Assembly: GCA_965223875.1 (NCBI GenBank)
Contig: OZ245024.1
Coordinates: 236,015-300,014, forward strand
DNA: 64,000 nt
Source of the DNA: Candidatus Multivoradales bacterium
Lineage (GTDB): Bacteria > Acidobacteriota > Thermoanaerobaculia > Multivoradales > JAHEKO01
Direction: 5' to 3'
The notes beneath the pieces are model-generated. The model made no database searches. It saw nothing but the letters and a program-made list of their open reading frames with translations, and had not been told where the DNA came from. Each line of letters starts with the position of its first letter. Positions within the stretch are counted from its first letter, which is position 1. Positions 1 through 64,000 of the stretch are shown here, one piece after another. A program made the translations under genes and the position numbers.

Positions 1-436
1 GTACCGTGTCGAGGCGCTCCCAGGCACCTTCGAGCACGACGGCGAGGAGGTCCCAGACCGGCCAGCACCTGATCGACGGCGACACACCCGATCCCGGGAG
101 GACCTGGGCCACCACGCCCGCTCCGATCCGCGTCGACCATTCGATCAGCGCCTCGGCCGAGGCTCGATCGGTGGCGCGCGGAGGCGGGAGATAGACGCTC
201 GAGGGAAGACGCCTCCCGGCCCTGGACACCGCGTTACCGGCCGAGGAGCGCACGGTGTCCGCGGCACCTCCCACCGTTCCGTTTCGCAGGTCGGTCCACG
301 GAAGCTCATCGTCGCCGCGCATCCGTGCGGCGGCGTCCACCCAGAAGTTCGAGGGCTCTGGCGTGAGTCGGGTCAGGGGTAGAGGCGGCGCTTCTGGTTT
401 CCCCAAACCGGATGGCTTCCCCGGGTCGGAGGGCAT
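1..436 (-). CDS. possible hypothetical protein, 3'-truncated by window edge (low confidence)
   Basis: Minus-strand frame is stop-free from 1 to beyond 500. Candidate ATG starts at 436 and 322. The frame differs from ftsY. Translation (..SVYLPPPRATDRASAEALIEWSTRIGAGVVAQVLPGSG..WDLLAVVLEGAWERLDTV) has no recognisable family. High GC makes long open frames common. Confidence 0.2.
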   Translation of the reverse strand, partial: MPSDPGKPSGLGKPEAPPLPLTRLTPEPSNFWVDAAARMRGDDELPWTDLRNGTVGGAADTVRSSAGNAVSRAGRRLPSSVYLPPPRATDRASAEALIEWSTRIGAGVVAQVLPGSGVSPSIRCWPVWDLLAVVLEGAWERLDTV

Positions 437-489
437 CTCCGGACCGGATGGCTCTCCCAGATCGGGCAGCTTCCGGGAATCGGACACCG

Positions 490-1461
490 TCACTCGGCGC
501 CGAGCAGCGCGGCGGCGAACTCGCGCGGCCGAAAGTCGATCAGATCCCCGGCGGCTTCGCCGACGCCCAGATAGAGCACGGGCAGACGGAGATCGCGAGC
601 GATGGCCACGGCCATGCCGCCCTTGGCGGTTCCGTCGAGCTTCGCCAGCAGCACCCCGTCGACCGCCGCCGCCTCCTTGAAGAGCCGGGCCTGCTGCAGC
701 GCGTTGTGACCCGTCGTCGCGTCGAGCACCAGCAAGGTGCGCAGCGCCCATCCCTCCCCTTCCCTGTCGACGATGCGGCGCACCTTGGCGAGCTCCGACA
801 TCAGATGATCCTTGGTGTGGAGCCGGCCGGCCGTGTCGACGAGGACGTGATCGACCCCACGGGCCCGGGCGGCCTTGAGCCCGTCGAAGACGACGGCGCC
901 GGGATCTCCACCGGCTCGCCCCTTGACGATCTCGACGTCGAGGCGCTCCGCCCACAGGTCGAGCTGCTCGATGGCCGCGGCGCGAAAGGTGTCGGCGGCG
1001 ACCAGCAGGACTCCGGAGCCGGCGCTCTTGTAACGCTCTGCCAGCTTGGCGATGGAGGTCGTCTTGCCGACCCCATTGACACCGACCACCAGGGTGACCG
1101 CTGGCGTCGTCGCCCAGCTCGCCGGCCGGACGGCATCGAGCAGGAGGATCGAGATCTCGTCGGTCAGTCGCTCGCGCAAACGCCAGGCGTCGCGGATCTC
1201 ACCGCGTCGCACGTCGTTGCCCAGTCGTTCGACCAGCTCGAGGGAGGCTTCGACTCCGAGGTCGGCGCCGATCAGGGTCTCCTCGAGATCCTCGAGAGCG
1301 TCGTCATCCAGGACGTCGCGCCCGGTGACGACCCGCTCGACCCTCTGGACCAGGTCTCCCTGGGTCTTCGAGAGTCCTTGCCTGAGCTTGCCCCAGAAGC
1401 CCTTCGAAGGGGTCTCGGCTGGCGTCGAGTCGTCGAGGTCGAGTGGCTGTCCGTCTCCCAT
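490..1461 (-). CDS. ftsY: signal recognition particle receptor FtsY
   Basis: SRP GTPase motifs GVNGVGKTTSIAKLA, DTAGR and TKLDGTAKGG. The start was moved to the ATG at 1461, which is preceded by GGAGGAG; this gives 323 aa. Confidence 0.9.
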   Translation of the reverse strand: MGDGQPLDLDDSTPAETPSKGFWGKLRQGLSKTQGDLVQRVERVVTGRDVLDDDALEDLEETLIGADLGVEASLELVERLGNDVRRGEIRDAWRLRERLTDEISILLLDAVRPASWATTPAVTLVVGVNGVGKTTSIAKLAERYKSAGSGVLLVAADTFRAAAIEQLDLWAERLDVEIVKGRAGGDPGAVVFDGLKAARARGVDHVLVDTAGRLHTKDHLMSELAKVRRIVDREGEGWALRTLLVLDATTGHNALQQARLFKEAAAVDGVLLAKLDGTAKGGMAVAIARDLRLPVLYLGVGEAAGDLIDFRPREFAAALLGAE

Positions 1462-1534
1462 CGCTCCTCCGTGGATCGCCAACCCTACACCAGGCGAAGG
1501 CGAGGGCGGAGACCGACCTCGGTGCGCTCGCGAC

Positions 1535-3289
1535 TCAGGCCACGGTGTCGGCTTGAGCCTCGTCGACGTCCTGCTGCTGAACGGTGATCTCGCCCTTCTC
1601 ATAGGCAGCGAGGAAGGCCGAGACGACGCGCACGTCGAAGCGGCGCCCGATCAGATTCGTGATCAGCCGAGCCGCCTCGTCGGGTGGCCTGAAACGCTGA
1701 TACGGGCGGCTCACGGTCATGGCGTCGAAGCTGTCCGCCACCGCGACCACACGAGCGATGAGCGGGATCTCCTCCGCCACCAGGCCGTCGGGATAACCGG
1801 AGCCGTCCCAGGCTTCGTGATGCCATCGGACCGCCGGGATCATCTCGCGTAGCTGGTCGATGGGGCTGAGGATGTCGGCGCCGATGACCGTGTGGAGCTT
1901 CATCTGCTCGTACTCCTCGGGCGTCAGGACGCCGCCCTTGGAGAGGATCTCGTCGTCGATGCCGATCTTGCCGACATCGTGCAGGAGGGCTCCGACCCAG
2001 ATCTGGTGCTGGAGCTCCTCCTTCAGGGCGAGATGACGCGCGATGGTCCGGCTCACCGTCGCCACCCGTGCGGAGTGACCCCGGGTGTACGGGTCCTTGG
2101 CGTCGATCGCTGTGGCGAAGGCGCGGATGGAGTTGATGAACAGTTCCCGGTTGGCCTGCGCCGCCCGTTGAAGCTGGCCGACATAGCCTTCGAGGTGACT
2201 GCTCATGCGGTTGAAGCTCTCGGCGAGCTGGCCGATCTCCTCGGCGGGCCCGCGCACCTCGGCACGCTGTCGGAAATTGCCGGCGGCGATCTCGCGGCTG
2301 GTGTCGGCGAGGTCCTTGATCGGACGAGAGATGTGACGGGCCGCGTACATGGCGATGATCATCGACAGCAGGATCAGGAGAAGCGCTGACAGGACCGTGT
2401 TCCAGATCATCTCGCGAACGGCGGCGAAGGCCGCGGCCGCCGGCTTGTGGACGACGACGCCCCACCCGGTCTCGGTCACGGGGCTCACCTGGCCGACCAT
2501 CTCGTAGGGTTGGCCGTCGAGGAAGAGCTCGTACTCGGCCGTCAGGTTCAGTGGCGCCCGGGCGAAGTCGCGCACCAGGGGCGACTCGACCAAGGCTCGT
2601 TGCATCTCCAGATCGGCTCCCTCCGACCAGAGAAGTCGTCCGTCGGCGGAGATCAGAAAAACCGAGATGGTGCTTTGGGCCTCGCGCTCGAAGAAACCCT
2701 CGAGGTGCTGGAGGCGGATCACGCCCTGGACGTAGAGCGTCGTCTCACCCTCTTCGTTGGTGGCCGCTGGCGTCGTCACGACCACGGTCGGCTGATTGCC
2801 GGTGGTCACCCGGGCGAAGCCGTAGTCGTGGCCGCCGGCCTCGTGCACCCGGCGGTAGGAGGCGATCAGCGCGTTCTCGACGGCGTGGGGCAGCACGCTC
2901 GGAGCCAGTGTCGTGCCGGCGCCATCGGCGTCCAGCAGCCTGAGCGCGATGACGTCGGGCGCCCCCTGCATGAAGCGCTGCAGGTAGGCGGGAATCCAGG
3001 GGCTCTGCAGCCGGCTCTCGAGACTCCCCGGGCCGGGCGCAGAGCCGATGGCGTCACCCAACTGCGCCAACTGCCGGCGATTCGACGAGAAGTAGTCCGA
3101 GAGCTCGACCGAGAGGGACATCGCCGAGCGAGTCAGGCTGGTCTTCTCCTGTGTCTTCAGCACCTCCCTGTTCTGCGAGATCAGCGCCAGACTGATGATC
3201 GTCAGCGGGATGATTCCAGAGAACAGCAGAAGGAGGAAGAAAAGCTGCTGTAGGGTCAGCCTACCGGTCAACGCTAGCCGCACGTGCAC
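1535..3289 (-). CDS. membrane sensor HD-GYP domain phosphodiesterase (c-di-GMP), with a HAMP-like linker
   Basis: N-terminal TM helix, a periplasmic-type sensor region, a second TM and a C-terminal HD-GYP signature (HDVGKIGI ... HHEAWDGSGYPDGL). GTG start at 3289. Confidence 0.8.
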   Translation of the reverse strand: MHVRLALTGRLTLQQLFFLLLLFSGIIPLTIISLALISQNREVLKTQEKTSLTRSAMSLSVELSDYFSSNRRQLAQLGDAIGSAPGPGSLESRLQSPWIPAYLQRFMQGAPDVIALRLLDADGAGTTLAPSVLPHAVENALIASYRRVHEAGGHDYGFARVTTGNQPTVVVTTPAATNEEGETTLYVQGVIRLQHLEGFFEREAQSTISVFLISADGRLLWSEGADLEMQRALVESPLVRDFARAPLNLTAEYELFLDGQPYEMVGQVSPVTETGWGVVVHKPAAAAFAAVREMIWNTVLSALLLILLSMIIAMYAARHISRPIKDLADTSREIAAGNFRQRAEVRGPAEEIGQLAESFNRMSSHLEGYVGQLQRAAQANRELFINSIRAFATAIDAKDPYTRGHSARVATVSRTIARHLALKEELQHQIWVGALLHDVGKIGIDDEILSKGGVLTPEEYEQMKLHTVIGADILSPIDQLREMIPAVRWHHEAWDGSGYPDGLVAEEIPLIARVVAVADSFDAMTVSRPYQRFRPPDEAARLITNLIGRRFDVRVVSAFLAAYEKGEITVQQQDVDEAQADTVA

Positions 3290-3353
3290 TCCTGCCTTCG
3301 AGGCCGACTATTCCAGAAAGATCTCGCCGACGGCAGTGACCACCTCGTTCGAC

Positions 3354-4477
3354 TCAGCCGCCCAGGGGACTCGCCAGAAAGGCCTCGAGATGCGCCGCGA
3401 TCGAGCTCACCGGGAGGGATCTGATTTCGACGCGGCCGAGGTCGACGGGCAGCACCCAGTACAGTCCGTCGCGGCGGGCCTTCTTGTCGTGACGTAGAGC
3501 CTCGACCAGATCGGCGACGTCGAGTTTTGGTAGTGCCGGTAGATCGAGCCGCGAGAGCAGCGTCCGGCACCGCTCGGCGAAGCGTGGATCGCCACCATGG
3601 TCGGCCGCCAGACGCAGGGCGAAGAGGAGTCCATAGGCGACCGCTTCGCCGTGCCGCAGCTGGTGATAGCCGAGGGCTGTCTCGATCGCGTGCCCCAGGG
3701 TGTGCCCGAGGTTGAGGACTCTGCGCGAGTCGCCCTCGGTGGGATCGGCCTCGACGATGCGCTGCTTGGCGGCGATTGCCGCTCCTATCAGACGGTCGAC
3801 GCGCCGATCGCCCGCCGCCGCCGCGTTGGGCGTAAAGGCGTCGAGGTCGGTCTCCAACCATTCGAAGAGCGGCGGATCGGCCGCCGCCGCGATCTTGACG
3901 ACCTCCACCATCCCCGAGCGCCACTCGCCGGCATCGAGCGTTCCCAGGGCCCGGGTCTCGGCGACGACGAAGGCGGGATGCCAGAAGGCGCCGACGCAGT
4001 TCTTGGCCGCGGGAAGGTCGATCGCCGTCTTGCCGCCGATGGCGGCATCGACCTGGGCGAGCAGCGTCGTCGGCAGCAGGGCCAGCTCGATGCCGCGCAG
4101 GAAGGTCGCCGCGACGAATCCGGCGACGTCACTGCTGCTGCCGCCGCCGGCCGCGATGACCCGGCTGTCACGAGTACCGCCGGCCGCCAGCATCGCCGAC
4201 CAGAGTGACTCCGCACAGGACAGGCTCTTGGCCTCCTCGCCGTCGGGGACCGGGAGGCGTGAGACACGAGCCCCCGAGTCGTCGATCCTGTCCAGGAGCG
4301 GGGCGTGGATCGCTTCCAGCCCCTCCGGATGGACGAGGAACACCGTGCGGCCGCGAGCCCAGTCGCCGAGCGCCGGCGCGGCCCGCTCCAGGGCCTGCGA
4401 GCCGACGAAGATTCGGGTCTCCCCGGCCTGGTGCCGCAGCGTCAGGTCGGCTTCGGCCCTGGTCCCCTCGCCGGGGC

Positions 4478-4481
<4 letters not shown>
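3354..4481 (-). CDS. aroB: 3-dehydroquinate synthase
   Basis: GGGSxxDxAGF, the NAD-binding Gly-rich region and the NLGHTLGHAIE metal-binding motif. The start at 4481 overlaps the aspS stop (ATGA). Confidence 0.85.
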
Positions 4482-6264
<1,783 letters not shown>

Positions 6265-6268
<4 letters not shown>

Positions 6269-7539
6269 TCCTCTCGATCTCCTCGTTGACGCAGTCGGTC
6301 GGCGAGCGCGTCGATCGCGACCGCTTGCTGTCGGCCGCTCGCCAGATCCCGCAGTGTGACGCACCCGCTCTTGATCTCGTCCTCGCCGAGCAGGAGGACA
6401 CGCTCGAGGCCGGCACGGTCGGCGCTCTTGAGCGAGCGCCCGAGGCCTCGTCCGGGGCTCTCGAGGACGACGGCGACGTCCGCGTCGCGGAGCCGCTCGG
6501 CGATCTCGAGCGCCGGCCCGGCGGCCGCCGTCCCGATCGGAACCAGCATGACCGGAGGAGCCCGGCGCATCGCGACGCGCGCCGTCTCCGGCAGACTCTC
6601 GATCAGGCGGTCCTCGCCGATGGCGAAGCCGATGGCCGGGATCGCCGGACCGCCCAGCTCGGCGACCAGCATGTCGTAGCGCCCTCCACCGACGATGGCG
6701 TCCTGCGCGCCCAGCCCGGTGGAGACGATCTCGAAGACCGTCCTCGTGTAGTAGTCGAGGCCGCGAACCAGATGGGGGCTGCGCCGGCTCTTCAGACCCA
6801 GCTCGTCGAGCGCCGAGACCACCGCCTCGAAATGATCGCGGCTCGCCTCGCTCAGGTGCTCGTCGAGGTCGGGGGCGCCGCGGAGCAGCTCGCGATCGCG
6901 CGGTGCCTTCGAGTCGAGAATCCGCAGGGGATTGCTCTCCAGACGCCGCCGACTCTCCTTGCTGAGCTCCTCGCGGTAGGGCTCCAGGTAGGCGACCAGA
7001 GCCGCCCGGTAGGTGGCCCGGGACTCGGCGTCTCCGACCGTGTTGACCAGGACCTCGAGGTCGCGGTGCCCGAGCTCGGCGAGGAAGCGCAACAGCATGG
7101 CGATCAGCTCGGCGTCCGACAGCGGCCCGGCATCGCCGAGGACCTCGGCGCCGATCTGATGGAACTGCCGGTAGCGCCCCTTCTGCGGGCGTTCGTAACG
7201 GAAGTACGGACCGATGTAGTAGAGCCGCTGCGGCAGGGGGCCGGAGGCCATGCCGCTCTCGACGAAGGCCCTGACGACCGGTGCCGTGCCCTCCGGGCGC
7301 AGGCTCAGCTTTCGACCCTTGCGGTCCTCGAAGGAGTACATCTCCTTGCCGACGATGTCGCTGCCCTCGCCGACGCTACGAGCGAAGAGCTCGGTATGCT
7401 CGATGACCGGCGTGCGGATCTCGCCGAAGCCGTAGTCGCGGAAGACGCGGCGCGCGGTGGCCTCGACCACCTGCCAGACGGGTGTCGAGTCGGGTAGCAG
7501 CGTCCGCGTGCCCTTGACGCCGAGGACCTTCTCACCCAT
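6265..7539 (-). CDS. hisS: histidine--tRNA ligase
   Basis: Class II HisRS motifs (YGFGEIRTPVIEHTELF, LRPEGTAPVVRA, GGGRYD). The start was moved to the ATG at 7539. Confidence 0.9.
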
Positions 7540-8088
7540 GAGTGTCGGTCTCCGCCGCGGCCTCGGCCGTGCCGTCGAGAGCATCGGCGTAGGTGCTCTT
7601 GAGCCGTCGATAGCGATCGGCGATCTCTCCGATCGTTTGCCGCTCTACGTCGCTCAGCCGGCGTGTCGGTTTGGCGGGAATCCCCATCGCCATCCAGCCG
7701 CTCGGTACCCGGCTGCCGGGCACCACCACCGCTCCGGCCGCGATCTGTGCTCCCGCTTCGACGATCGCGCCATCCAGAACCCTGGCGCCGATACCGATCA
7801 GCGCGCCGTCCTCGATGGTGCACCCGTGGAGGACCGCGGCGTGGCCGACGACGACGCGCCGGCCGATGACCAGCGGATGCGTCTCGTGAGTGACGTGAAG
7901 GATGGATCCGTCCTGGATGTTGGTCGTGTCGCCGATGGTGATCCGGTTGACGTCGCCGCGGGTCACGGTCTGGAACCAGAACGAGACATCCTCACCGGTG
8001 GTGACGTCTCCGGTGACCACCGCGTCGGGCGCGATCCAGGTGCCCCGGCCGAGGCTGGGGAGCCGTCCTTCGTACGGATACACCGGCA
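7532..8088 (-). CDS. gamma-class carbonic anhydrase-like hexapeptide-repeat protein
   Basis: Left-handed beta-helix hexapeptide repeats with the YPYEG..TWIAPDAVV..GD..IG start typical of gamma-CA/PaaY/CaiE proteins. GTG start at 8088 with AGGAG 7 nt upstream. Confidence 0.7.
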
Positions 8089-8213
8089 CTGTGGCTCCTG
8101 TGTTCCTACTGTGGCTCCTCGGTTGCTGGTGAATTCGTCTCGTAGCGGCGGTACGGGATGGACGTCGGCGACCGCCGACGAGCCCGGGGATCATAGCGCA
8201 CCGTACAATCTTC

Positions 8214-8923
8214 CGATGGCCGCTCATCCCGCTTGTGTCGACGTCGCCATCCCGGCGTTCAACGAGGAGGATTCGATCGGTCTCGTCCTGGCCGAGATCC
8301 CCAGTCCGCCGGTGCGCCGGGTGGTGGTGGCCGACAACCGGTCGACGGACGCCACCGCGGCAACCGCCGAGCGCGGCGGAGCTGTCGTGGTGCCCGCGGC
8401 GAAGCGTGGATACGGGAGCGCCTGCCTCGAGGCCCTGGCTCGCATGCGACGCGACGATCCCCCGGATGTGGTGGTCTTCCTCGATGCCGACTATTCGGAT
8501 CACCCCGACGAGCTGCCCTCGGTGATCGCGCCGATCCTCGCCGGCGAGGCCGACCTGGTCATCGGCTCGCGCGCCCTGGGAGAGGCCGAGCCGGGTGCCC
8601 TGCTACCCCAGGCCCGCGTGGGAAACCTGATCGCGTGTCACCTGATCCGCTGGCTCTACGGGCACCGCTACACCGACCTCGGTCCCTTCCGAGCCATCAC
8701 CTGGGAGGCCCTAGAGCGACTGGAGATGGGTGACCCGGATTTCGGCTGGACGGCGGAGATGCAGGTCAAGGCGCTGCGGTGGGGACTGCGGGTCGCCGAA
8801 GTGCCGGTCAGCTATCGCCGCCGGGTCGGGGTCTCCAAGATCACCGGCACCGTCAGGGGGACGGTGATGGCCGGGTACAAGATCCTCTGGACCGTGCTGC
8901 GCTACAGTTGGGCGCCGAGATGA
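8214..8923 (+). CDS. family 2 glycosyltransferase (polyprenyl-phosphate sugar synthase-like)
   Basis: VAIPAFNEEDSIG ... DADYSDHPDEL (DxD) ... a typical GT2_DPM-like fold of 236 aa. Divergent from the gamma-CA gene. Confidence 0.75.
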
Positions 8924-9420
8924 CCGACTCCCCCGCGGACGGGCCGCAGCGCGTCGACTTCGATATCGACGTGCGCTATGTCGAGACCGACGCCATGGGC
9001 GTCGTTCACCACTCCAACTACCTGGTGTGGTTCGAGTACGCACGCACCAAGCTGTGCGAGCTCTCCGGCGTGCACTACTCGGAGATCGAGAAGGCGGGCT
9101 ACGGACTGATGGTCACCGGCGTCGAGGTGCGCTACCGGCAGGGAGCGCGCTACGGCGATCGCGTCACCGTGACCGTGTGGCTCTCGCGGCTGGGAAGCCG
9201 GGTCGCTCATTTCGAATACGAGGTGCGGCGCGACGGCCTGCTGCTGACGAGCGGCGAGACGCATCACGTCTGGATTCGTTTCTCGGACAACCGCCCCTGC
9301 CGGATCCCCGAGGTGGCGAGGCCCCTCTTCGAGTCCCTGGCCGGCCGTTCGCTGGGCGGCCGGTCCCTGGGCCCCGTGGGCTCCATGGGCTCGCTGGATC
9401 CCGCGAGCTCCTCTTCATGA
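8920..9420 (+). CDS. acyl-CoA thioesterase, hotdog fold (YbgC/4HBT family)
   Basis: The 4HBT signature VRYVETDAMGVVHHSNYLVWFEYAR. ATGA overlap with the upstream GT2. Confidence 0.75.
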   Translation: MTDSPADGPQRVDFDIDVRYVETDAMGVVHHSNYLVWFEYARTKLCELSGVHYSEIEKAGYGLMVTGVEVRYRQGARYGDRVTVTVWLSRLGSRVAHFEYEVRRDGLLLTSGETHHVWIRFSDNRPCRIPEVARPLFESLAGRSLGGRSLGPVGSMGSLDPASSSS

Positions 9421-10601
9421 AGCGTCTCGCTCTGACCACTGCGGGCGAGAGCCACGGGCCGGGCCTGACGGCGATTCTGCGTGGCGTGCCGGCCGGGCTC
9501 GAGGTCGACGTGGAGGTGTTGCGTCAAGACATGCAGCGGCGGATGCACGGCTATGGCCGGGGCGCCAGGATGTCGATCGAGGACGACGTGGTGGAGATTC
9601 GCGGTGGCGTTCGCGGCGGCGTCACCCTGGGCGCCCCCATCGCCTTGTGGATCGAGAACCGCGATCACGCCAACTGGCGCAGTGTGATGGATCCGGTCGA
9701 GACCGATCCAGAGGCGGTGGCTCGGCACAGGATCCGCTCGCCGCGACCCGGCCACGCCGACCTCGCCGGAAGCCTGAAGCAGCTTTCCGGCGATCCGCGC
9801 GACGTGCTCGAGCGGGCCTCGGCGCGCGAGAGCGCCGCGCGGGTGGCGGCCGGCGCCATCGCCCGCATGCTCCTGGCCCGGCTCGGGGTGGAGATCCGCA
9901 GCGGGGTCAGGTCCCTGGGAGCGCTCGGCGTGGATGCCCCGGCGCCCACCTGGGAGACGGTGCGTGCCGTCGACGATACCTCTCCCCTGCGCGCGATCGA
10001 CCGCTCGCTCGAGGCCGGGATGGTGGAGCTGGTGGACCGGATGCAGGAGGCGGGCGACACTCTCGGCGGCTCCGTGACGGTCGTGGCGCACGGCGTCCCC
10101 GCGGGTCTCGGCTCCCACGATCATTGGGATGCCAAGCTCGACGGCCGCCTGTCTCAGGCCGTGCTCTCGGTGCCGGCGGTCAAGGCGCTCGAGATCGGCA
10201 GTGCCCTGGAGGTGAGTCGGGGACCGGGGAGCGAGGCGCACGACGCGATCGAGCGTTCCGGTGACGACTCCGGCTGGTCGCGGCCGTCCAATCGAGCCGG
10301 GGGTCTCGAGGGCGGTGTGTCGAACGGCGAGGACATCGTGTTGACCGCCTTCATGAAACCGATCTCGACCTTGCCGCGGGGCCTGCCCTCGGTCGATCTA
10401 GACACACTCGAGCCGCATCGCGGCCAGTACGAGCGCAGTGATGTGACGGCGCTGCCGGCGGCGGGGGTGATCGCCGAGGCGATGGTGGCGCTGGTGCTGG
10501 CCGACGCGGCGCTCGAGAAGCTGGGTGGTGACTCGATGGCCGAGCTGCTCGCCCACTACGAGGCGACCAGGGCGCTGCAACGGCAGTGGCCGGCCGGATA
10601 G
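9417..10601 (+). CDS. aroC: chorismate synthase
   Basis: GESHGPGL, RSPRPGHAD and the GG-x-SNGE motifs. 394 aa. ATGA overlap with the thioesterase. Confidence 0.9.
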   Translation: MKRLALTTAGESHGPGLTAILRGVPAGLEVDVEVLRQDMQRRMHGYGRGARMSIEDDVVEIRGGVRGGVTLGAPIALWIENRDHANWRSVMDPVETDPEAVARHRIRSPRPGHADLAGSLKQLSGDPRDVLERASARESAARVAAGAIARMLLARLGVEIRSGVRSLGALGVDAPAPTWETVRAVDDTSPLRAIDRSLEAGMVELVDRMQEAGDTLGGSVTVVAHGVPAGLGSHDHWDAKLDGRLSQAVLSVPAVKALEIGSALEVSRGPGSEAHDAIERSGDDSGWSRPSNRAGGLEGGVSNGEDIVLTAFMKPISTLPRGLPSVDLDTLEPHRGQYERSDVTALPAAGVIAEAMVALVLADAALEKLGGDSMAELLAHYEATRALQRQWPAG

Positions 10602-10683
10602 GGGCCGCGGCGCTCCGCACGGCGGCAGCGGCCGCCCGGGTGACTCCCAGAGGACCCGTGTGGCCACCACAGGACCCGGGTGG

Positions 10684-11558
10684 CTACCAGAGAATCAGAC
10701 CGACACCGAGGGCCATGAGCCCTACGGCGAGGAGCTTCCTGGCGGAGAGATCCTCGTCGAAGACGAGCCGTCCCCAGACCAGGGCGAGGAAGGATCCGAG
10801 AGCGCGCTTGAAGGTCTCGATGAAGCCGACCCACACCATGGTCATGGCGACGAAGTTGAGCGCGGCTCCGATGGCCGTCACGCCGATGGCGGCGCCGACG
10901 AGTCCCCATCTCCCGGCCCGGAGCTGGCCGATCTCGCCGCGGACGAGCAGGATGACGAGGCCGATCAGGGTGATGCCGGTCATCATGATCAGCCCGTGTA
11001 TGGCCGCCGACGAGGCATTCATCGCCAGCTTGTCGAGCGGTATCGCCAGCGACCAGCAGAGCGCGGTGAGGATCATGAGCAGACTCCCCCGCTCTTCACT
11101 GAGGGCGCGGACGAGGCGGCGCGGCGTGGCCGAGCCATCGCTCGGGACGCTGAGCCAGAAGGCGCCCGCCACCACCAGGACGATTCCGGCGAGCTGGCTC
11201 GGCCCGGGCCTCTCTCCCAGGATGGGGATGGCCAGAAGTGTCGTGAACACCGGGGTGAGCGATAGGTAGGGGATGGTCAGCGACAGGGGCGAGATCCGGA
11301 CCGCCTGCAGGAAGCAGAGGTTGGCGACGATGTTGAGCGCGATCGAGCTGGCGCCCGGCAGCACGTAGGCGGGAGCGACGGCCCACTCTGCCTCGCTCGC
11401 CGCCCAGACGAGGAAGATCGGCAACGAGCCGAGAGTCAGGAGGACGAGCAGGGGGATCGGGCCGACGCTCTCGCCGAGCAGCTTTCGCAGGACATCGAGC
11501 CCCGAGAAGGCGAGCGCGACGCAGGCGACGACCAGAAGCGCGACCAAAGAGACGTCCA
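10684..11558 (-). CDS. EamA/DMT-family transporter
   Basis: About 10 TM helices in two EamA halves. The start was moved to ATG 11558 (MDVSLVALLVV). Confidence 0.65.
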
Positions 11559-11670
11559 TGGCGCGCGGATCATATCGTTGACCGGCACTACAATCGTCAC
11601 GGTTCCGGCTGCGGTCATCCGCTACAGTGGCGACCGCGGCGCAACCGCGGCGAACCGCCGACAGAAAGCC

Positions 11671-13437
<1,767 letters not shown>

Positions 13438-13469
13438 GCCTTCTCGCGTACCTGTGGCCCTCATAGAGA

Positions 13470-13545
13470 CTGAAGCGGCCGGCCTTCGTGCCGGCCATTG
13501 TGCCGGTCACCCACCAACGGCCGGCAGGGACGCCGGCCGCTTCAG
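13470..13545. terminator. candidate bidirectional terminator (long hairpin)
   Basis: 14-nt inverted repeat CTGAAGCGGCCGGC / GCCGGCCGCTTCAG with an inner 8-nt stem. It lies between the convergent GspE-like and suhB-like genes. Confidence 0.4.
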
Positions 13546-13583
13546 TCAGGGAGGATGGGGAGACGGACGCCTGGCGCGGCTGC

Positions 13584-14408
13584 TCAGGGCTGCGGATCGA
13601 TCTCGTCGAGATGGGACTCGGACGTGTGCCGGGCGGCGATCTCGAGCAGGTCCCGGTGGACGGCTGGTGAGCCGGCGACGATGTTCCCGGTCTCGAGGTA
13701 GCGGTCCCCGCCGTCGAGGTCGGTGACCACGCCTCCGGCCTCCTCGATCAGCAGCACGCCGGCGGCCATGTCCCACGGACCGAGGCGGAACTCGAAGAAG
13801 CCGTCGTAGACGCCGGCGGCGGTGTTGGCCAGATCGAGTGCCGCCGCGCCCGGACGACGGATCGCCTTGGCGCGCAGGAAGATGGAGCGGAACAGCTCGA
13901 GGTAGGTGTCGATCGCGCGATGGGCCTTGAAGGGATATCCGGTGGCGAGAAACGCGCCGTCGACACCGCCGCGGCCGCTGACGCGCAATCTCCGGCCGTC
14001 GCACCAGGCCCCGCCGCCGGCAACGGCCGAGTACTCCCGCGAGCCGCTCGGGTCGGTGACGACGCACGCCACCGGGCGTCCGGCCCGCCAACACGCGACC
14101 GAGACGGCGAAGACCGGCAGACCGTGGAGGAAGTTGGTCGTGCCGTCGAGCGGGTCGACCATCCAGACGTGGTCGCCACCCCGTGTCGTCGCCAGACCGC
14201 TCTCCTCGGCCAGAATGTCGTGGCCCGGATGCTCCTCGCGGATGATGGCGAGAATGGCGTCTTCGCTCTCGCGGTCGGCTTGGCTGACGAAGTCGTTGGC
14301 CGCTTTGGCGCTCACCTCGAGAGACGAGCTGCCGAAGTAGCCGGAGACGACAGCGCTGCCGGCTCGGGCGGCGCGCCGGGCCGTCTCGAGAATCCTCTCC
14401 TGAGACAC
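13584..14408 (-). CDS. inositol monophosphatase family protein (SuhB-like)
   Basis: IMPase motifs: EESG, WMVDPLDGTTNF, the DxxxG region. Confidence 0.8.
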   Translation of the reverse strand: MSQERILETARRAARAGSAVVSGYFGSSSLEVSAKAANDFVSQADRESEDAILAIIREEHPGHDILAEESGLATTRGGDHVWMVDPLDGTTNFLHGLPVFAVSVACWRAGRPVACVVTDPSGSREYSAVAGGGAWCDGRRLRVSGRGGVDGAFLATGYPFKAHRAIDTYLELFRSIFLRAKAIRRPGAAALDLANTAAGVYDGFFEFRLGPWDMAAGVLLIEEAGGVVTDLDGGDRYLETGNIVAGSPAVHRDLLEIAARHTSESHLDEIDPQP

Positions 14409-14421
14409 CGGTCCGGGGCGG

Positions 14422-15705
14422 TCAGTCGAAACGCAGGATCCGGCCCGCGCAGAGGATCATCACCGGCCCCCCGCGCAGCGTCCAGCCATCGAAGGGTGTG
14501 TTGACCGACTTGCTCTGGAAGGTCGTCGAGTCCACGGTGACCTCGAGATCGAGATCCATCAGCGTTACGTCGGCGGGAGATCCCGGGGCCAGGGTTCCGC
14601 CCGGCAGGCCCATGACGCGCGCCGGCTCGCTGGTGAGCAGCGCGACGAGACGCTCGAGCGGCAGGACTCCGGCGTGAACCAGGCGGTCGAGGCAGAGGCT
14701 GAGTGTCGTCTCGAGTCCGAGAATGCCGAACGGCGCCTCCGAGAACGGCAGCTCCTTCTCGTCCGGATGATGCGGCGCGTGGTCGCTGGCTATCAGGTCG
14801 ATGCTGCCGTCGACCAGGCCTTCGATCATCGCCTGACGGTCGGCCTCGGAGCGAAGCGGCGGATTCATCTTGGTGTGGGTCGAGAAGCCGCTGGTCGCGA
14901 CCTCTTCGTCGGTGAGCAGGAAGTGGTGCGGCGTCACCTCGCAGGTCACCGGGAGGCCGCGGCGCTTTCCCTCCCGAATCAGGTCGAGGCTGCGCGCGGT
15001 CGACAGGTGCTGCAGGTGGTAGCGGCCGCCGACCTCCTCGACCAGCAGAAGGTCGCGCGCCACCATCAGGTCCTCGCCGCGGCCGGGCATCCCGGGAAGG
15101 CCGAGGCGCGTCGACCACTCCCCTTCGTGCATCACCCCGCCCGCCGTGACCTGCAGGTCCTGGGCGTGCTGGACGAGCGGAATGTCGAAGTGCTGGATGT
15201 ACTGGAGGGCGCGCCGCATCAGCGCGGCGTCGTGGACCGGCAGGCCGTCGTCGGAGACGGCGACGATTCCGGCGTCCACCATGTCCCCGATCTCGGCCAG
15301 CTCCTCACCTTTCAGACCGACGCTGACGGCGCCGACCGGATAGACCCGCGCCGAGCCCCGCAGCTCGGCTTCCTTGAGCATGTGCTCGGTGACCGATCGG
15401 TTGTCGTTGACCGGGTCGGTGTTGGCCATGCAGGCGACGGCGGTGAACCCTCCGGCCGCGGCGGCTCGCGTCCCGGTCTCGATGGTCTCCTTGTACTCCT
15501 GGCCGGGCTCTCGCAGGTGGACGTGGATGTCGATCAGTCCGGGTGTCACCACCAGCCCGGCGGCGTCGATGACCTCGGCGTCCTCGGGCGCGTCGAGGCC
15601 GGCCTCGGTGGCGACGATCGCGTCGTCCTCGATGAGGACGTCGAGAGTGTCGTCGATGTCGCGGCTCGGATCGACGACTCGGCCGCCCTTGATCAGGATC
15701 GTCAT
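14422..15705 (-). CDS. pyrC: dihydroorotase
   Basis: Amidohydrolase HVHLREPG and DHAPH motifs. It follows pyrB with a 4-nt overlap. Confidence 0.9.
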
Positions 15706-16646
15706 GTGACCTCCATGTGCGCGCCCGAGAGCAGGTAGAGCACGGCCATGCGCACCGCCACGCCGTTCGATACCTGCTCGAGAATGACCGATTGCGGTCC
15801 GTCCGCGACGTCGCTGGCGATCTCGACGCCCCGGTTCATCGGTCCGGGATGCATGACCAGGACGTTCGCTGCGGCACTCGCGAGGTGGCGGCGAGTGAGA
15901 CCGAAGACCGAGAAGTACTCGTCGTCGCTCGGAAAGAGCTTGCCCCCACCCAGACGCTCCCTCTGGATCCGCAGCATCATGACCACGTCGGCGCCACAGA
16001 CGGCCTCGTCGAGGGTGTGGGCGACGCGTACGCCGAGCCTCGCGACGCCGACCGGCATCATCGTGCGCAGCCCGGCGACGGTGACCTCGGAGCCCATCTT
16101 GGTGAGTAGGTGGATGTTCGACCGGACCACGCGGCTGTGTTCGATATCGCCGATGATCGAGACCTTGAGCCCTCCCAGCGTGCCCAGGCGCGAGCGGATG
16201 GTCAGCGCGTCGAGCAGCGCCTGTGTCGGGTGCTCGTGAGCCCCGTCGCCAGCGTTGATGACACCCGAATCGAGGCGCCTGGCGAGCATCTGCGGCACGC
16301 CGGGATGCTGGTGTCGAATGACGATGAGGTCCGGGGCCATCGCCTCGAGGTTGAGGGCGGTGTCGATCAACGCCTCTCCCTTCGACAGCGATGAGCCGGA
16401 CGACGAAAAGCTGAGGCCGTCCGCCGAGAGCCGCTTCTCGGCGATCTCGAAGCTCGAGCGGGTTCGCGTCGAGGGCTCGAAGAAGAGGTTGACGACCGTC
16501 TTGCCGCGCAGGGTCGGCACCTTCTTGATCGGCCGCCGGGCGACCTCGCCGAAGGACTCGGCGGTATCGAGGATGAGGTCGATCTCCCAGGGCTCGAGCT
16601 CCGCGATCCCGAGGAGATCCTTGTGCTTCCAGACCGACTCGCTCAT
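15702..16646 (-). CDS. pyrB: aspartate carbamoyltransferase catalytic subunit
   Basis: STRTR, HPxQ and HPGP motifs. Overlaps the pyrR stop. Confidence 0.9.
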
Positions 16647-17197
16647 GACTCCCTGACCAGAATCTCGACCTTCTCGTCGCCGTCTACCGATGGGAAGTGG
16701 ACTTCGACCTGTTCGTCCGGCGTCGTCTCGATGCGCTCGCCGACGAAGTCGGCCTGGATCGGTAACTCGCGCAGTCCCCTGTCGACCAGAACCGCCAGCT
16801 CGACCCGTCGTGGGCGTCCGTAGTCGATCAGGGCACCCAGCGCCGCGCGCACGGTGCGCCCGCTGAAGAGAACGTCGTCGCAGAGCACCAGCACGCGATC
16901 GTCGACCGGGTCGTCGAGACGGGTCTCTCGCAGGACCGGCTGCGGCCCGATGGTCGAGAGATCGTCCCGGTAGAGGGTGATATCGAGAACGCCCATGGTC
17001 GGACGCTTCCCCTCCGTGCGCTCGATCTCGTCCGCCAGGGCCTCCGCCAGCGATACGCCCCGGGTCCGGATGCCGACAAGGAAGAGGTCGTCGACGCCGG
17101 CGTTGCCAGCGACGATCTCGGCGGCCATGCGCCGAATGGCGGCGCGCATCGCCTCGCGGTCGAGAATCGTCCGGTCGTGGACCCAGCCTTCAGGCAT
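16643..17197 (-). CDS. pyrR: bifunctional pyrimidine regulatory protein / uracil phosphoribosyltransferase PyrR
   Basis: PRTase motif [14 protein letters not shown]. 184 aa. It heads the pyrR-pyrB-pyrC operon. Confidence 0.85.
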
Positions 17198-17525
17198 GCG
17201 CGGTCTCCAGCGGGTCGGAGCTCGAGCGCCGATCCGGTGTCGTTTCGGGAGTGGAGAAAAGGAGGGGGCCCGTGGTCGTCAGGCGGCGGATCGGCCCCAC
17301 TCGTCTCAAGGATGTCTCCCGGGCTCGCGGCATGGTAGTGGGGACCCTGTCGGTTGTCAACGGGCTTTCGACACCTCTTGTCGGGCGATCGGGGCCGGAG
17401 GGCGCTCTCGGAGGCGGAAACGCGCAAACTCCACAAGATGTTGTACTTAGGGCTGGACAGAGCCCCTATTTGTTGTATATTCCGACAAAACCGGTCCCGG
17501 ACCTTCCCCGACGACAATTCGCCTA

Positions 17526-20500
17526 TGTTCAAGCTCGATCATCTCGAGATCTCTGGATTCAAATCATTCGTCGACCCCGTTTCGGTCAAGTTCACCGGCA
17601 ACCTCAACGCCATCGTCGGCCCCAACGGCTGCGGCAAGTCCAATGTCTCGGATGCCGTGACCTGGGTCCTCGGCGAGCGCAGTGCCAAGAGCCTCCGCGC
17701 GACGCGAATGGAGGACGTGATCTTCAGCGGTTCGCAGAGCCGCAAGGCCCTCGGCATGGCGGAGGTCACCCTGACCCTGCAGACGGACCCGACGATGCCC
17801 GAGGCCGAAGACGGCAAGCTCACCATCGGGCGGCGCCTCTACCGCTCCGGGGACAGTCAGTACCTGATCAATGGCAAGACGGCCCGCCTGAAGGACGTGC
17901 GGGACCTGCTGATGGGGACCGGTCTCGGGCTGCGCGCCTACTCGGTGATCGAGCAGGGCCGGATCGACGCCATCCTGTCGGGCAAGCCGCAGGAGCGTCG
18001 CAGGCTTCTCGAGGAGGCCGCCGGGATCACCAAGTACAAGGAGCGCAAGCGGATCGCCGAGCTCAAGCTCGAGGACGCCACGGCCAACCTCTCCCGGATC
18101 GACGACATCGTCTCGGAGGTCGAGCGCTCGCTTCGTTCGCTCAAGCGACAGGCGAACGCCGCGCAGCGCTACGGCGCGCGGCGAGCCGAGCATGACGCGC
18201 TGCACGAGAAGGTCCTGCTGAAGCGCTGGCATTCGATCCGCTCGGGCCTGGAAGAGATGGAGGGCCGGATCGCCGAGCTCACCTCGAAGGAAGCGGAGCT
18301 CGCCGCGAAACTCCACCACTTCGAGGCCGACCAGGAGTCGGGCCGCGAGTCGGTCGACAAGCTCGCCGAGGTCTGCGCGACGATGCGTCAGCGCGAGGCC
18401 GAGATCATCGCCACCATCGAGGGGAAGCAGGAGTTCATCAAGGGCGCTCGCGACCTCTTGCGCGAGATCGGCGAGCGCCTCGAGTCGGGCGAGAAGCTCG
18501 CCGCCCACCGCGGCGAGGAGATCGAGCGCCTGCGCTCGAACCGCGAGGCCTTCGAGGAGGTGCGGGCATCCACCTCGACCGAGACCGATGCGGCCGCCCA
18601 GGCGGTCGACGAGACCAACGACGAGCTCGCCAGCGCTGAAGAGGCGGTCCGCAAGGCCGAGAAGCGTCTCGAGGCGTTGCGCTCGGATCTGCTCGGATCT
18701 CTCGGCGAGGTCAACAGCGTCCGCAATCGACTGCATCAGCTGAACGTCGAGTCGGAGAAGGGGTCCTTTCGGTCGAGCCACCTGCGCACCGAGCTGCGAG
18801 GTCGGCGCGACGCGCTCCGTGCCGCCGCCGAGGCCGCCGAGGCCGGCCGCTCCGCTCTGGCCGAGACCCGATCGAGCGTCACCGACCTCGAGAAGCGTCA
18901 CGTGGCCGCGGCCGGTGCGGCGCTCGAGTCGGCTGAGCGCATCGAGGAGCTCGACGGCACGATCACCGAGACCCGCCACGAGCTGACCGCTATCGAGCAG
19001 CGGCGCGAGCTCCTGGTCGAGCTCGAGCAGGCGCACGAAGAGAAGCGGGCGCGCATCAGCAGAGCTCTGCGCGAGGCCGGCCAGGGAGAGCCGGCGTTCC
19101 TCGGCGATGGTCTGACTCTCCCCGAGGGCTGGGAGCGAAGCGTCGACCTCTATCTGGCCGAGATGGCCGAAGCGGTCGTCCTGCCAGCCGAAGGCGACGC
19201 CCTCGAGGTCGGTCGGGTGCTCGCTTCGGGACGTGGAACGAATCGGGTTCTCCTGCCCTCCGACGACGACACCGCGCCCGGTGCCGGCGTCGAGGACCCG
19301 GCGATCGTGTCGAGCCTCGCCGAAGCGCTCGACCTGGCGCCGTCCCTTGCCCACTCGCTGCCGACGGCCTACCTGGTGGAGAGCCCGGCCGACGCGATGC
19401 GGCTCGCCCGCTCTCACGCGGGCGTCGCGTTTCTCAGTCAGGATCGGCTCTGGGCGCAGTCGGGCATGCTCCACATCCAGGGCGAGACGGCCGAGCCCGG
19501 CGCCCTGGCGCGCGACCGCGAGCTGGCCCGACTGACCACCGAGCGCGAGGCGCTCGCGGCTACGCTACGTCAGACCGAAGCCGACGCCGAGCTCGAGCGG
19601 GCACGCCGCCTCGATCTCGAAGCGGCCCTGACGCGGGCGACCGAGGAGCTCGACGCCGCTCGCCGTACTCTCGCCGTCGCCGAGGCGCGGCAGGAGGATC
19701 TCGACGCGACCCATCGGCGCCTGTCGATCGAATGCGACACGCTGACCTCGGAGCGTGAGGAGATCGGGCGCGAGCTGGGGCGCGTCGGCGGTTCCGTCGA
19801 GGAGATGCGCGCCAAGCTCGAGGCCGCCGAAGGGCACCATGGCGAGCTCGAATCTCTGCTGGATTCGGCGCAGGAGGCGGTCGACGAGAAGCGGGCGATG
19901 CGCGAGGAGGTGCGTACCTCCGGAGCCAGTCGCCGCGGCCAGCTCGATCTGCTGCGCGAGCGCCTCGAGTCGCACGAGCGGGGTCTCTCCCGTATCCAGC
20001 GCGAGCTCGACGGTCACAAGGCGCAGCTCGAGAGCTGGGCGAGCGAGAAGACCGCCCTGCGCGACCGGCGCGTCGAGCTCGAGCGGCGCATGGGCTCTGC
20101 CGAAACGGACCTGCAGGCAGCGCTCGAAGCGCGCGCCGGATCGAAGGACGAGCTGCAGCGCCACGAGGAGACTCTGCGCGATGCCCGCAGCGCCCAGCTC
20201 GAGGTGGATCAGCAGGTGCGGGGACACCGCATGGAGCTCGAGACCGTGCGCAGCCAGCTTGGTGAGATCCGGGTCTCGGAGGCCGGGCTCAGGCAGGACG
20301 CCGAGCACCTCAAGGCCGACTACCACGAGCACTTCGAGAGCGATCTCCCCGAGACCTTCGAGGTGCCCGAGGAGAGCCTCGACGAGCTCGAGGTCGACCT
20401 CGAGCGGATGAAGAGCCTCCTCCACCGCATGGGGCCGATCAACGAGCTGGCCGCCGAGGAGTTCGCCGAGCAGGAGGAGCGCCACGGCTTTCTCACCGAG

Positions 20501-21055
20501 CAGCGGGCCGATGTGCTCGCCTCTGTCCAGCGGCTGCGCGAGACCATCCGCGAGATCAACGAGACCTCGAGCGAGCGATTCCAGAAGACCTTCGAAGAGG
20601 TCAACGAATCACTCGGTGTGACCTTCCGCGAGCTCTTCAACGGCGGTGAAGCCGAGATGCGTCTGATGGACGAGGAGGACCTCCTGGAGAGCGGCATCGA
20701 GATCGTCGCCCGTCCTCCAGGGAAGCGCCTGCAGAACATGATGCTGCTCTCGGGCGGTGAGAAGGCGTTGACCGCCCTGTCGCTGCTCTTCGCGCTCTTC
20801 CGCACCAAGCCGTCGCCGTTCTGCATTCTCGACGAGGTCGACGCGCCGCTCGACGACGTGAACACGCTGCGTTTCGTGCACCTGTTGAAGTCGATGACGG
20901 CCGACACCCAGTTCGTGGTCATCACGCACAACAAGCTGACCATGTCGGCGGCTTCGGCGCTCTACGGCGTGACCATGGAAGAGCGCGGCTGCTCGCGCCT
21001 GGTCTCGGTCGAGCTCGACGAGATCCACCCGCAGGAGCAGGCGCAGACCGCCTGA
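17526..21055 (+). CDS. smc: chromosome partition protein SMC
   Basis: N-terminal Walker A GPNGCGKSN, long coiled coils, a hinge and the C-terminal LSGGEKALTALSLLFA signature plus the D-loop. Start moved to ATG 17526 (MFKLDHLEISGFKSF). Confidence 0.9.
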
Positions 21056-21495
21056 AGCGCGGCCTCTCCGCTTCTCGGGCTCGGCGCGCCGCGCAACGAT
21101 CCTGGCGTGCTTCGTCACTGGCGCAGAGCCGCCAGCGGCCTAAGCTATGTTCAGTTGTCGTCACGCCAGCACCTAGTCATTCAACCAGGAGATGCTCGAG
21201 TGGTGCGAAGCGCGGCACAACCCGCGGTCGGGTCGAGCTCCCCGGGAGTGAGGCCCGGCCGCTTCTCGTTGTGCCCTGCTCGGCCGGGCCCTGCTCGGCC
21301 GGGAATGGCGCGGGATTCCACGCTATTGGCGTGGCCGACCAGTAGCCCGGGCAACGCGAGCCCTTAGATTGTCCGAGCAGGCCCCGAGGCCGTCGTTGTC
21401 CCCTCTGTGGCGGGGGCCCTCGGCGATCGAAGGGTGGCATGCCGGCGGTCGGGTTCGACATCCCGGGGGTGGACGGGCCCGGCCGCTCTTTTCGC

Positions 21496-21524
21496 TTGCC
21501 ACGTGTCTCCCCTTCCCCTACAAT
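21496..21524 (+). promoter_or_regulatory. candidate sigma70-type promoter for the tRNA-Thr gene
   Basis: TTGCCA, a 17-nt spacer, then TACAAT, about 38 nt upstream of the tRNA 5' end. Confidence 0.45.
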
Positions 21525-21562
21525 CCAGCCCCGCCGGCCTGGGTACCACCGAGCTGGCCAGA

Positions 21563-21638
21563 GCCGACGTAGCTCAGCTGGTAGAGCAGCTCACTCGTAA
21601 TGAGCAGGTCAGCGGTTCGAGTCCGCTCGTCGGCTCCA
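21563..21638 (+). tRNA. tRNA-Thr (anticodon CGT)
   Basis: Cloverleaf: acceptor stem GCCGACG/CGTCGGC, D arm GCTC-AGCTGGTA-GAGC, anticodon stem GCTCA/TGAGC with loop CTCGTAA, T arm AGCGG-TTCGAGT-CCGCT, encoded CCA. Confidence 0.85.
21589..21638 (+). repeat. attL (3' 50 nt of tRNA-Thr)
   Basis: Identical to 30186..30235. Confidence 0.8.
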
Positions 21639-21726
21639 GCTAAGCCTTTCAAAGGCAGCACTTTATGGCATTCCATGACGGAAGTGCCTCGGCTCAACTC
21701 GGCTCTCGGGGTCGCTCTGGGGGTCG

Positions 21727-21999
21727 GTGAAAGGAAGGGACGGAATGCACGCAACTTCATTCGCAGAGCTGCGTCAGAAGGACACAGGGAAGCTGATTCG
21801 CGAGTACGACGACATCGCGAAACACACGACCCTGGGCCTCAACTTCTACCGGGACGAACTCGCCAGACGAGATGCCGAACTGCAGGCGCACCGCATCGAG
21901 GATCTCACCACACGGCTTTGGTGGCTCACCGTTGTGATCGCCATTCTCACCGCAGTCAGTACCTTCGCGGTTGCCTACAGCGTTCTAGGTGGCGGCTAG
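21727..21999 (+). CDS. hypothetical small protein with a C-terminal TM helix (island cargo)
   Basis: 90-aa ORF with a charged N-terminal part and a TM segment LWWLTVVIAILTAVSTFAVAYSVL. Confidence 0.35.
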   Translation: MKGRDGMHATSFAELRQKDTGKLIREYDDIAKHTTLGLNFYRDELARRDAELQAHRIEDLTTRLWWLTVVIAILTAVSTFAVAYSVLGGG

Positions 22000-22137
22000 T
22001 TGGGCTGCTTGCGTCGCCACCGCTTGTAGCGCTCGGTCCCCTCTCGGAACTCCCGGTGTCCTTCAGCTGTGAATTCCCCGTGACGACCACCGAGCCACGA
22101 AGTCCCATCCTCTTCAAGCATTCCGATCGCCATGCAT

Positions 22138-22272
22138 CACCGTATGAACTCGAGCCGGTCCTCTTGCTGCTTCGGAGACAGGCCGTCGAGCTCACCGGGG
22201 ACGGAGTATCGCTCCCGCAGCTCAGCGAGGGAGAGCAACTCCCAGAACTCGGGCTGGTCGTCGCTGGCCACG
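22138..22272 (-). CDS. possible small ORF (44 aa)
   Basis: GTG-initiated ORF (VASDDQPEFWELLSLAELRERYSVPGELDGLSPKQQEDRLEFIR). Coding-like composition. Below the ORF-track size cutoff. Confidence 0.2.
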
Positions 22273-22504
22273 CTCTGAGCCTAGCAGGGCCCTAGAACAA
22301 GCAGAAGTAGCGGCGCCGGCACTTTTGCTCGACGCGCAGCATCCTTCTGGCAAAGAGTGCCGTTGCCGGTACTCTAAGCCCCCGGAGGCCGCAACCTGGT
22401 ATCGCCGCCGTGACCAGGTTGCTCGGAAGGAGCGGCGCCACCCGGCGCGACGGACGTGACCGGGTGACGCCTTGGCTGGGCGAGATGAGGAAACCCAGCC
22501 GTTC

Positions 22505-23211
22505 CTAGGCTGCTGCCGGTGGGGTGCCCTTTGCCCGCTCCGCGAGCGTCCGAGCCTGAGCCGCTGCGATCTCATCAGCCCGAGCGGCTTCAGGATCGCG
22601 AGACTTGGCGATCTCCGCCGCGACGATGGTCTCGCCGACCCGCAGATGCTTGACGGCATCCGCCAGAGCGTCCGCGAGCCTGGCCTGCCCGGGGTCGAGC
22701 TGTCGGGCCACGTGCCGGCGCATGTCGGAGGTCGGAAGCAGGTTGAAGGCGCTTGGGCCACACAGCGCCGAGACAAGCACCTGGGGGTCATCCGCGTGCA
22801 TCGCGTCGGTGATCGCCTTCGAGCGCTCTGGAGGCGATAGGCCGAGCAGCCAGTCGCGCACCTCGCGCTGTTGCCAGCTTGGGACACGTTCGACCACGGT
22901 CGAGCCAGAGAGCAGCTCCGCCTCTGCCAGGATCGCAGCTGCGCGCGCTCTGCTTCCGTAGTCGCGCTTGATTTTCTCGAGTTTCTCGCTGGCCTTGGCG
23001 GCTGCCCGGGTCTTGAGCCGTCGCTTCGCCATGTCTCCGATCTCGAGGTTGGAGTCGATCCGCGCGATCTCGTCCCGGTGAGACTTCATCACTCCGCGCA
23101 GCGACCCGTAGCCGCTCTGGGCGCTTTGGAAGCCCGGCGTCTTGTAATCGTCGCTGAACTTCGGGAAGTCCGGCAGTTCGCCGAGGGTCATGGTCCGCTT
23201 GTCCGTCATGC
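22505..23211 (-). CDS. hypothetical island protein
   Basis: ORF start moved to MTDKRTMTLGELPDF. Charged, helical. No family recognised. Confidence 0.45.
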
Positions 23212-23433
23212 CGCCTCCAGGTTCGCGAGCCGTTCGCGAAGCGCTGCGATGTACTGCCCGCCCCCCATCCAGGACTGAACTGCCTGGTGCGGGTATCGGA
23301 TGCCATCGGACGTCTCGATCCATCCGGGGCCCGGCGTCGAGTGGACGGTATGCCCTTCGCGCCAGGCTTCGAGTGTTTCGATGGGCAGCAGCGTTGTCGC
23401 CGCTACCTCGGCTTCTGTCAGTGTGTCTTTCAT
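23206..23433 (-). CDS. hypothetical small island protein
   Basis: 75 aa. 4-nt overlap with the downstream ORF. Confidence 0.35.
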   Translation of the reverse strand: MKDTLTEAEVAATTLLPIETLEAWREGHTVHSTPGPGWIETSDGIRYPHQAVQSWMGGGQYIAALRERLANLEAA

Positions 23434-23469
23434 GGTCTCGTTTTCCTTTCTGCCCGTGCGGGCGAGGTC

Positions 23470-24884
23470 CTATCGGAGGAAGTCGGCGCGAACAACCGAA
23501 ACTTGGTTGCGGGGCCGCCCTGCCACAGCCACCACCGCTCCCGCTGCAGCGTTCGCGAGGTCATCATGTGCACCGGGTCGATGGTCTACGCGGTCCCGGC
23601 CCGTGCTGGAGCGCCGGCGCTCGAGGCCTCGCAGTTCACGAAGCAGCGTCGGATTGTCGAGCAGGACGGCTCCGCCTGCGTTTACCAGGGGGAGCAATTC
23701 GAGGTAGAGCTCCGAGCGGGTGAGCTTCGTCGGCTCATAGGCGATGGCGTGACCGCGGAAGCCCTCCTCGACAAAGCCTGGCGCGTAGCGGTCCCCTTCA
23801 ACTCGCGAGACAAAGTACCGCCGCAGGACTTCTGAGGCCTCGCCGATGACTCCCGATGGATTGAAGGGTGGACGCCAGGCTCTGCAGGCGTCCAGCACTA
23901 CACGCTCCCCATCCTTGTGGGCGATGGCAACCGAGAAGGCATCCTTGCCAGAGCCCGACGCGGAGTCGACGAAGCCGCGGTACTTCACGCCGGCCTTTGG
24001 CTGGCGCTCCCGCACGCCCTCATCGACAACGTCAGCCAGGGCGTCGGGGTCGAAGAAGGTGGACACGCCAGCCCGGAACTCGCCGAGGACCTCAGAGCGG
24101 TAGGCCTCCGGGTCCTCCTCCTTCATTCGCTCGATGTAGTCAGCTGGCAAGGTCGGGTTCATTGCCGGGGCCATCGCCTGCCAGACGAGCACGGGTGAAT
24201 CCTCCTTGCCCCAATGGCGCCGGTGGAGCTCGTACAGGGCGCCGGCCTGGGCGTAGGGGCTCGAGAGAATCAGCAGCCGGCCCCGAGTGGTCGCGAGAGT
24301 GGGGCGCAGAGCTCGCAGCGTCTCGGCATCGGTCGGTCGGCCATCCGTCGACGTGAAGAAGGAAAGCTCATCGACGACCGCGAACGGAGCCCGGATGCCG
24401 CGGACAGCGGCCGGCCTGCAGGGGTAGACGGTCAGGGTCACACGGCCGGCCAGTTCGAGCTCCGTCGTCGTCTCTCGCGTCACCTCGCGGCCTAGCAGGT
24501 CGGAGCCGTGGACAGCCTCGCGGACGTACCCGAAGAGGGCTCGCTGGGCTCCGCGCAGATCCTGCGCAACCAGTGGCACGAACACTCCCCTCGAGCCTGC
24601 AAGAACCGCCTGGGCGGCCTCCTGAACGCCTGCCAGGGCTGCCACCTGCGTCTTGCCTGACTGGCGCCCGGTGACCACCGCGGCCTCCGCGTAGCCGCCC
24701 TCCCGGGGCGCTTCCCTGCCAGTGTGCGTCGTGAAGAGCTCTAGGTCGTCGTCTGACAGCGGCAGGCCGTAGAAGGCCCGCAGGAAGGCGAGCCATGGCC
24801 GCCAACTCTCGAGGTCCGCGAAGGCCGGCAGGCCCCCGAACAGGGCCCGGTCTTGCAGTGCGTCGATGATGTTCACTGTGTCGC
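23470..24884 (-). CDS. phage terminase large subunit-like ATPase/nuclease
   Basis: Walker A GRQSGKTQ (compare T4 gp17 SRQLGKT), Walker B FAVVDE, an ILSSPY coupling motif, and C-terminal nuclease-like acidic motifs (GFVDSASGSGKDAFS, HDDLANAA). GTG start at 24884 with AGGAGG upstream. Confidence 0.55.
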
Positions 24885-25352
24885 CTCCTGTGACTTCTGC
24901 TGGACGTGCTGGGCGAGGGTCACGCCCTTGGCTTTGCGCTCGAGGCCCAGTAGGCCGGCCAGGCGCACGACCCGGTCGAGCTGGGCGAGGTAGGCGTTGT
25001 GCAGGGCCTTCCTTCGTCCCTTGCCGGTCAGCACTCCCTCGGCCAAGAGCCGGCCCTCCATCCACTCGAGCATGGCGGCTGCCGAGACGTACCTCCTGAC
25101 AGTGTCCAGGGCGAGCGTTGAGAGGTCGGTCACGCCTCCGAGGTCAGCTGCGATGGCCTCTCGTCTCTCAGCGAGTGCCTCGGCGGCCTCGTCCTCGAGC
25201 TCCCGACGCAGGACCTTCGAGCGGCCACCGTGCACCAGGCTCGCGGTGTTGCCGCGGGCGAATCTGCCCTGTTCGTCGTGGTTTGCCCGGTCGTTGCTTC
25301 CAACCGACCCCGAACTGACCCCGGTCTCTATATCTCGTTTGTTCTCAGTCAC
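24873..25352 (-). CDS. possible terminase small subunit / DNA-binding protein
   Basis: 159-aa basic protein immediately upstream of, and overlapping, the terL-like gene. No motif-level support. Confidence 0.3.
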   Translation of the reverse strand: MTENKRDIETGVSSGSVGSNDRANHDEQGRFARGNTASLVHGGRSKVLRRELEDEAAEALAERREAIAADLGGVTDLSTLALDTVRRYVSAAAMLEWMEGRLLAEGVLTGKGRRKALHNAYLAQLDRVVRLAGLLGLERKAKGVTLAQHVQQKSQEATQ

Positions 25353-25471
25353 TTACAGCAAGCCTCACTGATAGGCAGTCAGCAGGTCTAGGAACTCCGA
25401 GCGGACGGTCTTCGGAGAGATTTCGGGCGGGTTCGCACCCCCCGCACCCCCTCAACTACAATTGCCGGGTA

Positions 25472-25681
25472 ATGAAGACGAATGGACCTACCCGATGGGA
25501 GAAGGTCGTATATGTCCTCGTACCGATCGGGTTGGCCATCCGGTCGTATGACCTCGTCACCGATGAAGACCCGGACAGGCGAACAGCCGCAATCATGGCC
25601 CTGGCTAGCCTTGCTCTGATCGGCATGATCATCATCGCGGGCGTCTGGCTGACTCGGCGGTCCCAACCAAGAGACGACTGA
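25472..25681 (+). CDS. small membrane protein (69 aa) in the low-GC island core
   Basis: Two predicted TM helices (VVYVLVPIGLAI, ALASLALIGMIIIAGVWL). Opposite strand to all neighbouring island genes. A possible -10 TACAAT lies just upstream. Confidence 0.3.
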   Translation: MKTNGPTRWEKVVYVLVPIGLAIRSYDLVTDEDPDRRTAAIMALASLALIGMIIIAGVWLTRRSQPRDD

Positions 25682-25702
25682 AGGACCGCCCGGATCTCCA
25701 TC

Positions 25703-25846
25703 GTGTCGCTCTCCGACATCATCACGGCTGTAGCGGGGATCGTCGCGCTGGGACTCGCGATCTTTCTCCATTGGGACAGCATCTTCCCGCTCGGAAGTAA
25801 CCAGCCCTACAACCCGTGGGACGAGGACGGGAACCTCAAGCAGTAG
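25703..25846 (+). CDS. small membrane peptide (47 aa)
   Basis: GTG start. TM helix ITAVAGIVALGLAIFL. In frame directly after the previous small ORF. Confidence 0.25.
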   Translation: MSLSDIITAVAGIVALGLAIFLHWDSIFPLGSNQPYNPWDEDGNLKQ

Positions 25847-25977
25847 CCCTGGCTCTTCCTTTTCTTCCCCTCCACCGAGACAGGCGGACAGAAGGCACCC
25901 CCCTACGGGGGGTGTGCCCCTACGTGTCCTGGGCCTGCAGGACACTTTGTCCAACACCACCCGGACACTCTGTCCGG

Positions 25978-27222
25978 TCATGGTTCATCCCTCTCTGAGA
26001 GGAGCGCCAGCCGGCCACCCTGAAGCAGCGTGAACTGCTTCTTGTACCTATTGGCTGTCCGTCTCACGGTGTCGGCCTTGGTCTCGAGCTCCGCGGCGAG
26101 AGACTCGACGGTGAGGGGGCCGCACTGAAGGGCGAGCGCCATCCGGTGGCGAATCGGAAGGTCCGCGGCCAGGTCCGGCACCCTGGCGAGGTCGATTCGC
26201 CGCACCTGGGTCCGGTCGGGGGCGAATCGGAGCTCAAAGCCGACCGAGGGTCGCCGGGCTCCGAGGTTCGCTTTTCGGTTGTGGAGGGCAACGCTGACGC
26301 GGTCCTCGCCTGGCAGGGTATCGGCGAGCTTCGCGTTCCAGGTGGCTCGAGCAAGGTTGGCCCAGAACGCCGATCCGAAGGGCCGTTGGTCGGCATGGTC
26401 CCCGGTCTTCGTCACGTGGGCGATGTGGAGCGAGCCGATTGGGCCGAGGCGACGCACGGCCTGGAAGTACCGGGATGCCACCTCGGCGGCCTCTGGTGGC
26501 CCGTCACAGGCGGGAGCGACTGAATCGCAGACGAAGTAGTCGAGTCGAGCCTCGCGAACGACGCGGCGTAGCCTCTCCACCTCGACGGCAAGCGGCTGGG
26601 CACACCGGACGTAGTAGACCTCGGGCATGTCCGCTCCGAAGAGGAGCTCGAGCCGCTCGCGGTGGTCCTCGCCTGTCAGTTCCCAGTCGAAGAAGCCGAC
26701 TCGCTGGCCGGCCTGGGCGAGCTTCCCGACGAAGTAGAGGGCGAGGTAGCTCTTCGTTGTGCCTCCATCGCCGAAGAGAACCAACGGATGGCTGGCCAGC
26801 AGCTCCAGTCCGTCGACCTCGAAGGCCGGGTCGGGTTCGGGTCGCTGCAGCCCGTGCAGTAGTACCGCCGGCTGTCCCTCCCTCTCGGCGGCGAGAACCC
26901 GCACGGCGAGCTCTTCGAGGAGCCCTACCCAATCGACCTCGTCACCGGTGCGGGCCCGGTCGGCCAGGTGGCGGGCATGCATGGACCGCGTCCGGGCCGA
27001 CGAGAGGTTGATGTCGGAGATTGAGAGCACATCGCCGTCGAAGGTTCGGGCGCCGGCGAGTTGGCACCGAACGAGAAGCTCGGCCTTCAGCTGGCCGCCC
27101 TGGCGGCGGAGATAGTCGACCTCGAGCGTCGCGAGGCCAGCTTTGGACTCGAGTAGGTAGCGACCCTCATCGAGGTCCTCGAAGGACCGCCAGTCGGTCG
27201 TAGGAGAGGCCTCAGGCATCAT
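25978..27222 (-). CDS. AAA_25 / RecA-like replicative ATPase (phage/plasmid primase-helicase-associated) with a C-terminal wHTH
   Basis: Walker A LFGDGGTTKS, Walker B LDYFVCDS and a RecA-like core. The C-terminal tail is DNA-binding-like. Confidence 0.55.
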   Translation of the reverse strand: MMPEASPTTDWRSFEDLDEGRYLLESKAGLATLEVDYLRRQGGQLKAELLVRCQLAGARTFDGDVLSISDINLSSARTRSMHARHLADRARTGDEVDWVGLLEELAVRVLAAEREGQPAVLLHGLQRPEPDPAFEVDGLELLASHPLVLFGDGGTTKSYLALYFVGKLAQAGQRVGFFDWELTGEDHRERLELLFGADMPEVYYVRCAQPLAVEVERLRRVVREARLDYFVCDSVAPACDGPPEAAEVASRYFQAVRRLGPIGSLHIAHVTKTGDHADQRPFGSAFWANLARATWNAKLADTLPGEDRVSVALHNRKANLGARRPSVGFELRFAPDRTQVRRIDLARVPDLAADLPIRHRMALALQCGPLTVESLAAELETKADTVRRTANRYKKQFTLLQGGRLALLSERDEP

Positions 27223-27469
27223 GTGATGGTCCGCCGTGGAGAAGGCACGAGAGGGCTCGGAGGCCGCTGCGCCGGGCAGCTAGTGCCTCGTCGAGGGCCT
27301 GTTGCGCTCTGAGCAGTGCGCTTGCCTGGTCCCGCATCGCCTCCCTCAGGTTGTCGAGGGCGTCACTAGCCGGTGTGATACCTTGGGTACTCGCGGTTGT
27401 GGTTGCCGCAACTCTTCCTGAGGCCCCGGATACCAGCCGGGGCCTTGGTATATCTGGGGCCCGGGGCAT
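27212..27469 (-). CDS. hypothetical island protein
   Basis: 85-aa ORF between the alpA-like gene and the replication ATPase. Confidence 0.3.
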   Translation of the reverse strand: MPRAPDIPRPRLVSGASGRVAATTTASTQGITPASDALDNLREAMRDQASALLRAQQALDEALAARRSGLRALSCLLHGGPSHDA

Positions 27470-27470
27470 C

Positions 27471-27704
27471 TCAGGCCGCCTCCGCCTGGTGTCGCTCGGC
27501 CCAGCCCTCGGGGTCCTCGAGCCATTCGAGGATCTCCGTGGCGAGGTAGAGCTGACGCGAACCGATGCGACGGGGCTCGGGGAAGCGACCGTCGCGCCGG
27601 AGGCGCCAGCGGGTCTTGCGGCTTAGGATGCCGGCCGCATCGAGGTCACGCTCTGAGTACGCGAGTCGAGGAGCTTCGGTGTGAATCTCTTGTTTCTGAA
27701 GCAT
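27471..27704 (-). CDS. AlpA/Xis-like phage transcriptional regulator / excisionase (MerR-type HTH)
   Basis: YSERDLDAAGILSRKTRWRLRRDGRFPEPRRIGSRQLYLATEILEWL matches the AlpA (DUF/Phage_AlpA) HTH pattern. Confidence 0.55.
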   Translation of the reverse strand: MLQKQEIHTEAPRLAYSERDLDAAGILSRKTRWRLRRDGRFPEPRRIGSRQLYLATEILEWLEDPEGWAERHQAEAA

Positions 27705-27758
27705 GCCGCATCCTTGCCTGGGGCGTGGCATGCCCGCCCGTCACTAAATCGAGTCAGA

Positions 27759-28199
27759 TTAGTGACGGATGATGGTGTCGTGACCGATGACCGTGACGCC
27801 GATTCGTTTCAGTAGATCCTCGAGCTCTTTCCATGCGGCCCACTCGGCGTCTGTGGCGACGATCGGTCGATCCGCGGGGACCCGTATTGTCAGGTTTCGG
27901 GAGACGTCGCGCCGAGCTCTTGAGATCGTGGTCTCCGAGAGACCGAGTGCCTCGCCGGCGATATCGTCGTCGTCGTACTGGTTCACCGATCCGAAGAGCT
28001 GGCGGTGTTTGTTGACGAAGGCGGAGCACAGGGCGCGGTCGAGGTTCCGATCCACGCGCTCGAATAGCGGGAGAGCTCGCCGGCCAGCCTTGCCGGGGAT
28101 CGCGAGCGCCTTGAGTTCCGCGACCAGGTTCTCGTCGGCACCATCTTCACGGAGCTTGGCGGCCAGCTCAAGCAGGGCTTCCCGCTCGTCGGATCTCAC
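27759..28199 (-). CDS. hypothetical island protein (possible HTH)
   Basis: 146-aa ORF. GEALGLSETTISRARRDV looks HTH-like. Confidence 0.35.
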   Translation of the reverse strand: MRSDEREALLELAAKLREDGADENLVAELKALAIPGKAGRRALPLFERVDRNLDRALCSAFVNKHRQLFGSVNQYDDDDIAGEALGLSETTISRARRDVSRNLTIRVPADRPIVATDAEWAAWKELEDLLKRIGVTVIGHDTIIRH

Positions 28200-28693
28200 G
28201 TCTCCCCCAGTCCGAAGAGCCTGTGGCGCTCCGCATAGTCAAAGGCGACCTCGAGTAGTTCGGTCGCCCCATCAAACAGCAAGGCCGAACTCTCCAAGTA
28301 GCCGGCGACGGTGAATGCCTTGTCTACCGTTTGCTCTGCTCGCGTCGACCGCCGGTGGTGCCGTACTTGGTTCTCGCGTCGCCAGCCCGTGCGTTCAGCT
28401 TTCCGCTGGCGTCGCAACTCTCGCTGAAGCTCTAGCGGGTCGACGTCGAAGAGGTTCGCGAGATGCTTCTGCGTCGCGCAGTGGTACTTGAGAGAGAACT
28501 TGTTCGCCGCGCTGGGCTGTCTCACGTCGTCGCAGCAGGGGCGTCGCTCGCTCTCGCTCGGCCACCAGGCGCCGTCTTCATCGACGTCACCATCAGGTGG
28601 TTTCGTGGCGTCTGACCTTCCGAAACATCGTTCCCCGTAGGCGGTGGCAGCCATCCTCAGACGTTCCTCGGTACACTGCTCTTCGTTGCGCAT
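28196..28693 (-). CDS. hypothetical island protein
   Basis: 165-aa ORF directly downstream of int. Confidence 0.35.
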   Translation of the reverse strand: MRNEEQCTEERLRMAATAYGERCFGRSDATKPPDGDVDEDGAWWPSESERRPCCDDVRQPSAANKFSLKYHCATQKHLANLFDVDPLELQRELRRQRKAERTGWRRENQVRHHRRSTRAEQTVDKAFTVAGYLESSALLFDGATELLEVAFDYAERHRLFGLGET

Positions 28694-28774
28694 CGGGTTA
28701 GCTCCTTTGCGTGACTTGGCCCGTTCGGAGTTGTCGCTCCGGGCGGGCCTCCTAAGGTTATTCGGTCTGGCTCC

Positions 28775-30013
28775 TCATGCTCGCCTCCGCATCCTGACGA
28801 CCTTGCCCTTGGTCGCTGGGTCGAGCTTCTCAATGTGGTCACCCCACGCCTGCAGTGCCTCGGCCTTTTCTCTCGAGTAGTCGTATAGCGCGTAGTGCCG
28901 GGCCGTCACGGTGGCTGGTGCATGGTTCGCGACAGCGGCGATGACCTGGCCTGGGAATCCGAGGCGCTCGAGGCCCGTCAGGCATGTTGACTTCAAGTCG
29001 TAGACGTTCCAGGGCTCCGCCAGCTTCGCCTTTGCCTTCAAGCGCCGCGCGTGCTTTCCGTAGTTCGTGAAGGGCTTGGCGTCCCGAATCGATGGGAACA
29101 CCCACCCGGAGCCGGGGTCGTACTCCCTGGAGCGCCCCAGGACGGCCCGCGCCTGCCTAGAGAGAGGAACGGAGTTTGGACGGCCATTCTTCGAACGCTC
29201 CGCGGGTAGGTCCCAGGTTTCACCGTCGACCTCCGACCAGCGCATCCCGAAGACCTCCTTCGGCCGTTGCCCTGTCAAGAGGAGGAGCTCGAAGCCGAGG
29301 CCGGCAAGACCCTCATCGCGGAACAGCGGTAGCAGGACCTTGAGCTCCGCGTCGTCGAGGACGCGCACCCTCGGCTGCTCCTTCTGTCGCCGGATGCCCT
29401 GGGCGGGATTGACCGCGACGGCATCACGCTCAATGCCGAAGTTGTAGATCTTCGAGACAAGAGCTTGCACTCGGTTGGCGGCGGCGACCTTTCCCTCGTC
29501 GACATACTCGTCGAGGAGCTCGACGACGTCGCGCTTGCGCACGTCCTGAGCCTTCAACCGGCCCCAACGAGGGATGAGTACCCTTTCGACGCGATTCTCG
29601 TCCTCTCGAGCGCCCTTGGGCTCCTTGCGGGGCTTTGCCCATCGCTCGACGTACTCGCGAGCGAGCTCGGCGAAGGTCGGCGCCTGACGCCGCTCTCGTC
29701 GCTCCGCTGCCGGGTCGGCGCCGATGCGTGCTGCCTGCAGCACTTCCTTGGCCTTGGCTCGAGCCTTGGTGAGGGTCAGTCGCTCGACCTTGGCGGCTGG
29801 CCCCTTCTTCGGCGACGACTCGTCAACACCGAGCGTGACACGCGGCCGGGCGCCGTCTTGCCACCATGAGACGCTGTAGCTCTTCGTCCCTGAGCTCGAG
29901 ACCCTGAGAACGAGGCCCGGGAGTACTGTGTCCTGGTAGTCGACCCTCCCCTTCTCTGGCGGGGCCGGGGGAAGGCCCTTCACTGCCTGCGCGGTGAGCT
30001 TGGTTTTTGGCAT
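28775..30013 (-). CDS. int: tyrosine-type site-specific integrase (P4-like, with an N-terminal arm-binding DUF4102-type domain)
   Basis: N-terminal GLPPAP..VLPGLVLRVSSSGTKSYSVSW arm-binding module and a C-terminal catalytic domain (RPKEVFGMRWSEVD .. HAPATVTARHYALYD with the catalytic Tyr). RBS GAGGAGG. Adjacent to attR. Confidence 0.9.
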   Translation of the reverse strand: MPKTKLTAQAVKGLPPAPPEKGRVDYQDTVLPGLVLRVSSSGTKSYSVSWWQDGARPRVTLGVDESSPKKGPAAKVERLTLTKARAKAKEVLQAARIGADPAAERRERRQAPTFAELAREYVERWAKPRKEPKGAREDENRVERVLIPRWGRLKAQDVRKRDVVELLDEYVDEGKVAAANRVQALVSKIYNFGIERDAVAVNPAQGIRRQKEQPRVRVLDDAELKVLLPLFRDEGLAGLGFELLLLTGQRPKEVFGMRWSEVDGETWDLPAERSKNGRPNSVPLSRQARAVLGRSREYDPGSGWVFPSIRDAKPFTNYGKHARRLKAKAKLAEPWNVYDLKSTCLTGLERLGFPGQVIAAVANHAPATVTARHYALYDYSREKAEALQAWGDHIEKLDPATKGKVVRMRRRA

Positions 30014-30041
30014 GCTGACACCTCCTCAGCAGGTCGACCCC

Positions 30042-30184
30042 GGGGGTCGGGGGTCGGTCGGGGGTCGGTGAAGCGCTGAGACTTGCTGACACGGCATGCC
30101 CCCACCTTACACCGAGAAGCCCCATACTGTATAGGTATTCAGGGTGTCAGTTTGTAGCAGAGAGTAGCGCGGGGGTCGGTCCAA
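30042..30184. promoter_or_regulatory. cluster of GGGGTCGG direct repeats between the int start and attR (candidate integrase arm/core binding sites)
   Basis: gggggtcgggggtcggtcgggggtcggtg at 30042-30070 and cgggggtcggtcc at 30171-30184, which abuts the attR core. Confidence 0.35.
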
Positions 30185-30185
30185 T

Positions 30186-30235
30186 GCTCACTCGTAATGA
30201 GCAGGTCAGCGGTTCGAGTCCGCTCGTCGGCTCCA
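30186..30235 (+). repeat. attR (duplicated tRNA-Thr 3' end)
   Basis: gctcactcgtaatgagcaggtcagcggttcgagtccgctcgtcggctcca, identical to the 3' end of the tRNA gene. Confidence 0.8.
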
Positions 30236-30350
30236 CAGGCTTTCTCGCGGCCGTGACGCATCGGTCGCCAGCGTCCGCGGTCACTGGATCGGGCTTCCGA
30301 GTGGAGTCGGGGTTACACGCTGTGCGGGATCTGGCCGCCTCGCCTCGATA

Positions 30351-32725
30351 TCACTGCCCTGTCCGTTTCAACAGCTCGCCGAATTCGGGGTCGTCCCGCA
30401 GGGCATCGAAGCGGGGTCCCGTCTTGAGGTAGAGCGTGTGGAAGCTGCCGTTGGCGACCGCCTCTTCCAGCAGACCCAGAGCCTGCTTGTTGTTCCCGAG
30501 GCCGAGGTGGACGATCGCGAGGCCGAAGGGCGGCGGTCTCTCCGCCCGCTCGAGGTCTTCGAGGATCCGGACCGCGCCATCCCGATCGCCGGCCTTGGCG
30601 AGCGCGTGGCCCAGTGCCGAGAGGTAGAGGGGCGCGTTGCCTGAGAGCTCCCTGGCGGCCTCGAACCTCGAGATGGCCTCTCGGTAGTCTCCCTTCTGCT
30701 CATGGGCGAGACCGACGTAGTAGTGCAGCGACGGGTCGCTCTGATCGAGGCTCAGCGCCTCCTCGAAGTTCTCGAGCGCCCGGTCGAAGTCCCGGTTCAG
30801 GTGGTACACCTGACCCAGTGCGTTGTGAACCGCCGTGGAGAGTGGGTCGAGCTCGACGGCGCGCAGCGTGGGTTCCAGAGCGTCGTCGAACCTGTCGGAC
30901 TCGGCGTAGAGCCAGGAGAGGCGAAGCAGGGTGTCGACACTGTTGCCGTCGAGATTCCGTGCCCGGAGGTACTCGGTCTCGGCCGCTTCGGGCTCGAAGT
31001 CGAGGTAGTAGTGGACGCTACCCAGCGCGACATGCGCTTCGGCGAGGCGCTCATCGAGCTGTACAGCCTTCTTCGCCGCAACTCTGGCCCGAGCTTCGAT
31101 GTCACCGGGCTGCAGGTACTCGAAAAAGGCGCTGTCCACGAGGCACATGGCGAGGTGCGCGTAGGGTGCCGCGAAGTCAGGGGAGCGCTCGATGGCGAGC
31201 TGGAGCAACTCGGCACCCTGCCGCATCTCCTGTGGACTCCAGTGCTCGCAGAAATACCGGCCCTTGAGGTAGAGCTCGTACGCCATCGGGTCGACCGGCC
31301 CCGGCGACTCAGGACCGGAGCTCTCCACCGGCATGACGGTCGCCTGAACCTGGTCGCTGATCTGCCTCGTCACATCGTTGTACAGGGCCAGGATGTCGAC
31401 CAGCTCGCGATCGAAGTTGTCGGCCCAGATATGGCGATCGGTGCGGGCGTCGATCAGCGTCGTCGTCACCCGGACGACAGCGCCCGCTTTCAGCACGGAA
31501 CCCTCCACCGCCGCGTCGACGTTCAGTTCCTCGGCGATCTGCCGCAGCGGTTTGTCGGAGTCGGCGTAGTGCATCGCAGTCCTCTGGGAGATGATGTCCA
31601 GGGAACTGATCTTGGAAAGCTGCGTGATCAAGGCTCGGTGCATGCCCTCGACGAAGTAGTCCTCGCCGGGGTCGTTCATCAGGTTCTCGAAGGGGAGTAC
31701 CACGACAGAGCGGATCGGCTTCGCTGCGACAGGCTCCGCTGCCCGCTGACCGACCTGGCTCGATCGGTCCAGCCACAATGCCAGGGCAATGGCGCCCAGC
31801 GCCGTCACCAGCAGGGCCGCACCGATTCCTGGCCGCGAGGCCGTGGATGTTCCCGTGCCCGAGTCACCCGCGGGAAGAGAGTCCTGGAGCCCGATCCGCG
31901 CGTCGCCCACGTTCTGCAATCGAACACCGACATCCTTGCGGAGCGTGCGCTCGAGGAGCCGACGAACGGTCGGTGGAAGTGCGGCGGGAAGCCGCGACCA
32001 ATCGGGCTCTTCGTTCAAGACGGCCGAGAAGGTGTCCGGGACCGTTTGACCTTCGAACGCCCGCTTGCCGGTAAGGGCTTCGTAGAGGCAGCACCCGAAC
32101 GCCCAGATATCGGCGCGCCGATCGACGGGCTGTCCCCGAGTCTGCTCGGGGCTCATGTAACCGGCGGTTCCCAGGATCGTGCCGGCACGCGTGCCTTTCG
32201 TGAGCGTCGGCGACTGTGACGACTCCTCGGATGCGCAGGTTTCGGGTGCCAGCGCTTTCGCGAGCCCGAAGTCGAGGATCTTGACCTGGCCTTCGGGATT
32301 GACCTTGATGTTCGCCGGCTTCAGGTCGCGATGGATGATGCCCTTCTTGTGCGCCGCCTCGAGACCTTCGGCGATCTGCGTGAACAGCGATCGCGCTTCG
32401 TCCCACGGGATCGGGCCCCGTGCTATGCGATCGGCCAGGGTCTCCCCATCCACGAGCTCCATGACCAGGAACGGCTGCTGCTCTTCGTGCTCGAGCCCGT
32501 AGAGAGTGGCGACGTTCGGGTGGTTGAGTGCGGCCAGGAGCCTGGCCTCCCGTTCGAAGCGGTCGAGAAGATCCTGGACCTTGCCGACCTCGTCGGCAGG
32601 ACCTTGATGGCCACTTGGCGATCGAGCTTGGTGTCGCGCGCGACGTAGACCTCCCCCATGCCGCCGGCTCCGGCGGGCGCGAGGATCCGGTAGCTACCGA
32701 TCTGGCTTCCGCTTTCAAGGCTCAT
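30351..32725 (-). pseudogene. Ser/Thr protein kinase with TM, TolB_N-like periplasmic module and TPR repeats; disrupted by a 1-nt frameshift near 32595
   Basis: The first 45 aa ([44 protein letters not shown]) are in one frame. The kinase continuation ([53 protein letters not shown]...HRDLKPANI...DFG) is in the -1 frame. One nucleotide appears to be missing at CTGCC^GACGAG. Confidence 0.7.
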
Positions 32726-33026
32726 GTTTGCTACGGCCCTTTCTAGCAGATGCCGACGCTACGCGGATATCGGCCACGTCGCGTGCCGAGGATGGGACCT
32801 TCGCCCGCGAGTCTGTCGGTGCGCTCCGTGTCGAGCTCCTCGACGGCAATCTCATGGTCCCAGGATGACGTCGACATGGTCTCCAGGATCGAACCAGTCG
32901 ATGCGATCGCCAGCTCGCTCTCGACAGAGTCGCCCGTTCGCGAGAACATCGGCGGTACGAGGAAGCAGCCGTGAGTTCCGATCCGGGCGCTGTCCCGCGG
33001 TCGGCCCGGGTCCTGAGGAGGTATCG

Positions 33027-35132
33027 ATGCGAACGTCCGCCCTACTCGCCGTGGTATCTGTGGCTGCCCTGGCCGCGTCACCCGCCCTCGCCGATCGGGA
33101 AGCGAAAGGCCGGCCGGAGGGGCTAGAGGATCGGGATATCGAGAGCTCGCGGGCGATCGCTCATGCGTTGACGCCGCCGATCCGCGACATCGTCATGCCC
33201 GAGGGCGTACCGACCGGCTTCAACGTCGAGATACCGATTCGCCTCCGGCCGGCACAACCTATCGAGGAAGAGGTCGACATCACGCCGCCGAACCTGCAGC
33301 TCGAGGAGTATCCGGTCGGTGGTGTCAGCACGACGCCCTCGCCGATACTCAACTTCCAGGGCCAGTCCGACGATGAGAACGCCACCACCGTTTTCACCAG
33401 GATCGTGCCGCCCGATACGGTCGGGGACGTCGGCAAGACGCAGTACCTGCAGTGGATCAATTTGATCGCCTCGGTCTACAACAAGTCGACCGGGGCCAGG
33501 GTCATGGGGCCGGTCGCCGGCAATGCCTTTTTCACCGGTCTCGGTGCGCCCTGCGCGACGACCAACGACGGCGATCCGATCGTCCTCTACGATCAGAAGA
33601 ACGACCGTTGGGTGGTCTCGCAGTTCGCGCCCAACTCCGGGGTTCAGTGCGTCGCCGTCTCGACCTCTTCGGACGCCACCGGATCGTACAACGCCTACGC
33701 CTTTTCGGTCGGTGGCTTCAACGACTATCCCAAGTTGGGTCTCTGGCTGAACAACGGTCGGGACGCGCTTGCGGCCACCTACCGCACGTTCGGTGGCCCG
33801 GGGGGCGGCTTCAGCCTCGACTTTCAGTTGATGGACTACCACGTCATGCTGTCGGGTGGCAGCAGTCCGGGGCAGCGGATCGTTCGTGGGGGCTCGTCGA
33901 TCGAGGGCTGCCTGCCAGCCGACGTCGACGGGTCGACCTGGGCGCCGAACGACAAGGCGCTGTTCGGTTGCTACGAGTTCGGAAGCTCGTCCAACGAGTT
34001 TTTGCTGTGGACGTTCGATCCCAACTTCCCCAGCGGAAGCGGAGTCTTCAGTACCCTGCCGTCCGTCAGCTTCGGAACCATCGATCGGATCGTCGGACGG
34101 ATCCCGCAGCCCAGTCCGGGCGAGGCGCTCGACTCCCACGCGTCGACGGGGCTCGATGCGACCATGTACCGGCTCCCCTACCGCAACCGGGGCGGCTACG
34201 AGCAGCTCCTGGCGACGACGACCCACGACGTGGGAGGCGATCGCGCCGGGATCCACTTCATCGAGCTGAGGAACTCGGGAGGCGGCTGGTCGCACCACCA
34301 GGACGGCTCCTACGCGCCCGGCGCCTCGCTCGAGCGCTGGATGGGCTCGATCGCCTCGGATGCGGCGGGCAACATCGCCGTCGGCTACTCGGCGTCGAGC
34401 GGTAGCGTCATTCCTTCCGTTCGTTACACCTCGCGCAGCACGGCCGACCCGTTGGGCACCCTCCCGGGAGGCGAGGTCACCGCCAGAGCGGGTGGTGGCG
34501 TCCAGACGAATTCCAACAATCGCTGGGGCGACTACTCGAGCATGAACGTGGATCCCGACGATGACTGCACCTTCTGGTACACCCAGGAGTACTACGCCAA
34601 TACCGGGGGCTTCGACTTCAAGACCAACATCCACTCCTTCAAGTTCCCCGGCTGCGGCGCTCCCGCCACCGAGACCTTGACGGTGTCACTGGCCGGGACG
34701 GGCTCCGGAACCGCAGTCAGCGCTCCGTCCGGCATCAACTGCCCCGGGACCTGTGCGGCGAGCTTCATGCAAGGCACGGTGGTCGATCTGTTCGGCTATC
34801 CAGCGACCGGGTCGCAGCTCACCGGCTGGAGCGGAGCCGCCGACTGCAGCGACGGGTCGGTGACGATGAACGGTCCTGTCAGTTGCACGGCGACCTTCGA
34901 TATCTGCTCCGGAACGTCGATCCTGAGCCTGCCGGCGCAGACGGTCACCACGACGAAGTCCTGGGAGGCCTGCAACATCATCGAAGCGGGAGCCGGGACC
35001 GGCGGGTTCGTGGTCGGATCGACCGGCATCGTGACCATGGATGCCGGCAACATGGTGGTCCTCCAGAACGGCTTCGTGGTGCTGAGCAACGGAACCTACA
35101 CCGCGGGGACGGGCCAGCCGGTCACTCCCTAG
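33027..35132 (+). CDS. secreted protein with an unassigned N-terminal domain and a C-terminal divergent InlB B-repeat (bacterial repeat) domain
   Basis: Signal peptide MRTSALLAVVSVAALAASPALA. RBS GAGGAGG. The C-terminal TLTVSLAGTGSGTAVSAPSGINCPGTCAASF..GTVVDL.GYPATGSQLTGWSGA..CSDGSVTMNGPVSCTATF matches the InlB B-repeat consensus. Confidence 0.65.
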   Translation: MRTSALLAVVSVAALAASPALADREAKGRPEGLEDRDIESSRAIAHALTPPIRDIVMPEGVPTGFNVEIPIRLRPAQPIEEEVDITPPNLQLEEYPVGGVSTTPSPILNFQGQSDDENATTVFTRIVPPDTVGDVGKTQYLQWINLIASVYNKSTGARVMGPVAGNAFFTGLGAPCATTNDGDPIVLYDQKNDRWVVSQFAPNSGVQCVAVSTSSDATGSYNAYAFSVGGFNDYPKLGLWLNNGRDALAATYRTFGGPGGGFSLDFQLMDYHVMLSGGSSPGQRIVRGGSSIEGCLPADVDGSTWAPNDKALFGCYEFGSSSNEFLLWTFDPNFPSGSGVFSTLPSVSFGTIDRIVGRIPQPSPGEALDSHASTGLDATMYRLPYRNRGGYEQLLATTTHDVGGDRAGIHFIELRNSGGGWSHHQDGSYAPGASLERWMGSIASDAAGNIAVGYSASSGSVIPSVRYTSRSTADPLGTLPGGEVTARAGGGVQTNSNNRWGDYSSMNVDPDDDCTFWYTQEYYANTGGFDFKTNIHSFKFPGCGAPATETLTVSLAGTGSGTAVSAPSGINCPGTCAASFMQGTVVDLFGYPATGSQLTGWSGAADCSDGSVTMNGPVSCTATFDICSGTSILSLPAQTVTTTKSWEACNIIEAGAGTGGFVVGSTGIVTMDAGNMVVLQNGFVVLSNGTYTAGTGQPVTP

Positions 35133-35253
35133 GCCCCCCTTCAGGCACGCGACCGTGGTGGTGCGGCGCAGCGGCTCCGAAGGGTCGACGAAACAATGAA
35201 ACCCGGGGCGGATGGTCTGCGTATGTAATTGACTGAAGCAGTCAGTTATCATA

Positions 35254-35991
35254 ATGTCAGCCAACGTCCAGTCCCTCCTCGTCGAGCCGATGCCCCGAGA
35301 GCGCCCTCCCGATTTCCTCGACCGCCTGGTTGCCGCCGGGCTCGAGGTCTTCGGCCGCAAGGGGCTTCATCGAAGCCGGATGTCCGACATCGCCGAGGTG
35401 ATGGGTGTTTCGCAGGGAACCCTCTACAACTACGTCGAGAGCAAGGAGGCGCTCTTCGGTCTGCTGGTCGAGCGAGGTGCCGACACCGAGCCCCTCGAGC
35501 TGCCGGACACACTCCCGGTCCGGACGCCGTCCAAGGAGCGGCTCCTCCGGGCCCTGGAGAGGCAGATCCAGCGCAGCTTCGACCTACCCCGACTCGACGC
35601 GGCACTGGAGATCGTTGAGGTCGCCGACGCACGGGCCGAGCTCGAGGGCATCGTTCGGGAGCTCTACTCGCGAACCGAGGCGACACGGGGTCCGGCGGCG
35701 GCCCTCGAGCGATCGGCGGTCGATCTGCCGGAGATGTTCCAGCTCTTCTTTCTCCAGTTTCGCCGCGAATTCTTCGCGCGCATGACCCGCTACGTCACGC
35801 TGCGCATGGCGAGCGGTGCGTTTCGAGAGTTCCCGGATGCGCGTGTGCCGGCGCGCTACATCGTCGAGACGGTGACCTTCTTCGGCCGGCACCGTCATGG
35901 CGATCCGGACGGATCGCTTCTGCCCGACGACGACACGGTTCGCGAGGGCGTTGTCGCCCTGGTCGTCTCGAGCCTGATCCCTTCTCGCTGA
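35254..35991 (+). CDS. TetR/AcrR-family transcriptional regulator
   Basis: N-terminal HTH with RSRMSDIAEVMGVSQGTLYNYVESKEALF. Confidence 0.85.
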   Translation: MSANVQSLLVEPMPRERPPDFLDRLVAAGLEVFGRKGLHRSRMSDIAEVMGVSQGTLYNYVESKEALFGLLVERGADTEPLELPDTLPVRTPSKERLLRALERQIQRSFDLPRLDAALEIVEVADARAELEGIVRELYSRTEATRGPAAALERSAVDLPEMFQLFFLQFRREFFARMTRYVTLRMASGAFREFPDARVPARYIVETVTFFGRHRHGDPDGSLLPDDDTVREGVVALVVSSLIPSR

Positions 35992-36061
35992 GCAGTGTTC
36001 CGATGATGACTCGCTCGGCCCTTTGCCACGCATCTGACTGAGCGCCTCAGTTATTATCGAT

Positions 36062-37312
36062 ATGAGCCAACTCGCCTACCGACTCTCCCTGAGCTCACTG
36101 GTGGCCGTTATGACCGCCGCCGGGATCTGTGGCGGATCCGGGGTGCCGCCTCAGCCCCCTGACCCGAGCCTCGCGAGCCGTAACCCTCCGGTGGAGACGG
36201 ACTCGGCGCTCGCCGCGTACTACCTCGAGGCGTTCGGTCGAGGCGACGTCGCCGATCCCGGTCTGGACGCGTGGATAGCCGGGCTCGAGCGCGAGGCCAG
36301 ACGGACTCCGATGACCCAACGGTGGTTGCGCGCTCTGTCACGGGAGACCTCGGTCGACTTCGCCGCGACCCTGTTCGCGCGCACCCTGGGCAGGCGAGCA
36401 GAAAACCGCGCCCTGCAGGCCGGATTCAGGGACCTGCTGGATCGCTCGAGAGAGGACCACTCACGGTCGCTGGTGGGGAATCTTCCCGGCGACTCCGCCC
36501 TCACGGTACTGTTCGTTCCGGGTTGGCTCTACCGAAGTCACCCTGAGAGCGGCGCGAGCTTGGCGCCCCAGATCGAGGCCCTGCGGAGACTCGGCATCTC
36601 CACCCGGCTGGCTCCGGTCGGCGAGAACGCTCCGGTCGCCGTGAATGCCGCGATCGTCCGGCGATCGATCGTCGATCTCACAGCGGCCGGCCGCCGGATC
36701 GTCGTCGTCAGTGCCAGCAAGGCCGGAGCCGAGGTCGCGAGGGCTCTGCGCTCGCTCACGCGGACGAGGCGGGTTGGCGGTGTCAGTGCGTGGATCAACA
36801 TCGGTGGTGTCCTTCGGGGCACGCCGTTGGCGGACGCGGCACTGCGTCGACCGAAGCGATGGCTGGTCGGGGCGCTCCTCGCCCTTCGGGGACACCGACT
36901 CGCCGGTCTGGAGAGTCTGCGGATTGGGACGGAGTCCTCGGTCGGCGTACCCGGCGAGATCTCCAACACGGTCTTCATCCTCAACTACCTCGGCGTTCCC
37001 CTGTCGGGGAGTGTCGGCCGCAGGGCGCGCTCCGGCTACCGACAGCTTCGTGACTTCGGCCCGAACGACGGGCTGATGCTGCTCTCCGACGACAATCTGG
37101 CTCCCGGACCGACGGTCGTCGCGTTCGGCTCGGACCACTTCCTGCGCAGCCATCCGCAGGAGGCTCAGACCCTGGCCCTGTTGCGCCTGACGATCGATGC
37201 CCTTCGCGAGCGTGGTGCATCCGGCAGCGAAACCGAGCCGGCGTCCGCGGCGCCGGCCCCTTCCATCGATCATCAACCCCATCAGACAGCTACAGAAGGA
37301 GACCCAAGATGA
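36062..37312 (+). CDS. putative lipoprotein / possible alpha/beta-fold protein
   Basis: Signal with a lipobox-like AAGIC. 416 aa. No clear catalytic motif. Confidence 0.45.
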   Translation: MSQLAYRLSLSSLVAVMTAAGICGGSGVPPQPPDPSLASRNPPVETDSALAAYYLEAFGRGDVADPGLDAWIAGLEREARRTPMTQRWLRALSRETSVDFAATLFARTLGRRAENRALQAGFRDLLDRSREDHSRSLVGNLPGDSALTVLFVPGWLYRSHPESGASLAPQIEALRRLGISTRLAPVGENAPVAVNAAIVRRSIVDLTAAGRRIVVVSASKAGAEVARALRSLTRTRRVGGVSAWINIGGVLRGTPLADAALRRPKRWLVGALLALRGHRLAGLESLRIGTESSVGVPGEISNTVFILNYLGVPLSGSVGRRARSGYRQLRDFGPNDGLMLLSDDNLAPGPTVVAFGSDHFLRSHPQEAQTLALLRLTIDALRERGASGSETEPASAAPAPSIDHQPHQTATEGDPR

Positions 37313-37956
37313 CAGTCAATCGATCTTTCACCATCCTCACCCTGATCCTGATGCTCGCCGGCCCGTCGTTGGCTGCGGGCGAAGAGCACAGATTCCTCGC
37401 TGGAGCCTCCTACGGACTCGCGAAGCTCACCCATGGAGCCGCATCCATCGACGACGGCTCGCTCAGCGGGGTGAGGGTCGACGACAGTGACACCGCCTGG
37501 AAGCTCTTCGCCGGCTACCGACTCGATCGGCACCTGACGGTCGAGCTCGGCCTGGTCGACCTCGCCAACGACGTGGACGGCGAGACCACCTTCAACGGGA
37601 CCTCCGATGGCGGTGGGAAGCTCTTCGCCGCGGGACCGGTCAGCGTCGACATCGACGATCCTCGGGCGCTCTACGCCGCGCTGTCGGCGGGCTTCCCCCT
37701 GGGTGAACGCCTGCGGGCCATGGCGAAGCTCGGCGTCCAGACCTGGCGGGCCGACGTGTCGACGATCGACTCCGCCGGAGCGTCCTCGCGCGATGAGTCG
37801 GGAACCGACCTGCTCGTCGGTCTAGGTCTCGAGCTCGGCATCGGCGGTCGATACCGGGTGCGGGTCGAGTGGGAGCGGTTCGCCGACATCGCCGGTGACG
37901 ACATCGACGTCGGCTCGATCGGTGTCGCAGTGGGCTTCGGCGGATCCGTCGGGTAG
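37309..37956 (+). CDS. outer-membrane beta-barrel protein (OmpA-like/OMP_b-brl family)
   Basis: Signal peptide and alternating amphipathic beta-strands (AWKLFAGYRL, GIGGRYRVRVEWERF). C-terminal aromatic-rich terminal strand. ATGA overlap with the upstream gene. Confidence 0.6.
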   Translation: MTVNRSFTILTLILMLAGPSLAAGEEHRFLAGASYGLAKLTHGAASIDDGSLSGVRVDDSDTAWKLFAGYRLDRHLTVELGLVDLANDVDGETTFNGTSDGGGKLFAAGPVSVDIDDPRALYAALSAGFPLGERLRAMAKLGVQTWRADVSTIDSAGASSRDESGTDLLVGLGLELGIGGRYRVRVEWERFADIAGDDIDVGSIGVAVGFGGSVG

Positions 37957-38026
37957 GGCGCCCCTGTCGACGTCCCGGGTCGGCGGCGTGTTTCTTCGAT
38001 GTCGAAGGCACGCCGTCGACAGTGGC

Positions 38027-39109
38027 TCACGGGGCCCGGCCGGGATCGAGGACGAAGAAGTCGTAGACGGCGCGGGCGATTTCGGCGATCACCGGCTCCA
38101 TCGCTTCGTTGCTGGGGAGCTCGGACTCCTTGATGAAGACGACACACACGACATGCCCGGCGTCCCCCGGCAGTTCGATGATTCCGACGTCGTTGGTGGT
38201 CTGGCCGATCGTCCCGGTCTTGTGCGCCACCCGCGTGCCGGCCGGAAGGGCTCCCTTGAGGCGAGCTTCGCCGGTGCGGCAGCGATACATGATGTCGAGG
38301 AGGAGTCGCGAGCTCTCGGACGAGAGGATCTCCTCGGCCCAGATGCCCCGCAACAGGTCCAGCATCGCCTCGGGGGTCGCCGTGTCCCGCGGGTCCGCGT
38401 TGAACGCCCGGTTGAGTGAGGCGACCTCGTCGGTGGCCAGGCCGCTCAGCCGTCCGGCGTCGACGAGGTCGTCGAACTCCGCCGGCGGTACCGTAGCCTC
38501 TCCGTTGGAGCGGGCCCTACCCAGCCAATTGGCGATGATCCAGCGCGTCGTCCGGTCGACCCGGATGCCGTCGACACCCGAAGCGACCATCCGGGCGGTG
38601 ACCACCTCGCCTCCACCGGCGACCTCGAACAGCAGATCGGTGGCGATGTTGTCGCTCGCGCGCAGCATCAGCTCGAGGAGGTTGCGGATGGTCAGTTGCG
38701 CCCCGGGGATGAAGAGGTAGTCCCGGATCGGTCCGTGGGTGTCGACGATGTCGTCGGTTTCGATGGTCACGAGGTCGTCGAGACCCAGCGTGCGCGCGTC
38801 GACTCGCGACAGAACCTCCACGGCGATGGGGACCTTGTAGGTACTCGCCATCGGAAAGGCGATTCCCGCCTCCAGGACCAGCGAGCGTCCGCTCTCGAGG
38901 TGATGCACGCCCACTCCGACGACGCCGGCCGCCGGCTCCGCGAGGCGCTCGATCTCGGCCGCTAGCCGACTCAGACCCGGATCGTCCGGCGGCGCCAGGT
39001 GGGTGGACCCGGAGATCCCCGGAGCCCCGGAGGCGAGGGAAACGAGGAGCGGCAGCGCGCAGAGACAGCCGATGAGGATGGGTGCGAGCGCAGGGCGGCG
39101 AGCCGTCAT
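38027..39109 (-). CDS. class A beta-lactamase-like serine hydrolase
   Basis: SxxK (MASTYK), SDN (RASDNIA) and KTG (HKTGTIG) motifs. Signal peptide at the moved start (MTARRPALAPILIGCLCALP). Confidence 0.75.
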   Translation of the reverse strand: MTARRPALAPILIGCLCALPLLVSLASGAPGISGSTHLAPPDDPGLSRLAAEIERLAEPAAGVVGVGVHHLESGRSLVLEAGIAFPMASTYKVPIAVEVLSRVDARTLGLDDLVTIETDDIVDTHGPIRDYLFIPGAQLTIRNLLELMLRASDNIATDLLFEVAGGGEVVTARMVASGVDGIRVDRTTRWIIANWLGRARSNGEATVPPAEFDDLVDAGRLSGLATDEVASLNRAFNADPRDTATPEAMLDLLRGIWAEEILSSESSRLLLDIMYRCRTGEARLKGALPAGTRVAHKTGTIGQTTNDVGIIELPGDAGHVVCVVFIKESELPSNEAMEPVIAEIARAVYDFFVLDPGRAP

Positions 39110-39134
39110 CGCGGTGTCCGACAGAGGCGCGGAC

Positions 39135-39620
39135 TCAGCGGGACGATTCGCGCGCCGGCAGGTCGATCTCGGCGCCGGTGCCGTAGAGCTGGACGATTCG
39201 GTAGGGCCCGTCGCCGATGGTCTCCGGGTCGAAGTCGCGACCCTCCTCGTCGGCGACATGGCGCATCCAGGCGACGTAGCGGTCCCGCTCCATGTCGATG
39301 ATCTGGACCTTGCCCTCGGCCGTGGCATCGTGTCCGATAGCTCGGTCCGGGAAGACGATCACGCCGTCGTCGACCTTGACCCGGAGCGAGGTGCCGTCGG
39401 CCGCTTCCAGGTCCATCCAGCAGCCCTGCATCGAGCAGACCCCGTCGACCGTGCCTTCGACCCTCACGGTGCGGCCCTTCCAGGCGTCGGGGTCGGCGAC
39501 GATAGAGGCGATCTCGGTCGTCTCGAGATCGGGATCGAGAGGTTCTCCGAAGGTCGATGTCTCGGCGTAGGCGACAGTGGTCAGGAGGGCGGCGAGCAGG
39601 AAGATCGTGGTCGGTCTCAT
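39135..39620 (-). CDS. DUF4920-family secreted protein
   Basis: Signal peptide and the conserved CSMQGCWMDL motif. Confidence 0.6.
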   Translation of the reverse strand: MRPTTIFLLAALLTTVAYAETSTFGEPLDPDLETTEIASIVADPDAWKGRTVRVEGTVDGVCSMQGCWMDLEAADGTSLRVKVDDGVIVFPDRAIGHDATAEGKVQIIDMERDRYVAWMRHVADEEGRDFDPETIGDGPYRIVQLYGTGAEIDLPARESSR

Positions 39621-39895
39621 GGGGGGATTCTAGCGCTTCTCGGTCGCTACCAGCCCGCGGCCCAGGGGTGAAACGTGATGCCGATCGACCAGCCCTCGAA
39701 AGCCTCCGCCTTCGTGTAGCTGAGGCTCAGGCCAACGGCCTTCGGAAACAGGCTGCGCATTCTGGAGGCGTCCGGCCCCGGAGCTCCGACGGCGGCCAGA
39801 ACTCGCATGTTGAGCTCGGTCATGGAGGCCGCGTCGAACTCGCACCCGGTGGCCGGGATTGTCATCGCTACCGAGCATGCTATGTTCCCATTCCC

Positions 39896-40756
39896 ATGAC
39901 AGCGGGTGTGGATCGTGTGACCGTCGAGTCGGCCGACGCGACACGGATTCACGTCTCGGTCTTTCCGGCCATCCACCCGGTCGCGGCCCTCGTCGTCGCG
40001 CATGGGCTCAAGGGCCATGCCGGGTGGCTCGAGGCGTCCGGAACGGGACACTACCTGGCGGAGAAGGGGATCGTCACCTTCGCCTACGATCGCCGCGGCT
40101 CAGGGCGCAGCGCGGGCGAGAGAGGTCATACCGATCGCCGTCGCTTCTTCTTCGACGACCTGCGCTCGATCCGGAGCCTGGTCACCACCGAGCTGGTGGG
40201 GCGCCGGAGCGCCGAGGCCCCCGTTCACCTTCTCGCCCACTGCTTCGGAGCCCGGATCGCCTTGCCCTATGCCCACCGGCACCCGAAGGACTTCCAGTCG
40301 TTGCTGCTGGCCTCGCCGGCCACCCACATGCAAAAGAGCCGGGACTGGGGACTGCTCGATCGGATCAGGATCCTGACCGCTCCGTCGAGTCGCCGCTTCG
40401 AGATCCCCATCGGTGACGAGGACTTCGTCGCCGACGGCGTCTGGCTGGACTGGGTCCGGCGCGACCACCGGACGCTGCGGGCCTGCACGGCGGGCTTTCT
40501 GCGATCGGCCTCGGCGCTGGTCCCGGAGATGAACACGGCGATCGGTGAGCTCGAGCACCCTCTGCTCCTGCTCACCGCGTCGGAGGATCGTCAGGTGCGA
40601 AACGATGAGATCGAGCGGGCGTTCTCCAGTCGCTACAAGGGGCCGTTGCGGCACGTCGAGCTGCCGGGAGACCATCAGGTGGACTTCACCGGCTCGCAGG
40701 AGGCCTATCGCCGGGCTCTCGTCGAGTGGATTCTCGGTGGCTGGAATGCTCCCTGA
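39896..40756 (+). CDS. alpha/beta hydrolase (lysophospholipase-like) with Cys at the nucleophile-elbow position
   Basis: HG oxyanion motif VVAHGLKGHAGW. Elbow LLAHCFGARIAL (Sm-x-Cys-x-Sm) in place of the usual GxSxG. Start moved to MTAGVD. Confidence 0.65.
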   Translation: MTAGVDRVTVESADATRIHVSVFPAIHPVAALVVAHGLKGHAGWLEASGTGHYLAEKGIVTFAYDRRGSGRSAGERGHTDRRRFFFDDLRSIRSLVTTELVGRRSAEAPVHLLAHCFGARIALPYAHRHPKDFQSLLLASPATHMQKSRDWGLLDRIRILTAPSSRRFEIPIGDEDFVADGVWLDWVRRDHRTLRACTAGFLRSASALVPEMNTAIGELEHPLLLLTASEDRQVRNDEIERAFSSRYKGPLRHVELPGDHQVDFTGSQEAYRRALVEWILGGWNAP

Positions 40757-41369
40757 GTCGCGCCAGCGACGGGGTCGGCGTCGGGACGTCGCCGGCAACG
40801 TCGCAGGGGCCATCGTCCTGCTCCTCGTCCTCGCCTCCTGTGAGGGCCGGCCGAGCGACGGGACCGAGGCTCCGGGGGCGACCTCGGAGTCGCACCGGTC
40901 GCCCGCTACCGAAGCCGAGCTGTCGACGATGACCTTCGTTGGAGTCGGAGAGGACCCGGTCACCCTCGTCGACGGCCACTGGGAAGGCGAGCCCTTCGTC
41001 GAGGGCGGCGCCTCCCGGCCGATGGTCGGCCTCTCGGACTTCCGGCTCTTCGGCGACGTCGACGACGACGGCGACGACGAGGCGATCGTCGTTCTGTGGA
41101 CGACCTCGGGCGGCTCCGGAACCTTCGACTACCTGGCCGTGGTGGACCGGCGTCCGGCAGGCACGCTCAACCTGGCGACCGCGGAGTTGGGAGACCGGGT
41201 GAAGCTCCGCGACGCCCGGGTGACCGACGGACGTATCGTCCTCGAGACGCTCGAGGCGGGTCCTGGTGACGCCATGTGCTGCCCCGGCCAAAGACGCAGG
41301 CGTACCTGGGAGCTACGCGGCGAGGAGCTGGTCGAGGTGGCGAACGAGGACCTGGGGCGTGAGGACTAG
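40749..41369 (+). CDS. hypothetical lipoprotein
   Basis: Lipobox LLVLASCEG. Acidic repeat-containing periplasmic protein. Confidence 0.45.
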   Translation, partial: LPESRQRRGRRRDVAGNVAGAIVLLLVLASCEGRPSDGTEAPGATSESHRSPATEAELSTMTFVGVGEDPVTLVDGHWEGEPFVEGGASRPMVGLSDFRLFGDVDDDGDDEAIVVLWTTSGGSGTFDYLAVVDRRPAGTLNLATAELGDRVKLRDARVTDGRIVLETLEAGPGDAMCCPGQRRRRTWELRGEELVEVANEDLGRED

Positions 41370-41401
41370 TGGTGGCTCGCCAGGGGGCGTGAAGGCTCGG
41401 C

Positions 41402-42583
41402 TCAGGTGCTCTTCCACCACCAGCGGGGCGCGTTTCTCGAGCCGCCATCGAGAAGTTCGTCGATCCTGAGCATCAGTCGTCGCAGGAGACTCCCCATCAG
41501 ACGGAAGCGGATCCTCTCGATCCATCGCGGATGGTCTCGGTTGTAGGGACAGACACGAATGCAGATCGAGCAGTCGGTCATCTGGGTGACCCAGAAGCCG
41601 AAGCACTTCTCCGCGTCCGTCGTCCACTTCTCCACTCCGGTGACGTTGGAGGTGTTGTGGATCTCCTCGCTGGGCGCCGTTCCGGCGATGGCGCTCGGCG
41701 GGCACTCGTCGGTACAGCGCCGGCAGATCTCGCAGAACTCCCTGACTCCGAAGCGGATCGGCTGGTCGTGCGCCAGCGGGAGGTCGGTGAAGATCTTGCC
41801 GATGCGCAGCCGCGGGCCCATCCCGGGTGCGATGAGCAGGCCGTGGCGGCCGTACTCGCCGAGCCCGGCCTTGATGGCGTAGGGAATGCTCGGGCCGGTG
41901 TCGTTCATGCTGGCGTAGGCGCGGTAGCCGAGGTTGCGAATGTACTGGGCGAGCGCCAGGAGCGTCACCACGTCCATCGAGTACCCGACGCCGGTCGCTG
42001 TACCGCTCAGGGCCGACGGGACCGTCTTGAGCAGGTCGTGGTCCATCTCGTGACAGACGACGATGACCGAGGTCAGATCATCGCCGAGGTCCATCGGGAT
42101 CTCGGCGTCCCTGGAGCGGCTGTAGCTGTGCGAGTAGACCCAGCGCTCGTCGTAGTAGGTGATCCCCACCAGGTCGGCTCCGAAGAGGCGGGCGGCCTTC
42201 TTGATCTCGTGCGACATCACCTTCGGGTCCTCGACCACGCAGCGCTCCCGGGCGCCGACGCGATGGGCCGTGAGGTAGTCGAGGAAGCCCTCGCGTCGAT
42301 CGTCTTCCTCGAGACGTTCGGCGAAGAAGTCGGCGACGTGCCAGCCGGCATTGCGCAGGGCGAAGTCCTTCTGCGCGTAGCCGTCGACCAGGCGCCACTC
42401 GCGTAGCGGTCGCCTGTAGGACTCGTAGAAACGCTCGGCCGCCGGAGTGTGGATCTCCTCGTCCCAGAACGAGCGGCAGAAGATGTCCCTCTTCTGGCTG
42501 AATCGGGAGTAGCGCTCGCTCACCCGGAAACCGGCGTCGGCATCCGAACCGCAACCACCTTCGCAGGTCGTACAGCGGCTCAT
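41402..42583 (-). CDS. reductive dehalogenase / QueG-superfamily (cobalamin-type) double 4Fe-4S protein, cytoplasmic form
   Basis: Two C-terminal ferredoxin motifs: CEICRRCTDECP (Cx2Cx2Cx3CP) and CSICIRVCP (Cx2Cx3CP). There is no Tat signal. The start ATG overlaps the stop of the upstream DltD-like gene (ATGA). Confidence 0.45.
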   Translation of the reverse strand: MSRCTTCEGGCGSDADAGFRVSERYSRFSQKRDIFCRSFWDEEIHTPAAERFYESYRRPLREWRLVDGYAQKDFALRNAGWHVADFFAERLEEDDRREGFLDYLTAHRVGARERCVVEDPKVMSHEIKKAARLFGADLVGITYYDERWVYSHSYSRSRDAEIPMDLGDDLTSVIVVCHEMDHDLLKTVPSALSGTATGVGYSMDVVTLLALAQYIRNLGYRAYASMNDTGPSIPYAIKAGLGEYGRHGLLIAPGMGPRLRIGKIFTDLPLAHDQPIRFGVREFCEICRRCTDECPPSAIAGTAPSEEIHNTSNVTGVEKWTTDAEKCFGFWVTQMTDCSICIRVCPYNRDHPRWIERIRFRLMGSLLRRLMLRIDELLDGGSRNAPRWWWKST

Positions 42584-43758
42584 GGCGTGCCCTCAGTCCC
42601 TACGCTCCGGGTCGGGTCGGCCTCCGCGTCGGAGATCGGGAGTGAGGGAGCCATTCGTTGGGCCAGCTCCGCCATCACCCCGTCGGTGGCGTGCTCGTTG
42701 AGGTGGTGGTCGTAGCGGCCGGCCTGCCAGAGGGGCTCGGTGATCGGAATGAGCTCGAGGTCGAGGCTCTCCGTCAGCCGGTCGATGTTGTTCCAGAACT
42801 GCTCGGAGCTGGCCTGGTAGAGCCGCTCGCCGACCCGGTACACACCGTCCATCTCGGAGGTCTTGTCGCCCTTGTCGACGGCCATCAGGGTGAAGCCAGC
42901 ACCCGCCTCGCCGGCCGCGGATCGCATGGCCAGCAGCAGCTCGCGAGTGAGGTCGATGCCGTAGAGGGTCCGCGGACTGGCCGGCGCCAGCCTGAGAGCG
43001 CGATCGTTCTTCTCGATGGCCAGCCCCTCCGGCAACAGGAGGCCCTGGGCGGCGAGCTCCTCCCACTCGTTGCGTACGGTCTCTCCGGCTTCGAGATCCC
43101 GCTCGGAGAGCGGTTCGTAGGCGGCCGGCAGATAACGCCGTGCCCAGTCGGCGTCGGGTGAGGTCCCGAGCGCCAATTCGAGAAGCGCCCGCAGACGCAG
43201 GCGGGGACTGACGACCTCCCTCATCGTGTGGTTGGGGCCGGCGAGACGCCCGGCGTCGAGCCAGAAGGTCGGCTTCGGCCGGCCATCGATGGGCATGAAG
43301 GTCGGCCAGGTGTTGTCCTTGACGTCGTTGTTGAGGGTCAGCCAGGCGACGACGTGGTCGGCCCGGAAGCGCCGCAGATAGCGCCGCAGCGCGAGGTACT
43401 CCTGGTCCTGCCCGTAGCCGCTCGCGCCGACGCTGAAGACCCGCACCGATCTGCCGATGGCCAGCGACAGATGGTGCTCCAACCGTCGTTCCGGCATCCA
43501 GTGATAGGAGCACGCCTTGGCTTCGACCTGGGAGTCGCCCACCAGCAGCACCACGAAGTCGTCGTCGGTGAACTCGATCGGCTGGCCCCGGTAGCCCATC
43601 TCGTTCTGCTCCACCGCGAGATGAGTATTGAGCCACCCGGTGCGGACCGGCGGGGGCCGGTCGAGCAGTCGCAGACAGACCTCGGCGATGGCGAGGGCGA
43701 AGACGACGCTCGCGAGCGCCAGTGCCGATGTAAGGAATGTCCGTTTCAGGCGGTTCAC
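42580..43758 (-). CDS. membrane-anchored SGNH/GDSL-like hydrolase (DltD-like)
   Basis: N-terminal TM anchor (LTSALALASVVFALAIAEV) followed by block I LLVGDSQVE. The start is uncertain: the GTG at 43758 was chosen to avoid a 91-nt overlap with the carrier protein gene. Confidence 0.55.
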   Translation of the reverse strand: MNRLKRTFLTSALALASVVFALAIAEVCLRLLDRPPPVRTGWLNTHLAVEQNEMGYRGQPIEFTDDDFVVLLVGDSQVEAKACSYHWMPERRLEHHLSLAIGRSVRVFSVGASGYGQDQEYLALRRYLRRFRADHVVAWLTLNNDVKDNTWPTFMPIDGRPKPTFWLDAGRLAGPNHTMREVVSPRLRLRALLELALGTSPDADWARRYLPAAYEPLSERDLEAGETVRNEWEELAAQGLLLPEGLAIEKNDRALRLAPASPRTLYGIDLTRELLLAMRSAAGEAGAGFTLMAVDKGDKTSEMDGVYRVGERLYQASSEQFWNNIDRLTESLDLELIPITEPLWQAGRYDHHLNEHATDGVMAELAQRMAPSLPISDAEADPTRSVGTEGTP

Positions 43759-43777
43759 GGTAGGGGGAGCGAGCGTT

Positions 43778-44025
43778 TCAGCACCCGCCGGCCGTGGAGG
43801 ATTTCGCGTCGACGAAGCGTAGGATCCGCGCGACGCTGTCGAGATTCTCCAGCTGGACGTCCATCGCACCGACCTTGATCCCCTCGGTCGACTCGATGAA
43901 GTTGATGAGCTCGACCATGCTGAACGAGTCCAGAAGCCCGTCGGAGAAGAGAGGAGCGTCGTCGTCGAGCCCGTCGGCCTCGATGCCGAAGCGCTCGGAA
44001 AGATACCGACGGAGCTCGTCTCGCG
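43778..44025 (-). CDS. acyl/D-alanyl carrier protein (DltC-like)
   Basis: 82 aa. Phosphopantetheine-attachment motif LFSDGLLDSFSMVELINFIE. Confidence 0.7.
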
Positions 44026-44031
44026 TCAGGG

Positions 44032-45591
44032 TCATCCGGGGCTTTCGGGCTCTTCGGGGCTCTCGTCGTCCGTCTCCTGACCCCCTCGGAAGGCACGAAT
44101 CACCGCCTTGCGATCGAGCTTGCCGCTCGCCGTGCGCGGCATCCGCCCGGGCCATGGATGAAGCTCGGGAATCATATAGGCGGGCATCCGTCGCCTGCAA
44201 AAGGACGACAGGGCCTTCATGTCGAGCCCTCCCTCCTCCACTTCGACGGCCAGGTGCACCCGCTGTCCGAGCCTGGCGTCATCGACGCCGAAGGCGATCG
44301 CGCCGTCGACGAGCCGGCTGGAATAGGCGATCTCCTCGATCTCGGTGGGACTCATCCGGTAGCCGCTCGACTTGATCATCTCGTCACGTCGCCCTTCGAA
44401 CCAGAGACACCCGTCTTCGTCGCAACGCACGAGATCTCCGCTGTGGACGACCGGACGATCGCCGATCAGCTCCCGGAGGTGCTCGCTGGGTCGGATGCGC
44501 TCGGCGGTCGCTTCGGGAGCGTTCCAGTAGCCGCGCGACACCAGCTTGCCTGCGTGCAGCAGCTCGCCGACCTCGCCCGTCGCACAGAGGCCCCGATCCG
44601 GATCGACGACGTAGATCTGGACGCCGGGAACCGGCCAGCCGATGGCGCCGGTCTTGTCGGCGAAGCGGTCCGGCGGCAGGCTGGTCGATCGGAACGACTC
44701 GGTCAGGCCGTACATCAGGTGGATCGACGTCCCGGGGAAGATCCGGGGCATCCTGGCCAGGGTCGTGTCGGGGATCTTGCCTCCCGTGTTGGTCAGGTAG
44801 CGCAGCGATCCCAGTCGCTCACCGGATTCCTCGAGGTAGCGCACGAGCTCGATCCAGCTGGGCGGCACCAGCGCCAGGCCGGTCACGTCGTGCGATCGAA
44901 CGGTCCGGACGATCTCGGACGGAAACGGCGTCCTCTGCAGGACCAGGGTGCCGCCCGCATGGAGCATCGTGGCCAGTTGATTCAGGCCGTAGTCGAAGCT
45001 CATCGGAAGAAGGCCGAGGATCCGGTCCTCCGGCGCATTGCCGAGATATCCGGCAACGATCTCGGCTCCGTCGACGATGTTGCGATGGGTCAGCATGACG
45101 CCCCTCGGCGAGCCGGTCGACCCCGAGGTGTAGAGCAGCGCGGCCAGATCATCGGGACCCGGGAGCGTCCTCTCGGACGGGCGGTCGTCCGGCAGGGAGC
45201 TCCAGTCCAGGCCCCGTGCCGGATCGACGGCGACGAGCGGGCAGCCCAGTGAGGCCAGTCGCCCGGCCCCGCGGGCGTCGGTGAAGAGCATCGAAAGCTC
45301 GCAGTCCCGGTGGGCATGTGCGACCTGGTGCCGCGTCCAGGCGGGACTGAGGTTGACGAAGACCGCCCCGAGGCGCGCCGCGGCGAGGGTGATGACGGCC
45401 TCGTCGAGGCACTTCGGAAGGTGGATGCCGAGCCGATCCCCGGCTCCGACGCCCTCGTCAGCGAGCCACGAGGCGAGCACCTCGGCCCGATGGTGGAGCT
45501 CGCCATAGGTCAGCGACTCGCGCCCGTCGACCAGGACTGGATGATCGCCGCGGCCAGGGAGCTTCGAGGAGAGCAGTCCGAAGAGAGTCAT
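44032..45591 (-). CDS. AMP-dependent adenylating ligase (DltA-like carrier-protein ligase)
   Basis: A3 core motif LYTSGSTGSPRGV, then YGLTE, GELLHAGKLVSRGYW and the C-terminal PRTASGKLDRKA. The start at 45591 overlaps the MBOAT stop (ATGA). Confidence 0.8.
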   Translation of the reverse strand: MTLFGLLSSKLPGRGDHPVLVDGRESLTYGELHHRAEVLASWLADEGVGAGDRLGIHLPKCLDEAVITLAAARLGAVFVNLSPAWTRHQVAHAHRDCELSMLFTDARGAGRLASLGCPLVAVDPARGLDWSSLPDDRPSERTLPGPDDLAALLYTSGSTGSPRGVMLTHRNIVDGAEIVAGYLGNAPEDRILGLLPMSFDYGLNQLATMLHAGGTLVLQRTPFPSEIVRTVRSHDVTGLALVPPSWIELVRYLEESGERLGSLRYLTNTGGKIPDTTLARMPRIFPGTSIHLMYGLTESFRSTSLPPDRFADKTGAIGWPVPGVQIYVVDPDRGLCATGEVGELLHAGKLVSRGYWNAPEATAERIRPSEHLRELIGDRPVVHSGDLVRCDEDGCLWFEGRRDEMIKSSGYRMSPTEIEEIAYSSRLVDGAIAFGVDDARLGQRVHLAVEVEEGGLDMKALSSFCRRRMPAYMIPELHPWPGRMPRTASGKLDRKAVIRAFRGGQETDDESPEEPESPG

Positions 45592-46796
45592 GCGGGTAGC
45601 TCGACGAAGATCAGCTTGCAGAGGATCCGCAGGGCTCCCCAGAGGCCGCCCTCGGGCTCCGCGATGAGGAACGCCATGCTGCCGCAGACGAAGGCCTGGG
45701 TGAAGACGATCGCCGCGGGACGACCGAGCCGGGAGGCCGGCCTCCGGTCCGAGTGCCTCCGGTAGCGATTCCAGGCCGTGTAGATCGCGATCCCGGTGGC
45801 ATGGTAGAGACCCCAGCCCAGCCTCTGCGGCGTCGCCGCGTGCCACATGCCCATGACGAAGAAGGTGGAATAGAGTGCCACGAGCGGCTGCCGCGTGAGG
45901 CCGATGACGGGCATGTAGACATAGCTCTGGCACCACCCCGAGAGGCTCATGTGCCAGCGGCGCCAGTAGTCGCGGATGTTCGACGCGATCACCGGGAGGT
46001 TGAAGTTCTCTCCGATCTCCAGACCGAAGAGGCGCGAGCAACCGATGACGATGTCCGAATAGGCGCTGAAGTCGAGGTAGATCCACAGGTACATCGTCGC
46101 GACGAAGACCCAGGCGGCGGGCACCGACATGTCGGGGAGGGCCTCTAGGAGCGGGTTGCCCCCGGCCGCGACGACGCGATCCCCCGTCGACGGAGGCACG
46201 AGGCGGGCGGCCAGCAGCCCGGCGAGGACGAACTTCTTGATCAGACCGTGGGCGATCCGGGTCAGACCCACGACGAGGTCGTCTGGGGACCAATGCTCCC
46301 GGCGATTGGCCAGGAAGTGATCGAAGCGTTCGATCGGCCCGGCGCTGAAGATCGGGAAGAGGGTCATGTAGCAGAGAAACTCGGCCAGCGAGTGGGCCGG
46401 CAGGCTGCCGCGACTCACCTCCGCCAGGTAGTGGATGAGCTTGAACGAGTAGTAACTGATCCCCAGCGGGACCATGAGCCGGGTCGCGGGACTGTGACCG
46501 ATCAGACCCTCGATGAGTCCCGGAAGGTACTTGAAGGCCGCGAGGAACCCGACGATCGCGAGAATGAGCGCGAAGAGGAGCCAGAGACGTCCTCCCCTGC
46601 CCCGCTGGGTCAACGGGGCGAGGGCGAAAACGACCAGGGACCAGGCGACGAGAGCGGTCACGCTCCAGGGGGCCACCGTCATCAGGTAGCCGAAGGAGGC
46701 CAACGCCAGGAACCCGGGGCGCAGTCTCACCGGCAGCAGCCAGAAGGCCGGCACCGAGGCCGAGAGAACGAGCCAGAAGGCGCTGCTGTTGATCAT
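45588..46796 (-). CDS. MBOAT-family membrane O-acyltransferase (DltB/AlgI-like)
   Basis: Multi-TM protein with the MBOAT catalytic-His region DYWRRWHMSLSGW. Confidence 0.85.
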   Translation of the reverse strand: MINSSAFWLVLSASVPAFWLLPVRLRPGFLALASFGYLMTVAPWSVTALVAWSLVVFALAPLTQRGRGGRLWLLFALILAIVGFLAAFKYLPGLIEGLIGHSPATRLMVPLGISYYSFKLIHYLAEVSRGSLPAHSLAEFLCYMTLFPIFSAGPIERFDHFLANRREHWSPDDLVVGLTRIAHGLIKKFVLAGLLAARLVPPSTGDRVVAAGGNPLLEALPDMSVPAAWVFVATMYLWIYLDFSAYSDIVIGCSRLFGLEIGENFNLPVIASNIRDYWRRWHMSLSGWCQSYVYMPVIGLTRQPLVALYSTFFVMGMWHAATPQRLGWGLYHATGIAIYTAWNRYRRHSDRRPASRLGRPAAIVFTQAFVCGSMAFLIAEPEGGLWGALRILCKLIFVELPA

Positions 46797-46833
46797 TGGC
46801 TCAGCGGGTCCATCTTCGCAGGAGGATCCGGTC

Positions 46834-46965
46834 TCAGAATCCCTGGTAGCGGAAGATCCGTATCCCGGACTCGAGGGTGAGCAGGTTCACCAGTGCCCAG
46901 GTGAGCAGGGTGCCGAGCACGAGGCCCTGAAGAAGGGCGCCGAGAAGGTGCCAGGAACGCTTCAT
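46834..46965 (-). CDS. DltX-like micropeptide (43 aa), not in the ORF track
   Basis: MKRSWHLLGALLQGLVLGTLLTWALVNLLTLESGIRIFRYQGF has a single TM helix and a C-terminal F-x-Y-x-x-F motif, as in Gram-positive DltX. Its ATG overlaps the stop of the upstream gene (ATGA). It lies 37 nt upstream of the MBOAT gene. Confidence 0.55.
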   Translation of the reverse strand: MKRSWHLLGALLQGLVLGTLLTWALVNLLTLESGIRIFRYQGF

Positions 46966-48056
46966 CTCCCGCCCTCCCCCGCATCCAGGAGGTCACCCGT
47001 TCGCAGTCCGAGGACGCGGGTGAAGCGGCGCATCGCCGGCCAGCGGTAGAGGTGGTTGAGGTCGTAGAAGTCCTCCTGCGCCAGGGCAGCCTCCCTCTGC
47101 GGGTTCCAGTAGTGTGCGTCGTTGGCCCGGGCGAATGCCGCCAGGCGACTCCGGTGCCGGTCGAGGAAGGCCTCGCCATACACCTCGGCCGTGGCGCGCG
47201 GTGATAGAGGCGACTCGAACAACACCACCTCGACCGCTCCGCGCTCCTTCAGCTCGGCGATGATGGCTTCGATCGTCCGCAGACAGGCGGCGACGTTGGT
47301 CTCGTAGTCGGTCTCGATGCGCTCTCTGAGCCGCGGCGCGACGTCGTCGAAGACGCCAGGGGGCATCGGCCGCTTGCGCCGCAGGAAGGGATGGACATCC
47401 GGGCTCACCGGACCGTTGGCGAGGTTGCGCGCCAGGTGGGTCATCCGGGGCAGGAAGAAGTGGCGGTTGGCCCAGAAATAGTTGCCCGATTCCCGTTCGA
47501 AGGCCATGCCGAGCGATCCGGGGTCACCGAGCTCCCGGGCCTCGGCGAGCATGCCCGGGCGAACACCGGGGCCGAGTGCCATGCTCGACGGCGTCAGACC
47601 GAGTAGCACGACACCCTCGAACCGCTCGGGAAGGCGCTCGACGATCGAGAGGCTGCCCTCGAGAGACTGCCCCCAACTCGCCAGGTTCCAGACGCTGGGT
47701 TCGGCCCCGCTCGAAGTCGCCACGACCCGGCGCAGCGACGCGGAGCTGGTGATCGCCTCGGTCACCGCCGAGCCACCGAGCACGACGACCACCGGCCGCC
47801 GCGGCGTGACCCGCGACACGGCGGCGAGGCGGGCGGTCAGGAAAAGATCCCCGTCGGATCCGTCGCGCGCGAAGTAGCGGTGCGCTTCGGAGGCGAGGAG
47901 AGCCGGGGTGATCAGCGCCATGCAGAGGCCGAGCGCGACGAGGGGTAGCGCCAGGGTCAGGGCGAGCGCGCCGGCTGACGGCTGCGTAAGACCACGGATG
48001 AAGGCGCGCCGGGCCGAGTCAGAACCGTCGGGCGGCTCCGGATCAGGGCGGCGCAT
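46962..48056 (-). CDS. membrane-anchored extracytoplasmic protein, possibly a divergent SGNH/AlgX-like esterase; first gene of the Dlt-like operon
   Basis: N-terminal TM (ALALTLALPLVALGLCMALI). VVVLGGSAV could be a degenerate GDS block. Translationally coupled to the DltX-like ORF. Confidence 0.45.
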   Translation of the reverse strand: MRRPDPEPPDGSDSARRAFIRGLTQPSAGALALTLALPLVALGLCMALITPALLASEAHRYFARDGSDGDLFLTARLAAVSRVTPRRPVVVVLGGSAVTEAITSSASLRRVVATSSGAEPSVWNLASWGQSLEGSLSIVERLPERFEGVVLLGLTPSSMALGPGVRPGMLAEARELGDPGSLGMAFERESGNYFWANRHFFLPRMTHLARNLANGPVSPDVHPFLRRKRPMPPGVFDDVAPRLRERIETDYETNVAACLRTIEAIIAELKERGAVEVVLFESPLSPRATAEVYGEAFLDRHRSRLAAFARANDAHYWNPQREAALAQEDFYDLNHLYRWPAMRRFTRVLGLRTGDLLDAGEGGR

Positions 48057-48104
48057 CGCCGGATTCTACCGGCGCCGCGGGTAGAATCGCAGCGACCTCC
48101 CGAT

Positions 48105-50156
48105 ATGAGCGCGCAGAGGGTCATGGACGAGCTCGCTTCCTATCTGCCGCTCCTGGTCGCGGTCGTCGCCCTGGTGTTCCTGCAGCGGACGCGTTTCTGG
48201 GGCGCTGTGCTAGCCCAATTCGGTCAGCTCGCCGCGCGGCGGAGGCTGGCGGTCCTTCTCGTGGGTGCTGTCGCGACGGTTCATTTCGCGGCTCTGGCTC
48301 TCTATCACTGGCCGCTGCCGATCTATGCCGACGAATTCAGCTATCTCCTGATGGCGGACACCTTCTCCGAAGGCCGCCTGACCAACCCGACGCCCCCCCT
48401 CCCCTACCTGCTCTGGGCACCCGACGTCATCTTCGAGCCCACCTACCAGTCGAAGTACCCGCCGGCCCAGGGGGTCGCGCTCGCCCTGGGCGGTCTGCTC
48501 GGTGATCCCCTGGTCGGAGTCTGGCTGAGCATGGCGGCGGCGGCCGCGGCGACCTGCTGGATGATGCAGGCCTGGCTGACGCCCCGCTGGGCGCTCGTCG
48601 GCGGACTTCTCGTCGCCACCCACAAGGCGATCGGCACCTTCTGGGGAGCGACCTACTTCGGCGGCGCGATGGCGATGCTCGGCGGCGCCCTCCTCTTCGG
48701 CGGTCTGCCGCGACTCTTCCGCCGGCAGAGCATCGGCCCAGCACCGGCGATCGGCTCAGCACCGGCGATCGGCCCGGCACTGGCGATCGGCCCGGCGCTG
48801 GCGATTGGCACGGGCCTCGCCCTTCTCGCCAACAGCAGGCCGTTCGAGGGACTCGTGGCGAGCCTTCCGGCCGCCTTCGTGATGCTCGTCTGGCTGGTTC
48901 GCGAGCGACGCTTCGCTCGGGGCGTGGTCCTTCGCCGCGTGCTCGTGCCGATCGCTGTCGTCCTGGGACTGGTCGGGCTGGGGATGGGGACCTACCATCG
49001 AGCCGTCACCGGGAATCCGCTGCGAATGCCCTACCAGGTGTTTCTCGAGAGCAGCAACGTCGCCAACGTCGCGCTGCCGGGCGAGCCCCAGGCGCGCAAG
49101 GCGGCGGAGCCTCCGGCTCTCGTCGAGCGACACTTCAAGTTCTTCACTCTCGGCGGTGATCCACACCTGTGGCTGCCGTTGCTGCTTCTACCGCTCGTCG
49201 TTCGGCGCGACCGGTGGATGCAGCTCGCCCTGGTGACGACTCTGCTCACCTACCTGGCCGTCTGGTTCACCGTTCTCGCCTCGGCGCACTACGCGGCGCC
49301 GGTGACCGCCCTGGTCTTCACTCTCTACCTTCAGAGCGTCCGTCACCTCCGCGTACTCCTGCGCCGTTGGCGGCTCGCCTTCCAGGTCTTCGTCGCCGTC
49401 TTTCTGACCTTCTGGGCACTGCAACTGTACGACTCGCCACGATTCCACGCGACGAAGATCCCTCCCGGGCACACCCACGAGTTCGCCCTTCTGCGCGCGG
49501 AGATCAACGAGGAGCTCTCTGAGCGTGGCGGCAGGCATCTCGTGGTGGTGCCCTGGGACAACGTGACGCCGCGGGTTCTCGCCTGGGTCCACAATCCTCC
49601 CGTTCCCGAACAAGCGGAGATCCTCTGGGCCTGGGAGGGGCCCGGACTGGCCGAGCGGTTCGGCGTTCGCACGGTGTGGCGGCTCGACGAGACCTCCTGG
49701 CCCCCCACCCTCGTTCCCTCCTCTAGCTCCCGGACCGCCTGGATCCTGCGCGGAGGCGGCGCACAGTCGACCCTGACGGTCGACGACGAGCGGGCGGTCG
49801 CGGTCGCAATCGGCGCCGCGGGCCCGGAGGCCCCGCCGGCCCGCCTCGTGCACGGACACCCCCCGCTACGAACCGGCGTACGTTACAGGATCGCATTCCG
49901 CGTGCGCTCGGACAGCGCGCGATCGATCGAGGTCCGGGTCGCGCGCGGCGACGGCCGAGAGCTCGGCGACGTTCGCTACCGACAGCACGAGCAGGTGGGG
50001 GTCGACTGGAAGGAGGTCGTCCTCGCCTTCGAGTCCGATCGCTTCCTCGAGCATGCCGCGGTCGAGATCGATCTCGGGAGCGGCGCCGGCAGGATCGAGA
50101 TCGAGGGATTCTCGATTCGCCCGGGCGATACGGCCGGCACCGAATCCGCTATCTGA
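48105..50156 (+). CDS. GT-C-like polytopic membrane protein (putative glycan/lipid-linked sugar transferase) with a C-terminal CBM-like beta-sandwich domain
   Basis: About 12 TM helices. An acidic DEFSY motif in the first extracytoplasmic loop, as in GT-C enzymes (ArnT/PMT DE motifs), and the conserved EPTYQSKYPPAQG. The C-terminal domain is soluble (RYRIAFRVRSD..IEVRV..IEIEGFSIRP). It has a paralog at 60608..62632. Confidence 0.5.
   Translation: MSAQRVMDELASYLPLLVAVVALVFLQRTRFWGAVLAQFGQLAARRRLAVLLVGAVATVHFAALALYHWPLPIYADEFSYLLMADTFSEGRLTNPTPPLPYLLWAPDVIFEPTYQSKYPPAQGVALALGGLLGDPLVGVWLSMAAAAAATCWMMQAWLTPRWALVGGLLVATHKAIGTFWGATYFGGAMAMLGGALLFGGLPRLFRRQSIGPAPAIGSAPAIGPALAIGPALAIGTGLALLANSRPFEGLVASLPAAFVMLVWLVRERRFARGVVLRRVLVPIAVVLGLVGLGMGTYHRAVTGNPLRMPYQVFLESSNVANVALPGEPQARKAAEPPALVERHFKFFTLGGDPHLWLPLLLLPLVVRRDRWMQLALVTTLLTYLAVWFTVLASAHYAAPVTALVFTLYLQSVRHLRVLLRRWRLAFQVFVAVFLTFWALQLYDSPRFHATKIPPGHTHEFALLRAEINEELSERGGRHLVVVPWDNVTPRVLAWVHNPPVPEQAEILWAWEGPGLAERFGVRTVWRLDETSWPPTLVPSSSSRTAWILRGGGAQSTLTVDDERAVAVAIGAAGPEAPPARLVHGHPPLRTGVRYRIAFRVRSDSARSIEVRVARGDGRELGDVRYRQHEQVGVDWKEVVLAFESDRFLEHAAVEIDLGSGAGRIEIEGFSIRPGDTAGTESAI
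48748..48819 (+). repeat. in-frame 18-nt x4 tandem repeat ((A/S)P(A/L)AIG) inside the GT-C-like gene
   Basis: ccagcaccggcgatcggc / tcagcaccggcgatcggc / ccggcactggcgatcggc / ccggcgctggcgattggc. The paralog at 60608..62632 lacks it. Confidence 0.7.
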
Positions 50157-50174
50157 TTGCAGTACGCTACGTCG

Positions 50175-51194
50175 ATGGCGAGCGAACCCTCTCGGCCGAC
50201 ATCGGTCTCCACCGTGGAGCGGCGTCAACAGAGCGCGTCGGAGACGGCGCGACTGGTCTCGGTCGTCATCCCAGCGAGGAACGAGGTCGGCACGATCGCC
50301 GACGCGATCTCGGCGGTTCTGGCGCAGGAGGTCGCCGGTGTGAGGTTGGAGGTCGTCATGGTCGATGACGGATCGACCGACGGGACCGTCGAGGCCGCCG
50401 AGGCGGCGGGAGCGCGAGTGCTCCGTCTCGGTACCGAGGGAGAGGGCGGCAGCCCGGCAGCGGCACGCAATCGCGGCGCCGAGCAGACCGGGGGCGATCC
50501 GATCATCTTCCTCGATGCCGACTGCACGCCGCTCGAGGGTTGGCTGGAAGCGATCCTCCAGGCGCACGACGGCGGAGCCGCGGTCGTCGGCGGGGCGCTC
50601 GACATGCCTCCGGGGCTCTCCCCCACCGCTCGCTGCGACTATTACTGCGGCTGGTACCTCATCCACAGTGGATGCCCGGCCGGCGACGTTCCGCACCACC
50701 CGCCGCCCTGTCTGAGCGTCCGTCGTGAGGCCTTCTTCAGTACGTCCCGGTTCAGCGAGGATCCGCCGCTGGTCTACACCAATGAGGAGCGCGCCTGGCA
50801 GGGAGAGCTACTGCGCCGCGGCGAGCGGATCTACTTCCAGCCTCGGGCGGTCGCCTACCACTACAATCGGTCCGGCTTCCTCAATCTGTTGAAGCGCAAC
50901 TATCGCTGGGCCTATACGGCGCTCGAGGCGAAGGGGCCGAGCGGCTCGGCGCGGTACTCCTGGCTCTACCGGCATCCGCGACTCCTGATCGTCGGTAGCC
51001 TGCCCTTGGCCGGGGCGCAGAGTCTCTACATTCTCGGCTGCTGGCTGAAGGCCGGCGTTTGGGAGCCGCTCTGGATGTTCCCGGGAATCCTCGTCTCGCG
51101 GGTCGCCTACGCGGCGGGGATGTCGGTCGGTGGAATCCGCTGGCTGCGCCGTGGACGGTCCGGACCGGCGGCCAAGGGCCCGCGTTGGGTATGA
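50175..51194 (+). CDS. family 2 glycosyltransferase
   Basis: VSVVIPARNE .. VVMVDDGSTDGT .. FLDADC (DxD). Starts 17 nt after the GT-C-like gene stop. Confidence 0.75.
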   Translation: MASEPSRPTSVSTVERRQQSASETARLVSVVIPARNEVGTIADAISAVLAQEVAGVRLEVVMVDDGSTDGTVEAAEAAGARVLRLGTEGEGGSPAAARNRGAEQTGGDPIIFLDADCTPLEGWLEAILQAHDGGAAVVGGALDMPPGLSPTARCDYYCGWYLIHSGCPAGDVPHHPPPCLSVRREAFFSTSRFSEDPPLVYTNEERAWQGELLRRGERIYFQPRAVAYHYNRSGFLNLLKRNYRWAYTALEAKGPSGSARYSWLYRHPRLLIVGSLPLAGAQSLYILGCWLKAGVWEPLWMFPGILVSRVAYAAGMSVGGIRWLRRGRSGPAAKGPRWV

Positions 51195-52207
51195 GCCGGG
51201 CCGACCTCACCGTAGCCATCTGCACCCGTGACCGGCCCGACGTGCTCGGCCGCGCCCTCGACTCCCTGAACGGGCAGTCCCGGCCGCCTCTCGAGATCCT
51301 GGTGGTGGACAACGCTCCGAGCGACGATGCGACCCGTCGACAGGTCGAGTCGCGCCACCCGGCCGGCGATGGGAGCCCCGCGGTGCGCTATGTCCGTGAG
51401 TCCGTGGCGGGTCTCGACTTCGCGCGCAACCGCGCCCTGGCCGAGGCGCGTGGTGAGATGGTGGCGTTCATCGACGACGATGCGGTCGCCGACAGCGGCT
51501 GGGTGGAGGCGATCGCCGAGGCCTACGGGGAAGGCCGCCGGGTCGGGGCCTGCTCGGGCCGCATCGAGCCTCTGGAGCTCGAGACGGCCGGCCAGAAGCT
51601 CTTCGAGTCGAACGGCGGTCTCTTCGCCGGTGGAGATCGCCGGGAGTCCATTCCCTCCGACCGGATCCGCTCGCGCTGGCACCGCTGGGTTCCGATGATC
51701 GCCTGGGCCGCCGGCTCCGGAAGTGGCTGCAATCTGTCGGTTCGTCGCGATCTCGCCCTCGAGCTGGGAGGCTTCGACGAGGCCCTGGATCTGGGCGCCG
51801 TACTGCCCGGAGGGGGCGACAACGACATGCTCTGGAGGATCCTCGAGTCCGGTGCGGAGGTGGTCTACGAACCGAGGGCGACGGTTCGTCACCAGCATCG
51901 GCGAGAGCTCGACCGGGTCGAGGAGCAGATCCTGGGACATCAACGCGCCCTCGTCGCTCTGACCACGAAAGCCCTTGCGAAGGCACGCGGTCGTGAGCGG
52001 CTCTCCGTCGGCCTGTTCCTGGTCTGGCGATTGCTCAAGCCGGGGGTGCGACTGCTGCGTCGGGCCGTCGGACGGGATCCGCTGCCGGCGCCGCTTCTGC
52101 TCGGCGTGTGGCGGCACTGCTGGCTCGGTCTCAGCGCCTACGCCGAGGGCGTGGAGGTGGCCGCCGAGCGGCGAAGCGCGGCGCTCGGGTCGCAAACGAG
52201 CTCGTAG
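51191..52207 (+). CDS. family 2 glycosyltransferase
   Basis: TVAICTRDRPD .. LVVDNAPSDD .. AFIDDDAV. ATGA overlap with the preceding GT2. Confidence 0.75.
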   Translation: MSRADLTVAICTRDRPDVLGRALDSLNGQSRPPLEILVVDNAPSDDATRRQVESRHPAGDGSPAVRYVRESVAGLDFARNRALAEARGEMVAFIDDDAVADSGWVEAIAEAYGEGRRVGACSGRIEPLELETAGQKLFESNGGLFAGGDRRESIPSDRIRSRWHRWVPMIAWAAGSGSGCNLSVRRDLALELGGFDEALDLGAVLPGGGDNDMLWRILESGAEVVYEPRATVRHQHRRELDRVEEQILGHQRALVALTTKALAKARGRERLSVGLFLVWRLLKPGVRLLRRAVGRDPLPAPLLLGVWRHCWLGLSAYAEGVEVAAERRSAALGSQTSS

Positions 52208-52277
52208 GCCCCGGGTCGTAGTCTGCACGATTCATCAGGCTCCGTCGACGCAGGAGGAGGCTGGTGAATCCTGCAGG

Positions 52278-54905
52278 CTAGTACCCGGTGGGCTGACGGA
52301 GCTTGCGAACGATCAGCGCGACGGCGACCAGCAGGATGGGCAGGTAGAGCAGCCCGAGAGGCCCTGCGAGAGCGCCCAGCAGGTCGCCCACCTTGTCTCC
52401 GGCGGAGAGATCCGAGCGAACGATGGCGCCCAACGCGATGAGCGCGTCGACCGGATTCCAGCTCTTCGCCGCCCGGACGACCTCCTTCATCGCTTCGGGG
52501 GTGCCGAAGCCTCCGAGAGCCCGAACGGCGCTGCGACGGGCCTCGCCCTCGCCCCAGCGGGCAATCGACGACAGCGGCTCCACAGCGCGCTCGTCACCCG
52601 TCGCGACCAGGGCGGCGCAGGTCTCGCGGGAGCCGGCGACGCAATCGAGGACGAGGGACCCGAGGGGCTCACCGAAGGCGTCGAGGGCCTTGCGGGCCTC
52701 TGCCACGACCTCCGGGTCGGTATCGTCCATCGCGCCGACGAGCGCGTCGATCGCCTCTTGGCCTCCGATGACCGACAGAGCCCAGACGGCGGCCAGGCGG
52801 ACATCGACGTCGCGATCGCGCAGTCGTCGCGCGAGCACGGGCAGGGATTCCTCGGCTCTCAGCCGGCCCAGCGCCCAGGTGGAGGCCATGCGGACTCGGT
52901 CCACGGGGTCGGTCAGCAGCTCGGTCAGTCGCGCGGTGGCCCGATCGTCCCGGTTGCGCCCCACGTACCAGGCGCCGATCTCGCGCATCCTGGCCTCGCG
53001 ATCCTGCAGGGTACCGAGCAGGACGTCGTCGACCTCGGGTCCGCCGATCGATGCGAGCGCCTCGGCCGCCGCGATGCGGACACCGACCCGGACATCGTGG
53101 ACGTTCTCGAGCAGCGGACCGATCGACGTATCGTCTCCCACCCTCGCGAGGGTGGCCAGAGCGGTGAGTCGGATGCGCAGATCGGTCTCCTCGAGCGCCT
53201 CGTTCATCAGGGAGGTCGTCACCGGAGGACCGATCATGGCGAGAGCTCGAAGGGCCGAGCGGCGGGTTTGGATGTGGCTCTCCCGGTAGGCGTCGATCAG
53301 CGGCTTGATGGTTCGAGCCTGGTGCCGCGAGGCGAGAGCCATGATCGCCGCATCGTTGCCGTCGAGGGCGAGGAAGATGCGCCGGCCCACCGGATCCTCG
53401 AGGGCCGCGAGCGCGCGGGCGATCGTCTCCCGCGCACCAGCGTCGCGATCCCCCATCGCCCGGACCAGTGCCGCGATGGCGCTCTTGTCGCCGATCGCTC
53501 CGAGGGCCGTGGCCACGGCTTCGCGAACCCCCGGATCGGGGTCGTCCAGCGCCTCGATCAGCGGCTCGACCGCCCGCGGGTCTTCGAGGGCGCCGAGAGC
53601 CGCGGCGGCCGATGTCCGCACGACCACATCCTCGTTGCGGAGCAGGACGAGAAGGTCGGAGATCGACTCGGTCTCGCCGAGCTGGCCCAGGGCCGCCGCG
53701 GTGTGGATCTTGTTCTCGGTCCGCAGATCGTCCAGATCGTCCTTGAGGTTGGCCAGGAATCGCTCGCGATCGATCGCCTCGAGGGCCGCCGTGACGGTGG
53801 GACGCTCCTCGGAGGAACCGTTCCAGAAAGCCTCCATCAGAGGTTCGAAGGTCACCGGATCCGCACGAACGCGAAGGGTCTGGGCCGCGGCGATGCGGAC
53901 GCGCGGACTGATGTCGTCCAAAGTGTCGAGGATCGGTCGTAGGACCCGGGGGTCGTCGACCTCGGCGACCCTCGCCATGGCCTCTTCATCGCCATCCAGG
54001 GCGTCAGCGACCAGGCGACTCCAGGGAACTCCGAGATCCTCGAGGGAGATCGCGCAGCTGTGGCGCAGCCGTGGAACGGAATAGCCCATGCAGACGATCA
54101 GAGGGCGTACTGCCTCTTCCCCCTGCAGACGCGCCAGGCCGAGTGCGGCGGCGGCGCGGGCGTCGGGATCCTCCTCGTCATCGGCGAGAGTCTGGGCGAA
54201 GGGACCCGCGGCGCGGACGTAGCCACCGTCGACGATCTCTTCCAGGGCTTCATCCGAGCCGCGGAGAGCTTCCAGAATCAGACCGGCAACGGGAGCGCCG
54301 AGCCGGTCGAGGGCCTGGAGGGAGGCCTCTCGGACGACCCGACTCGGATCCGACGCCAGGTCGACGAGCTGTGGGATCGAGCCGTCGTCGCCGAGGCGCG
54401 CCAGAGCCTCGGCCGTTGCGGCTCGAACCGAGACCGCCGGATCGCCGAGCGCCACCGTGACGGGTCCGATGGCGCGTGGATCCCTGAGCAGGCCGAGGGT
54501 TCGGGCCGCCGCGGCGCGGACCTCGATGACCGGATGGTCGAGGGCGGTGACGAAAGCTGGAAGGACCTCCGGCGCGCCGAGCTCGGAGAGCTCGATCATC
54601 GACAGCAGCGAGCCCTGCAGGCACTCGCAGACCAGGCTCCCGAAGCCGACGCCACGGGTCGTCAGCTCGCGCGAGGCTTTCTGGCAGGCATCGTTCTCCG
54701 GTCCGCCGAGGGCGGCGATGAGCTCCCCGACGCTGACCTCCCCGACGCTGACCTCGTCGACGCTGGCCTCCTCCTGGGACCGGAGCGGCTCCTGCGAGCG
54801 GGTCGGCCAGGGTCCTACGAGCGCGAGAAGGAGCGTCGCCGCGGCGACCAGAAGGGGCGGACGATGGCGGGCGAAGTGGCCTGAGCGGTGTGCTTTCGAG
54901 CTCAT
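52278..54905 (-). CDS. HEAT-repeat (PBS-lyase-type) protein, 875 aa, with an N-terminal signal peptide and a C-terminal TM anchor
   Basis: More than 20 HEAT-like repeats (xVRxxAAxALGxLGDPRAVxPL). C-terminal LLYLPILLVAVALIV. The start overlaps the stop of the upstream GT4 gene (ATGA). Confidence 0.7.
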   Translation of the reverse strand: MSSKAHRSGHFARHRPPLLVAAATLLLALVGPWPTRSQEPLRSQEEASVDEVSVGEVSVGELIAALGGPENDACQKASRELTTRGVGFGSLVCECLQGSLLSMIELSELGAPEVLPAFVTALDHPVIEVRAAAARTLGLLRDPRAIGPVTVALGDPAVSVRAATAEALARLGDDGSIPQLVDLASDPSRVVREASLQALDRLGAPVAGLILEALRGSDEALEEIVDGGYVRAAGPFAQTLADDEEDPDARAAAALGLARLQGEEAVRPLIVCMGYSVPRLRHSCAISLEDLGVPWSRLVADALDGDEEAMARVAEVDDPRVLRPILDTLDDISPRVRIAAAQTLRVRADPVTFEPLMEAFWNGSSEERPTVTAALEAIDRERFLANLKDDLDDLRTENKIHTAAALGQLGETESISDLLVLLRNEDVVVRTSAAAALGALEDPRAVEPLIEALDDPDPGVREAVATALGAIGDKSAIAALVRAMGDRDAGARETIARALAALEDPVGRRIFLALDGNDAAIMALASRHQARTIKPLIDAYRESHIQTRRSALRALAMIGPPVTTSLMNEALEETDLRIRLTALATLARVGDDTSIGPLLENVHDVRVGVRIAAAEALASIGGPEVDDVLLGTLQDREARMREIGAWYVGRNRDDRATARLTELLTDPVDRVRMASTWALGRLRAEESLPVLARRLRDRDVDVRLAAVWALSVIGGQEAIDALVGAMDDTDPEVVAEARKALDAFGEPLGSLVLDCVAGSRETCAALVATGDERAVEPLSSIARWGEGEARRSAVRALGGFGTPEAMKEVVRAAKSWNPVDALIALGAIVRSDLSAGDKVGDLLGALAGPLGLLYLPILLVAVALIVRKLRQPTGY

Positions 54906-56101
54906 GGGGTCGATCTCTCGTCTGGCTTTCCCTCGTCGAAGGCGGCGACGGCCGCATCATAGAGTGTCGAGACGCGTTCTCTGAAGCTGTCCGGGCCGAG
55001 TTGCACCTCCGCCCAGCCCCGGGCGGATCTCGCCAGGCTGTCCGCCCGTTCCGGGTCACGGAGAATCATCGTAATGGACGCGGCCAGATCGCGCGCCGAC
55101 ATCGGTACGAGCAGAGCCCGGTCGTCGTCCAGGACAGTCCGGTGGGTCGGCGTGTCGGTGGCGACGATCGGTTTCCCGGCGCTGAGGTAGTCGAAGATCT
55201 TGAGTGGCAGGTTGCCGCCATGGTTCCGGGGTGAGACCAGGACGTCGGCAGCGGCGACGTAGGCCGCCATCCTCGACCGGGGTTGCCTGTCGACCAGGCG
55301 CAGGGCGCCTGAACGCTCGAGCTCTGCGACCGCCTCCGGAGGGCCCGGGAGATCCTCGTGCCGGCCACCGACGAGAACGAACAGGGCTTCGGGAACCTCT
55401 CGCTGGACCCGGGAGACGGCCTGCAGCAGCAGCGGGACCCCCTGATAGCCGGAGAAGTTGCCGGTGTAGAGGACGATCCTGGACGCGGCATCGATGCCAA
55501 GCTCGCGACGCAGCCCGGTAACGACCTCGGGGTCGGTCTCCACCCGATCGGGCACGAACCACCACTCGTGCACCTCGGCATCGGGATCGATGCTCCTGAC
55601 GTGATCGGCCAGGCCACAGCTGCATCCGATCGCGTCGCTGTGCCGGATCAACCAGGACTCGGCACGCTCGAGGCCCGGCTGGATCAGGGAGCTGCCGAGG
55701 AGCGGGTGCGACTCGAGCTGCTCCGGAAGGCTCGATTGCATGTCGTAGACCAACGGCAGACCGCGCCGGTGAGCGAGGGCGACGCCGAAGAAGGCCGCCT
55801 CTTCAACGGCATGGACCACGTCGTACTTCCGCTCGTGGAGGAGGCGTCGGGTCGCGGCTACCAGGCGCAGGTCGAGCCAGGCCTTGCGGGGCGAGAAGCC
55901 GATCGGCACGTCGCGACCGGCTCCCGGGTTGCCTATCCGGTGGATCTCGAGGCCGGGCGCTACGACGTCCTCCCCGGTGGGAAAGGTCAGCAGGTCGATC
56001 TGATGACCCAGCTCGCCCAGCGCCACCACCACCTGCCGCACGGCGATCGGCGTTCCCCGATCGCGGTAGAAGGGTTGCGGGGCCACCAGCAGGACGCGCA
56101 T
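54902..56101 (-). CDS. family 4 glycosyltransferase
   Basis: GT-B fold: MRVLLVAPQPFY..GTPIAV, then the C-terminal EX7E-type region. Confidence 0.8.
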   Translation of the reverse strand: MRVLLVAPQPFYRDRGTPIAVRQVVVALGELGHQIDLLTFPTGEDVVAPGLEIHRIGNPGAGRDVPIGFSPRKAWLDLRLVAATRRLLHERKYDVVHAVEEAAFFGVALAHRRGLPLVYDMQSSLPEQLESHPLLGSSLIQPGLERAESWLIRHSDAIGCSCGLADHVRSIDPDAEVHEWWFVPDRVETDPEVVTGLRRELGIDAASRIVLYTGNFSGYQGVPLLLQAVSRVQREVPEALFVLVGGRHEDLPGPPEAVAELERSGALRLVDRQPRSRMAAYVAAADVLVSPRNHGGNLPLKIFDYLSAGKPIVATDTPTHRTVLDDDRALLVPMSARDLAASITMILRDPERADSLARSARGWAEVQLGPDSFRERVSTLYDAAVAAFDEGKPDERSTP

Positions 56102-56132
56102 GGCTCCCGGAGCGTCGCGCCCCCGGGGCGCG

Positions 56133-56810
56133 TCACTCCGACTCGGACTCCTCCTTCGGCCTGCGAACCTGGCCGCGGGGCGACTCGAACACGGTCTGCT
56201 CGTCCGCGAGGCGGACCAGCCTCACGTCGGCCAGCTCGACCGAGTAGCGGTTGCCGCCGAAGTTGAACTGGAGAGAGGCGGCGTCCTCGTCCTCTTCGAT
56301 GAAGACCCGGGTCTGGTAGCTCTTCCAGAGCGGAGTCACCTTGACTTCGATGACAGTTCCCAATCCTCGATAGGGAGGTGTGGCCTGCGACGCGCCGACG
56401 CTGAACTCGCGCGGTCCGTCGGCCCGGGCGCGGAAGCGGACCGCGTATCCCGTCTTGCCCTCAAGGGGGAATGGCCCGAGTCCGAGGCGGATGTGCCAGG
56501 CGAGGCCCGTCGGCACGCGACCGATGGCCACCCGGGGCTGGCTCCGGTCTCCGGTCGGGAACTCCAGCTCGGCTTCGTTGCCGAGGCGGTTGCGCAGAGC
56601 CCAGGTCACGCGTCGTTCCCTGCCCGGCCGTGGGGTCGAGGTGCTCTCCGCGACCTCCTCCTGTTCGGGCGCCTCCCCTTCCGCGGTGGGCGGGCCGACC
56701 GGTTCCTCTGCCGCCGGGTCCGCGGTCTCCTGCGCCCAGGTGAGAGAGGCGAGAAAGACGAGCGCGGTCGAAGCTGTCAGGCGTCTCCAGGGCGATCCGT
56801 CGGCGAACAT
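56133..56810 (-). CDS. secreted CBM-like beta-sandwich protein
   Basis: Signal peptide, an acidic linker, then a domain (GYAVRFRARADG..SLQFNFGGNRYSVELADVRLVRL) resembling the C-terminal domains of the two GT-C-like proteins. Confidence 0.45.
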   Translation of the reverse strand: MFADGSPWRRLTASTALVFLASLTWAQETADPAAEEPVGPPTAEGEAPEQEEVAESTSTPRPGRERRVTWALRNRLGNEAELEFPTGDRSQPRVAIGRVPTGLAWHIRLGLGPFPLEGKTGYAVRFRARADGPREFSVGASQATPPYRGLGTVIEVKVTPLWKSYQTRVFIEEDEDAASLQFNFGGNRYSVELADVRLVRLADEQTVFESPRGQVRRPKEESESE

Positions 56811-56835
56811 GTCTCGGTTCTCTCCTGACCCGAGC

Positions 56836-58986
56836 TCAGCGGGAGACGCGCTCGGCCACGACTCTTGCGAGCCAGCGTATCAAACTGCCGGAGCGTCTCA
56901 GGATCATGATCAACAGATCGAATCGCTCCCGCTGGCTCATGCTGCCATCCGCGAGGCGAATCCGTGGATCGAGGTCGCTCGACTCAAGAACCGCGCGGCT
57001 CGACTCGTCCTCCATGCGCTCGAGGAGGATCGAGCGCATGCGGAGGCTGGCCGGGTACGAGGGCTCGGTCCGCTCCGGGTCGGATTGGCGTGCGAGGACC
57101 TCGGGGAGCGACACGGCCGACCAGCCGGAGAGCAGGATGGCGTTGACGAGGTCCCAGAGCGCGAAGGAGCCGCGCAGGGCGGGTCGGAAGGGCCCCGCGC
57201 CGGTCAGAGCGTCCCAGCGGAAGACGCTTCCCGGAGCCGCGTCATTGCGCAGCCACTGGGCGGGCAGCTCCGGGCAGGGGCGGATGCGGTAGGGGCACTC
57301 GCCGGACCGCTGCTCGGTCCAGAACGAGACGACGCCGATCTCGGCCCGCCGCTCGAGCACGGCGGTAGAGCGTTCGATGAAGCGCGGCTCGAAGTGATCC
57401 GATGCGGTGGCGAAGGCGACGCCGATGGGCTCGACTTCCTGACTCTCGAGGGCGGCGAGCGCCGCATTGGCTGCCGATGCGGTGCTCCCGTGGCGGGCCA
57501 TGGGGATCAGCCGGGTGTGCTCGGACCAACCCGCGAGATCCTCCTCGCTCCACTCCCCTCCCAGGACGATGGCCCGTGGCGGTACAGACTGCGCCTTGAG
57601 CGAGGGGATACAACTCCTTCGAGCGGCGTCGGGTGCGGAATCGAGGTCCTCGCCGACGACGATCGCGACACCGGTCCCGCTGCCGACCTCGACGGGCGGT
57701 CTGCCGGCCACGCTGGTGAGAAGAGACCTCTCGGCACCGCGCGCCACCACCCGGCGCCGGAAATCGAGCTGGCGGCTAATCACCTCCTCGTTGTCGCACT
57801 GCTGACGAACCCGGCGGATGGCCTCGCGACCCATCTCGGCGAGACGTTCCGGACCGGTGGCGAGCGCCCGCTCGAGCGTCCGTGCCAGCTCCACGTCGTC
57901 AGAGTCGGCGGCGAGCCATCCGGAGCGCCCGTCCTCGACGAGCTCGGCCATGCCGCCTTCGCGGGTCGTGAGTACGGGCAACCCGGAGGACATCGCCTCG
58001 ATGCAGGTGTTCGGATAGTTGTCCCAGCGTGACGGGACCACGCACAGAGAGGCTTCGGACAGGTAGCGGGTGACCTCGGAACGGGGCCGCCGGCCGTGGA
58101 AGCGGAACCGATCGCGCAGCTGTGTGGGTATCCGCCGTTCGACGATCGCCCAGCCGGGCAGGGTGCCGTCCCCGAGGACGTTCTCGCCGACGAAATCGAA
58201 ACTGCACCGGGGGTCCCGGCTGGCGACGGCGACCGCGGCGTCGAGCCACTCGAGAACGCCCTTGCGCCCCTCCAGCCGGCCCAGATAGCAGATGCGGCGT
58301 GACTCCCATACAGCCGGTCGGCGCTCGATCGGAGCGATCTCCCCGACCGGATAGCCGATGATCTCGATCTCGCTCTCGGGTCTCCCGTATCGGGCGGCGA
58401 CCTGGGCGGCCAGGTATCGGCTCGGACTCAACACCGCGTCCGCGGTGCGGATGCTGTAGCCCTCGTAGCGCGCCGCGATCAGCCCGGGGTGCCCGATCTG
58501 GTAGTCGTTGTTGCGCAGGATCAGCTCGGTCGGCGAGTGCAGATGAACGATCACCGGGGCCGTCGGAGCGTCGCTGAGCCCGAGAGCGCGCCGCAGCAGC
58601 AGGAAGTAGAGCGGCGCCTCGTACTCCTGAGCTTCGATGACGTCGATCGCTTCGTCGGCGGCGAGTCGCTCCGCGAGTTGCGCCGCCTGCCAGGCGAAGG
58701 CGAGCGGGTAGTACTCGCTGGCGAACAGCCGGCGAGCCTCCTGGGGAAGAGCGGCATGCGGTCGTCTAGGCAGGCGCGAGCGCCAATCGATCCAGGGAAG
58801 GCGGTGCACGGTGAGGTGACCGCCTCGGGTGATCTCGACGCTCTCCTCGGCGTCGGCCCACTGCTGGGCGATGACGTGGACGGTCTCTCCATGCGCGGCG
58901 AGAAGCTGCGCGATGTTGCGCGCGTAGGTACCGATGCCGCCGCCGTGTGCGGGCGGATACTCGGGACAGATGAGCAGGTGCCTCAT
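56836..58986 (-). CDS. bifunctional glycosyltransferase (N-terminal GT4 plus a C-terminal additional domain)
   Basis: N-terminal GT-B/GT4 (MRHLLICPEYPPAHGGGIGTY .. VVPSRWDNYPNTCIEAMSSGLPV). C-terminal region of about 300 aa of unclear family. Confidence 0.65.
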   Translation of the reverse strand: MRHLLICPEYPPAHGGGIGTYARNIAQLLAAHGETVHVIAQQWADAEESVEITRGGHLTVHRLPWIDWRSRLPRRPHAALPQEARRLFASEYYPLAFAWQAAQLAERLAADEAIDVIEAQEYEAPLYFLLLRRALGLSDAPTAPVIVHLHSPTELILRNNDYQIGHPGLIAARYEGYSIRTADAVLSPSRYLAAQVAARYGRPESEIEIIGYPVGEIAPIERRPAVWESRRICYLGRLEGRKGVLEWLDAAVAVASRDPRCSFDFVGENVLGDGTLPGWAIVERRIPTQLRDRFRFHGRRPRSEVTRYLSEASLCVVPSRWDNYPNTCIEAMSSGLPVLTTREGGMAELVEDGRSGWLAADSDDVELARTLERALATGPERLAEMGREAIRRVRQQCDNEEVISRQLDFRRRVVARGAERSLLTSVAGRPPVEVGSGTGVAIVVGEDLDSAPDAARRSCIPSLKAQSVPPRAIVLGGEWSEEDLAGWSEHTRLIPMARHGSTASAANAALAALESQEVEPIGVAFATASDHFEPRFIERSTAVLERRAEIGVVSFWTEQRSGECPYRIRPCPELPAQWLRNDAAPGSVFRWDALTGAGPFRPALRGSFALWDLVNAILLSGWSAVSLPEVLARQSDPERTEPSYPASLRMRSILLERMEDESSRAVLESSDLDPRIRLADGSMSQRERFDLLIMILRRSGSLIRWLARVVAERVSR

Positions 58987-59020
58987 TCCGCGTCGGGGAG
59001 CCGTGGCATGCCTTCGGCGG

Positions 59021-59752
59021 CTAGCCGTCCCAGGCCCAATAGGCCTCCATGACGGTGTCGGCGTCGCCGGTCATCTTGACCCGCCCCTGATCGAGCCACA
59101 CCGCGCGCTCACACAGACCTCTCGCTGTCTCCAGGTCGTGCGTCACCACTACCAGGGTGCCGCCTCCGGCGCGGAACTCGCGCAGACGGTCGAGGCACTT
59201 CTCCCGGAACTCGCGATCCCCCACCGCGAGCACCTCGTCGAGGATGAGCACCTCGGCCTCGACGCAGACGGCGACCGCGAAGGCGAGTCGGGCCTGCATG
59301 CCGGAGGAGTAGTACTTGACCGGCGTCTCGATGAAGTCTCCGATGTCGGCGAAATCGACGATCTCCTCGTAGCGCTCGCGCAGTGCCTGACGGGACAGCC
59401 CCATGATGGCTCCATAGAGTGCCACGTTCTCGGCGCCGGTCAGGTCGGGCTGGAATCCGGCACCGAGCTCGATGACCGTCGCCACCCGACCGTTCACCTC
59501 GATCGTGCCGGAGGTCGGCTCGTAGATGCCGGCCATGAGTCGCAGGGAGGTGCTCTTGCCGGCACCGTTGCGCCCGATCAGGACGACGCCCTCCCCCGCT
59601 TCGACGGTGAGGTCGAGGCCCTCGAGCGAGAATTCGGGCCGCTTCACACTGATCGGCTGGCGGCGGACCGTACGGCGAAAAATCTCGCGCAACGAGGTCG
59701 TCCGGTGCTCGTAGATGTAGAACCGTTTGACCACATCGCGGCAGACGATCAT
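59021..59752 (-). CDS. ABC transporter ATP-binding protein (Wzt/TagH-like polysaccharide exporter)
   Basis: Walker A GRNGAGKST, the signature YSSGMQARL and Walker B ILILDE. Start moved to MIVCRDVVK. Confidence 0.8.
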   Translation of the reverse strand: MIVCRDVVKRFYIYEHRTTSLREIFRRTVRRQPISVKRPEFSLEGLDLTVEAGEGVVLIGRNGAGKSTSLRLMAGIYEPTSGTIEVNGRVATVIELGAGFQPDLTGAENVALYGAIMGLSRQALRERYEEIVDFADIGDFIETPVKYYSSGMQARLAFAVAVCVEAEVLILDEVLAVGDREFREKCLDRLREFRAGGGTLVVVTHDLETARGLCERAVWLDQGRVKMTGDADTVMEAYWAWDG

Positions 59753-59768
59753 CGGCCGCGCGGTGGCG

Positions 59769-60611
59769 TCAGACGATTTCAGCGGCGATGGCTTTGTATC
59801 GATTGAAGATGGCATAGCCGATGACGAACAGGACCAGACCGAGGGCGGTGGCCCCAGCCAGCGTCAACAGATCCGGCACTCTCCCGTGGTAGAGCACTTC
59901 CTGGAAGAGCGTGAGGATGGGTGCGAACGGGTTCACGATGTACCAGATCTGGAACGCTTCGGGTACGAAGTCGATGGGATAGAAGACGGGCGTCAGGTAG
60001 AAGAGGGCCACGATGACGATCGGCAGTACGTGCTGGGCATCGCGGTAGAAGGTCGAGACGGTGGCGATCGGCAGGGCCAGGCCGGCGGTCACCAGGGTCA
60101 GGGGGATGAAGAGGACGGGAACGAAGAGGAAGCTCATCGGCACCGCCTGGTGGTGGCCGACAGCGAGGACCAGCGCCACGAGGACGATCTCGGCGGAGAA
60201 TTCGATCACCCTCGTAGCGATCGCGGAGAAGACCAGAATCTCGCTCGGGAAACGGACGCTGCGACGCAGGCTGCCGTGATTCGCCAGGATCGTCGTCGAC
60301 GAGCTGAGACCCTGGGAGATGGTGTTCCAGGCGAAGAAGCCGCTCAGCAGGAAGGCCCAGTAGTGGTTCATCGGGATCTTCACGATGTGGGTGAAGACCG
60401 CCGACAGGATCGCCACCATGAAGAGGGGGTTGAGCAACGTCCAGAGAAAGCCGAGCAGGGACCGCTCGTACTTCACCTTGAGGCCCCAGCGCACGAGGTT
60501 GCGCAGCAGCTCGCGGTAACGCCAGACCTCTCGGAAGTGCCCCAGGAACGAGGTTCTCCGGCCGCCGCCGGCGAGCGTCCCGGCGTCGCCCGATCGCATC
60601 GAAAGACTCAA
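59769..60611 (-). CDS. ABC-2 type transporter permease (Wzm/TagG-like)
   Basis: Six TM helices and the ABC-2 signature region. ATGA overlap with the upstream GT-C paralog. Confidence 0.8.
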   Translation of the reverse strand: MSLSMRSGDAGTLAGGGRRTSFLGHFREVWRYRELLRNLVRWGLKVKYERSLLGFLWTLLNPLFMVAILSAVFTHIVKIPMNHYWAFLLSGFFAWNTISQGLSSSTTILANHGSLRRSVRFPSEILVFSAIATRVIEFSAEIVLVALVLAVGHHQAVPMSFLFVPVLFIPLTLVTAGLALPIATVSTFYRDAQHVLPIVIVALFYLTPVFYPIDFVPEAFQIWYIVNPFAPILTLFQEVLYHGRVPDLLTLAGATALGLVLFVIGYAIFNRYKAIAAEIV

Positions 60612-62632
60612 GATTCGTCTCCTTCTGATCTCTCGTCAAGGGGCTGCAACCAGACGTCGGCGATCTCGACCGAGGCCCCCGAACCGCCGAAGTTGATAAG
60701 CAGTCGGGGTACCTCGTAGTCCTCTTCGGCGCGGAACCCGAAAGCGAATCGACGCCATTCGCGCCCCACCCTGAGCCGCCGTCTGAGGCCGAGATTCGCC
60801 CAGGGTTCGAGGCTCTGGGTGACACCGAGTCCCAGCGGACGCTCGGCCTCCGCCCGCGCCCGGAACCCGCCGATGTACATCTTCCCCTTCTGCAACGGCG
60901 GGAAGGCCCGCTCGGCCTGGAGAAACCACTGCTGCTCCCCAGGGTCGACGACCTCGAGGTGCACGGGGTCGGTGGCGTTGGCGTTGGGCAGCAGGACGCT
61001 GTGCGCCTCGCCGTGCTCTCTCAGGTACCAGGTGCGGCGCTCGGCGGCCGGGAAGTCCCGCATGGTCCACGGATCGAGCTCGGGCTCGATCAACCAGACC
61101 CTCCTGTCCGGATAGTGCGAGAGCAGCGGCCACAGCGGCCGGTTGTCGAGCCACCGCGCCCAGACGATCTTCGAGCCGTCGATGTCGGCGCGGTTGTAGA
61201 CCCACTCGCGGTGGCGGGTGCTGTTCTCGGCGTACTTCACGACAACGAGGTGCCGATCCCCGTCCTCCTCGAGCCGTCTCTTGTGATGGGGTCTCGCCAG
61301 GATGGCCCAGCGCGAGAACCGCTCCCAGAGCTGCCGATCCTCGATCTTGGACAGATCGTGAACGTCGGGAATCGGAACCGGCGGCGGCTTGGCGACGTAG
61401 CTCGCATCGCGCTTGTACTCCCAGTAGGAGAGCTCGCGCAGGAAGTGTGAGTAGTTGTTGTGGAAATAGAGTGCCAGACAGGCCGCCACGAACGCCGTCG
61501 CCACGACCCGCCAGCGGATCCAACTCGAGATGATCGCCAGGGACTGTACGACCAGGCCGATCCCGAGGCCGGCGACCGGTGCGGAGTAGTGCGGCACCGC
61601 GCCACGGGTGAAGGCCGTGGCGACGATCGTCAGCAGGAAGGTGCCCAGGGCGAAACGACCCCAACGGCTCTTGAGCAGCCAGCGCAGGGCCACGAGTATC
61701 AGCAGAGCGTAGTAGCGCTCACCGCCGATGTGGTGGATGAACTGACGGTCGGATCGGAGAATGATCTGGTCGCGCACGTTCTCGGCACGCTGGCGGTTCA
61801 CCGGCTTGGCGTCGGGATCGAAGAAGGCGTCGTTCCCATAGCGCTCCAGATAGACCTGGTACGGCAGCCGGATGGGGTCTCCCGTTACCCGATAGTTGTA
61901 GTAGAGCACCCAGGCGCCGCCGAGGGCCAGGATCAGGGTCAGGGGCGCGACCACGCCCCGCCAGACGCGGCGCGGGGGGAACTCCCGCTGCCTCACCAGC
62001 CAGACCAGGAAGACCAGCGCTGCGGGCAACGCCGCCACCAGGCCCTCGTAGGGGCGGCTCAGGGCGAGGAGCAGGAGTCCGGTGCCGATGAGGAGTCCGT
62101 AGCGGGGACGGGGATCGCGCATCGCCCGGATCAGGGCGCCGAACAGGAGGGCGCCACCGAGCATCGCCACCGAGCCGCCCATGAACGTACCGCCCCAGAA
62201 ACGCAGGTTGCCGACATTGAAGGCCGCCGCCAATCCGCCGAGCACCGCCCAGCGGGTCGGCAGCCACGCCTTGAGCATCCAGGCGACAGCGGTACAGGCC
62301 GCCGCGAAGCTCAGCCAGACCCCGACGAGCGCCGAGCCGAAGAGGATCTGACCCACCGCCAGGGCCATCCCCTGACCGGGCGGGTACTTCGACTGGTAGG
62401 TCGGCTCCTCCAGCACGTGAATGGTCTCGAAGAAGCGCCAGAGCACATGGCTGGGGTTGGTCAGGCGGAACGAAGAATAGGTGTCGGAAGCCAGAAGGTA
62501 GCTGAACTCGTCCTGGATCTGGGGGAACGTCGGCATGAAGTGGTTGAGAATCCAGCACAGCACGATCGTGCAGAGGAAAACCAGGGCCAGCGGCGTGCCG
62601 GGACGCCGCAGCAGTTGTCTCAAACCACTCAT
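60608..62632 (-). CDS. GT-C-like polytopic membrane protein with a C-terminal CBM-like domain (paralog of 48105..50156)
   Basis: Shares DEFSYLL, EPTYQSKYPPGQG, VGVWLS and AMLGGALLFG blocks with the first copy. C-terminal soluble domain (MYIGGFRARAE..LINFGGSGASVEIADVWLQPL). Confidence 0.5.
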   Translation of the reverse strand: MSGLRQLLRRPGTPLALVFLCTIVLCWILNHFMPTFPQIQDEFSYLLASDTYSSFRLTNPSHVLWRFFETIHVLEEPTYQSKYPPGQGMALAVGQILFGSALVGVWLSFAAACTAVAWMLKAWLPTRWAVLGGLAAAFNVGNLRFWGGTFMGGSVAMLGGALLFGALIRAMRDPRPRYGLLIGTGLLLLALSRPYEGLVAALPAALVFLVWLVRQREFPPRRVWRGVVAPLTLILALGGAWVLYYNYRVTGDPIRLPYQVYLERYGNDAFFDPDAKPVNRQRAENVRDQIILRSDRQFIHHIGGERYYALLILVALRWLLKSRWGRFALGTFLLTIVATAFTRGAVPHYSAPVAGLGIGLVVQSLAIISSWIRWRVVATAFVAACLALYFHNNYSHFLRELSYWEYKRDASYVAKPPPVPIPDVHDLSKIEDRQLWERFSRWAILARPHHKRRLEEDGDRHLVVVKYAENSTRHREWVYNRADIDGSKIVWARWLDNRPLWPLLSHYPDRRVWLIEPELDPWTMRDFPAAERRTWYLREHGEAHSVLLPNANATDPVHLEVVDPGEQQWFLQAERAFPPLQKGKMYIGGFRARAEAERPLGLGVTQSLEPWANLGLRRRLRVGREWRRFAFGFRAEEDYEVPRLLINFGGSGASVEIADVWLQPLDERSEGDES

Positions 62633-62709
62633 GAGCAGGACTCGGTCAGCAGCTGTCGATTCTACGCTGCCCGGAGACCGGTGCGGGTGACCGTCTCACG
62701 TCGAGCACA

Positions 62710-64000
62710 TCACCGCCGCAGGCGATCCACCAGGGAGCGAAGGGCCTGGAGTCGACCGAGCTGTCCCTCGAATCGGCGGTGATCGCCGCGGCTCGGGAAG
62801 CTCCCGATGCCGTTGATGCGTGTCGTGAGCTCGACCGGGAAGACGCCGACACCCCCGACCTCGGCGGGCGGCGGCAGGATCTCGCCCGGTTCCCCTCGGT
62901 GCACATCGGACCGTTCGATCTCGTCGAACAGCTCCACCCAGAGCCGGGCCATCTGCTGGAGCCCGTAGCCGCTGCCCGCGCTGTCCGGGTCCCCGAGTGA
63001 GGCCGGGCGAATGACCCGAATCCGTTCGGCGAGCTCGGGTCGGCGCTCTTCCAGAGCTCGTGCCGACGTGCCGTCGAGAGCCACGATGGCGTCCCAGGAG
63101 TGTCCGAGGCGCGCCGCCTGCTCGAGGTAGAGAGAATCGTCGGAGACGAGGCCGACGACGGTGACGCCGGCGTCCGCCAGCGGCGATACGCAGGCGTGGC
63201 GCCAGTCGTGCATCGGCAACCAGACACAGGGTGCATGCCGTCGCAGGTAGCGGAGAGTGGCGCCCCAGTGGCCACCCCACCCCTCCTTCCGGCCCACCTC
63301 GAGGTGGTCGACGGGGAACTCCGTCGGCATGGGCAGTCTCGGTTCGACGACCTCGACGTGCTCGGTGCTCTCTTCCGTGAGGAGCAGGCGGACCGTCGTG
63401 CCGCGCTGCGCCAGGGCCCGCAGCAGCTCGTGGCAGCGCGCGTTGGACCAGTTGTCGGTCCAGAAGGGGACGGTCGCGACCACCTCGAATCGTTCCGCGT
63501 CGACCTCCGAGGGTGATTCGCGCGCACGGTCGAAGTCGAGCTTGTCCTGCCGCGACGGGAAGGTACCCAGTCCGTCGACGTGGATCGCATGGCTCCATGC
63601 CGGGGATCCCGGTCCGGGCGCGAAGACGCCGACGCCCTCGACCTCGGCCGGGGGCGGCAGGATCTCGCCGACGGGGCGGACGAAATCCCCAGCTCCGGCG
63701 CGCCGATGGGTGTCGTCGAAGACGGCGATGTAGGCCTCGAGCATGTCGGTGGAGCTGAATGCACCACGGCTGACGCCTTCGTAGGCCGCCGCGGCCATGC
63801 GCTCGCGCCGCGGCTCGTCCGCCTGGAGTCGCTCGAGACGTTCGGCGAATGCCTCGGTGTCCCCGATGTCGACGAGGTAACCGCTCTCCCCTTCCCGGAC
63901 GAGCTCCGGGATCCCGCTCTCCATGTCCGAGACCACGGGAACGCAGCCGTTGGCCATCGCCTCGAGCAGCGCGTTGGGCATGCCCTCGAATTCGGACGTC
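62710..64000 (-). CDS. glycosyltransferase (GT4 C-terminal part) with a repeated C-terminal extension; 5' end beyond the window
   Basis: GT4 C-terminal motif LLEAMANGCVPVV, then two copies of GEILPPPAEV(E/G)GVGVF..GxGxFPSR about 260 aa apart. Confidence 0.55.
   Translation of the reverse strand, partial: TSEFEGMPNALLEAMANGCVPVVSDMESGIPELVREGESGYLVDIGDTEAFAERLERLQADEPRRERMAAAAYEGVSRGAFSSTDMLEAYIAVFDDTHRRAGAGDFVRPVGEILPPPAEVEGVGVFAPGPGSPAWSHAIHVDGLGTFPSRQDKLDFDRARESPSEVDAERFEVVATVPFWTDNWSNARCHELLRALAQRGTTVRLLLTEESTEHVEVVEPRLPMPTEFPVDHLEVGRKEGWGGHWGATLRYLRRHAPCVWLPMHDWRHACVSPLADAGVTVVGLVSDDSLYLEQAARLGHSWDAIVALDGTSARALEERRPELAERIRVIRPASLGDPDSAGSGYGLQQMARLWVELFDEIERSDVHRGEPGEILPPPAEVGGVGVFPVELTTRINGIGSFPSRGDHRRFEGQLGRLQALRSLVDRLRR

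Follow-up and report, generated by a model that had tools for sequence, protein, structure and literature searches.

A satellite-like integrative element at a tRNA-Thr gene with its own predicted terminase

The window analysed here, a 64-kb stretch of DNA, contains a small element at the 3´ end of a tRNA-Thr gene. A single tRNA-Thr gene (anticodon CGT; + strand, 21563-21638), the integration target, is common to the ARAGORN and Rfam calls (Rfam tRNA, 71 bits) and has a sigma-70-like promoter beside it at 21496-21524. The exact 50-nt duplication of the tRNA 3´ end claimed in a first-pass annotation of this DNA was confirmed: the segment that begins at tRNA position 27 and ends with the gene (attL core; + strand, 21589-21638) recurs with 100% identity at 30186-30235 (attR core; + strand) as a displaced copy of the tRNA 3´ end, and ARAGORN called no complete tRNA at attR. 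No other repeat in the 12 kb examined comes near this att core in length, the runner-up being 31 nt with 74% identity. The cores enclose 8,547 bp; counted with both cores included, the span is 8,647 bp, matching the claimed size of 8.65 kb. The element has pyrC, pyrB, pyrR and smc as its immediate neighbours at one end and genes for a TetR regulator and a protein kinase at the other. Its GC content is 65.2%, compared to ~68% in the flanks, and its GC3 is 0.70-0.80, compared to mostly 0.82-0.90 for host genes. Neither an attP junction nor an empty site was found in the public collections searched, which held no sufficiently close genome.

A 10-nt motif, a candidate arm-type integrase-binding site, occurs in four to five copies clustered at the two ends of the element. 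One copy of GGGGGTCGGT (+ strand, 21719-21728) lies 81 nt inside attL, three tandem copies of GGGGGTCGG(T/G) (+ strand, 30042-30069) lie between the int start and attR, and a fourth exact copy of GGGGGTCGGT (+ strand, 30171-30180) ends 5 nt before the attR core. The 64-kb window holds four exact copies of GGGGGTCGGT, all at the element ends, against a chance expectation of 0.28.

Two tightly packed gene blocks occupy the - strand, int-orf165-orf146-alpA-orf85-rep and terS-terL-orf75-orf234; public gene calls share the starts of int and the alpA-like, AAA_25-like, terS-like and terL genes (exact protein matches). The tyrosine integrase (412 aa; - strand, 28775-30013) has a P4/CP4-57-type domain architecture, with Arm-DNA-bind_3 (7.5e-11), Phage_int_M (5e-12) and Phage_integrase (2.2e-13) all detected in Pfam, as expected from the earlier P4-type assignment, and it also matched PHROG_1 (integrase, 1.1e-56) and NCBIfam PRK09692 (6e-19). 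Both orf165 (- strand, 28196-28693), whose stop overlaps the orf146 start (GTGA), and orf146 (- strand, 27759-28199) have a consistent coding phase and are present among public gene calls, for orf165 as the same protein; neither matched a family in Pfam, PHROGs, NCBIfam or PADLOC.

The next gene encodes an AlpA/Xis-like HTH protein (86 aa; - strand, 27471-27731). Its Pfam matches to HTH_17 (3.4e-4) and Phage_AlpA (4.2e-4) are weak and slightly under the cut-offs (20.6 bits for AlpA, cut-off 21), and it matched PHROG_2790 (1.1e-6) and PHROG_66 (1.4e-5), both ‘excisionase and transcriptional regulator’. We keep it, as first annotated, as an AlpA-like protein and as a candidate excision directionality factor and/or activator. 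Between it and the replication gene lies orf85 (- strand, 27212-27469), an uncertain small gene with an ambiguous codon-phase signal; two related loci, L044 and L001, have an equally placed small ORF (74 and 75 aa, respectively). The block ends with a putative replication ATPase (414 aa; - strand, 25978-27222), in which a RecA/DnaB-like P-loop region (AAA_25) is followed by a C-terminal HTH-like region. The AAA_25 match on which the earlier annotation of this ATPase now stands is sub-threshold (6.4e-4; 19.8 bits, cut-off 27). A strong homologue is found in the related element L012 (E = 6e-132), against which dN/dS is 0.36. The AlpA, replication protein and TerS assignments are weak, drawing on sub-threshold matches or on position.

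The second block starts with a terS-like gene (159 aa; - strand, 24873-25352) whose stop overlaps the GTG start of terL. The protein had no match in Pfam, PHROGs or NCBIfam and none in the PDB or phage searches. Its family shares the motifs GRFxPGN..HG, ADLGG, KGRxR and LGLERRAK and lies directly upstream of the same TerL clade in about 70 ORFs or loci, and it is this position and conservation that carry the putative small subunit proposed earlier. The adjoining TerL (468 aa; - strand, 23470-24876) combines a predicted ATPase with a predicted RNase-H-like nuclease. Pfam gave no match, yet TerL matched two terminase-large-subunit families, PHROG_2 (1.8e-24) and PHROG_7579 (5e-12), and the profile of its family matched the T4 gp17 ATPase (4.5e-5) and thermophilic-phage TerL nuclease domains (5tge/5m1f, about 4e-4) in the PDB, bearing out the original terL-like call, for which an HMM check had been proposed. 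No variation was seen across 19 homologues in Walker A (G70-K75), Walker B (D169-E170) or the acidic residues D304, D362 and D438-D439, and dN/dS for TerL is 0.24. As predicted from these features, the element carries a complete terminase with its catalytic motifs kept.

The reported absence of structural virion genes was borne out: searches of Pfam, PHROGs and NCBIfam matched no element ORF to a family of capsid, portal, protease or tail proteins, and none has a size or fold suiting a portal or capsid protein. Of the unassigned ORFs, only orf234 exceeds 165 aa; it is predicted to be all-helical and therefore would not adopt the HK97 capsid fold. The first-pass annotation had also raised the possibility of a heavily deleted prophage, that is, a decayed remnant after loss of head, tail and lysis genes, and the integrase, terminase genes and tRNA att site of the element are indeed frequent content of prophage ends. 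However, no structural gene fragments or pseudogenes were found in the element with Pfam or PHROGs, and the operons are tight and coupled. For all four genes tested, dN/dS was 0.15-0.36, and we conclude from these values that the element genes are under purifying selection, which also speaks against decay.

Downstream of terL are orf75 (- strand, 23206-23433), whose stop overlaps the orf234 start (ATGA), and orf234 (- strand, 22505-23209), an all-alpha protein and conserved partner of the terminase module. The small orf75 protein had no Pfam or PHROGs match; it is 76% identical to an equally placed ORF in L044, is weakly similar to an integrase-adjacent ORF of L036 (8.7e-4) and, read by eye, resembles an excisionase/HTH_17-type fold. 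The AlphaFold2 model of orf234 (pLDDT 85.6) has helices throughout, and no fold match was found in the PDB or BFVD. An exhaustive search returned only nine relatives, and the family HMM matches the gene after TerL in L008, L002, L048, the Methylobacterium plasmid L127 and L044, although in L044 this TerL is unrelated to that of the window. Across orf75-orf234, L044 and the window element share 88% nucleotide identity, yet their terS and terL genes are unrelated; the L044 homology stops at 22428. The dN/dS of orf234 is 0.15. The pair moves together with the terminase module and sits where the portal gene is found in phages. It probably helps hijacking, whether by acting as an adaptor or a size-directing scaffold or by inhibiting helper packaging. 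The Sid protein of satellite P4 is an all-alpha external scaffold of ~240 aa, which orf234 presumably resembles in size and secondary-structure class.

Relatives of TerL with 49-87% identity were found at 36 loci in GTDB species-representative genomes, all MAGs, from Acidobacteriota, Nitrospira, Binatia, Myxococcota, Planctomycetota, Rokubacteria, Spirochaetales, Alpha- and Deltaproteobacteria and others. With a further 80 metagenome loci, the clade comprises >100 loci in about ten phyla; the family hosts are soil and groundwater bacteria. Many of the GTDB loci are on long contigs (100 kb to 1.1 Mb). In 24 loci TerL has a tyrosine integrase 3-9 kb away, the terS-like family precedes TerL nearly always, and a recombinase and a primase/helicase adjoin, primase/helicase families dominating among the genes upstream of TerL. 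Around five relatives, direct repeats of 42-54 nt mark out spans of 10.4-15.3 kb; in four of them one repeat copy coincides with a tRNA gene (Leu, Phe, Pro, Leu), and the fifth has tRNA-Cys at one end. We found no published description of this family, and no circular or concatemeric contig among ~40 whole contigs.

Matches among the 124 proteins encoded downstream of TerL were to capsid (3), protease (2-4) and portal (0) families, and no portal or tail module was recognisable in the family loci among the 25 most frequent PHROG or Pfam families per search, using a simple ORF caller. Two phage contigs with distant TerL relatives, L137 and L130, served as a positive control: both have a portal gene directly after TerL (E = 2e-76 and 3e-80, respectively, against annotated portals), without a homologue in any satellite-like locus. 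The comparison thus disfavours the deleted-prophage reading, since the distant phage relatives keep a portal by TerL. In addition, the att-bounded 8-15 kb layout is shared by several phyla, the ±10 kb flanks (contigs <=1.1 Mb) had no tail or portal gene among the 25 most frequent families per search, the best match of the TerL clade among 50,697 deposited phage genomes is 23% identical, with no close relative, and in IMG/VR the clade occurs only on small contigs of similar layout. We regard a prophage remnant as improbable.

A head maturation protease and/or HK97 capsid gene adjoins TerL in about ten of the 36 relatives, including L005, L019, L020 and L041, and the closest TerL (L001/L005, 87%) belongs to an element that encodes a prohead protease, a tail-fibre-like protein and probably a capsid protein. 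Given that its nearest TerL relative sits with protease and capsid genes, the window element could be a reduced or stranded derivative of a capsid-encoding satellite that lost both and is now immobile or needs a co-resident element plus a phage. At 8.5 kb it is the smallest delimited family member, and between 22000 and 22504 there is no confident gene, only short ORFs of conflicting phase, both in keeping with reduction. We nevertheless consider this derivation unlikely: layouts without a capsid gene recur independently in many loci (L002, L008, L010, L012, L044 and the Methylobacterium plasmid); the junction of terL, orf75 and orf234 is conserved and shows low dN/dS together with ATGA and GTGA overlaps, unlike a deletion scar; and the 50/50 identity of attR suggests recent, and therefore active, integration.

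TerL is far better conserved than all neighbouring genes; between L001 and the window, identity is 87% for TerL, 31% for TerS and 30% for the integrase. As judged from such comparisons, modules are swapped between elements, an exchange typical of a living mobile-element pool. In our preferred reading, the window element is an intact member of a satellite-like family of small integrative elements, inserted in the 3´ end of tRNA-Thr.

The PICI core layout has int, alpA, rep and terS on one strand (de Sousa et al., 2023; PMC10085698), and the median PICI size is 9.5 kb. Like Gram-negative PICIs of the EcCICFT073 type, the window element is small (8.5 kb), has a one-directional int, AlpA-like regulator and replication protein with terS near the far end, integrates next to its integrase, and has accessory genes in the gaps and no tail genes. 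Unlike PICIs, which borrow the helper TerL, it encodes TerL; no primase domain was detectable in its replication protein, an AAA_25 ATPase, no cpm/ccm capsid-morphogenesis gene or Rpp was recognised, its family has Acidobacteriota-like and other environmental hosts, and its proteins share only generic domains with known PICI proteins. With cfPICIs (Alqurainy et al., 2023, summarised in PMC10085698 and PMC10690885), it shares both terminase subunits, an integrase, a regulator and a replication protein, and some of its relatives have a prohead protease and an HK97 capsid gene. However, it has at most 5 of the 11 cfPICI core components, without capsid, protease, portal, head-tail adaptor, connector or HNH endonuclease genes, and no relative showed a portal. 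Both heads and tails would therefore have to come from the helper. The element is neither a canonical PICI nor a cfPICI.

P4 and P4-like satellites similarly are small, have a P4-type integrase at a tRNA gene and depend on a helper for all virion proteins. In contrast to the window element, P4 uses the helper terminase and cos sites, and its alpha primase-helicase, psu, delta, epsilon and sid were not detected here. The passages on PICMIs and marine VEIMEs in PMC10803314 and PMC9618062 describe comparable minimal, capsid-less integrative satellites thought to fill helper capsids, some with terS. Those passages differ from our findings in describing motor-like ATPases and no terminase subunit beyond the small one, without mention of TerL, as well as packaging as concatemers by the helper enzyme and hosts among marine Vibrionaceae and bacterioplankton.

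The phage-satellite resemblance noted at first pass is preferred to the deleted prophage because the TerL clade is found in small elements, purifying selection acts on the genes and many phyla share the same compact att-bounded layout. We favour, with some reserve, a PICI-like satellite that would package itself with its own terminase into helper-made procapsids. Upon helper infection or induction, the integrase and the AlpA/Xis-like protein would excise the element as a circle, which the AAA_25 ATPase would replicate. The element’s own TerS would recognise a site on the element, and its own TerL would cut the DNA and, docking on the helper portal, pump it into helper procapsids, with helper tails completing the particle. 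A satellite TerL of this kind must fit a foreign portal, for which the literature examined gave no precedent without a satellite-encoded portal. No helper phage is present in the 64-kb window.

The terminase module also lies on non-mobilizable plasmids of cultured Methylobacterium and Komagataeibacter, where small serine recombinases and ParA adjoin. The element might accordingly be integrative and plasmid-like, with a terminase for concatemer processing, for host-encoded particles (gene-transfer-agent-like or vesicle-borne) or for anti-packaging defence. No helper was identified, and the conservation of TerL above its neighbours hints that something other than a fast-evolving phage partner constrains it. 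We nonetheless assign this possibility a low probability. To our knowledge, every known TerL acts on a portal-bearing procapsid, and satellite P4 also resides as a plasmid. Furthermore, no defence family was matched in the element, and the capsid genes by the same TerL in some relatives tie the clade to capsid packaging.

The satellite-like element also has accessory cargo, orf90 and two membrane peptides encoded on the strand opposite to the main blocks. Adjoining attL, orf90 (+ strand, 21727-21999) is supported by codon phase and has a C-terminal transmembrane segment (hydrophobic residues 61-89), with no Pfam or PADLOC match. The lower-GC core with two tiny membrane peptides described earlier was recovered at 25353-25977 (60.8% GC, compared to 65.2% for the whole element and ~68% for the flanks). 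The 69-aa (+ strand, 25472-25681; hydrophobic around residues 37-63) and 47-aa (+ strand, 25703-25846) ORFs each encode a hydrophobic segment of at least 17 residues, and their GC3-high, GC2-low frame is a + strand coding signature. The former had no PADLOC or Pfam match and the latter no PADLOC match. The cassette is missing in the sister element L044, where the replication gene adjoins terS. An imperfect hairpin with 26-nt arms (25906-25963) lies where the replication gene and the peptide cassette converge, between their ends.

The only tRNA gene in the window, tRNA-Thr(CGT) at 21563-21638 (+), was identified by ARAGORN with concordant Rfam results; no other non-coding RNA was found in the Rfam scan. 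The final 50 nt of this gene (attL core, 21589-21638) recur as a perfect second copy at 30186-30235 (attR core), and this repeat is unrivalled by any other in the 12 kb examined. Between the two cores, the 8,547 bp of the element have a GC content of 65.2%, compared with 68.4% and 67.8% for the flanks, and GC3 is 0.70-0.80 for the element genes versus mostly 0.82-0.90 for the surrounding genes. The immediate neighbours are of an ordinary chromosomal kind, with pyrC, pyrB, pyrR and smc to the left and genes for a TPR protein kinase and a TetR regulator to the right. An island bounded by an exact duplication of the tRNA 3´ end, as proposed by the first-pass annotation, is thus borne out by ARAGORN, Rfam and the repeat search. 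Since the tRNA fragment at attR is free of tRNA constraint yet identical at 50 of 50 positions, we suggest that the insertion is recent.

The predicted attP junction reads ...GGGGGTCGGTCCAAT, the 50-nt core and GCTAAGCCTTTCAAAGG..., and the predicted attB is the tRNA-Thr gene followed directly by CAGGCTTTCTCGC.... A pattern for the empty site (tRNA 5´ half plus right flank) had no match in metagenome contigs, the attP-junction pattern for the excised form had no match in IMG/VR, and terminal overlaps, sought as a sign of circular forms, were present in none of ~40 whole contigs with this TerL. The decamer GGGGGTCGGT occurs in four exact copies in the 64-kb window compared to 0.28 expected, a number reached in 0 of 100 shuffles, and all four are at the element ends in the same orientation: at 21719 (81 nt inside attL), in tandem at 30049 and 30060 between int and attR (with a one-mismatch copy at 30042), and at 30171, ending 5 nt short of the attR core. 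In the excised circular form, the core would have copies of the decamer on either side, as expected where an integrase binds arm-type sites through its arm-binding domain, and the copies are candidates for such sites. We also noted a sigma-70-like promoter at 21496-21524 (TTGCCA, 17-nt spacer, TACAAT), ~40 nt 5´ of tRNA-Thr and the sole such site in the 9 kb scanned, as well as palindromic stretches at 22300-22329, in the gene-poor part near attL, and at 27941-27984, within orf146.

Codon-position GC and exact matches to public gene calls support two tightly packed blocks of genes on the - strand. The first comprises int (28775-30013), whose start is 172 nt from attR, orf165 (28196-28693; ORFs are named by length in amino acids), orf146 (27759-28199), which shares a GTGA overlap with orf165, an AlpA/Xis-like helix-turn-helix (HTH) gene (27471-27731), the uncertain gene orf85 (27212-27469) and a gene for a 414-aa ATPase (25978-27222). 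The AlpA/Xis-like gene is thus separated from int by two ORFs without a family match, orf165 and orf146. The second block comprises a terS-like gene (24873-25352), terL (23470-24876), whose GTG start overlaps the terS stop, orf75 (23206-23433) and orf234 (22505-23209), with an ATGA overlap between the last two. In the 625 bp between the blocks (60.8% GC), two + strand ORFs of 69 and 47 aa have hydrophobic segments and + strand coding bias in their frame, in agreement with the lower-GC core and two tiny membrane peptides noted on first reading. A further + strand gene near attL, orf90 (21727-21999), encodes 90 aa with a C-terminal membrane segment. Beside attR, a Ser/Thr protein kinase gene on the - strand is frameshifted in the region 32380-32800, with the N-lobe (GAGGMGEV...VAIKVLP) in one frame and the remainder in another, running into a 703-aa ORF (30351-32462). 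This split kinase is either a pseudogene or an assembly indel error; the assembly may therefore hold indel errors, which could also blur 22000-22504.

In Pfam, the integrase shows the domain set of the P4/CP4-57 type (Arm-DNA-bind_3, Phage_int_M, Phage_integrase), and it matches PHROG_1 at 1e-56, upholding its first assignment as P4-type. For the AlpA-like regulator and the AAA_25 ATPase, the HTH protein matches PHROG excisionase/regulator families at 1e-6, with Pfam scores below the cut-off for Phage_AlpA (20.6 bits vs 21) and HTH_17, and the ATPase has a sub-threshold AAA_25 match (19.8 bits vs 27), no primase domain in Pfam, PHROGs or NCBIfam, and no match among phages. Of the terminase pair proposed in the first-pass annotation, the large subunit has terminase matches. 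The full-length TerL matches PHROG terminase-large-subunit families at 1.8e-24 and 5e-12, though it has no Pfam match, and a profile of 19 homologues aligned to PDB entries for the T4/RB49 gp17 ATPase domain (positions 67-174) and a thermophilic-phage TerL nuclease domain (positions 342-456). The 19-homologue alignment shows no variation in Walker A (G70-K75), Walker B (D169-E170) or the acidic residues D304, D362 and D438-D439. The terS call is positional, resting on conserved synteny with TerL: the protein matches no terS model in Pfam, PHROGs or NCBIfam, its family profile gave noise only against PDB sequences, and tblastn against phages found nothing.

The terS-like protein, orf165, orf146, orf85, orf75, orf234, orf90 and the two peptides have no match in Pfam, PHROGs, NCBIfam or PADLOC, and PADLOC found no defence function for the accessory ORFs. 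As first noted, structural virion genes are absent: no capsid, portal, protease or tail family was matched in the element by Pfam, PHROGs or NCBIfam, libraries that detect capsid or protease genes in ~10 relatives, and no head-tail adaptor or connector was matched by Pfam or PHROGs. The longest unassigned ORF is 234 aa. A conjugative or mobilizable element, including an actinomycete AICE, was rejected given that no relaxase, FtsK/TraB-type translocase or type IV secretion family was found by Pfam in any ORF. Nor does the element fit a gene transfer agent, a chromosomal head-tail cluster in which integrase and replication genes are lacking: it is bounded by att sites, encodes an integrase and a replication protein, and is without head or tail genes.

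We examined relatives of the TerL, of which there are >1,187 in the database, the best 120 of these >1,187 at 57-87% identity; the nearest comes from a MAG of the Thermoanaerobaculia (´Ca. Multivoradales´). Scanning a single genome for each species gave 36 TerL loci, all in MAGs, from Acidobacteriota (several classes), Nitrospira, Binatia, Myxococcota, Planctomycetota, Rokubacteria, Spirochaetales, Armatimonadia, Lysobacterales, and Alpha- and Deltaproteobacteria, and a metagenome scan added 80 more. Many of the 36 are on contigs of 100 kb to 1.1 Mb, arguing that the host assignment is not a binning artefact. With genes called by a simple, crude ORF caller and clustered, a tyrosine integrase was found 3-9 kb from TerL in 24 loci and a 130-250-aa protein family directly 5´ of TerL in 25. 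An HMM of this family, which includes the terS-like protein of the window, detects an ORF ending at the TerL start in ~70 ORFs; genes 5´ of terS mostly encode primase/helicase families. Five relatives, spanning 10.4-15.3 kb, are delimited by 42-54-nt direct repeats, a copy of which coincides with a tRNA (Leu, Phe, Pro, Leu) in four; the fifth has tRNA-Cys at one end.

Part of a head module is present in ~10 of the 36 relatives and a recognisable portal in none; the others, like the window element, have no head gene. Most of the 124 proteins within 4.5 kb 3´ of TerL are orphans; HK97-type capsid proteins account for three and prohead proteases for two to four, with a further protease cluster 5´ of TerL in three loci. 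No portal family is among the 25 commonest families listed for these 124 proteins, a count that a rare portal could escape. The sole tail-related match listed for them is a tail-spike/tail-fibre-like protein (PHROG tail spike, Pfam Peptidase_S74) of the relative L001/L005. Inside its att repeats, L001/L005, with the TerL closest to that of the window (87%), encodes a prohead protease, a likely capsid protein of 372 aa and a 634-aa protein containing a tail-fibre chaperone domain (Peptidase_S74), as well as an IS21-family insertion (IstA/IstB) directly after terL (11747-14082). In other loci, this TerL is accompanied by an HK97 capsid gene and/or head maturation protease and by no recognisable portal (L019 11512-12792, L020 11530-12987, L041 5557-6699 and L029 8489-9664), and this capsid-without-portal gene set is odd in itself. 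Cargo 3´ of TerL in relatives includes a PvuII-type restriction enzyme and methylase, a 5-hmdU DNA kinase domain, Endonuclease I, trypsin-like proteases, and PilZ and adenylate/guanylate cyclase domains; Mom-like and ParB-like nuclease proteins are encoded upstream.

We searched 50,697 deposited phage genomes, where the best match to the TerL has 23% identity, and IMG/VR, where the TerL clade is confined to small contigs that share the layout (L041 and L138). Distant relatives do occur on phage contigs, L137 (37% identity to the window TerL) and L130, which serve as a positive control, and these have a portal gene directly after TerL (tblastn against annotated portals, 2e-76 and 3e-80). The two portals have no homologue in any satellite-like locus, the window element included. 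With a portal after TerL in the distant phage relatives but not in the satellite-like loci, the clade appears to have branched from a phage TerL lineage and to have lost the adjacent portal gene.

The best relatives of the individual modules of the window element are scattered over separate elements: TerL in L001/L005 (87%, with terS there only 31% and int 30%), the replication gene in L012 (E 6e-132), terS in L010 (41%), int in L009, and orf75-orf234 in L044 (88% nucleotide identity, confined to 22428-23464). L044, an 8,168 bp ENA contig, has the gene order of the window (int, xis, small ORF, AAA_25, terS, terL, orf75, orf233), but its terS and terL are of a different lineage (Terminase_6N; terS matches PHROG_309) with no BLAST similarity to those of the window. 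By this comparison, L044 represents a clean cassette swap at the terL/orf75 boundary, visible at its positions 3632-6454. The opposite-strand peptide cassette is missing from L044 and thus can be regarded as cargo. The dN/dS values are 0.24 for TerL, 0.15 for orf234, 0.32 for orf75 and 0.36 for the replication gene, which together with the module exchange indicates that these are working genes of a recombining element pool, not debris. The first-pass annotation had favoured a phage satellite while allowing for a heavily deleted prophage. The satellite reading is supported, and a prophage, complete or remnant, is disfavoured: no head, tail or lysis genes or remains were found by Pfam, PHROGs or NCBIfam, packing is compact, and dN/dS is <0.4.

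For orf234, the gene that follows terL and orf75, no more than nine relatives came out of an exhaustive HMMER search through 1.84 billion representatives, one at 93% and eight at 26-31% identity, all 231-291 aa. A word-indexed profile search found no further members, the family alignment is too divergent for locus scans, and two remote homologues are on contigs too short for gene context. The family HMM does detect the gene after TerL in L008, L002, L048 and a Methylobacterium plasmid. AlphaFold2 with a 12-sequence alignment predicts an all-helical protein (pLDDT 85.6, pTM 0.71) with a long helical hairpin plus shorter helices; the prediction from the single sequence was poor (pLDDT 45). Foldseek searches of PDB and BFVD with the model gave nothing better than E 0.16 and TM 0.36, and the same kind of search as for the portals found no match among phages. 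An HK97-fold capsid protein or a portal was rejected on the basis of the predicted all-helical fold, the small size and the lack of homology to the portals that follow related TerLs. The association of orf234 with two unrelated terminases, in the position of the phage portal gene, points to a role in packaging or hijack.

How does the element compare with known satellites? The PICI core set has an integrase at one end, an alpA/merR/stl regulator beside int, a primase-replicase and terS, with no other phage gene (PMC10085698). The element has the layout and size of a PICI, with the integrase at one end, but its terL violates the rule of no phage gene besides terS (PMC10085698), and its replication gene gives a weak AAA_25 match where relatives have clear primase/helicases at the same position. 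With cfPICIs it shares terL and, by position, terS, but not capsid, protease, portal, adaptor or connector genes. It has only the integrase type in common with P4-like elements, whose alpha primase-helicase, psu, sid, delta and epsilon are not matched by Pfam or PHROGs. PICMIs and VEIMEs also are without capsid genes, but are described with at most terS in the extracts of the reports on them (PMC10803314, PMC9618062), and MulchRoom/MiniFlayer and EPIPs carry capsid genes. In the literature searched, we found no satellite described as having the two terminase subunits but lacking head genes, though coverage of the literature was incomplete and this is absence of evidence only. As judged from gene content, the element is a PICI-like element with a complete terminase and no capsid genes, belonging to a broad family for which we found no description.

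From this computational evidence, we propose a mechanism of helper hijack that, taken as a whole, we consider somewhat probable. A helper phage would trigger excision by Int and the AlpA/Xis-like protein, and the AAA_25 ATPase would replicate the excised element. The element´s own TerS would recognise its DNA, which its own TerL would cut and translocate into helper procapsids via the helper portal, with helper tails completing the particles. Conserved at the C-terminus of TerS, LGLERRAK is a candidate tail for binding TerL; such a tail would account for the exchange of terL cassettes between divergent terS genes.

More tentatively, and with somewhat less confidence than in the mechanism, the element may represent a large unrecognised class of satellites that use their own complete terminase on helper procapsids, independent of the helper packaging enzyme. 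The defining features of such a class might be a TerL that is specific to satellites and unusually conserved, a cognate TerS with an LGLERRAK-type tail and a novel all-alpha protein in place of the portal. It might range over soil and groundwater Acidobacteriota, Nitrospirota, Binatota, Myxococcota, Methylomirabilota, plasmids of Alphaproteobacteria and others. Its strategy would lie midway between those of PICIs (terS only) and cfPICIs (whole head). The satellite classes named in the literature consulted are of two sorts: those that borrow the helper´s large terminase, namely P4-like elements, PICIs (PMC10085698) and, from the extracts of the respective reports, PICMIs and VEIMEs (PMC10803314, PMC9618062), and those that bring a whole head, namely cfPICIs (PMC10085698) and MulchRoom/MiniFlayer. 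If true, a motor-only satellite would show that a foreign TerL can match the portal of a helper, a new point on the spectrum of helper dependence. The range of satellites would also come to include phyla like Acidobacteriota and Nitrospira, from which none is reported in the satellite literature searched. The conserved TerL, TerS and orf234 profiles provide a simple marker set for a census.

A tblastn search against plasmids found the module in two cases, both in cultured Alphaproteobacteria, which makes the idea open to bench testing. On a 58 kb plasmid of Methylobacterium sp. 4-46/CB376 (NC_010373.1/NZ_CP121649.1; locus L127, record 42343-50588), the order is P4-family primase, small recombinase, terS-like (E 6e-14), TerL (40%), 114-aa ORF and orf234-like (E 3e-12). 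On Komagataeibacter nataicola plasmids (NZ_CP134887.1 for locus L128, record 656-4659), the order is recombinase, 118-aa ORF, TerL (34% identity), DUF2213 protein and 226-aa ORF. The plasmids are non-mobilizable, with small recombinases adjoining the module, and, the DUF2213 protein excepted, the module proteins are annotated as ´hypothetical protein´.

Follow-up and report, generated by a model that had tools for sequence, protein, structure and literature searches.

Judged from its sequence, a locus in the genome of Candidatus Multivoradales bacterium (Acidobacteriota) probably encodes a carrier-dependent, split MBOAT-microprotein-SGNH system that carries a non-acetyl acyl group out of the cytoplasm onto a polymer of the periplasm or outer surface. 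The group transferred to this surface polymer is probably amino-acid-like rather than acetate. The original prediction was of a Dlt-like operon, and the logic of ligase, carrier, MBOAT, SGNH protein and microprotein stands. However, all five core proteins fail the curated DltX, DltA, DltB, DltC and DltD models of Pfam and NCBIfam. With every component below the Dlt equivalog cutoffs, the locus is best described as Dlt-like in mechanism, not as a dlt operon.

The cassette and its genomic setting

The window, the whole stretch of 64,000 nucleotides that was analysed, contains all seven of the predicted minus-strand genes (Table 1). They had been described as chained by ATGA start/stop overlaps, which are found at four of the six junctions (g1/g2, g3/g4, g4/g5 and g6/g7), whereas g2/g3 and g5/g6 are separated by gaps of 37 nt and 19 nt. 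The order is not X-B-A-C-D, as first read, but D′-X-B-A-C, followed by a second SGNH gene (g6) and an RDH homologue (g7). HMM searches bore out the domain calls for g3 (MBOAT), g4 (AMP-binding), g5 (PP-binding) and g7 (reductive dehalogenase), and the predicted high-GC, outer-membrane setting was also confirmed: the surrounding window has a GC of about 0.68 and includes genes for an OmpA-like β-barrel protein and Wzm/Wzt, two GT2 genes and two full-length GT4 genes. The host seems to possess an outer membrane, and teichoic acid would not be expected there.

Table 1. Genes of the locus and the adjoining glycan region, in coordinates of the window.
Feature	Coordinates	Strand	Length and assignment
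g1	48056..46962	-	364 aa; membrane-anchored periplasmic SGNH protein, proposed DltD counterpart
g2	46965..46834	-	43 aa; microprotein, C-terminal FRYQGF, proposed acyl shuttle
g3	46796..45588	-	402 aa; short MBOAT, proposed transmembrane acyl-transfer catalyst
g4	45591..44032	-	519 aa; stand-alone adenylating enzyme, proposed donor activation and g5 loading
g5	44035..43778	-	85 aa; carrier protein
g6	43758 (GTG)..42580	-	392 aa; second membrane-anchored SGNH protein
g7	42583..41402	-	393 aa; reductive-dehalogenase-family corrinoid/Fe-S protein
Glycan-assembly locus	48105..60611	.	adjoins cassette; candidate acceptor pathway, by proximity only

Twelve cassette loci were examined, reached through MBOAT homologues with 46–96% identity. 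Genes g1–g5 are a conserved cassette, and g6 and g7 are local add-ons. D′, X, B and the ligase are present in all twelve loci and the carrier in eleven; the remaining locus, L081, is a 96%-identical twin contig of the window with the same neighbourhood, and its contig stops within the ligase. The order D′-X-B-ligase-carrier is kept in ten loci, while the ligase/carrier end is rearranged or interrupted in L171 and L173. The hosts include Nitrospirota, a Gammaproteobacterium, a likely Hydrogenedentes contig and an anammox-type contig. Synteny thus recovers the five-gene core in related loci but not the seven-gene arrangement, as g6 and g7 are missing from the ten other loci that reach past the carrier (L081, ending inside the ligase, is uninformative here).

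A divergent glycan locus begins 48 bp upstream of the cassette, an arrangement retained in the twin contig. It encodes a 683-aa membrane protein with no family match, two GT2, a HEAT-repeat protein, two GT4, Wzt and Wzm. The surroundings of the cassette vary by locus, with GT87, sulfotransferases, NeuB, a Wzx-like flippase or nothing glycan-related, and many sister loci lie among glycan or sulfation genes. In the six loci compared, none of the genes that adjoin the cassette in the window turns up next to it again. The Wzm/Wzt-exported glycan, the candidate substrate of the original prediction, is a candidate acceptor by proximity only.

Components of the proposed transfer chain

The microprotein g2 has one transmembrane helix, and its C-terminus carries FXYXXF, the acyl-shuttle motif of DltX, in line with the published DltX mechanism (PMC12148441). 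The Pfam DltX model does not match g2. All 13 homologous microproteins from the 12 loci end in F-x-Y-x-x-[FY], with F38 and Y40 invariant; R39 is invariant in the nine microproteins of alignment A5 but replaced by Y or L in L170 and L171. Tyr40 is proposed as the acyl-accepting residue. The GC content at the three codon positions (0.64/0.41/0.82) is in line with the coding pattern of the genome, and with this coding-like composition and conservation in every related locus examined, g2 is a real gene. Conservation of the microprotein had been named beforehand as a point on which the prediction could fail, and it is found in 12 of 12 related loci.

The MBOAT, g3, matches the Pfam MBOAT model (E 3e-19). 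DltB is its sole NCBIfam match (181 bits, cutoff 375) and its sole PDB sequence match (6bug/8jem, E 3e-33), in which the WHxxxS and WH motifs line up; His282 and His319 are conserved, and the catalytic histidines align with those of DltB. There are 541 homologues at E<1e-20, and alignment A1 is made from 30 g3 homologues of 385–406 aa. No shuttle motif is found at the C-terminus of g3, and an FxYxxF tail occurs in one of 120 cassette-type MBOATs (the best 120 of the 541) versus 75 of 78 generic MBOATs. This is the same division as that between DltB/DltX and PatA/AlgI. By raw score, g3 reaches 118 bits with DltB and 150–164 bits with fused MBOATs and is thus no nearer to DltB, so that the split architecture may be convergent.

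The ligase, g4, matches AMP-binding (Pfam, E 5e-80), and in NCBIfam it comes closest to TIGR03098 (488 bits, cutoff 592), ahead of TIGR01733 (265 bits). DltA models are absent among its 25 best NCBIfam matches, in agreement with the earlier suspicion that the donor may not be D-alanine. The best single-domain PDB relatives are VinN (3wvn, 210.7 bits) and SlgN1 (4gr5, 172 bits). Because g4 is nearest to TIGR03098 and, among solved structures, to VinN, an acidic or β-type amino acid is suggested as the donor rather than D-alanine. The specificity residues, placed by motif anchoring, are Asp235, Tyr236, Thr301, an Arg in a shortened β13-β14 loop and Lys517, and the pocket looks unlike a D-alanine enzyme's. 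In the VinN/VinL/VinO system and SlgN1, Asp235 is likewise conserved, position 236 is bulky and aromatic, position 301 carries a hydroxyl group and the shortened loop has a basic residue; VinN binds 3-methyl-aspartate through the analogous pocket features (PMC11253843). Position 235 is Val in L082 and Pro in L086 and L089, and because the sister ligases vary here, the donor is predicted to differ between cassette loci.

The carrier, g5, matches PP-binding (Pfam, E 2.5e-7), with Ser37, in LLDSFS, as the phosphopantetheine attachment site. Its nearest PDB sequences are type II peptidyl carrier proteins, among them PigG and PltL. The similarity to DltC is weak among PDB sequences (E 0.0035) and reaches 28.6 bits against a cutoff of 68 in NCBIfam, where the best match is an ornithine-lipid ACP, far under cutoff. 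The pattern LFSxGLLDSF...NLDS is kept in seven aligned loci. In L084 and L172, the ligase is a DltA-like NRPS-type enzyme, and the carrier is still conserved (41–51% identity); its persistence despite the ligase swap fits a carrier that would need to fit the MBOAT.

The SGNH protein g1 has no significant Pfam or NCBIfam match, the DltD Pfam model included. Its family alignment has an invariant SGNH signature, G94-x-S96 and D332-x-x-H335, and Ser96, Asp332 and His335 are proposed as the catalytic set. The structural model of g1, built from a four-sequence alignment and with pLDDT below 50 at residues 49–83 and 169–227, has an SGNH fold and gives its longest structural alignments with DltD, although plain SGNH esterases score as high. 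g1 is proposed as the final acyltransferase and functional counterpart of DltD.

Of the two add-ons, g7 is a lineage-specific accessory that matches reductive dehalogenase model TIGR02486 at 186 bits, over the cutoff of 160, and resembles PceA (E 4e-53) and NpRdhA (E 5e-32); no TAT signal is recognisable. The other, g6, has no significant Pfam or NCBIfam match and belongs to a family of 822 cluster representatives with invariant G74-D75-S76, G116, N144 and H352; 8 of 29 members give weak GDSL matches. Its relatives in 80 metagenome loci usually neighbour a small membrane protein and a ~611-aa protein, whose N-terminus we take to be carbamoyltransferase-like; neither g1–g5 nor g7 homologues are found beside them. 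As a lineage-specific accessory, g6 might act as a second transferase in a relay, or as an esterase with an editing role.

Proposed mechanism and alternatives

In the proposed pathway, inferred from homology at each step, g4 would adenylate a carboxylic acid, probably bearing an amino group and possibly an acidic or β-type amino acid, and thioesterify it to the phosphopantetheine on Ser37 of g5. Loaded g5 would dock at the cytoplasmic face of g3, whose conserved His319 would transfer the acyl group across the membrane onto Tyr40 of g2. The acyl-tyrosine tail of g2 would then swing to Ser96 of g1, which would esterify the acceptor. The group may be relayed to a second acceptor, or removed, by g6.

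The periplasmic roles could be assigned differently. The original prediction took g6 as the DltD equivalent, receiving the acyl group from the microprotein, with g1 as an accessory periplasmic protein. It is g6 that has the most canonical GDS...N...H signature and that follows the carrier gene, the position dltD has in dltXABCD. Synteny shows the reverse: g6 is absent from the other cassette loci extending past the carrier and its 80 metagenome relatives never adjoin an MBOAT, ligase or carrier, while g1 and the microprotein are an invariant pair, often translationally coupled, and duplicated as one unit in Ca. Nitronereus. The g6 assignment is accordingly very improbable. Only slightly less so is the idea that g1 is an editing, de-acylating esterase like Ape1 and that the microprotein hands its acyl group straight to the acceptor, or to some other protein. 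Against it, g1 is the sole periplasmic catalytic partner present in every locus, it shares its size and N-terminal anchor with DltD, and an SGNH transferase is needed in published MBOAT systems (PMC12148441).

It is likewise unlikely that the MBOAT, microprotein and g1 carry out acetyl-CoA-dependent O-acetylation, with the ligase and carrier co-transcribed but serving a separate cytoplasmic pathway of lipid or small-molecule synthesis. Most bacterial MBOAT-SGNH systems do use acetyl-CoA (PMC12148441), the family matched by the ligase is named “acyl-CoA ligase”, and the distant ornithine-lipid ACP match of g5 points the same way. However, this MBOAT clade comes with both ligase and carrier in 11 of the 12 loci and, in the truncated L081, with the ligase; in the window they are ATGA-coupled to the MBOAT; the carrier family is retained although the ligase type changes; and Dlt, the sole characterised MBOAT system with a separate microprotein, is also carrier-dependent (PMC12148441). 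A tentative but real possibility is that the machinery works as proposed on another acceptor, such as lipid A/core, peptidoglycan, a lipoprotein, an outer-membrane protein or a polysaccharide encoded elsewhere. The changing neighbourhoods of the cassette favour this, whereas the closeness of the divergent glycan locus, shared with the twin contig, and the glycan or sulfation genes around many sister loci speak for the glycan.

Relation to known systems

PatA/PatB, AlgI/AlgJ/AlgX and WssH/WssI also combine an MBOAT with a periplasmic SGNH partner in diderms, and such acetyl-CoA-dependent systems share the FxYxxF tyrosine shuttle chemistry (PMC12148441). In raw sequence, g3 is related to these MBOATs (30–37% identity) as closely as it is to DltB, but they carry the shuttle motif on their own C-terminus, and the systems have no ligase or carrier. 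The dra genes of Bordetella pertussis are recognisable dltA, dltB and dltD homologues and incorporate D-alanine. The cassette differs from dra in its ligase family and in D′ and X proteins that escape existing models. In PMC4448142, which cites Taneja 2013, dra is a precedent for envelope modification by a dlt-type locus in a Gram-negative bacterium.

The exosortase-A (PEP-CTERM/EpsH1)-associated gene set of ligase, ACP and PLP-decarboxylase has related enzymes: TIGR03098 is the best match of g4 and of the L082, L086 and L088 ligases (488–531 bits), the fourth sister ligase scanned, from L084, being of a different type, and a decarboxylase in L088 best matches TIGR03099 (368 bits). These scores lie under the cutoffs of 592 and 478, both models are functionally uncharacterised “hypoth_equivalog” families, and no exosortase model matched the window proteins scanned by Pfam and NCBIfam (most of 1–30 kb lay outside the scan).

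In Vibrio cholerae, AlmEFG modifies lipid A with glycine; AlmG is a cytoplasmic-face lipid A acyltransferase, and the system is not known to include an MBOAT, microprotein or SGNH protein. Its likeness to the cassette lies in Gram-negative envelope aminoacylation through a DltA-like ligase and a carrier (PMC11253843). VinN/VinL/VinO and SlgN1 represent stand-alone 3-methyl-aspartate adenylation, ACP loading and decarboxylation. The ACP-then-decarboxylase logic is seen again in L088, while the window has no such decarboxylase. Unlike the cassette, VinN and SlgN1 supply assembly lines for polyketides or macrolactams rather than a membrane MBOAT.

DltXABCD of Firmicutes shares all five roles and the split layout with the cassette. 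Both have an MBOAT of about 400 aa that lacks the additional C-terminal helices, with the FxYxxF motif on a single-pass microprotein of its own; both also use an adenylating enzyme with a discrete carrier, and an extracytoplasmic SGNH protein anchored at its N-terminus. DltXABCD differs in gene order (X-A-B-C-D), in ligase family and in the equivalog cutoffs that the window proteins fall short of. By its sequence, the operon appears to be a Gram-negative equivalent of the Gram-positive teichoic-acid D-alanylation machinery, and its five-gene core is found again in several bacterial phyla.

Operon layout and the recurrent cassette

All seven of the minus-strand genes that had been predicted are present, numbered here g1 to g7 in the order of transcription (see the table). 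They were thought to be chained throughout by ATGA start/stop overlaps, and such overlaps do occur at four of the six junctions (g1/g2, g3/g4, g4/g5 and g6/g7), whereas g2 and g3 are separated by 37 nt and g5 and g6 by 19 nt. Searches of Pfam and NCBIfam assigned the MBOAT (g3), AMP-binding (g4), PP-binding (g5) and reductive-dehalogenase (g7) families, but gave no significant match for g1, g2 and g6. The surroundings are also as described, with a divergent glycan locus on one side and an OmpA-like β-barrel protein on the other. Since SMC, AspRS and a type IV pilus ATPase are present, the window is chromosomal.

Table. Features of the operon, its surroundings and the loci compared with it
Feature	Contig or locus	Coordinates	Strand	Size	Remarks
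g1–g7	window	41402–48056	minus		seven genes
g1	window		minus	364 aa	SGNH protein; N-terminal transmembrane segment
g2	window		minus	43 aa	microprotein; C-terminus FRYQGF
g3	window		minus	402 aa	MBOAT
g4	window		minus	519 aa	AMP-binding enzyme (ligase)
g5	window		minus	85 aa	PP-binding carrier
g6	window	GTG start at 43758	minus	392 aa	second SGNH protein; N-terminal transmembrane segment
g7	window		minus	393 aa	reductive-dehalogenase family
Intergenic spacer	window	48057–48104		48 bp	between divergent start codons of g1 and the membrane protein gene
Membrane protein gene	window	48105–50156		683 aa	no Pfam or NCBIfam match
HEAT-repeat protein gene	window	52278–54905		875 aa	among glycosyltransferase genes
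Glycan-locus gene	window	56133–56810		225 aa	no Pfam or NCBIfam match
Glycan-locus gene	window	60608–62632		674 aa	no Pfam or NCBIfam match
tRNA-Thr (CGT)	window	21563–21638			sole Rfam/ARAGORN match in the window
Two g1-like/microprotein pairs, then MBOAT	L084/L085 (Ca. Nitronereus thalassa, GCA_032191465.1)	6753–9979			43-aa FRYQGF microproteins
NRPS-type ligase	L084	11226–12848			FDLSV, YGPTE
NRPS-type ligase	L172 (CP023454.1)	9193–10794			FDLSV, YGPTE
GT87-family glycosyltransferase	L086	13118–14377			directly after carrier
GT87-family glycosyltransferase	L089	13199–14449			directly after carrier
PLP-dependent decarboxylase	L088	13080–14342			straight after carrier
Second-MBOAT gene set	L003 (Anaerolineaceae MAG)	2249–6754	minus		weak g1-family match
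g6-family locus, example	L096	3688–5520			
g6-family locus, example	L162	9233–9646			

The glycan locus encodes the 683-aa membrane protein, two GT2 and two GT4 glycosyltransferases, the HEAT-repeat protein and Wzt/Wzm. The 683-aa protein is likewise without a match among PDB sequences. The spacer between this gene and g1 contains no recognisable sigma-70-like promoter; either start codon may therefore be misplaced, or the promoters may be of an unconventional kind. A promoter and terminator scan gave no promoters and no more terminators than chance would produce.

Homologues of the MBOAT are numerous. At E<1e-20, 541 were found, the best 120 of which are 45–96% identical to g3, and those that carry names come from Nitrospirota, Planctomycetota, Hydrogenedentes and Gammaproteobacteria. 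The 30 MBOATs that were aligned are 385–406 aa long. Genomic context was compared for eleven loci with g3 homologues besides the window. In all eleven, a g1-like gene (344–396 aa, no Pfam domain) is followed by an ORF of 42–49 aa and then by the MBOAT. All eleven also contain an AMP-binding enzyme, together with a carrier of 79–86 aa wherever the contig extends to it; L081, a near-identical twin of the window contig, stops within the ligase, and its carrier lies beyond the end. Nine of the eleven keep the gene order of the window. The other two are L171, with an FGE-sulfatase gene between the MBOAT and the ligase, and L173, in which the carrier is followed by a sulfotransferase and then the ligase. 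Homology to the window genes was confirmed by tblastn for nine loci, with identities outside the twin contig of 26–34% for g1, 47–60% for g2 and 48–56% for g3. The cassette loci are attributed to Nitrospirota, Gammaproteobacteria, probably Hydrogenedentes, and one anammox-type contig, and Planctomycetota names are found on further MBOAT homologues.

A synteny search had been proposed for the predicted arrangement, and it is the five-gene part, g1 to g5, that recurs in all eleven related loci (in L081 seen only into the ligase). Homologues of g6 and g7 were found in none of the compared loci that extend past the carrier, and none of the other window neighbours recurs beside the cassette in the six loci compared. 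The two extra genes are g6 and g7, not g1, with which the cassette begins, and they are local passengers or add-ons. The observation behind the original prediction is real and more than chance, and its interpretation is right in kind, with the D role placed on the wrong gene.

g6 represents a family of 822 cluster representatives. The Ser, Gly, Asn and His blocks (GDS76, G116, N144 and H352) show no variation across 29 sequences of this family, which places g6 in the SGNH hydrolase superfamily; GDSL matches in Pfam are weak and occur in eight of the 29. Its relation to the g1 family is only remote (hhalign E 1e-4, blocks I–III). The g6-family profile found nothing meaningful among PDB sequences, and a single-sequence AF2 model (pLDDT 39.7) is too poor for use. 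Homologues of g1–g5 or g7 occur in none of 80 metagenome loci of the g6 family. In these loci (L090–L169), the g6-type gene usually has as downstream neighbours the genes of a protein of about 611 aa, putatively carbamoyltransferase-like, and of a membrane protein of about 138 aa, putatively SxtJ-like, often amid GT2, GT4 and epimerase genes. Judged by its family matches, g7 is a genuine reductive-dehalogenase homologue (TIGR02486, 186 bits, above the cutoff of 160; a Fer4_16 match; PceA, E 4e-53). No TAT signal was seen by eye at its N-terminus, and it has no conserved link with the cassette in the loci compared.

The proposed D, X and B components

The role of DltD had been given to g6, and g1 was taken for an extra. 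The DltD counterpart is instead probably g1; g6 is missing from the compared loci that extend past the carrier. An invariant G94-x-S96 and D332-x-x-H335, equivalent to SGNH blocks I and V, are shared by nine g1-family sequences, six of which also give weak matches to Lipase_GDSL_2. The DltD model of Pfam does not match g1, the g1-family profile found nothing meaningful among PDB sequences, and no g1 homologues were found on plasmids. Word-indexed searches with g1 gave two proteins for the single sequence and four for the profile, and the AF2 model was built on a 4-sequence alignment. This model (pLDDT 70, pTM 0.68) has a confident core, with residues 49–83 and 169–227 poorly modelled. In all, g1 shows an SGNH fold, an N-terminal anchor, the invariant Ser/Asp/His set and structural alignments of DltD length. 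This supports g1 as a membrane-anchored SGNH protein of DltD size, which would fit a transferase or an esterase alike.

In Ca. Nitronereus thalassa, a single MBOAT is preceded by two successive g1-like/microprotein gene pairs, which suggests that two transferases, perhaps with two acceptors, are supplied by one MBOAT.

The predicted DltX-like peptide, g2, was expected to be conserved in orthologous loci, and a microprotein is indeed present in every related locus compared. All thirteen of these proteins begin with a basic stretch, continue with a single hydrophobic helix and end in (R/K)(I/L)F-x-Y-x-x-(F/Y) just before the stop codon, with tails such as FRYQGF, FRYQAF, FRYEGY, FYYQAF, FLYQAF and FRYQNF. 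F38 and Y40 are invariant in all thirteen, while R39 is invariant in the nine of the microprotein alignment and is replaced by Y or L in L170 and L171. The microproteins of L086 and L173 were overlooked by gene callers and recovered from the DNA, and the codon composition of g2 is coding-like. By the positive-inside rule, the N-terminus of g2 would be cytoplasmic and its tail periplasmic. None of nine microproteins matches the Pfam DltX model at E≤10, a search in which HMMER filters may hide very weak matches, so g2 resembles DltX in architecture and motif and cannot be detected as a member of its family. In DltX, the FXYXXF sequence has been described as an “acyl shuttle”, whose tyrosine carries D-alanine from DltB to DltD (PMC12148441).

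In other bacterial MBOATs, the same hexapeptide is fused at the protein’s own C-terminus, on two extra helices (PMC12148441). Generic AlgI/PatA-type MBOATs, 30–37% identical to the g3 query, were taken as a control set from a profile search of genome contigs (L001–L080), and no member of the g3 clade was among the genome-contig matches listed for that profile. With the tail motif defined as [FYW]xYxx[FYW] within the last 25 residues, it was found in 75 of the 78 generic MBOATs, as against one of the best 120 of the 541 g3 homologues. Generic tails typically read ...PFIYFRF or ...FIYFQF, and where a row aligns almost to the end of g3, the generic protein is about 60–70 residues longer. This contrast indicates that the cassette MBOATs share the split design of DltB. 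The generic set, drawn from very diverse bacteria, also independently confirms the published rule that the motif is fused.

Among PDB sequences, g3 matches only DltB (6bug, E 3e-33), where the two conserved histidine motifs line up, and its sole NCBIfam match is the DltB model TIGR04091 (181 bits, below the cutoff of 375). Its raw score is nevertheless not higher for DltB (118 bits) than for the fused MBOATs (150–164 bits). Orthology with DltB is thus not established by these scores, and the split may be of independent origin.

Ligase, carrier and acyl donor

In NCBIfam, g4 scores highest against TIGR03098 (488 bits, below the cutoff of 592), a hypothetical equivalog described as an exosortase-A-associated “acyl-CoA ligase”, and reaches 265 bits against the amino-acid adenylation domain model. 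DltA models are absent from its 25 best NCBIfam matches, the 25th of which scores 152.8 bits. Among single-domain PDB relatives, VinN (210.7 bits) ranks first, followed by SlgN1 (172 bits); these enzymes load discrete carrier proteins. The two are stand-alone and are listed with 3-methyl-aspartate as the substrate that they activate (PMC11253843). A reading of g4 as closest to a glycine-activating domain, from a match to LgrA (303 bits), was dropped, that score being the sum over two A domains, each at about 150 bits.

An analysis of the pocket against DltA had been proposed; the residues were read by anchoring on the A4, A5 and A10 motifs and compared with VinN. They are Asp235, Tyr236, Asn239, Leu278, Thr299, Thr301, Met322, Arg330 (or 331), Ser and Lys517, and just past the A5 motif g4 lacks one residue relative to LgrA-A1 and two relative to LgrA-A2. 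Substrate recognition by VinN involves the equivalent Asp, a bulky Phe at 236, Ser at 301 and a Lys-Arg in a β13–β14 loop that is one residue shorter (PMC11253843). The resemblance to VinN points, with low confidence, to an amino-bearing donor, possibly an acidic or β-type amino acid. The pocket residues and the closest relatives of g4 argue against D-alanine, in keeping with the original suggestion that the donor may be another group.

The ligases of other loci are not all of this type. The A4 motif is FDYG(L/M) in the window, L087, L088 and L171, and YVYGLSQ in L082. In L086 and L089, SAPWG replaces FD(Y)G, so that Asp235 is missing, and these are the two loci in which the carrier is directly followed by a GT87-family membrane glycosyltransferase; the type of donor and the accessory gene thus seem to change together. 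L084 and L172 have an NRPS-type ligase in place of the TIGR03098 type, which in L084 scores above the TIGR01733 cutoff, with DltA as second-best family (273 bits). The D, X, B and carrier genes are kept in both despite the other ligase, which looks like module swapping. To judge from the ligases, the donor varies across the cassette family.

The carrier g5 falls below the cutoffs of the DltC models (NF003464, 28.6 bits against 68; TIGR01688, 23.5 against 52). Its identity of 41–51% (tblastn) in the eight loci that extend to the carrier is maintained through these changes of ligase, which fits a carrier that has to suit the MBOAT and an exchangeable loading enzyme.

Other enzymes are added in single loci. 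The decarboxylase of L088 has TIGR03099 as its best match (368 bits, below the cutoff), which ties the cassette to the uncharacterised PEP-CTERM ligase/ACP/decarboxylase set, and in L087 a PALP enzyme fused to a GNAT domain is found. L003 has a different arrangement, in which a weak g1-family match (E 2e-6) is followed by a second MBOAT, then a carrier and an enzyme of the fatty-acyl-AMP-ligase type; the same scheme may be used there with a lipid donor.

The proposed relay and its acceptor

A Dlt-type relay is the best-supported reading of the cassette, with steps modelled on homology to Dlt and on work with PatAB. The ligase g4 would load an acyl group on g5, and g3 would hand it to Tyr40 of g2. 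From there it would pass to Ser96 of g1, which would esterify a periplasmic or surface acceptor.

Like dltXABCD, the cassette has an MBOAT without fused FxYxxF helices and carries the motif on a separate microprotein. It would work alike, yet none of its proteins meets the curated DltX, A, B or C cutoffs, and it differs in gene order, ligase family and diderm host. The Bordetella dra locus, as outlined in PMC4448142, is a Gram-negative dlt-like precedent. From systems of the PatAB/AlgIJFX type, the cassette is set apart by its split motif and its carrier dependence: g3 lacks the tail motif, and the ligase and carrier genes are ATGA-coupled downstream. It differs from the TIGR03098 system in the below-cutoff score of g4 and in that the scan of window proteins, as far as it went, turned up no exosortase. 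According to the literature, Dlt is alone among MBOAT acylation pathways in having a microprotein of the DltX kind and a carrier protein (PMC12148441), and no published description of the cassette was found in the literature on Dlt-like MBOATs or on the exosortase ACP/decarboxylase.

The adjacent Wzm/Wzt glycan, proposed as a candidate substrate, is a reasonable acceptor by proximity alone, being close and divergent, with 48 bp between the starts, and kept in the twin contig. None of the window neighbours is seen again beside the cassette in the six loci that were compared. Genes for sulfotransferases adjoin the cassette in five of twelve loci (L084, L087, L088, L172 and L173), and sulfatase-related genes lie beside it in three more (the FGE-sulfatase of L171 and sulfatases in L082 and L086), which hints at sulfated glycans as a recurrent context.

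A broader proposal, made tentatively and with rather less than even confidence, is that the cassette is an undescribed, phylum-spanning diderm platform. It would consist of a fixed core (the g1-type SGNH protein, the DltX-like microprotein, a short MBOAT and a dedicated carrier), swappable VinN/TIGR03098-like or DltA-like ligases, and recruited tailoring enzymes (PLP decarboxylase, PALP-GNAT fusion and sulfotransferases), and would esterify surface glycans with varied amino-acid-derived groups. Surface charge and ester decorations influence antimicrobial-peptide resistance, phage adsorption and the properties of the biofilm matrix. If the proposal is true, the long-unexplained exosortase-associated ligase/ACP/decarboxylase family would gain its first function. 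The cassette would be a second MBOAT system with a microprotein and a carrier, after Dlt. If the relay model holds, there would be a testable path to the function of the TIGR03098/TIGR03099 genes and an annotation handle for two unrecognised families, that of g1 and that of the microprotein, of which one is frequently overlooked in gene calling, and the tyrosine shuttle would reach to aminoacyl-type decoration of Gram-negative envelopes.

Follow-up and report, generated by a model that had tools for sequence, protein, structure and literature searches.

We analyzed a 64-kb stretch of Acidobacteriota DNA, hereafter the window, in which a gene for an RdhA-family protein overlaps the last gene of a predicted acylation operon. 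The protein genuinely belongs to the RdhA family and is cytoplasmic, with a minimal architecture and a PceA-like active site. Comparisons of gene order indicate that its position behind the operon is a local accident of the lineage and not a conserved partnership. The reading we favor, and consider likely, is that this is a soluble cytoplasmic RdhA-family enzyme which came to its present place by a lineage-specific change in gene order and has no functional part in acylation. The first-pass annotation of this DNA had read the pairing differently, as a sign that the enzyme reductively modifies the acyl donor or substrate, or that it provides a regulatory link. Neither proposal found comparative support among the relatives of the RdhA gene or among those of its upstream neighbor.

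Family, fold and active site of the RdhA protein

The open reading frame at 41402–42583 is real and encodes 393 residues; we add that it lies on the minus strand, which the first-pass annotation had not stated (Table 1). The two cysteine motifs described there, Cx2Cx2Cx3CP and Cx2Cx3CP, are both present in the C-terminal third, with an additional cysteine, C327, upstream of the second. Across the six frames of the window, Cx2Cx2Cx3CP occurs only once. The first 40 residues contain no RR motif and the highest 19-residue Kyte–Doolittle mean is 1.18; hence there is no apparent Tat signal or transmembrane (TM) helix, in line with the cytoplasmic location originally proposed. The absence of a HEAT-like tail was also correctly noted, as QueG matches span only residues ∼210–351. 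The ATG of the RdhA gene (42583–42581) overlaps the TGA of the upstream gene (42582–42580), the two forming an ATGA.

Models of protein families were used to distinguish RdhA from QueG. The protein scored 186.4 bits against the NCBIfam model TIGR02486 (RDH), above the cutoff of 160.35, and 57.2 bits against TIGR00276 (QueG), far below the cutoff of 200. The Pfam model PF13486 (Dehalogenase) was matched marginally (25.9 versus a cutoff of 24.3) and over residues 175–270 only, while Fer4_16, also from Pfam, was matched above its cutoff. The N-terminal ∼170 residues matched RdhA sequence models weakly. Searches of the PDB with phmmer returned PceA of Desulfitobacterium (8q4h, 3.7e-53), PceA of Sulfurospirillum multivorans (4uqu, 3e-50) and NpRdhA (5e-32), with QueG far behind (6e-13).

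Predicted structure points in the same direction. An AlphaFold2 (AF2) model built from 53 relatives (pLDDT 84, pTM 0.89) was compared with known structures using Foldseek. The predicted fold matched PceA (8q4h_A) with an E-value of 7e-27 and a TMq of 0.78. For NpRdhA (4ras) the TMq was 0.72, and for QueG structures 0.32–0.39. The corrinoid-binding core fold of PceA and NpRdhA is present in the model, and, by analogy, the protein may be expected to bind a corrinoid. The original placement in the RdhA/QueG superfamily was therefore right as to family, and within that superfamily the protein is an RdhA, not QueG. A corrinoid-type core, sought in the structure prediction, is likewise suggested by the PceA-like fold. 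The PceA-type catalytic residues are conserved.

These residues are Tyr201, Asn227 and Arg260 (Table 1). In an alignment of 53 sequences they are invariant, and so are all eight cluster cysteines and Trp331, which aligns with the position of NpRdhA Arg552. The counterparts of Tyr201, Tyr246 in PceA and Tyr426 in NpRdhA, are the catalytic proton donors. Because Arg stands at the position of NpRdhA Lys488, and Trp at that of NpRdhA Arg552, the active site is PceA-like.

Near its N-terminus, the protein carries three cysteines in a Cx2Cx3C arrangement. This triad was found at 18 of the 19 loci with at least 63% identity and is missing in relatives at 56–61%, which suggests that it marks a subclade at ≥63% identity. 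Members of this subclade have an N-terminal Cx2Cx3C(x2)D and come from Acidobacteriota, Marinimicrobia and allied metagenome-assembled genomes (MAGs), several of them marine.

Comparison with characterized proteins helps to define the architecture. With the respiratory RdhAs (PceA 8q4h and 4uqu) the protein shares both Fe–S motifs, the equivalents of Tyr246, Asn272 and Arg305, and a single predicted corrinoid-binding core. Unlike PceA, it lacks a Tat signal and an RdhB anchor gene and is about 70–110 residues shorter; identity to PceA is only 25–27%. No rdhB lies beside the gene; its neighbors are the SGNH gene on the upstream side and, downstream, a lipoprotein gene that converges on it. As a cytoplasmic protein it has no link to a quinol-dependent respiratory complex, in contrast to PceA. 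NpRdhA (4ras/6zy1) and BhbA are also cytoplasmic and Tat-less, and the resemblance to this type extends to the core fold and to the equivalent of Tyr426. Yet the protein has neither the N-terminal vestigial second cobalamin-binding domain of the NpRdhA/BhbA type, as only residues 347–614 of NpRdhA align, nor the fused NAD(P)H–ferredoxin reductase. With QueG (5d08, 5d6s) it has the superfamily in common and, by analogy, would also share a corrinoid, two [4Fe–4S] clusters, a cytoplasmic location and a soluble electron donor. In contrast to QueG, it contains no DUF1730 or HEAT-like domain, and the fold overlap is low.

A 2025 survey describes RdhA-like proteins of a 'simplified cytosolic type', which average 395 aa, lack the vestigial cobalamin domain and are reported mainly from Desulfobacterota and Chloroflexota of cold seeps (PMC12219181). 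Membership of this type is defined phylogenetically; in length and architecture the protein fits it. The N-terminal Cys triad is a feature of the window protein, and in the available text we found no mention of it for the simplified cytosolic type (PMC12219181).

The upstream operon

Four genes precede the RdhA gene on the same strand, in the order MBOAT, ligase, carrier protein and SGNH (Table 1). Start and stop codons overlap as ATGA at three junctions: MBOAT/ligase, ligase/ACP and SGNH/RdhA. A scan of the operon for promoters and terminators gave nothing beyond shuffled expectation. The ATGA overlap, together with the absence of terminator-like sites, makes it probable that the RdhA gene is transcribed along with the operon. 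The operon is surrounded by glycosyltransferase genes.

The first-pass annotation had called this operon Dlt-like. The term is correct as a description of architecture, not of orthology: all four proteins stayed below the Dlt equivalog cutoffs, and the closest model to the ligase was TIGR03098, the exosortase-A-associated acyl-CoA ligase. No DltA model was among the ligase's best 25 matches. We know of no MBOAT–SGNH envelope acylation system with an RdhA. In its set of components (ligase, carrier, MBOAT and membrane-anchored SGNH protein), the operon resembles DltABCD and MBOAT–SGNH systems (PMC12148441, PMC11035591).

The gene overlapping that of the RdhA protein had been annotated as DltD-like, a label that applies only loosely. 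The SGNH protein had no Pfam match (including DltD) and no sequence match in the PDB, and a sequence-profile search of its family against the PDB found nothing either; the assignment required structure prediction and a fold search. In the resulting model (pLDDT 93), an N-terminal TM helix (residues 2–32) is followed by an SGNH fold. The best fold matches were TesA and GDSL esterases, whereas the DltD structures 3bma and 6o93 ranked 26 and 32, with a TM of 0.35. The family has the motifs GDS, GxND and DxxH. An MBOAT with a membrane-anchored, extracytoplasmic SGNH partner is what defines an MBOAT–SGNH acyltransferase pair. Judged by the PF03062 match, the SGNH motifs, the TM helix and the predicted fold, the operon encodes such a pair.

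Gene order around relatives of the RdhA and SGNH genes

To assess whether the pairing is conserved, we examined the relatives of the RdhA protein. Among the candidates scored, 4205 had E ≤ 1e-5. The best match was at only 82% identity, because a 56-aa cluster representative masks the protein's own entry (P0241). The closest relatives (56–78% identity) were examined at 80 genome loci, each taken with as much as 10 kb of sequence to either side; these include Acidobacteriota, Marinimicrobia, Gemmatimonadota/Longimicrobiales, Chloroflexota, Binatia and others. For several relatives the source is a MAG with a marine label. Identities of 56–82% across phyla are unusually high for RdhAs.

None of these 80 loci gave a tblastn match to the window's MBOAT, ACP or SGNH protein. 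With the ligase there was a single weak match (23% identity), downstream of the RdhA gene at locus L020. Taking all 84 loci of relatives at 56–81% identity, from several phyla, no MBOAT, ACP or SGNH gene was found within 10 kb. Dlt-like neighbors were also absent from the metagenomic relatives at 79–81% identity (L081, L083 and L169). At L083, the RdhA gene is directly downstream of a 1-Cys peroxiredoxin gene, and at L169 it is directly downstream of OsmC and MOSC genes; at L081 it is solitary. When all neighboring ORFs at the 84 loci were clustered, the synteny that emerged was lineage-specific, such as an ABC transporter in 20 loci, and no partner was shared across phyla. One genome (OZ250169.1) carries three RdhA copies (L007, L008 and L028). 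These comparisons suggest that the RdhA gene of this clade (56–82% identity) is normally solitary and stands in varying contexts.

The same question was asked from the side of the SGNH gene, for which 85 loci with relatives at 35–70% identity were gathered, 80 from a metagenome scan (35–46%) and five closer ones by exact look-up. An RdhA gene was found at none of the 85, 50 of which have at least 1.5 kb of downstream sequence. Even the ligase–ACP–MBOAT arrangement is uncommon in this SGNH family, with an upstream MBOAT gene at one of the 85 loci and a downstream ligase gene at two. Also considered was a habitual pairing of the family with cobalamin enzymes, which we rejected: four of the 85 loci have such an enzyme, adjacent in one case. 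B12-binding radical SAM genes lie near the SGNH gene at L164 and L166.

The two closest SGNH relatives, L167 (66%) and L168 (70%), are the most informative. Both contigs are short and begin within the SGNH gene, so that any ligase–ACP–MBOAT part would lie beyond their ends. In each, a convergent orthologue (∼60% identity) of the window's alpha/beta hydrolase comes immediately after the SGNH gene, and the C-termini are alike (...GGWSAP and ...GGWAAP, respectively, versus ...GGWNAP in the window). The stop codons of the SGNH and hydrolase genes overlap by 4 nt in L167 and are 20 nt apart in L168. In the window, they are separated by 1.82 kb, filled by the lipoprotein and RdhA genes, which is not so in L167 or L168. 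The closest relative of the hydrolase (L171, 75%) has the hydrolase gene followed by a lipoprotein homologue (54%); this homologue extends beyond the stop of the window copy, and the contig ends inside it. The sole relative of the operon at ≥90% identity (L170, a 38.9-kb contig) ends inside the ligase gene, short of the junction. Since L167 and L168 have no RdhA gene at this junction and the lipoprotein gene of L171 differs, the SGNH–hydrolase interval is a variable spot, with the RdhA gene outside the conserved core on either side.

Insertion scars were also sought within the window. Between 40.4 and 43.0 kb, we found no IS element and no integrase, and only short direct and inverted repeats at chance level. 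The GC content of the RdhA gene is 65.3% (neighbors, 63–70%) and its GC3 is 0.88. Because both values are like those of the neighbors, composition gives no evidence on recent transfer. An Rfam scan detected no cobalamin riboswitch; its sole match was one tRNA (21563–21635).

Table 1. Positions of the RdhA gene, its motifs and its neighbors within the window
Feature	Position	Strand	Remarks
Alpha/beta hydrolase (Hydrolase_4), 286 aa, P0248	39896..40756	plus	synteny anchor common to L167, L168 and L171
Small lipoprotein-like gene, 207 aa	40746..41369	plus	lipobox LLVLASC; converges on RdhA gene, 32-nt gap
Variable interval, 1.82 kb	40757..42579	no strand	hydrolase stop to SGNH stop; absent in L167 and L168
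RdhA-family gene, 393 aa, P0241	41402..42583	minus	predicted cytoplasmic corrinoid/2×[4Fe–4S] reductase; P0241 is its entry in the protein collection
Second [4Fe–4S] motif	41546..41605	minus	C327 + CSICIRVCP (residues 338–346)
First [4Fe–4S] motif	41699..41734	minus	CEICRRCTDECP, residues 284–295
Arg260	41804..41806	minus	aligns with PceA Arg305 and NpRdhA Lys488 (HMMER); invariant in 53 relatives
Asn227	41903..41905	minus	aligns with PceA Asn272 (HMMER); invariant in 53 relatives
Tyr201	41981..41983	minus	aligns with PceA Tyr246 and NpRdhA Tyr426 (HMMER); invariant in 53 relatives
Cx2Cx3C triad (CTTCEGGC)	42551..42574	minus	C4, C7 and C11; where respiratory RdhAs have the Tat signal
ATGA overlap	42580..42583	minus	SGNH gene stop/RdhA gene start
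'DltD-like' membrane-anchored SGNH-fold protein, 392 aa	42580..43758	minus	identical to P0121
Acyl/peptidyl carrier protein (PP-binding), 85 aa	43778..44035	minus	DltC 27 versus cutoff 68
AMP-forming ligase, 519 aa	44032..45591	minus	best model TIGR03098, 486 versus cutoff 592
MBOAT, 402 aa	45588..46796	minus	PF03062 3.4e-19; DltB TIGR04091 181 bits versus cutoff 375

Function of the protein and the meaning of its position

Lacking a Tat signal, an RdhB anchor and a fused NAD(P)H reductase, the protein is expected to have a non-respiratory role. By analogy with known systems, this is probably the detoxification or catabolism of natural organohalogens. From the same analogies we infer the electron donor, the dehalogenase activity and the substrate class, and the following scheme would apply. 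A soluble low-potential donor, ferredoxin or flavodoxin, would pass electrons to the distal and then the proximal [4Fe–4S] cluster. The two clusters would reduce a base-off corrinoid, and the reduced corrinoid would attack the carbon–halogen bond of the bound substrate. Tyr201, aided by Arg260 and Asn227, would supply the proton, as in PceA.

The gene itself would have come to lie behind the operon through a lineage-specific change in the variable SGNH–hydrolase interval. Parsimony favors a gain here over a loss in L167 and L168. We read the probable co-transcription as a by-product of where the RdhA gene landed, not as a functional tie.

The substrate could also be of another kind. QueG reduces an epoxide on this very scaffold, and it is conceivable, although unlikely, that the clade consists of corrinoid/Fe–S reductases of a conserved non-halogenated or natural-metabolite substrate instead of dehalogenases, with the triad as an extra metal site in the subclade at ≥63% identity. 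High identity across at least six phyla, a solitary gene with no conserved partner, the peroxiredoxin and OsmC–MOSC genes directly upstream in the closest relatives, the near-constant triad of the subclade and the divergence of the N-terminal 170 residues from RdhA models would all fit such an enzyme. However, the PceA-type Tyr, Arg and Asn are invariant, as is the Trp at the NpRdhA R552 position, the RDH model is matched above its cutoff, and some genomes hold several copies (three in OZ250169.1), a pattern typical of families with catabolic or detoxifying roles and less so of housekeeping enzymes. A related proposal, which we put forward as speculation that may well be wrong, concerns the subclade at ≥63% identity on its own. 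Its members could be a distinct, cross-phylum group of cytoplasmic corrinoid reductases that act on a conserved natural metabolite, whether organohalogen or non-halogenated, with the triad as an extra metal or electron-entry site.

Far less probable is that the RdhA protein is a functional part of Dlt-like acylation, whether it modifies the acyl donor or the acylated substrate reductively or provides a redox or B12 link. Some features of the window would fit such a role: the SGNH/RdhA overlap matches those at the MBOAT/ligase and ligase/ACP junctions, the operon shows no internal promoter- or terminator-like site, and the GC and GC3 of the RdhA gene resemble those of the operon. But the arrangement was seen at no other locus examined. 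MBOAT, ACP and SGNH neighbors are found at 0/84 RdhA loci, which yield just the one weak ligase-like match, RdhA genes are found at 0/85 SGNH loci, and the syntenic junction in L167 and L168 has none. Moreover, the RdhA protein resides in the cytoplasm and its SGNH partner works on the outer side of the membrane, and the literature we searched did not bring RdhA and envelope acylation together. The translational coupling described in the first-pass annotation is thus real in this genome as an ATGA overlap and a physical pairing, but does not reflect a conserved partnership. Absence of the gene from orthologous Dlt-like operons, which that annotation had named as grounds for rejecting its reading, is what the compared loci show. 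A weaker variant, co-option of the RdhA protein into the acylation operon in this lineage, keeps some plausibility, since the ATGA overlap and the lack of promoter- or terminator-like signals make co-expression probable.

There is virtually no chance that the protein is an orthologue of epoxyqueuosine reductase (QueG), the name that JGI gives to some relatives. A ferredoxin-like region is common to the two, but the sub-cutoff match confined to residues 210–351, the poor structural overlap relative to PceA and the missing HEAT-like C-terminal domain all contradict orthology.

Were the pairing functional, it would be the first case of corrinoid-dependent reductive chemistry tied to the acylation of envelope polymers. 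The ordinary explanation is that a mobile, solitary gene for a cytoplasmic RdhA came to sit behind an operon, in an interval of variable content. The case is then a clean example of how an overlap of start and stop codons is, by itself, no proof of functional coupling. It also draws attention to a large clade of Tat-less RdhA homologues of ∼395 aa, unusually conserved and biochemically uncharacterized, in MAGs from several phyla.

The acyl-transfer operon and its flanking genes

The best match of the operon ligase was the exosortase-A-associated acyl-CoA ligase model TIGR03098, at 486 bits (below the cutoff of 592), and DltA was more distant. The top model for the carrier protein, matched weakly, was the ornithine-lipid ACP (OlsHI). 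Given these nearest models, D-alanine is unlikely, by simple orthology, to be the transferred group.

The 'DltD-like' gene encodes a membrane-anchored protein with an SGNH fold (predicted structure, pLDDT 93), one of a family of such proteins that has neither a name nor a Pfam model. Members came mostly from soil and sediment metagenomes (Acidobacteriota, Nitrospira and Planctomycetota). Gene contexts of the family were very variable, with MBOAT present at 1 of the 35 loci that had sufficient upstream sequence.

Neither of the two proteins encoded beside the operon start, of 364 and 683 residues, matched a model in Pfam or NCBIfam. Both genes are kept beside MBOAT in L170, the closest relative of the operon, where MBOAT and the 364-aa protein are at least 90% identical to their window counterparts. 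L170 also retains the order of a third gene, which encodes a HEAT-repeat protein and lies between GT4 and GT2 glycosyltransferase genes.

Features of the window
Feature	Window position	Strand	Remarks
tRNA gene	21563-21635	+	sole Rfam match in window
Class-A-type beta-lactamase-family gene	38027-39328	-	Beta-lactamase2, 6e-47
Small lipoprotein-like gene	40746-41369	+	lipobox LLVLASC
Cx2Cx3C triad, RdhA residues 4-11	42551-42574		N-terminal
'DltD-like' SGNH gene	42580-43758	-	alignment A2, loci L084-L168
Operon ligase	44032-45591	-	nearest model TIGR03098
364-aa protein, single N-terminal hydrophobic segment	46962-48056	-	flanks operon start
683-aa multi-pass membrane protein	48105-50156	+	flanks operon start
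875-aa protein, nearly all HEAT repeats	52278-54905	-	14 HEAT_2 stretches

The region downstream of RdhA

The small lipoprotein-like gene had no Pfam match. Its homologue in L171 (3404-4030), the closest relative of the window alpha/beta hydrolase, extends past the stop of the window copy (...EDLGRMSIADLEGIEWRLVAFDR...), so the latter may be C-terminally truncated. Because this possible truncation lies 32 nt from the 3' end of RdhA, it is a candidate rearrangement breakpoint. The maximal ORF of the beta-lactamase-family gene has an apparent N-terminal extension of ~130 residues, and its true start is probably internal. Rfam yielded no cobalamin riboswitch across the 64 kb window.

The RdhA subclade and its genomic setting

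RdhA carries a cysteine triad near its N-terminus, which was seen in 18 of the 19 loci with at least 63% identity to the window protein (L001–L018 and L026). It was not found in relatives at 56–61% identity. The triad is usually trailed by x2-D (consensus C-T-T-C-x-x-G-C-A-T-D). Respiratory RdhAs have a Tat signal at this N-terminal position. The triad could represent a putative additional metal or cluster site.

One Marinacidobacterales genome (OZ250169.1) holds two RdhA copies, L007 at 7.87 Mb and L008 at 3.35 Mb. Their upstream sequences and N-termini are identical, which suggests a recent segmental duplication; L028, alongside them, is a third and more divergent copy.

In the protein collection, full-length window RdhA (P0241) falls in a 90% cluster (P0241/P0242) represented by a 56-aa fragment. 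It was thus hidden from the homology search, and the best match appeared to be 82%. The closest relatives, at 79–81% identity, are those of L081, L083 and L169. A DinB-family gene adjoins the first (9408–9914), a 1-Cys peroxiredoxin gene directly precedes the second (7400–8071), and OsmC and MOSC genes directly precede the third (562–1672). These neighbours, from three loci only, hint at a detoxification or oxidative-stress setting for RdhA.

Follow-up and report, generated by a model that had tools for sequence, protein, structure and literature searches.

Results

Two paralogous membrane proteins flank glycan export genes

What do two large paralogous membrane proteins do on either side of a set of polysaccharide genes? 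The question is raised by a 64,000-nucleotide stretch of DNA from Candidatus Multivoradales bacterium, analyzed here (the window). As can be seen in Table 1, these proteins, which we call A and B, enclose two GT2 and two GT4 glycosyltransferases, a Wzm-like ABC-2 permease, a Wzt-like ATPase and an 875-aa HEAT-repeat protein. The original prediction was that they bracket an ABC-transporter-dependent glycan locus. A and B do flank the glycan genes, but the locus continues past B with a GT4 gene whose frame is open to the window's edge, and thus runs beyond position 64000. The first residues of this last product align with the C terminus of GT4 models, and it is 47% identical to an 871-aa GT4 protein of a related locus (L088). 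Dependence on an ABC transporter holds, since the ATPase scores on TagH (3e-60) and galactan Wzt/RfbE (8e-60) models, and the permease on galactan Wzm/RfbD (3e-18) and KpsM (4e-7) models.

GT2a starts 18 nt downstream of the stop of A, and the ATG of GT2b, a start codon read from the translation, overlaps the stop of GT2a; A, GT2a and GT2b thus form one operon. The start of A is supported by its orthologue P0030 (58% identity), with which the alignment begins at residue 1. On the opposite strand, the annotated Wzm start overlaps the stop codon of B, and the final gene of the operon encodes the HEAT-repeat protein, which has hydrophobic segments at its N and C termini (residues 17-35 and 848-866).

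Table 1. Positions in the window, strand and basis of assignment for the features discussed
Feature	Position	Strand	Basis
DPM1/AglJ-type GT2, 235 aa, candidate polyprenyl-phosphate-hexose synthase	8216..8923	+	AglJ model 1.5e-35
Dlt-like operon, divergent from and adjoining A	42580..48056	-	
SGNH-type protein	42580-~43760	-	
DltC-like carrier	~43778-44035	-	
DltA-like ligase	44032-45591	-	AMP-binding
DltB-like MBOAT	45588-46796	-	DltB model 4e-53
DltX-like peptide, 43 aa, ends FRYQGF	46834-46965	-	
Anchored protein, 364 aa	46962-48056	-	
Paralogue A, 683 aa	48105..50156	+	GC3-based gene calling
DEFSYLL motif of A	48330-48350		
CBM4-like domain of A	about 49737-50132		
GT2a, 339 aa, GT-A glycosyltransferase, two C-terminal hydrophobic helices	50175..51194	+	Pfam Glycos_transf_2 1e-25
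GT2b, second GT2	51191..52207	+	Pfam Glycos_transf_2 4e-21
HEAT-repeat protein, 875 aa	52278..54905	-	HEAT_2 5e-97, 14 stretches
GT4 glycosyltransferase, 399 aa	54902..56101	-	Glycos_transf_1 and Glyco_trans_4_4
Standalone CBM4-like protein, 225 aa, secreted	56133..56810	-	Match to CBM of B
GT4 with C-terminal extension of ~300 aa, 716 aa	56836..58986	-	GT4 domains at residues 16-402
Wzt-like ABC ATPase, 264 aa	59021..59815	-	ABC_tran
Wzm-like ABC-2 permease	59769..60611	-	ABC2_membrane 1e-17
Paralogue B, 674 aa	60608..62632	-	GC3-based gene calling
CBM4 domain of B, all-beta (residues ~535-665)	60638-61030	-	AF2 model
Family-specific periplasmic alpha/beta domain of B (residues ~427-530)	61043-61354	-	AF2 model
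GT-C membrane domain of B	residues 1-~400	-	AF2 model
DEFSYLL motif of B (D41-E42)	62492-62512		
Multi-domain GT4 protein, C-terminal part	62710..64000	-	Frame open at window's end

A and B belong to a large, uncharacterized family

A and B, claimed beforehand as paralogues of about 680 aa sharing conserved blocks, are indeed 35% identical over 659 columns (BLASTP, E=2e-85), and the alignment contains the blocks DEFSYLL, EPTYQSKYPP(A/G)QG, VGVWLS and AMLGGALLFG. Their family, clustered at 50% identity, has at least 9,000 representatives and is present in Acidobacteriota, Planctomycetota and Verrucomicrobiota. Across 61 members sharing ~40% identity, some 28 positions are invariant, including D41, E42, Y79, Y83, R193, P194, E196 and G197, while K82, H348 and Y349 are nearly so; A and B both retain the invariant residues. 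The core family, of ~550 aa, lacks a carbohydrate-binding module (CBM) and occurs mostly in non-glycan contexts. CBM-bearing members form one clade, with two or three paralogues per genome; in this genome, the third stands alone, outside glycan clusters. A full-text literature search found no experimentally characterized member.

The membrane part is predicted to adopt a GT-C fold

The membrane part of A and B is not recognized by Pfam, NCBIfam or PDB-sequence profiles: none of the 61 members matches a Pfam or NCBIfam GT-C model, and a search of PDB sequences with the family profile gave no match. In an AlphaFold2 model of B (pLDDT 93, pTM 0.91), a membrane domain of 11 helices with the GT-C fold is followed by a periplasmic alpha/beta domain and then by a beta-sandwich of the CBM4 fold. 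In Foldseek, the first of these matches EmbA/B, STT3, ArnT, ALG9/12 and AftA at 10-14% identity. The probability is 1.00 for EmbA/B (which give the best E-values, 8e-7), yeast, human and archaeal STT3/AglB, ArnT (5ezm, TM 0.49), ALG12 (TM 0.56), ALG9 and AftA, and no membrane fold other than GT-C is found among the best 50 matches. The GT-C likeness proposed from sequence is thus borne out by a high-confidence model and five solved GT-C families, and A and B are most likely inner-membrane glycosyltransferases of this predicted fold. The proposal that they are not obviously ArnT, PMT or Wzy also stands: hhalign gives 1.4% probability against Escherichia coli ArnT, and no strong match to an O-antigen ligase or Wzy was found.

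The short loops of B carry seven Lys and Arg residues inside and two outside, which is consistent with a cytoplasmic N terminus, 11 transmembrane helices, and alpha/beta and CBM4 domains in the periplasm; the apparent signal peptide of the free CBM paralogue points the same way. The invariant Asp-Glu of DEFSYLL would then lie at the opening of the first periplasmic loop, where the catalytic acid of solved GT-C enzymes resides. The fold alone leaves the class of donor unfixed, since enzymes with diphosphate-linked oligosaccharide donors, namely STT3/AglB, are among the matches.

CBM4-like domains occur in B, in A and as a free secreted protein

The CBM-like C-terminal domain predicted for both paralogues is best supported in B, where it matches 1gui by sequence (E=1.2e-9) and by fold (Foldseek E=4.9e-9, TM 0.71), with further CBM4-fold matches to 3k4z, 4bj0 and 3p6b. 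For A the evidence is weaker: its C terminus aligns with that of B through to the end, Pfam CBM_4_9 reaches just E=0.23, and there is no match among PDB sequences. The third, standalone copy is confirmed by the 225-aa protein, which is 32% identical to residues 528-662 of B over 137 aa (E=4e-11), and matches A just at E=0.03 and 1gui at E=0.01. Its N terminus, MFADGSPWRRLTASTALVFLASLTWA/QE, reads by inspection as a signal peptide; after it come an acidic and proline-rich linker and, spanning residues 62-200 or so, the CBM. L088 has a homologous CBM domain at the equivalent place (35%, E=6e-19).

The cytoplasmic enzymes resemble those of other Wzm/Wzt loci

GT2a, whose exact 339-aa product is P0386, has hundreds of homologues at 60-70% identity. 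Its orthologues lie immediately upstream of Wzm-Wzt in two loci (L084 and L085) and, in L086, are followed by a YfhO-type GT-C and then Wzm-Wzt; they accompany Wzm/Wzt and not the GT-C family of A and B. GT2a belongs to the conserved enzyme core of Wzm/Wzt loci in Acidobacteriota and Gemmatimonadota. Its model (pLDDT 88) is nearest PcManGT, WrtF, RmlT and TarS/TarP, and it is probably a chain-building or adaptor glycosyltransferase of the cytoplasmic face. We considered it as a donor synthase and rejected this, GtrB, ArnC and DPMS being absent from its best 50 structure matches.

GT2b matches the NCBIfam MftF-type, HpsE and AglG models, and the 399-aa GT4 is 49% identical to the GT4 preceding GT2a in L086. 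The 716-aa GT4, a likely polymerizing enzyme, has a full-length orthologue in L088 (54% identity); its C-terminal part has no Pfam family, and on visual inspection looks like a degenerate GT-A module. The 264-aa ATPase here lacks the carbohydrate-binding Wzt_C extension, which is present in its 423-427-aa relatives from L085 and L086. On the other side of A, the six Dlt-like genes are syntenic with A and GT2a in a further locus (L089), at 58-81% identity, and could plausibly esterify the same polymer.

Family neighborhoods point to a lipid-phosphate-sugar donor

Of 80 loci in other genomes, each from a different species, 33 have a GT2 no more than three genes away from the family gene, mostly one of the polyprenyl-phosphate-sugar synthase type. 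When the 37 GT2 neighbors and the window's two GT2 proteins were scanned (n=39), 31 matched the AglJ model, 30 the Dol-P-hexose transferase model, 28 PpgS, 23 ArnC (best 6e-59) and 18 PgfS (best 2e-81). The member P0142 carries a fused UbiA module, which scores on decaprenyl-phosphate phosphoribosyltransferase models (4e-22) and is homologous to a Rhizobium phosphoribosyltransferase (2.5e-17), and in L088 a UbiA gene and the family's GT-C gene are translationally coupled. These associations suggest that A and B use polyprenyl-phosphate-sugars. Between 42 and 64 kb, no gene encodes a polyprenyl-phosphate-sugar synthase or a flippase of the GtrA, SMR or MATE type. A candidate synthase at 8216..8923 (Dol-P-hexose transferase model, 4e-18; Pyrococcus furiosus Dol-P-Man synthase 5mlz, 6e-6) could possibly act in trans as the source of the donor; it is 40 kb away, amid housekeeping genes, and nothing ties it to the locus.

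Discussion

In this soil-type Acidobacterium, A and B most likely add sugars to a polysaccharide after its export. In the form that we favor, and consider reasonably probable, they are periplasmic glycosyltransferases that modify the Wzm/Wzt-exported glycan from lipid-phosphate-sugar donors while CBM4 holds the polymer. The GT4 and GT2 enzymes would assemble a lipid-linked polysaccharide at the cytoplasmic face and Wzm/Wzt would export it, whereupon A and B would move sugars from polyprenyl-phosphate-sugars onto the polymer, as residues of side chains or chain ends or as short extensions, their CBM4 domains keeping the chain at the active site. With their more diverged CBMs, A and B probably add different residues or linkages. 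The secreted 225-aa protein may bind the same polymer in the periplasm, and the Dlt-like operon may modify it by esterification.

An unlikely alternative is that B, A or both pass on the whole undecaprenyl-diphosphate-linked polymer after export, with lipid A-core, peptidoglycan, protein or another glycan as the final acceptor and the CBM recognizing the donor polymer. PglB/STT3 transfer oligosaccharides en bloc, and STT3 and AglB are among the top fold matches of B, which is translationally coupled to Wzm/Wzt. Moreover, no WaaL/Wzy_C-type ligase, donor synthase or flippase was found in the locus, which leaves it without an obvious attachment enzyme. However, synthases that make monophosphate-linked single sugars are the commonest family neighbors, and UbiA/phosphoribosyltransferase fusions and adjacencies occur as well; a user of diphosphate-linked glycans would need neither. 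The oligosaccharyltransferase signature WWDYG was not found in the translation of B, and two or three paralogues per genome suit decoration more than ligation.

It is distinctly unlikely, too, that only a short primer is exported, on which A, B and the third paralogue processively build a second polysaccharide domain from lipid-phosphate-sugars, with CBMs giving processivity. The model for this is arabinan synthesis on exported galactan by EmbA/B/C and the Aft enzymes; the Emb fold matches, the three CBM-bearing paralogues, the scores of Wzm and Wzt on mycobacterial galactan-exporter models and the family's UbiA/DPPR-synthase-like fusions and neighbors all fit. Against this, the locus already has four or five cytoplasmic glycosyltransferases, including multi-domain GT4 proteins of the sort typically seen where a polymer is made in full. 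Among the window genes scanned, there was no UbiA/DPPR synthase or epimerase gene, and processivity is not readable from sequence. This scheme differs from decoration after export solely in the extent of the reaction.

That the acceptor is instead LPS core/lipid A, a glycolipid or envelope proteins, as with ArnT or PMT, seems quite improbable; proximity to Wzm/Wzt would then reflect envelope co-regulation, and the CBM would anchor or localize the enzyme. Besides the non-glycan contexts of the core family, two relatives adjoin LtaS/EptA-like sulfatase-family membrane enzymes, and the CBM-bearing P0006, P0004 and P0121 are orphans outside glycan clusters, so the acceptor need not be a product of neighboring genes. 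Nevertheless, the CBM4 fold is of a kind that binds polysaccharide chains, B overlaps Wzm, the free CBM lies inside the same operon and recurs in L088, and other CBM-bearing members (L083, L088) sit in GT4/GT2 clusters. Finally, it is hardly credible that A and B are scaffolds or glycan receptors that have lost transferase activity, since an acidic motif and ~28 invariant positions kept in 61 sequences and both paralogues are typical of an active site under selection.

Decoration by A and B after export has precedents in GT136 ORF12, GacL and Emb/AftD. The extracytoplasmic transfer or modification step proposed in the original prediction is supported, but it is not unusual in principle, since post-export glycosylation by a CBM-carrying GT-C enzyme is documented (GT136 ORF12, PMC11127046). 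The same source also places CBMs in EmbC and AftD and has that of EmbC affecting arabinan length, which would fit processive building (PMC11127046). The strategy is known, then, and it is the protein family carrying it out here that is uncharacterized. GT136 ORF12 itself has 11 transmembrane helices and a CBM that binds unmodified O-polysaccharide (PMC11127046); like A and B, it joins a GT-C domain to a C-terminal CBM in an ABC-transporter-dependent locus.

A glycan export locus with two paralogous membrane proteins

Paralogues A (683 aa) and B (674 aa) had originally been predicted to bracket an ABC-transporter-dependent glycan locus. Since the DNA of the window is high in GC (~68%), we called its genes by third-position GC (GC3). 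The predicted layout is present, with a Wzm-type ABC-2 permease and a Wzt-type ATPase encoded beside two GT2 genes, two GT4 genes and a further GT4-containing gene, in a window that elsewhere harbors FtsY, HisRS, SMC and similar genes. The AspRS encoded in the window shares 66-68% identity with Thermoanaerobaculia sequences, and the DNA is accordingly chromosomal, from an uncultured acidobacterium. A and B do hold flanking positions, but B is not the edge of the locus, which runs on past it. On the plus strand, 18 nt separate the stop of A from the ATG of GT2a, the stop of which overlaps the ATG of GT2b. The minus strand carries, 5' to 3', the GT4-containing gene, B, Wzm, Wzt, the 716-aa GT4 protein, the 225-aa protein, the 399-aa GT4 and the HEAT-repeat protein, and the stop of B overlaps the annotated start of Wzm. 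No initiating phosphoglycosyl transferase (WecA/WbaP type) was found among the window ORFs scanned; this enzyme may be encoded outside the window.

Features of the window, in coordinate order
Feature	Coordinates	Strand	Details
DPM1/AglJ-type GT2, 235 aa	8216-8923	+	AglJ 1.5e-35; Dol-P-hexose transferase 4e-18; 5mlz 6e-6
Dlt-like operon	42580-48056	-	anchored 364-aa protein; 43-aa DltX-like peptide (46834-46965, ends FRYQGF)
Dlt-like operon, DltB-like MBOAT		-	NCBIfam 4e-53; plus DltA-like AMP-binding ligase
Dlt-like operon, DltC-like carrier (LLDSFS motif)		-	plus SGNH-type protein with GDS motif
A	48105-50156	+	GC3 gene call
GT2a	50175-51194	+	GC3 gene call; two C-terminal membrane helices
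GT2b	51191-52207	+	GC3 gene call
HEAT-repeat protein, 875 aa	52278-54905	-
GT4, 399 aa	54902-56101	-
225-aa protein	56133-56810	-	CBM4-like
GT4 protein, 716 aa	56836-58986	-
Wzt	59021-59815	-	ABC_tran; galactan Wzt and TagH models; 264 aa
Wzm	59769-60611	-	ABC2_membrane; galactan Wzm model
B	60608-62632	-	GC3 gene call
GT4-containing gene	62710 to beyond 64000	-	frame open at window end

Three components of the locus deserve separate mention. The Wzt of the window is without the carbohydrate-binding extension Wzt_C; the Wzt proteins encoded after GT2a orthologues in relatives (L085:8802-10085 and L086:12166-13437) are 423-427 aa long and carry it. In the product of the GT4-containing gene, the motif GEILPPPAEV(E/G)GVGVF recurs after ~290 residues; this product shares 47% identity with a multi-GT4 protein of 871 aa in a related locus (L088), so that a multi-module polymerase is its probable identity. 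The HEAT-repeat protein, encoded by the final gene of the glycan operon, has no fewer than 14 HEAT repeats and a hydrophobic segment at either end; we saw no homologue of it in the related loci, and such proteins are not usual in ABC-transporter glycan loci.

A and B are paralogous, sharing 35% identity over 659 columns (E = 2e-85), and their alignment contains the four common blocks DEFSYLL, EPTYQSKYPPxQG, VGVWLS and AMLGGALLFG exactly as first reported. Outside the window, the 5.05-Mb contig codes for one more full-length paralogue (P0007), the third, which shares 47% identity with B. The claim that the C-terminal domain also exists as a standalone secreted protein was borne out as well: the 225-aa protein aligns with residues 528-662 of B (32% identity, E = 4e-11) and has, as judged by inspection, a signal-peptide-like N terminus. 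In a four-way alignment, the C-terminal regions of A, B, the 225-aa protein and one relative display a common W...Y...FR.R...W...G pattern.

B combines a GT-C membrane core with a CBM4 module

Even at E ≤ 10, no Pfam or NCBIfam model matched A or B, save for a weak match of A to CBM_4_9 (E = 0.23). In the AlphaFold2 model of B, built on 61 homologues (pLDDT 93, pTM 0.91), two parts found matches when searched against the PDB with Foldseek. The membrane part, predicted to be GT-C-like, matched in the top 50 GT-C enzymes only, from five families (EmbA/EmbB/EmbC, STT3/AglB, ArnT, ALG9/ALG12 and AftA), with a probability of 1.00, TM scores of 0.4-0.56 on the target and 10-14% sequence identity. 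As for the C-terminal domain, the expected β-sandwich has a CBM4 fold in B, matching 1gui both by fold (E = 4.9e-9, TM 0.71) and by plain sequence search (E = 1.2e-9), with further fold matches to 3k4z, 4bj0, 3p6b and 1gu3. The CBM_4_9 model is matched by eight members of the subfamily (best 1.2e-7), and the 225-aa protein matches 1gui at E = 0.01; by sequence, A and the 225-aa protein may be counted as CBM4 mainly via their homology to B. Between the membrane part and the CBM lies a conserved α/β domain (residues ~427-530 of B), in which W477, N480, W491 and W513 are invariant.

Two acidic residues, D41 and E42, are invariant in the 61 sequences, are both kept in A, and in the B model open the helix that follows TM1 (residues 13-32). 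Helix positions in this model, and the Lys and Arg content of the short loops (seven on the proposed inside versus two on the outside), fit an N-in, 11-TM, C-out topology for B; the free CBM paralogue, with its putative signal peptide, fits a periplasmic location of the C-terminal domain. Such a topology would place D41-E42 at the start of the first periplasmic loop, and it is at this first-loop position that solved GT-C enzymes, and ORF12 of Citrobacter youngae O1 (the founding member of GT136), carry their catalytic acid. Residues D41, E42, K82, R193, E196, H348 and Y349 presumably cluster in space. We hold with high confidence that A and B are GT-C-fold enzymes with a periplasmic CBM4.

A and B belong to a large unnamed family

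The sequence family of A and B is new, large and so far unnamed within the GT-C fold, and its CBM4-bearing clade parallels GT136 and Emb. A word-indexed search retrieved at least 3,996 relatives, nearly all of ~550 aa, labeled "hypothetical" and devoid of Pfam domains. In an exhaustive profile search of 1.84 billion cluster representatives, 9,073 scored at E ≤ 1e-3, of which 6,743 also reached E ≤ 1e-10, and we put the family at no fewer than 9,073 representatives at 50% identity. A one-genome-per-species scan yielded at least 589 loci, the best 80 of which are distributed among Acidobacteriota (the majority), Planctomycetota, Verrucomicrobiota, Rokubacteria, Binatia and delta-proteobacterial lineages. 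A search for family members on plasmids found none among 72,556.

The original prediction had also stated that the proteins are not obviously ArnT, PMT or Wzy, with which our searches agree. Models PMT_2 and PMT (GT83 ArnT and GT39) matched neither A nor B at E ≤ 10 and none of the 61 members at E ≤ 0.1, while the Pfam models for Wzy_C (O-antigen ligase/Wzy), YfhO, GT87 and Emb matched neither A, B nor the 61 members. Kinship with Escherichia coli ArnT at the sequence level was rejected, with an hhalign probability of 1.4%. More generally, no GT-C Pfam model gave a firm match in the 61 members, the sole marginal Pfam matches being to DUF6056 (two members, 1e-4) and Glyco_transf_22 (one member, 0.03), and the family profile found zero matches among PDB sequences. 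UniRef names one member "RgtA/B/C/D-like domain-containing," and full-text searches of the literature found no description of the family.

In a tree computed on core columns only, the 12 CBM-extended proteins form a single clade, consisting of two deep branches, one with A and the other with B. A CBM-sized C-terminal extension is found in ~3 of the 150 best representatives.

Family members are associated with synthases of lipid-linked single sugars

ORFs were called in each of the 80 loci, and the three genes flanking the family gene to either side were grouped into clusters. GT2 enzymes make up the largest of these (37 genes in 33 loci), which we scanned against NCBIfam together with the two GT2 of the window. 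The 39 proteins matched the models for AglJ (31), dolichyl-phosphate hexose transferase (30), PpgS (28), ArnC (23, best 6e-59) and PgfS (18, best 2e-81), that is, enzymes loading a single sugar onto polyprenyl phosphate. At least one of the two GT2 of the window (GT2a, AglJ 1.2e-9) is itself a generic AglJ match, so that the numbers for ArnC and PgfS are the more specific indicators. UbiA-type enzymes are a second class of partner. In P0142, a family member from another metagenome, an N-terminal UbiA module is fused to the GT-C; this module matches decaprenyl-phosphate phosphoribosyltransferase models (4e-22) and is homologous to the phosphoribosyltransferase of a Rhizobium three-component system (2.5e-17). 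L088 contains a UbiA gene that overlaps with the stop codon of a B-clade GT-C gene, and UbiA/PPPRS-like genes lie near the family gene in two further loci (L071 and L077). Other fusions, likewise in members from other metagenomes, join a PMT_2 GT-C in tandem with a family GT-C (P0250) and a TPR region with a GT-C (P0248). These GT2 and UbiA associations are, if indirectly, the classic signature of GT-C enzymes using monophosphate-linked single-sugar donors.

Within the locus itself, no dedicated polyprenyl-phosphate-sugar synthase (a GT2 of GtrB/ArnC/DPM1 type) adjoins a GT-C gene. Pfam scans, and tblastn with UbiA queries, found no gene of GtrA/SMR/MATE type and no UbiA gene among the scanned window genes, nor did we find an extra GC3-supported ORF between 48 and 64 kb or decaprenyl-phosphate-arabinose pathway genes in the window. 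The only small-transporter-type gene seen in the window encodes an EamA transporter (10.7-12.0 kb). A DPM1/AglJ-type GT2, which also matches the Dol-P-Man synthase 5mlz, is encoded 40 kb away among housekeeping genes, with nothing further tying it to the glycan locus; going by its sequence matches, it is a possible candidate for a polyprenyl-phosphate-hexose synthase supplying the donor in trans.

GT2a was considered as the lipid-linked donor synthase for A and rejected. Its best models are of MftF/EpsD type (MftF 1e-26), with ArnC at just 3e-6; its orthologues hold a conserved first position in Wzm/Wzt loci devoid of a family GT-C; and its structural model (pLDDT 88) is near PcManGT, WrtF, RmlT and TarS/TarP, the top 50 matches including neither GtrB, ArnC nor DPMS. 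In view of these scores, contexts and fold, GT2a more likely belongs to the ABC-transporter pathway, as a conserved enzyme of the cytoplasmic face, perhaps a primer or adaptor GT. It is unusually conserved, in that hundreds of proteins from Gemmatimonadota and Acidobacteriota share 60-70% identity with it, and its nearest fold is that of the minimal synthase-like mannosyltransferase PcManGT. Its orthologues directly precede Wzm-Wzt in L084 and L085, while the order in L086 (Gemmatimonadales) is GT4, GT2a, YfhO-family GT-C, Wzm, Wzt. The YfhO-family protein of this last locus (847 aa, L086:8321-10864) looks like a non-orthologous replacement of the GT-C partner.

A Dlt-like operon and other neighbors

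Next to A, this diderm Acidobacterium carries a complete Dlt-like operon. All six of its genes are syntenic with A and GT2a in the metagenomic locus L089, at 58-81% identity. A general link of the family to Dlt/MBOAT genes was rejected, since none was matched in the 80 species-level loci and the association is confined to this close relative. Rejected, too, was the idea that the divergent 364-aa neighbor of A is an AlgX/SGNH homologue of the equivalent neighbor in L083 (E = 0.13, no similarity). Just past the operon lie genes for a reductive-dehalogenase-like 4Fe-4S protein and a class A β-lactamase-family protein (41402-42583 and 38027-39328, both on the minus strand), with no evident link to the glycan locus.

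Among close relatives, P0004 and P0005 adjoin membrane proteins of an LtaS/EptA-like sulfatase family (L087:4591-6531 and L093:3429-5438; 646-669 aa, of LtaS/EptA size and type), so that such proteins are found beside CBM-bearing GT-C relatives on two independent contigs. By analogy, these sulfatase-family neighbors and the Dlt-like operon recall a teichoic-acid-modifying enzyme set. The ABC exporter and the Dlt-like operon suggest that the surface polymer made by some Acidobacteriota is decorated and possibly D-alanylated.

Post-export decoration as the most probable explanation

Fold, motif, topology, the family-wide link to donor synthesis, the CBM4 and operon coupling together make post-export decoration the best explanation. 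According to this proposal, in which we have moderate confidence, A and B would transfer sugars from polyprenyl-phosphate-sugar donors to the Wzm/Wzt-exported polymer at the periplasmic face, and their CBM4 domains would tether that polymer to the enzyme.

Four alternatives were weighed. The enzymes might transfer a diphosphate-linked polymer en bloc to its final acceptor; we regard this as unlikely, the donors pointed to by the GT2 and UbiA partners being monophosphate-linked single sugars. We are a little more doubtful of processive, Emb-like elongation, which is in keeping with the fold matches of B and differs from post-export decoration in the extent of the reaction alone. That the acceptor is not the glycan of the locus seems improbable. 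Bearing on this last point, the contexts of close relatives are mixed: P0047 lies in a GT2/GT4/deacetylase cluster with a PMT_2 enzyme, and P0009 (L088) among orthologues of the multi-domain GT4 genes of the window, with a domain like that of the 225-aa protein at the same relative position, while P0006, P0004 and a cluster mate of the third paralogue are orphans, their conserved surroundings being unrelated to glycans. The context of the third paralogue was read from this cluster mate (P0121, L092:10001-12034), which stands alone between MsrAB, a SpoIIE phosphatase, DinB, a β-lactamase and DUF4097 on one side and an MscS-FHA protein and a Ser/Thr kinase on the other. The arrangement is common to at least three metagenomic relatives, L081 and L087 among the loci that show it. 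Finally, loss of catalysis is barely conceivable for proteins in which D41 and E42 are invariant.

Beyond post-export decoration, the CBM4-bearing clade of diderm Acidobacteriota could be the core of a two-stage assembly line similar to those for arabinogalactan or teichoic acid. Wzm/Wzt would export a primer glycan, which the GT-C family, not recognized before, would lengthen and branch in the periplasm and the complete DltXBACD-like system next to it would esterify. This scenario, which we consider speculative and on balance unlikely, is based on three CBM4-bearing paralogues per genome and a free periplasmic CBM. If true, the parent family (more than 9,000 representatives) would found a new CAZy GT family and be behind much of the envelope glycan diversity in Acidobacteriota, Planctomycetota and Verrucomicrobiota.

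GT-C enzymes perform extracytoplasmic steps that underlie much of bacterial surface-glycan diversity, and Emb and ArnT are drug targets. The family described here escapes Pfam, NCBIfam and PDB sequence searches. Its members are common in phyla of soil and water that are abundant but little studied. Its recognition as GT-C, with the DEFSYLL motif and the link to lipid-phosphate-sugar synthases, makes thousands of genes annotatable and the family a candidate new CAZy family, while the CBM4-bearing clade offers a testable example of acceptor tethering.

Comparison with known systems

The original observation is real and its interpretation is supported, and the closest described system is GT136 ORF12. 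A GT-C-fold protein of ~650 aa with 11 transmembrane helices, ORF12 has its catalytic Asp directly behind TM1 and ends in a periplasmic CBM; this module binds the O-polysaccharide in its unmodified form but can be dispensed with (Kelly et al., PNAS 2024, PMC11127046). Encoded in an ABC-transporter-dependent O-polysaccharide locus, it acts after export, uses undecaprenyl-phosphate-ribofuranose made by a UbiA-type enzyme, and is assigned to the EpsG family by CDD (PMC11127046). A and B have in common with it the predicted 11-TM architecture with a periplasmic domain after TM1, the C-terminal CBM, the type of locus and, as proposed, the logic of acting on an exported polymer. ORF12 itself was compared by description; in the sequence comparison its proxy was the Rhizobium CCGE531 GT-C, from a sister system cited in PMC11127046, which gave an hhalign probability of 0.4% and a BLASTP E value of 0.87. 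In contrast to ORF12, the 61 members match no EpsG or other GT-C model, and the family has an extra conserved α/β domain between the membrane part and the CBM. The UbiA-type donor synthase and the MATE/SMR flippase of GT136 systems were also not found among the called genes of the window, although UbiA partners do occur with other family members (L088 and P0142).

EmbA/EmbB/EmbC and AftD (GT53 and relatives) give the best fold E values for B (7bvf, 7bwr and 7bvh). Like A and B, they combine a GT-C with periplasmic CBM-type domains and occur as several paralogues per genome; their CBM-type domains bind the acceptor polysaccharide, and the glycan is exported by a Wzm/Wzt-type transporter. However, Emb proteins are longer (~1,050-1,090 residues) and only 11-13% identical to B, which does not match the Pfam Emb model. 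They have 15 transmembrane helices and a different type of CBM.

ArnT (GT83, PMT_2 clan) resembles B in having a membrane GT-C core followed by a C-terminal periplasmic α/β domain, and its structure 5ezm aligns with B over ~567 columns (TM 0.49). None of the 61 members matches PMT_2, however. ArnT itself is devoid of a CBM and modifies lipid A, not a polymer.

In the three-component systems for Gram-positive wall polymers (GacI/GacK/GacL for group A carbohydrate, CsbB/GtcA/YfhO for teichoic acids) and in the Shigella/Salmonella Gtr systems, a polymer made in the cytoplasm is exported and then decorated outside by a GT-C enzyme that uses an undecaprenyl-phosphate-sugar. For group A carbohydrate and wall teichoic acid, export is by an ABC transporter, and the teichoic acid case includes extracytoplasmic Dlt esterification. 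The L086 YfhO-family GT-C, in the slot beside the GT2a orthologue, is a parallel with CsbB/GtcA/YfhO. The differences are that A and B belong to another GT-C sequence family, that their source is a diderm Acidobacterium, and that the locus has no dedicated synthase or flippase. To our knowledge, none of the Gac, CsbB-YfhO or Gtr systems includes CBM4 fusions or a free CBM. Since post-export glycosylation by CBM-bearing GT-C enzymes is already established, the mechanism is not categorically new, and the advance is one of breadth rather than principle.
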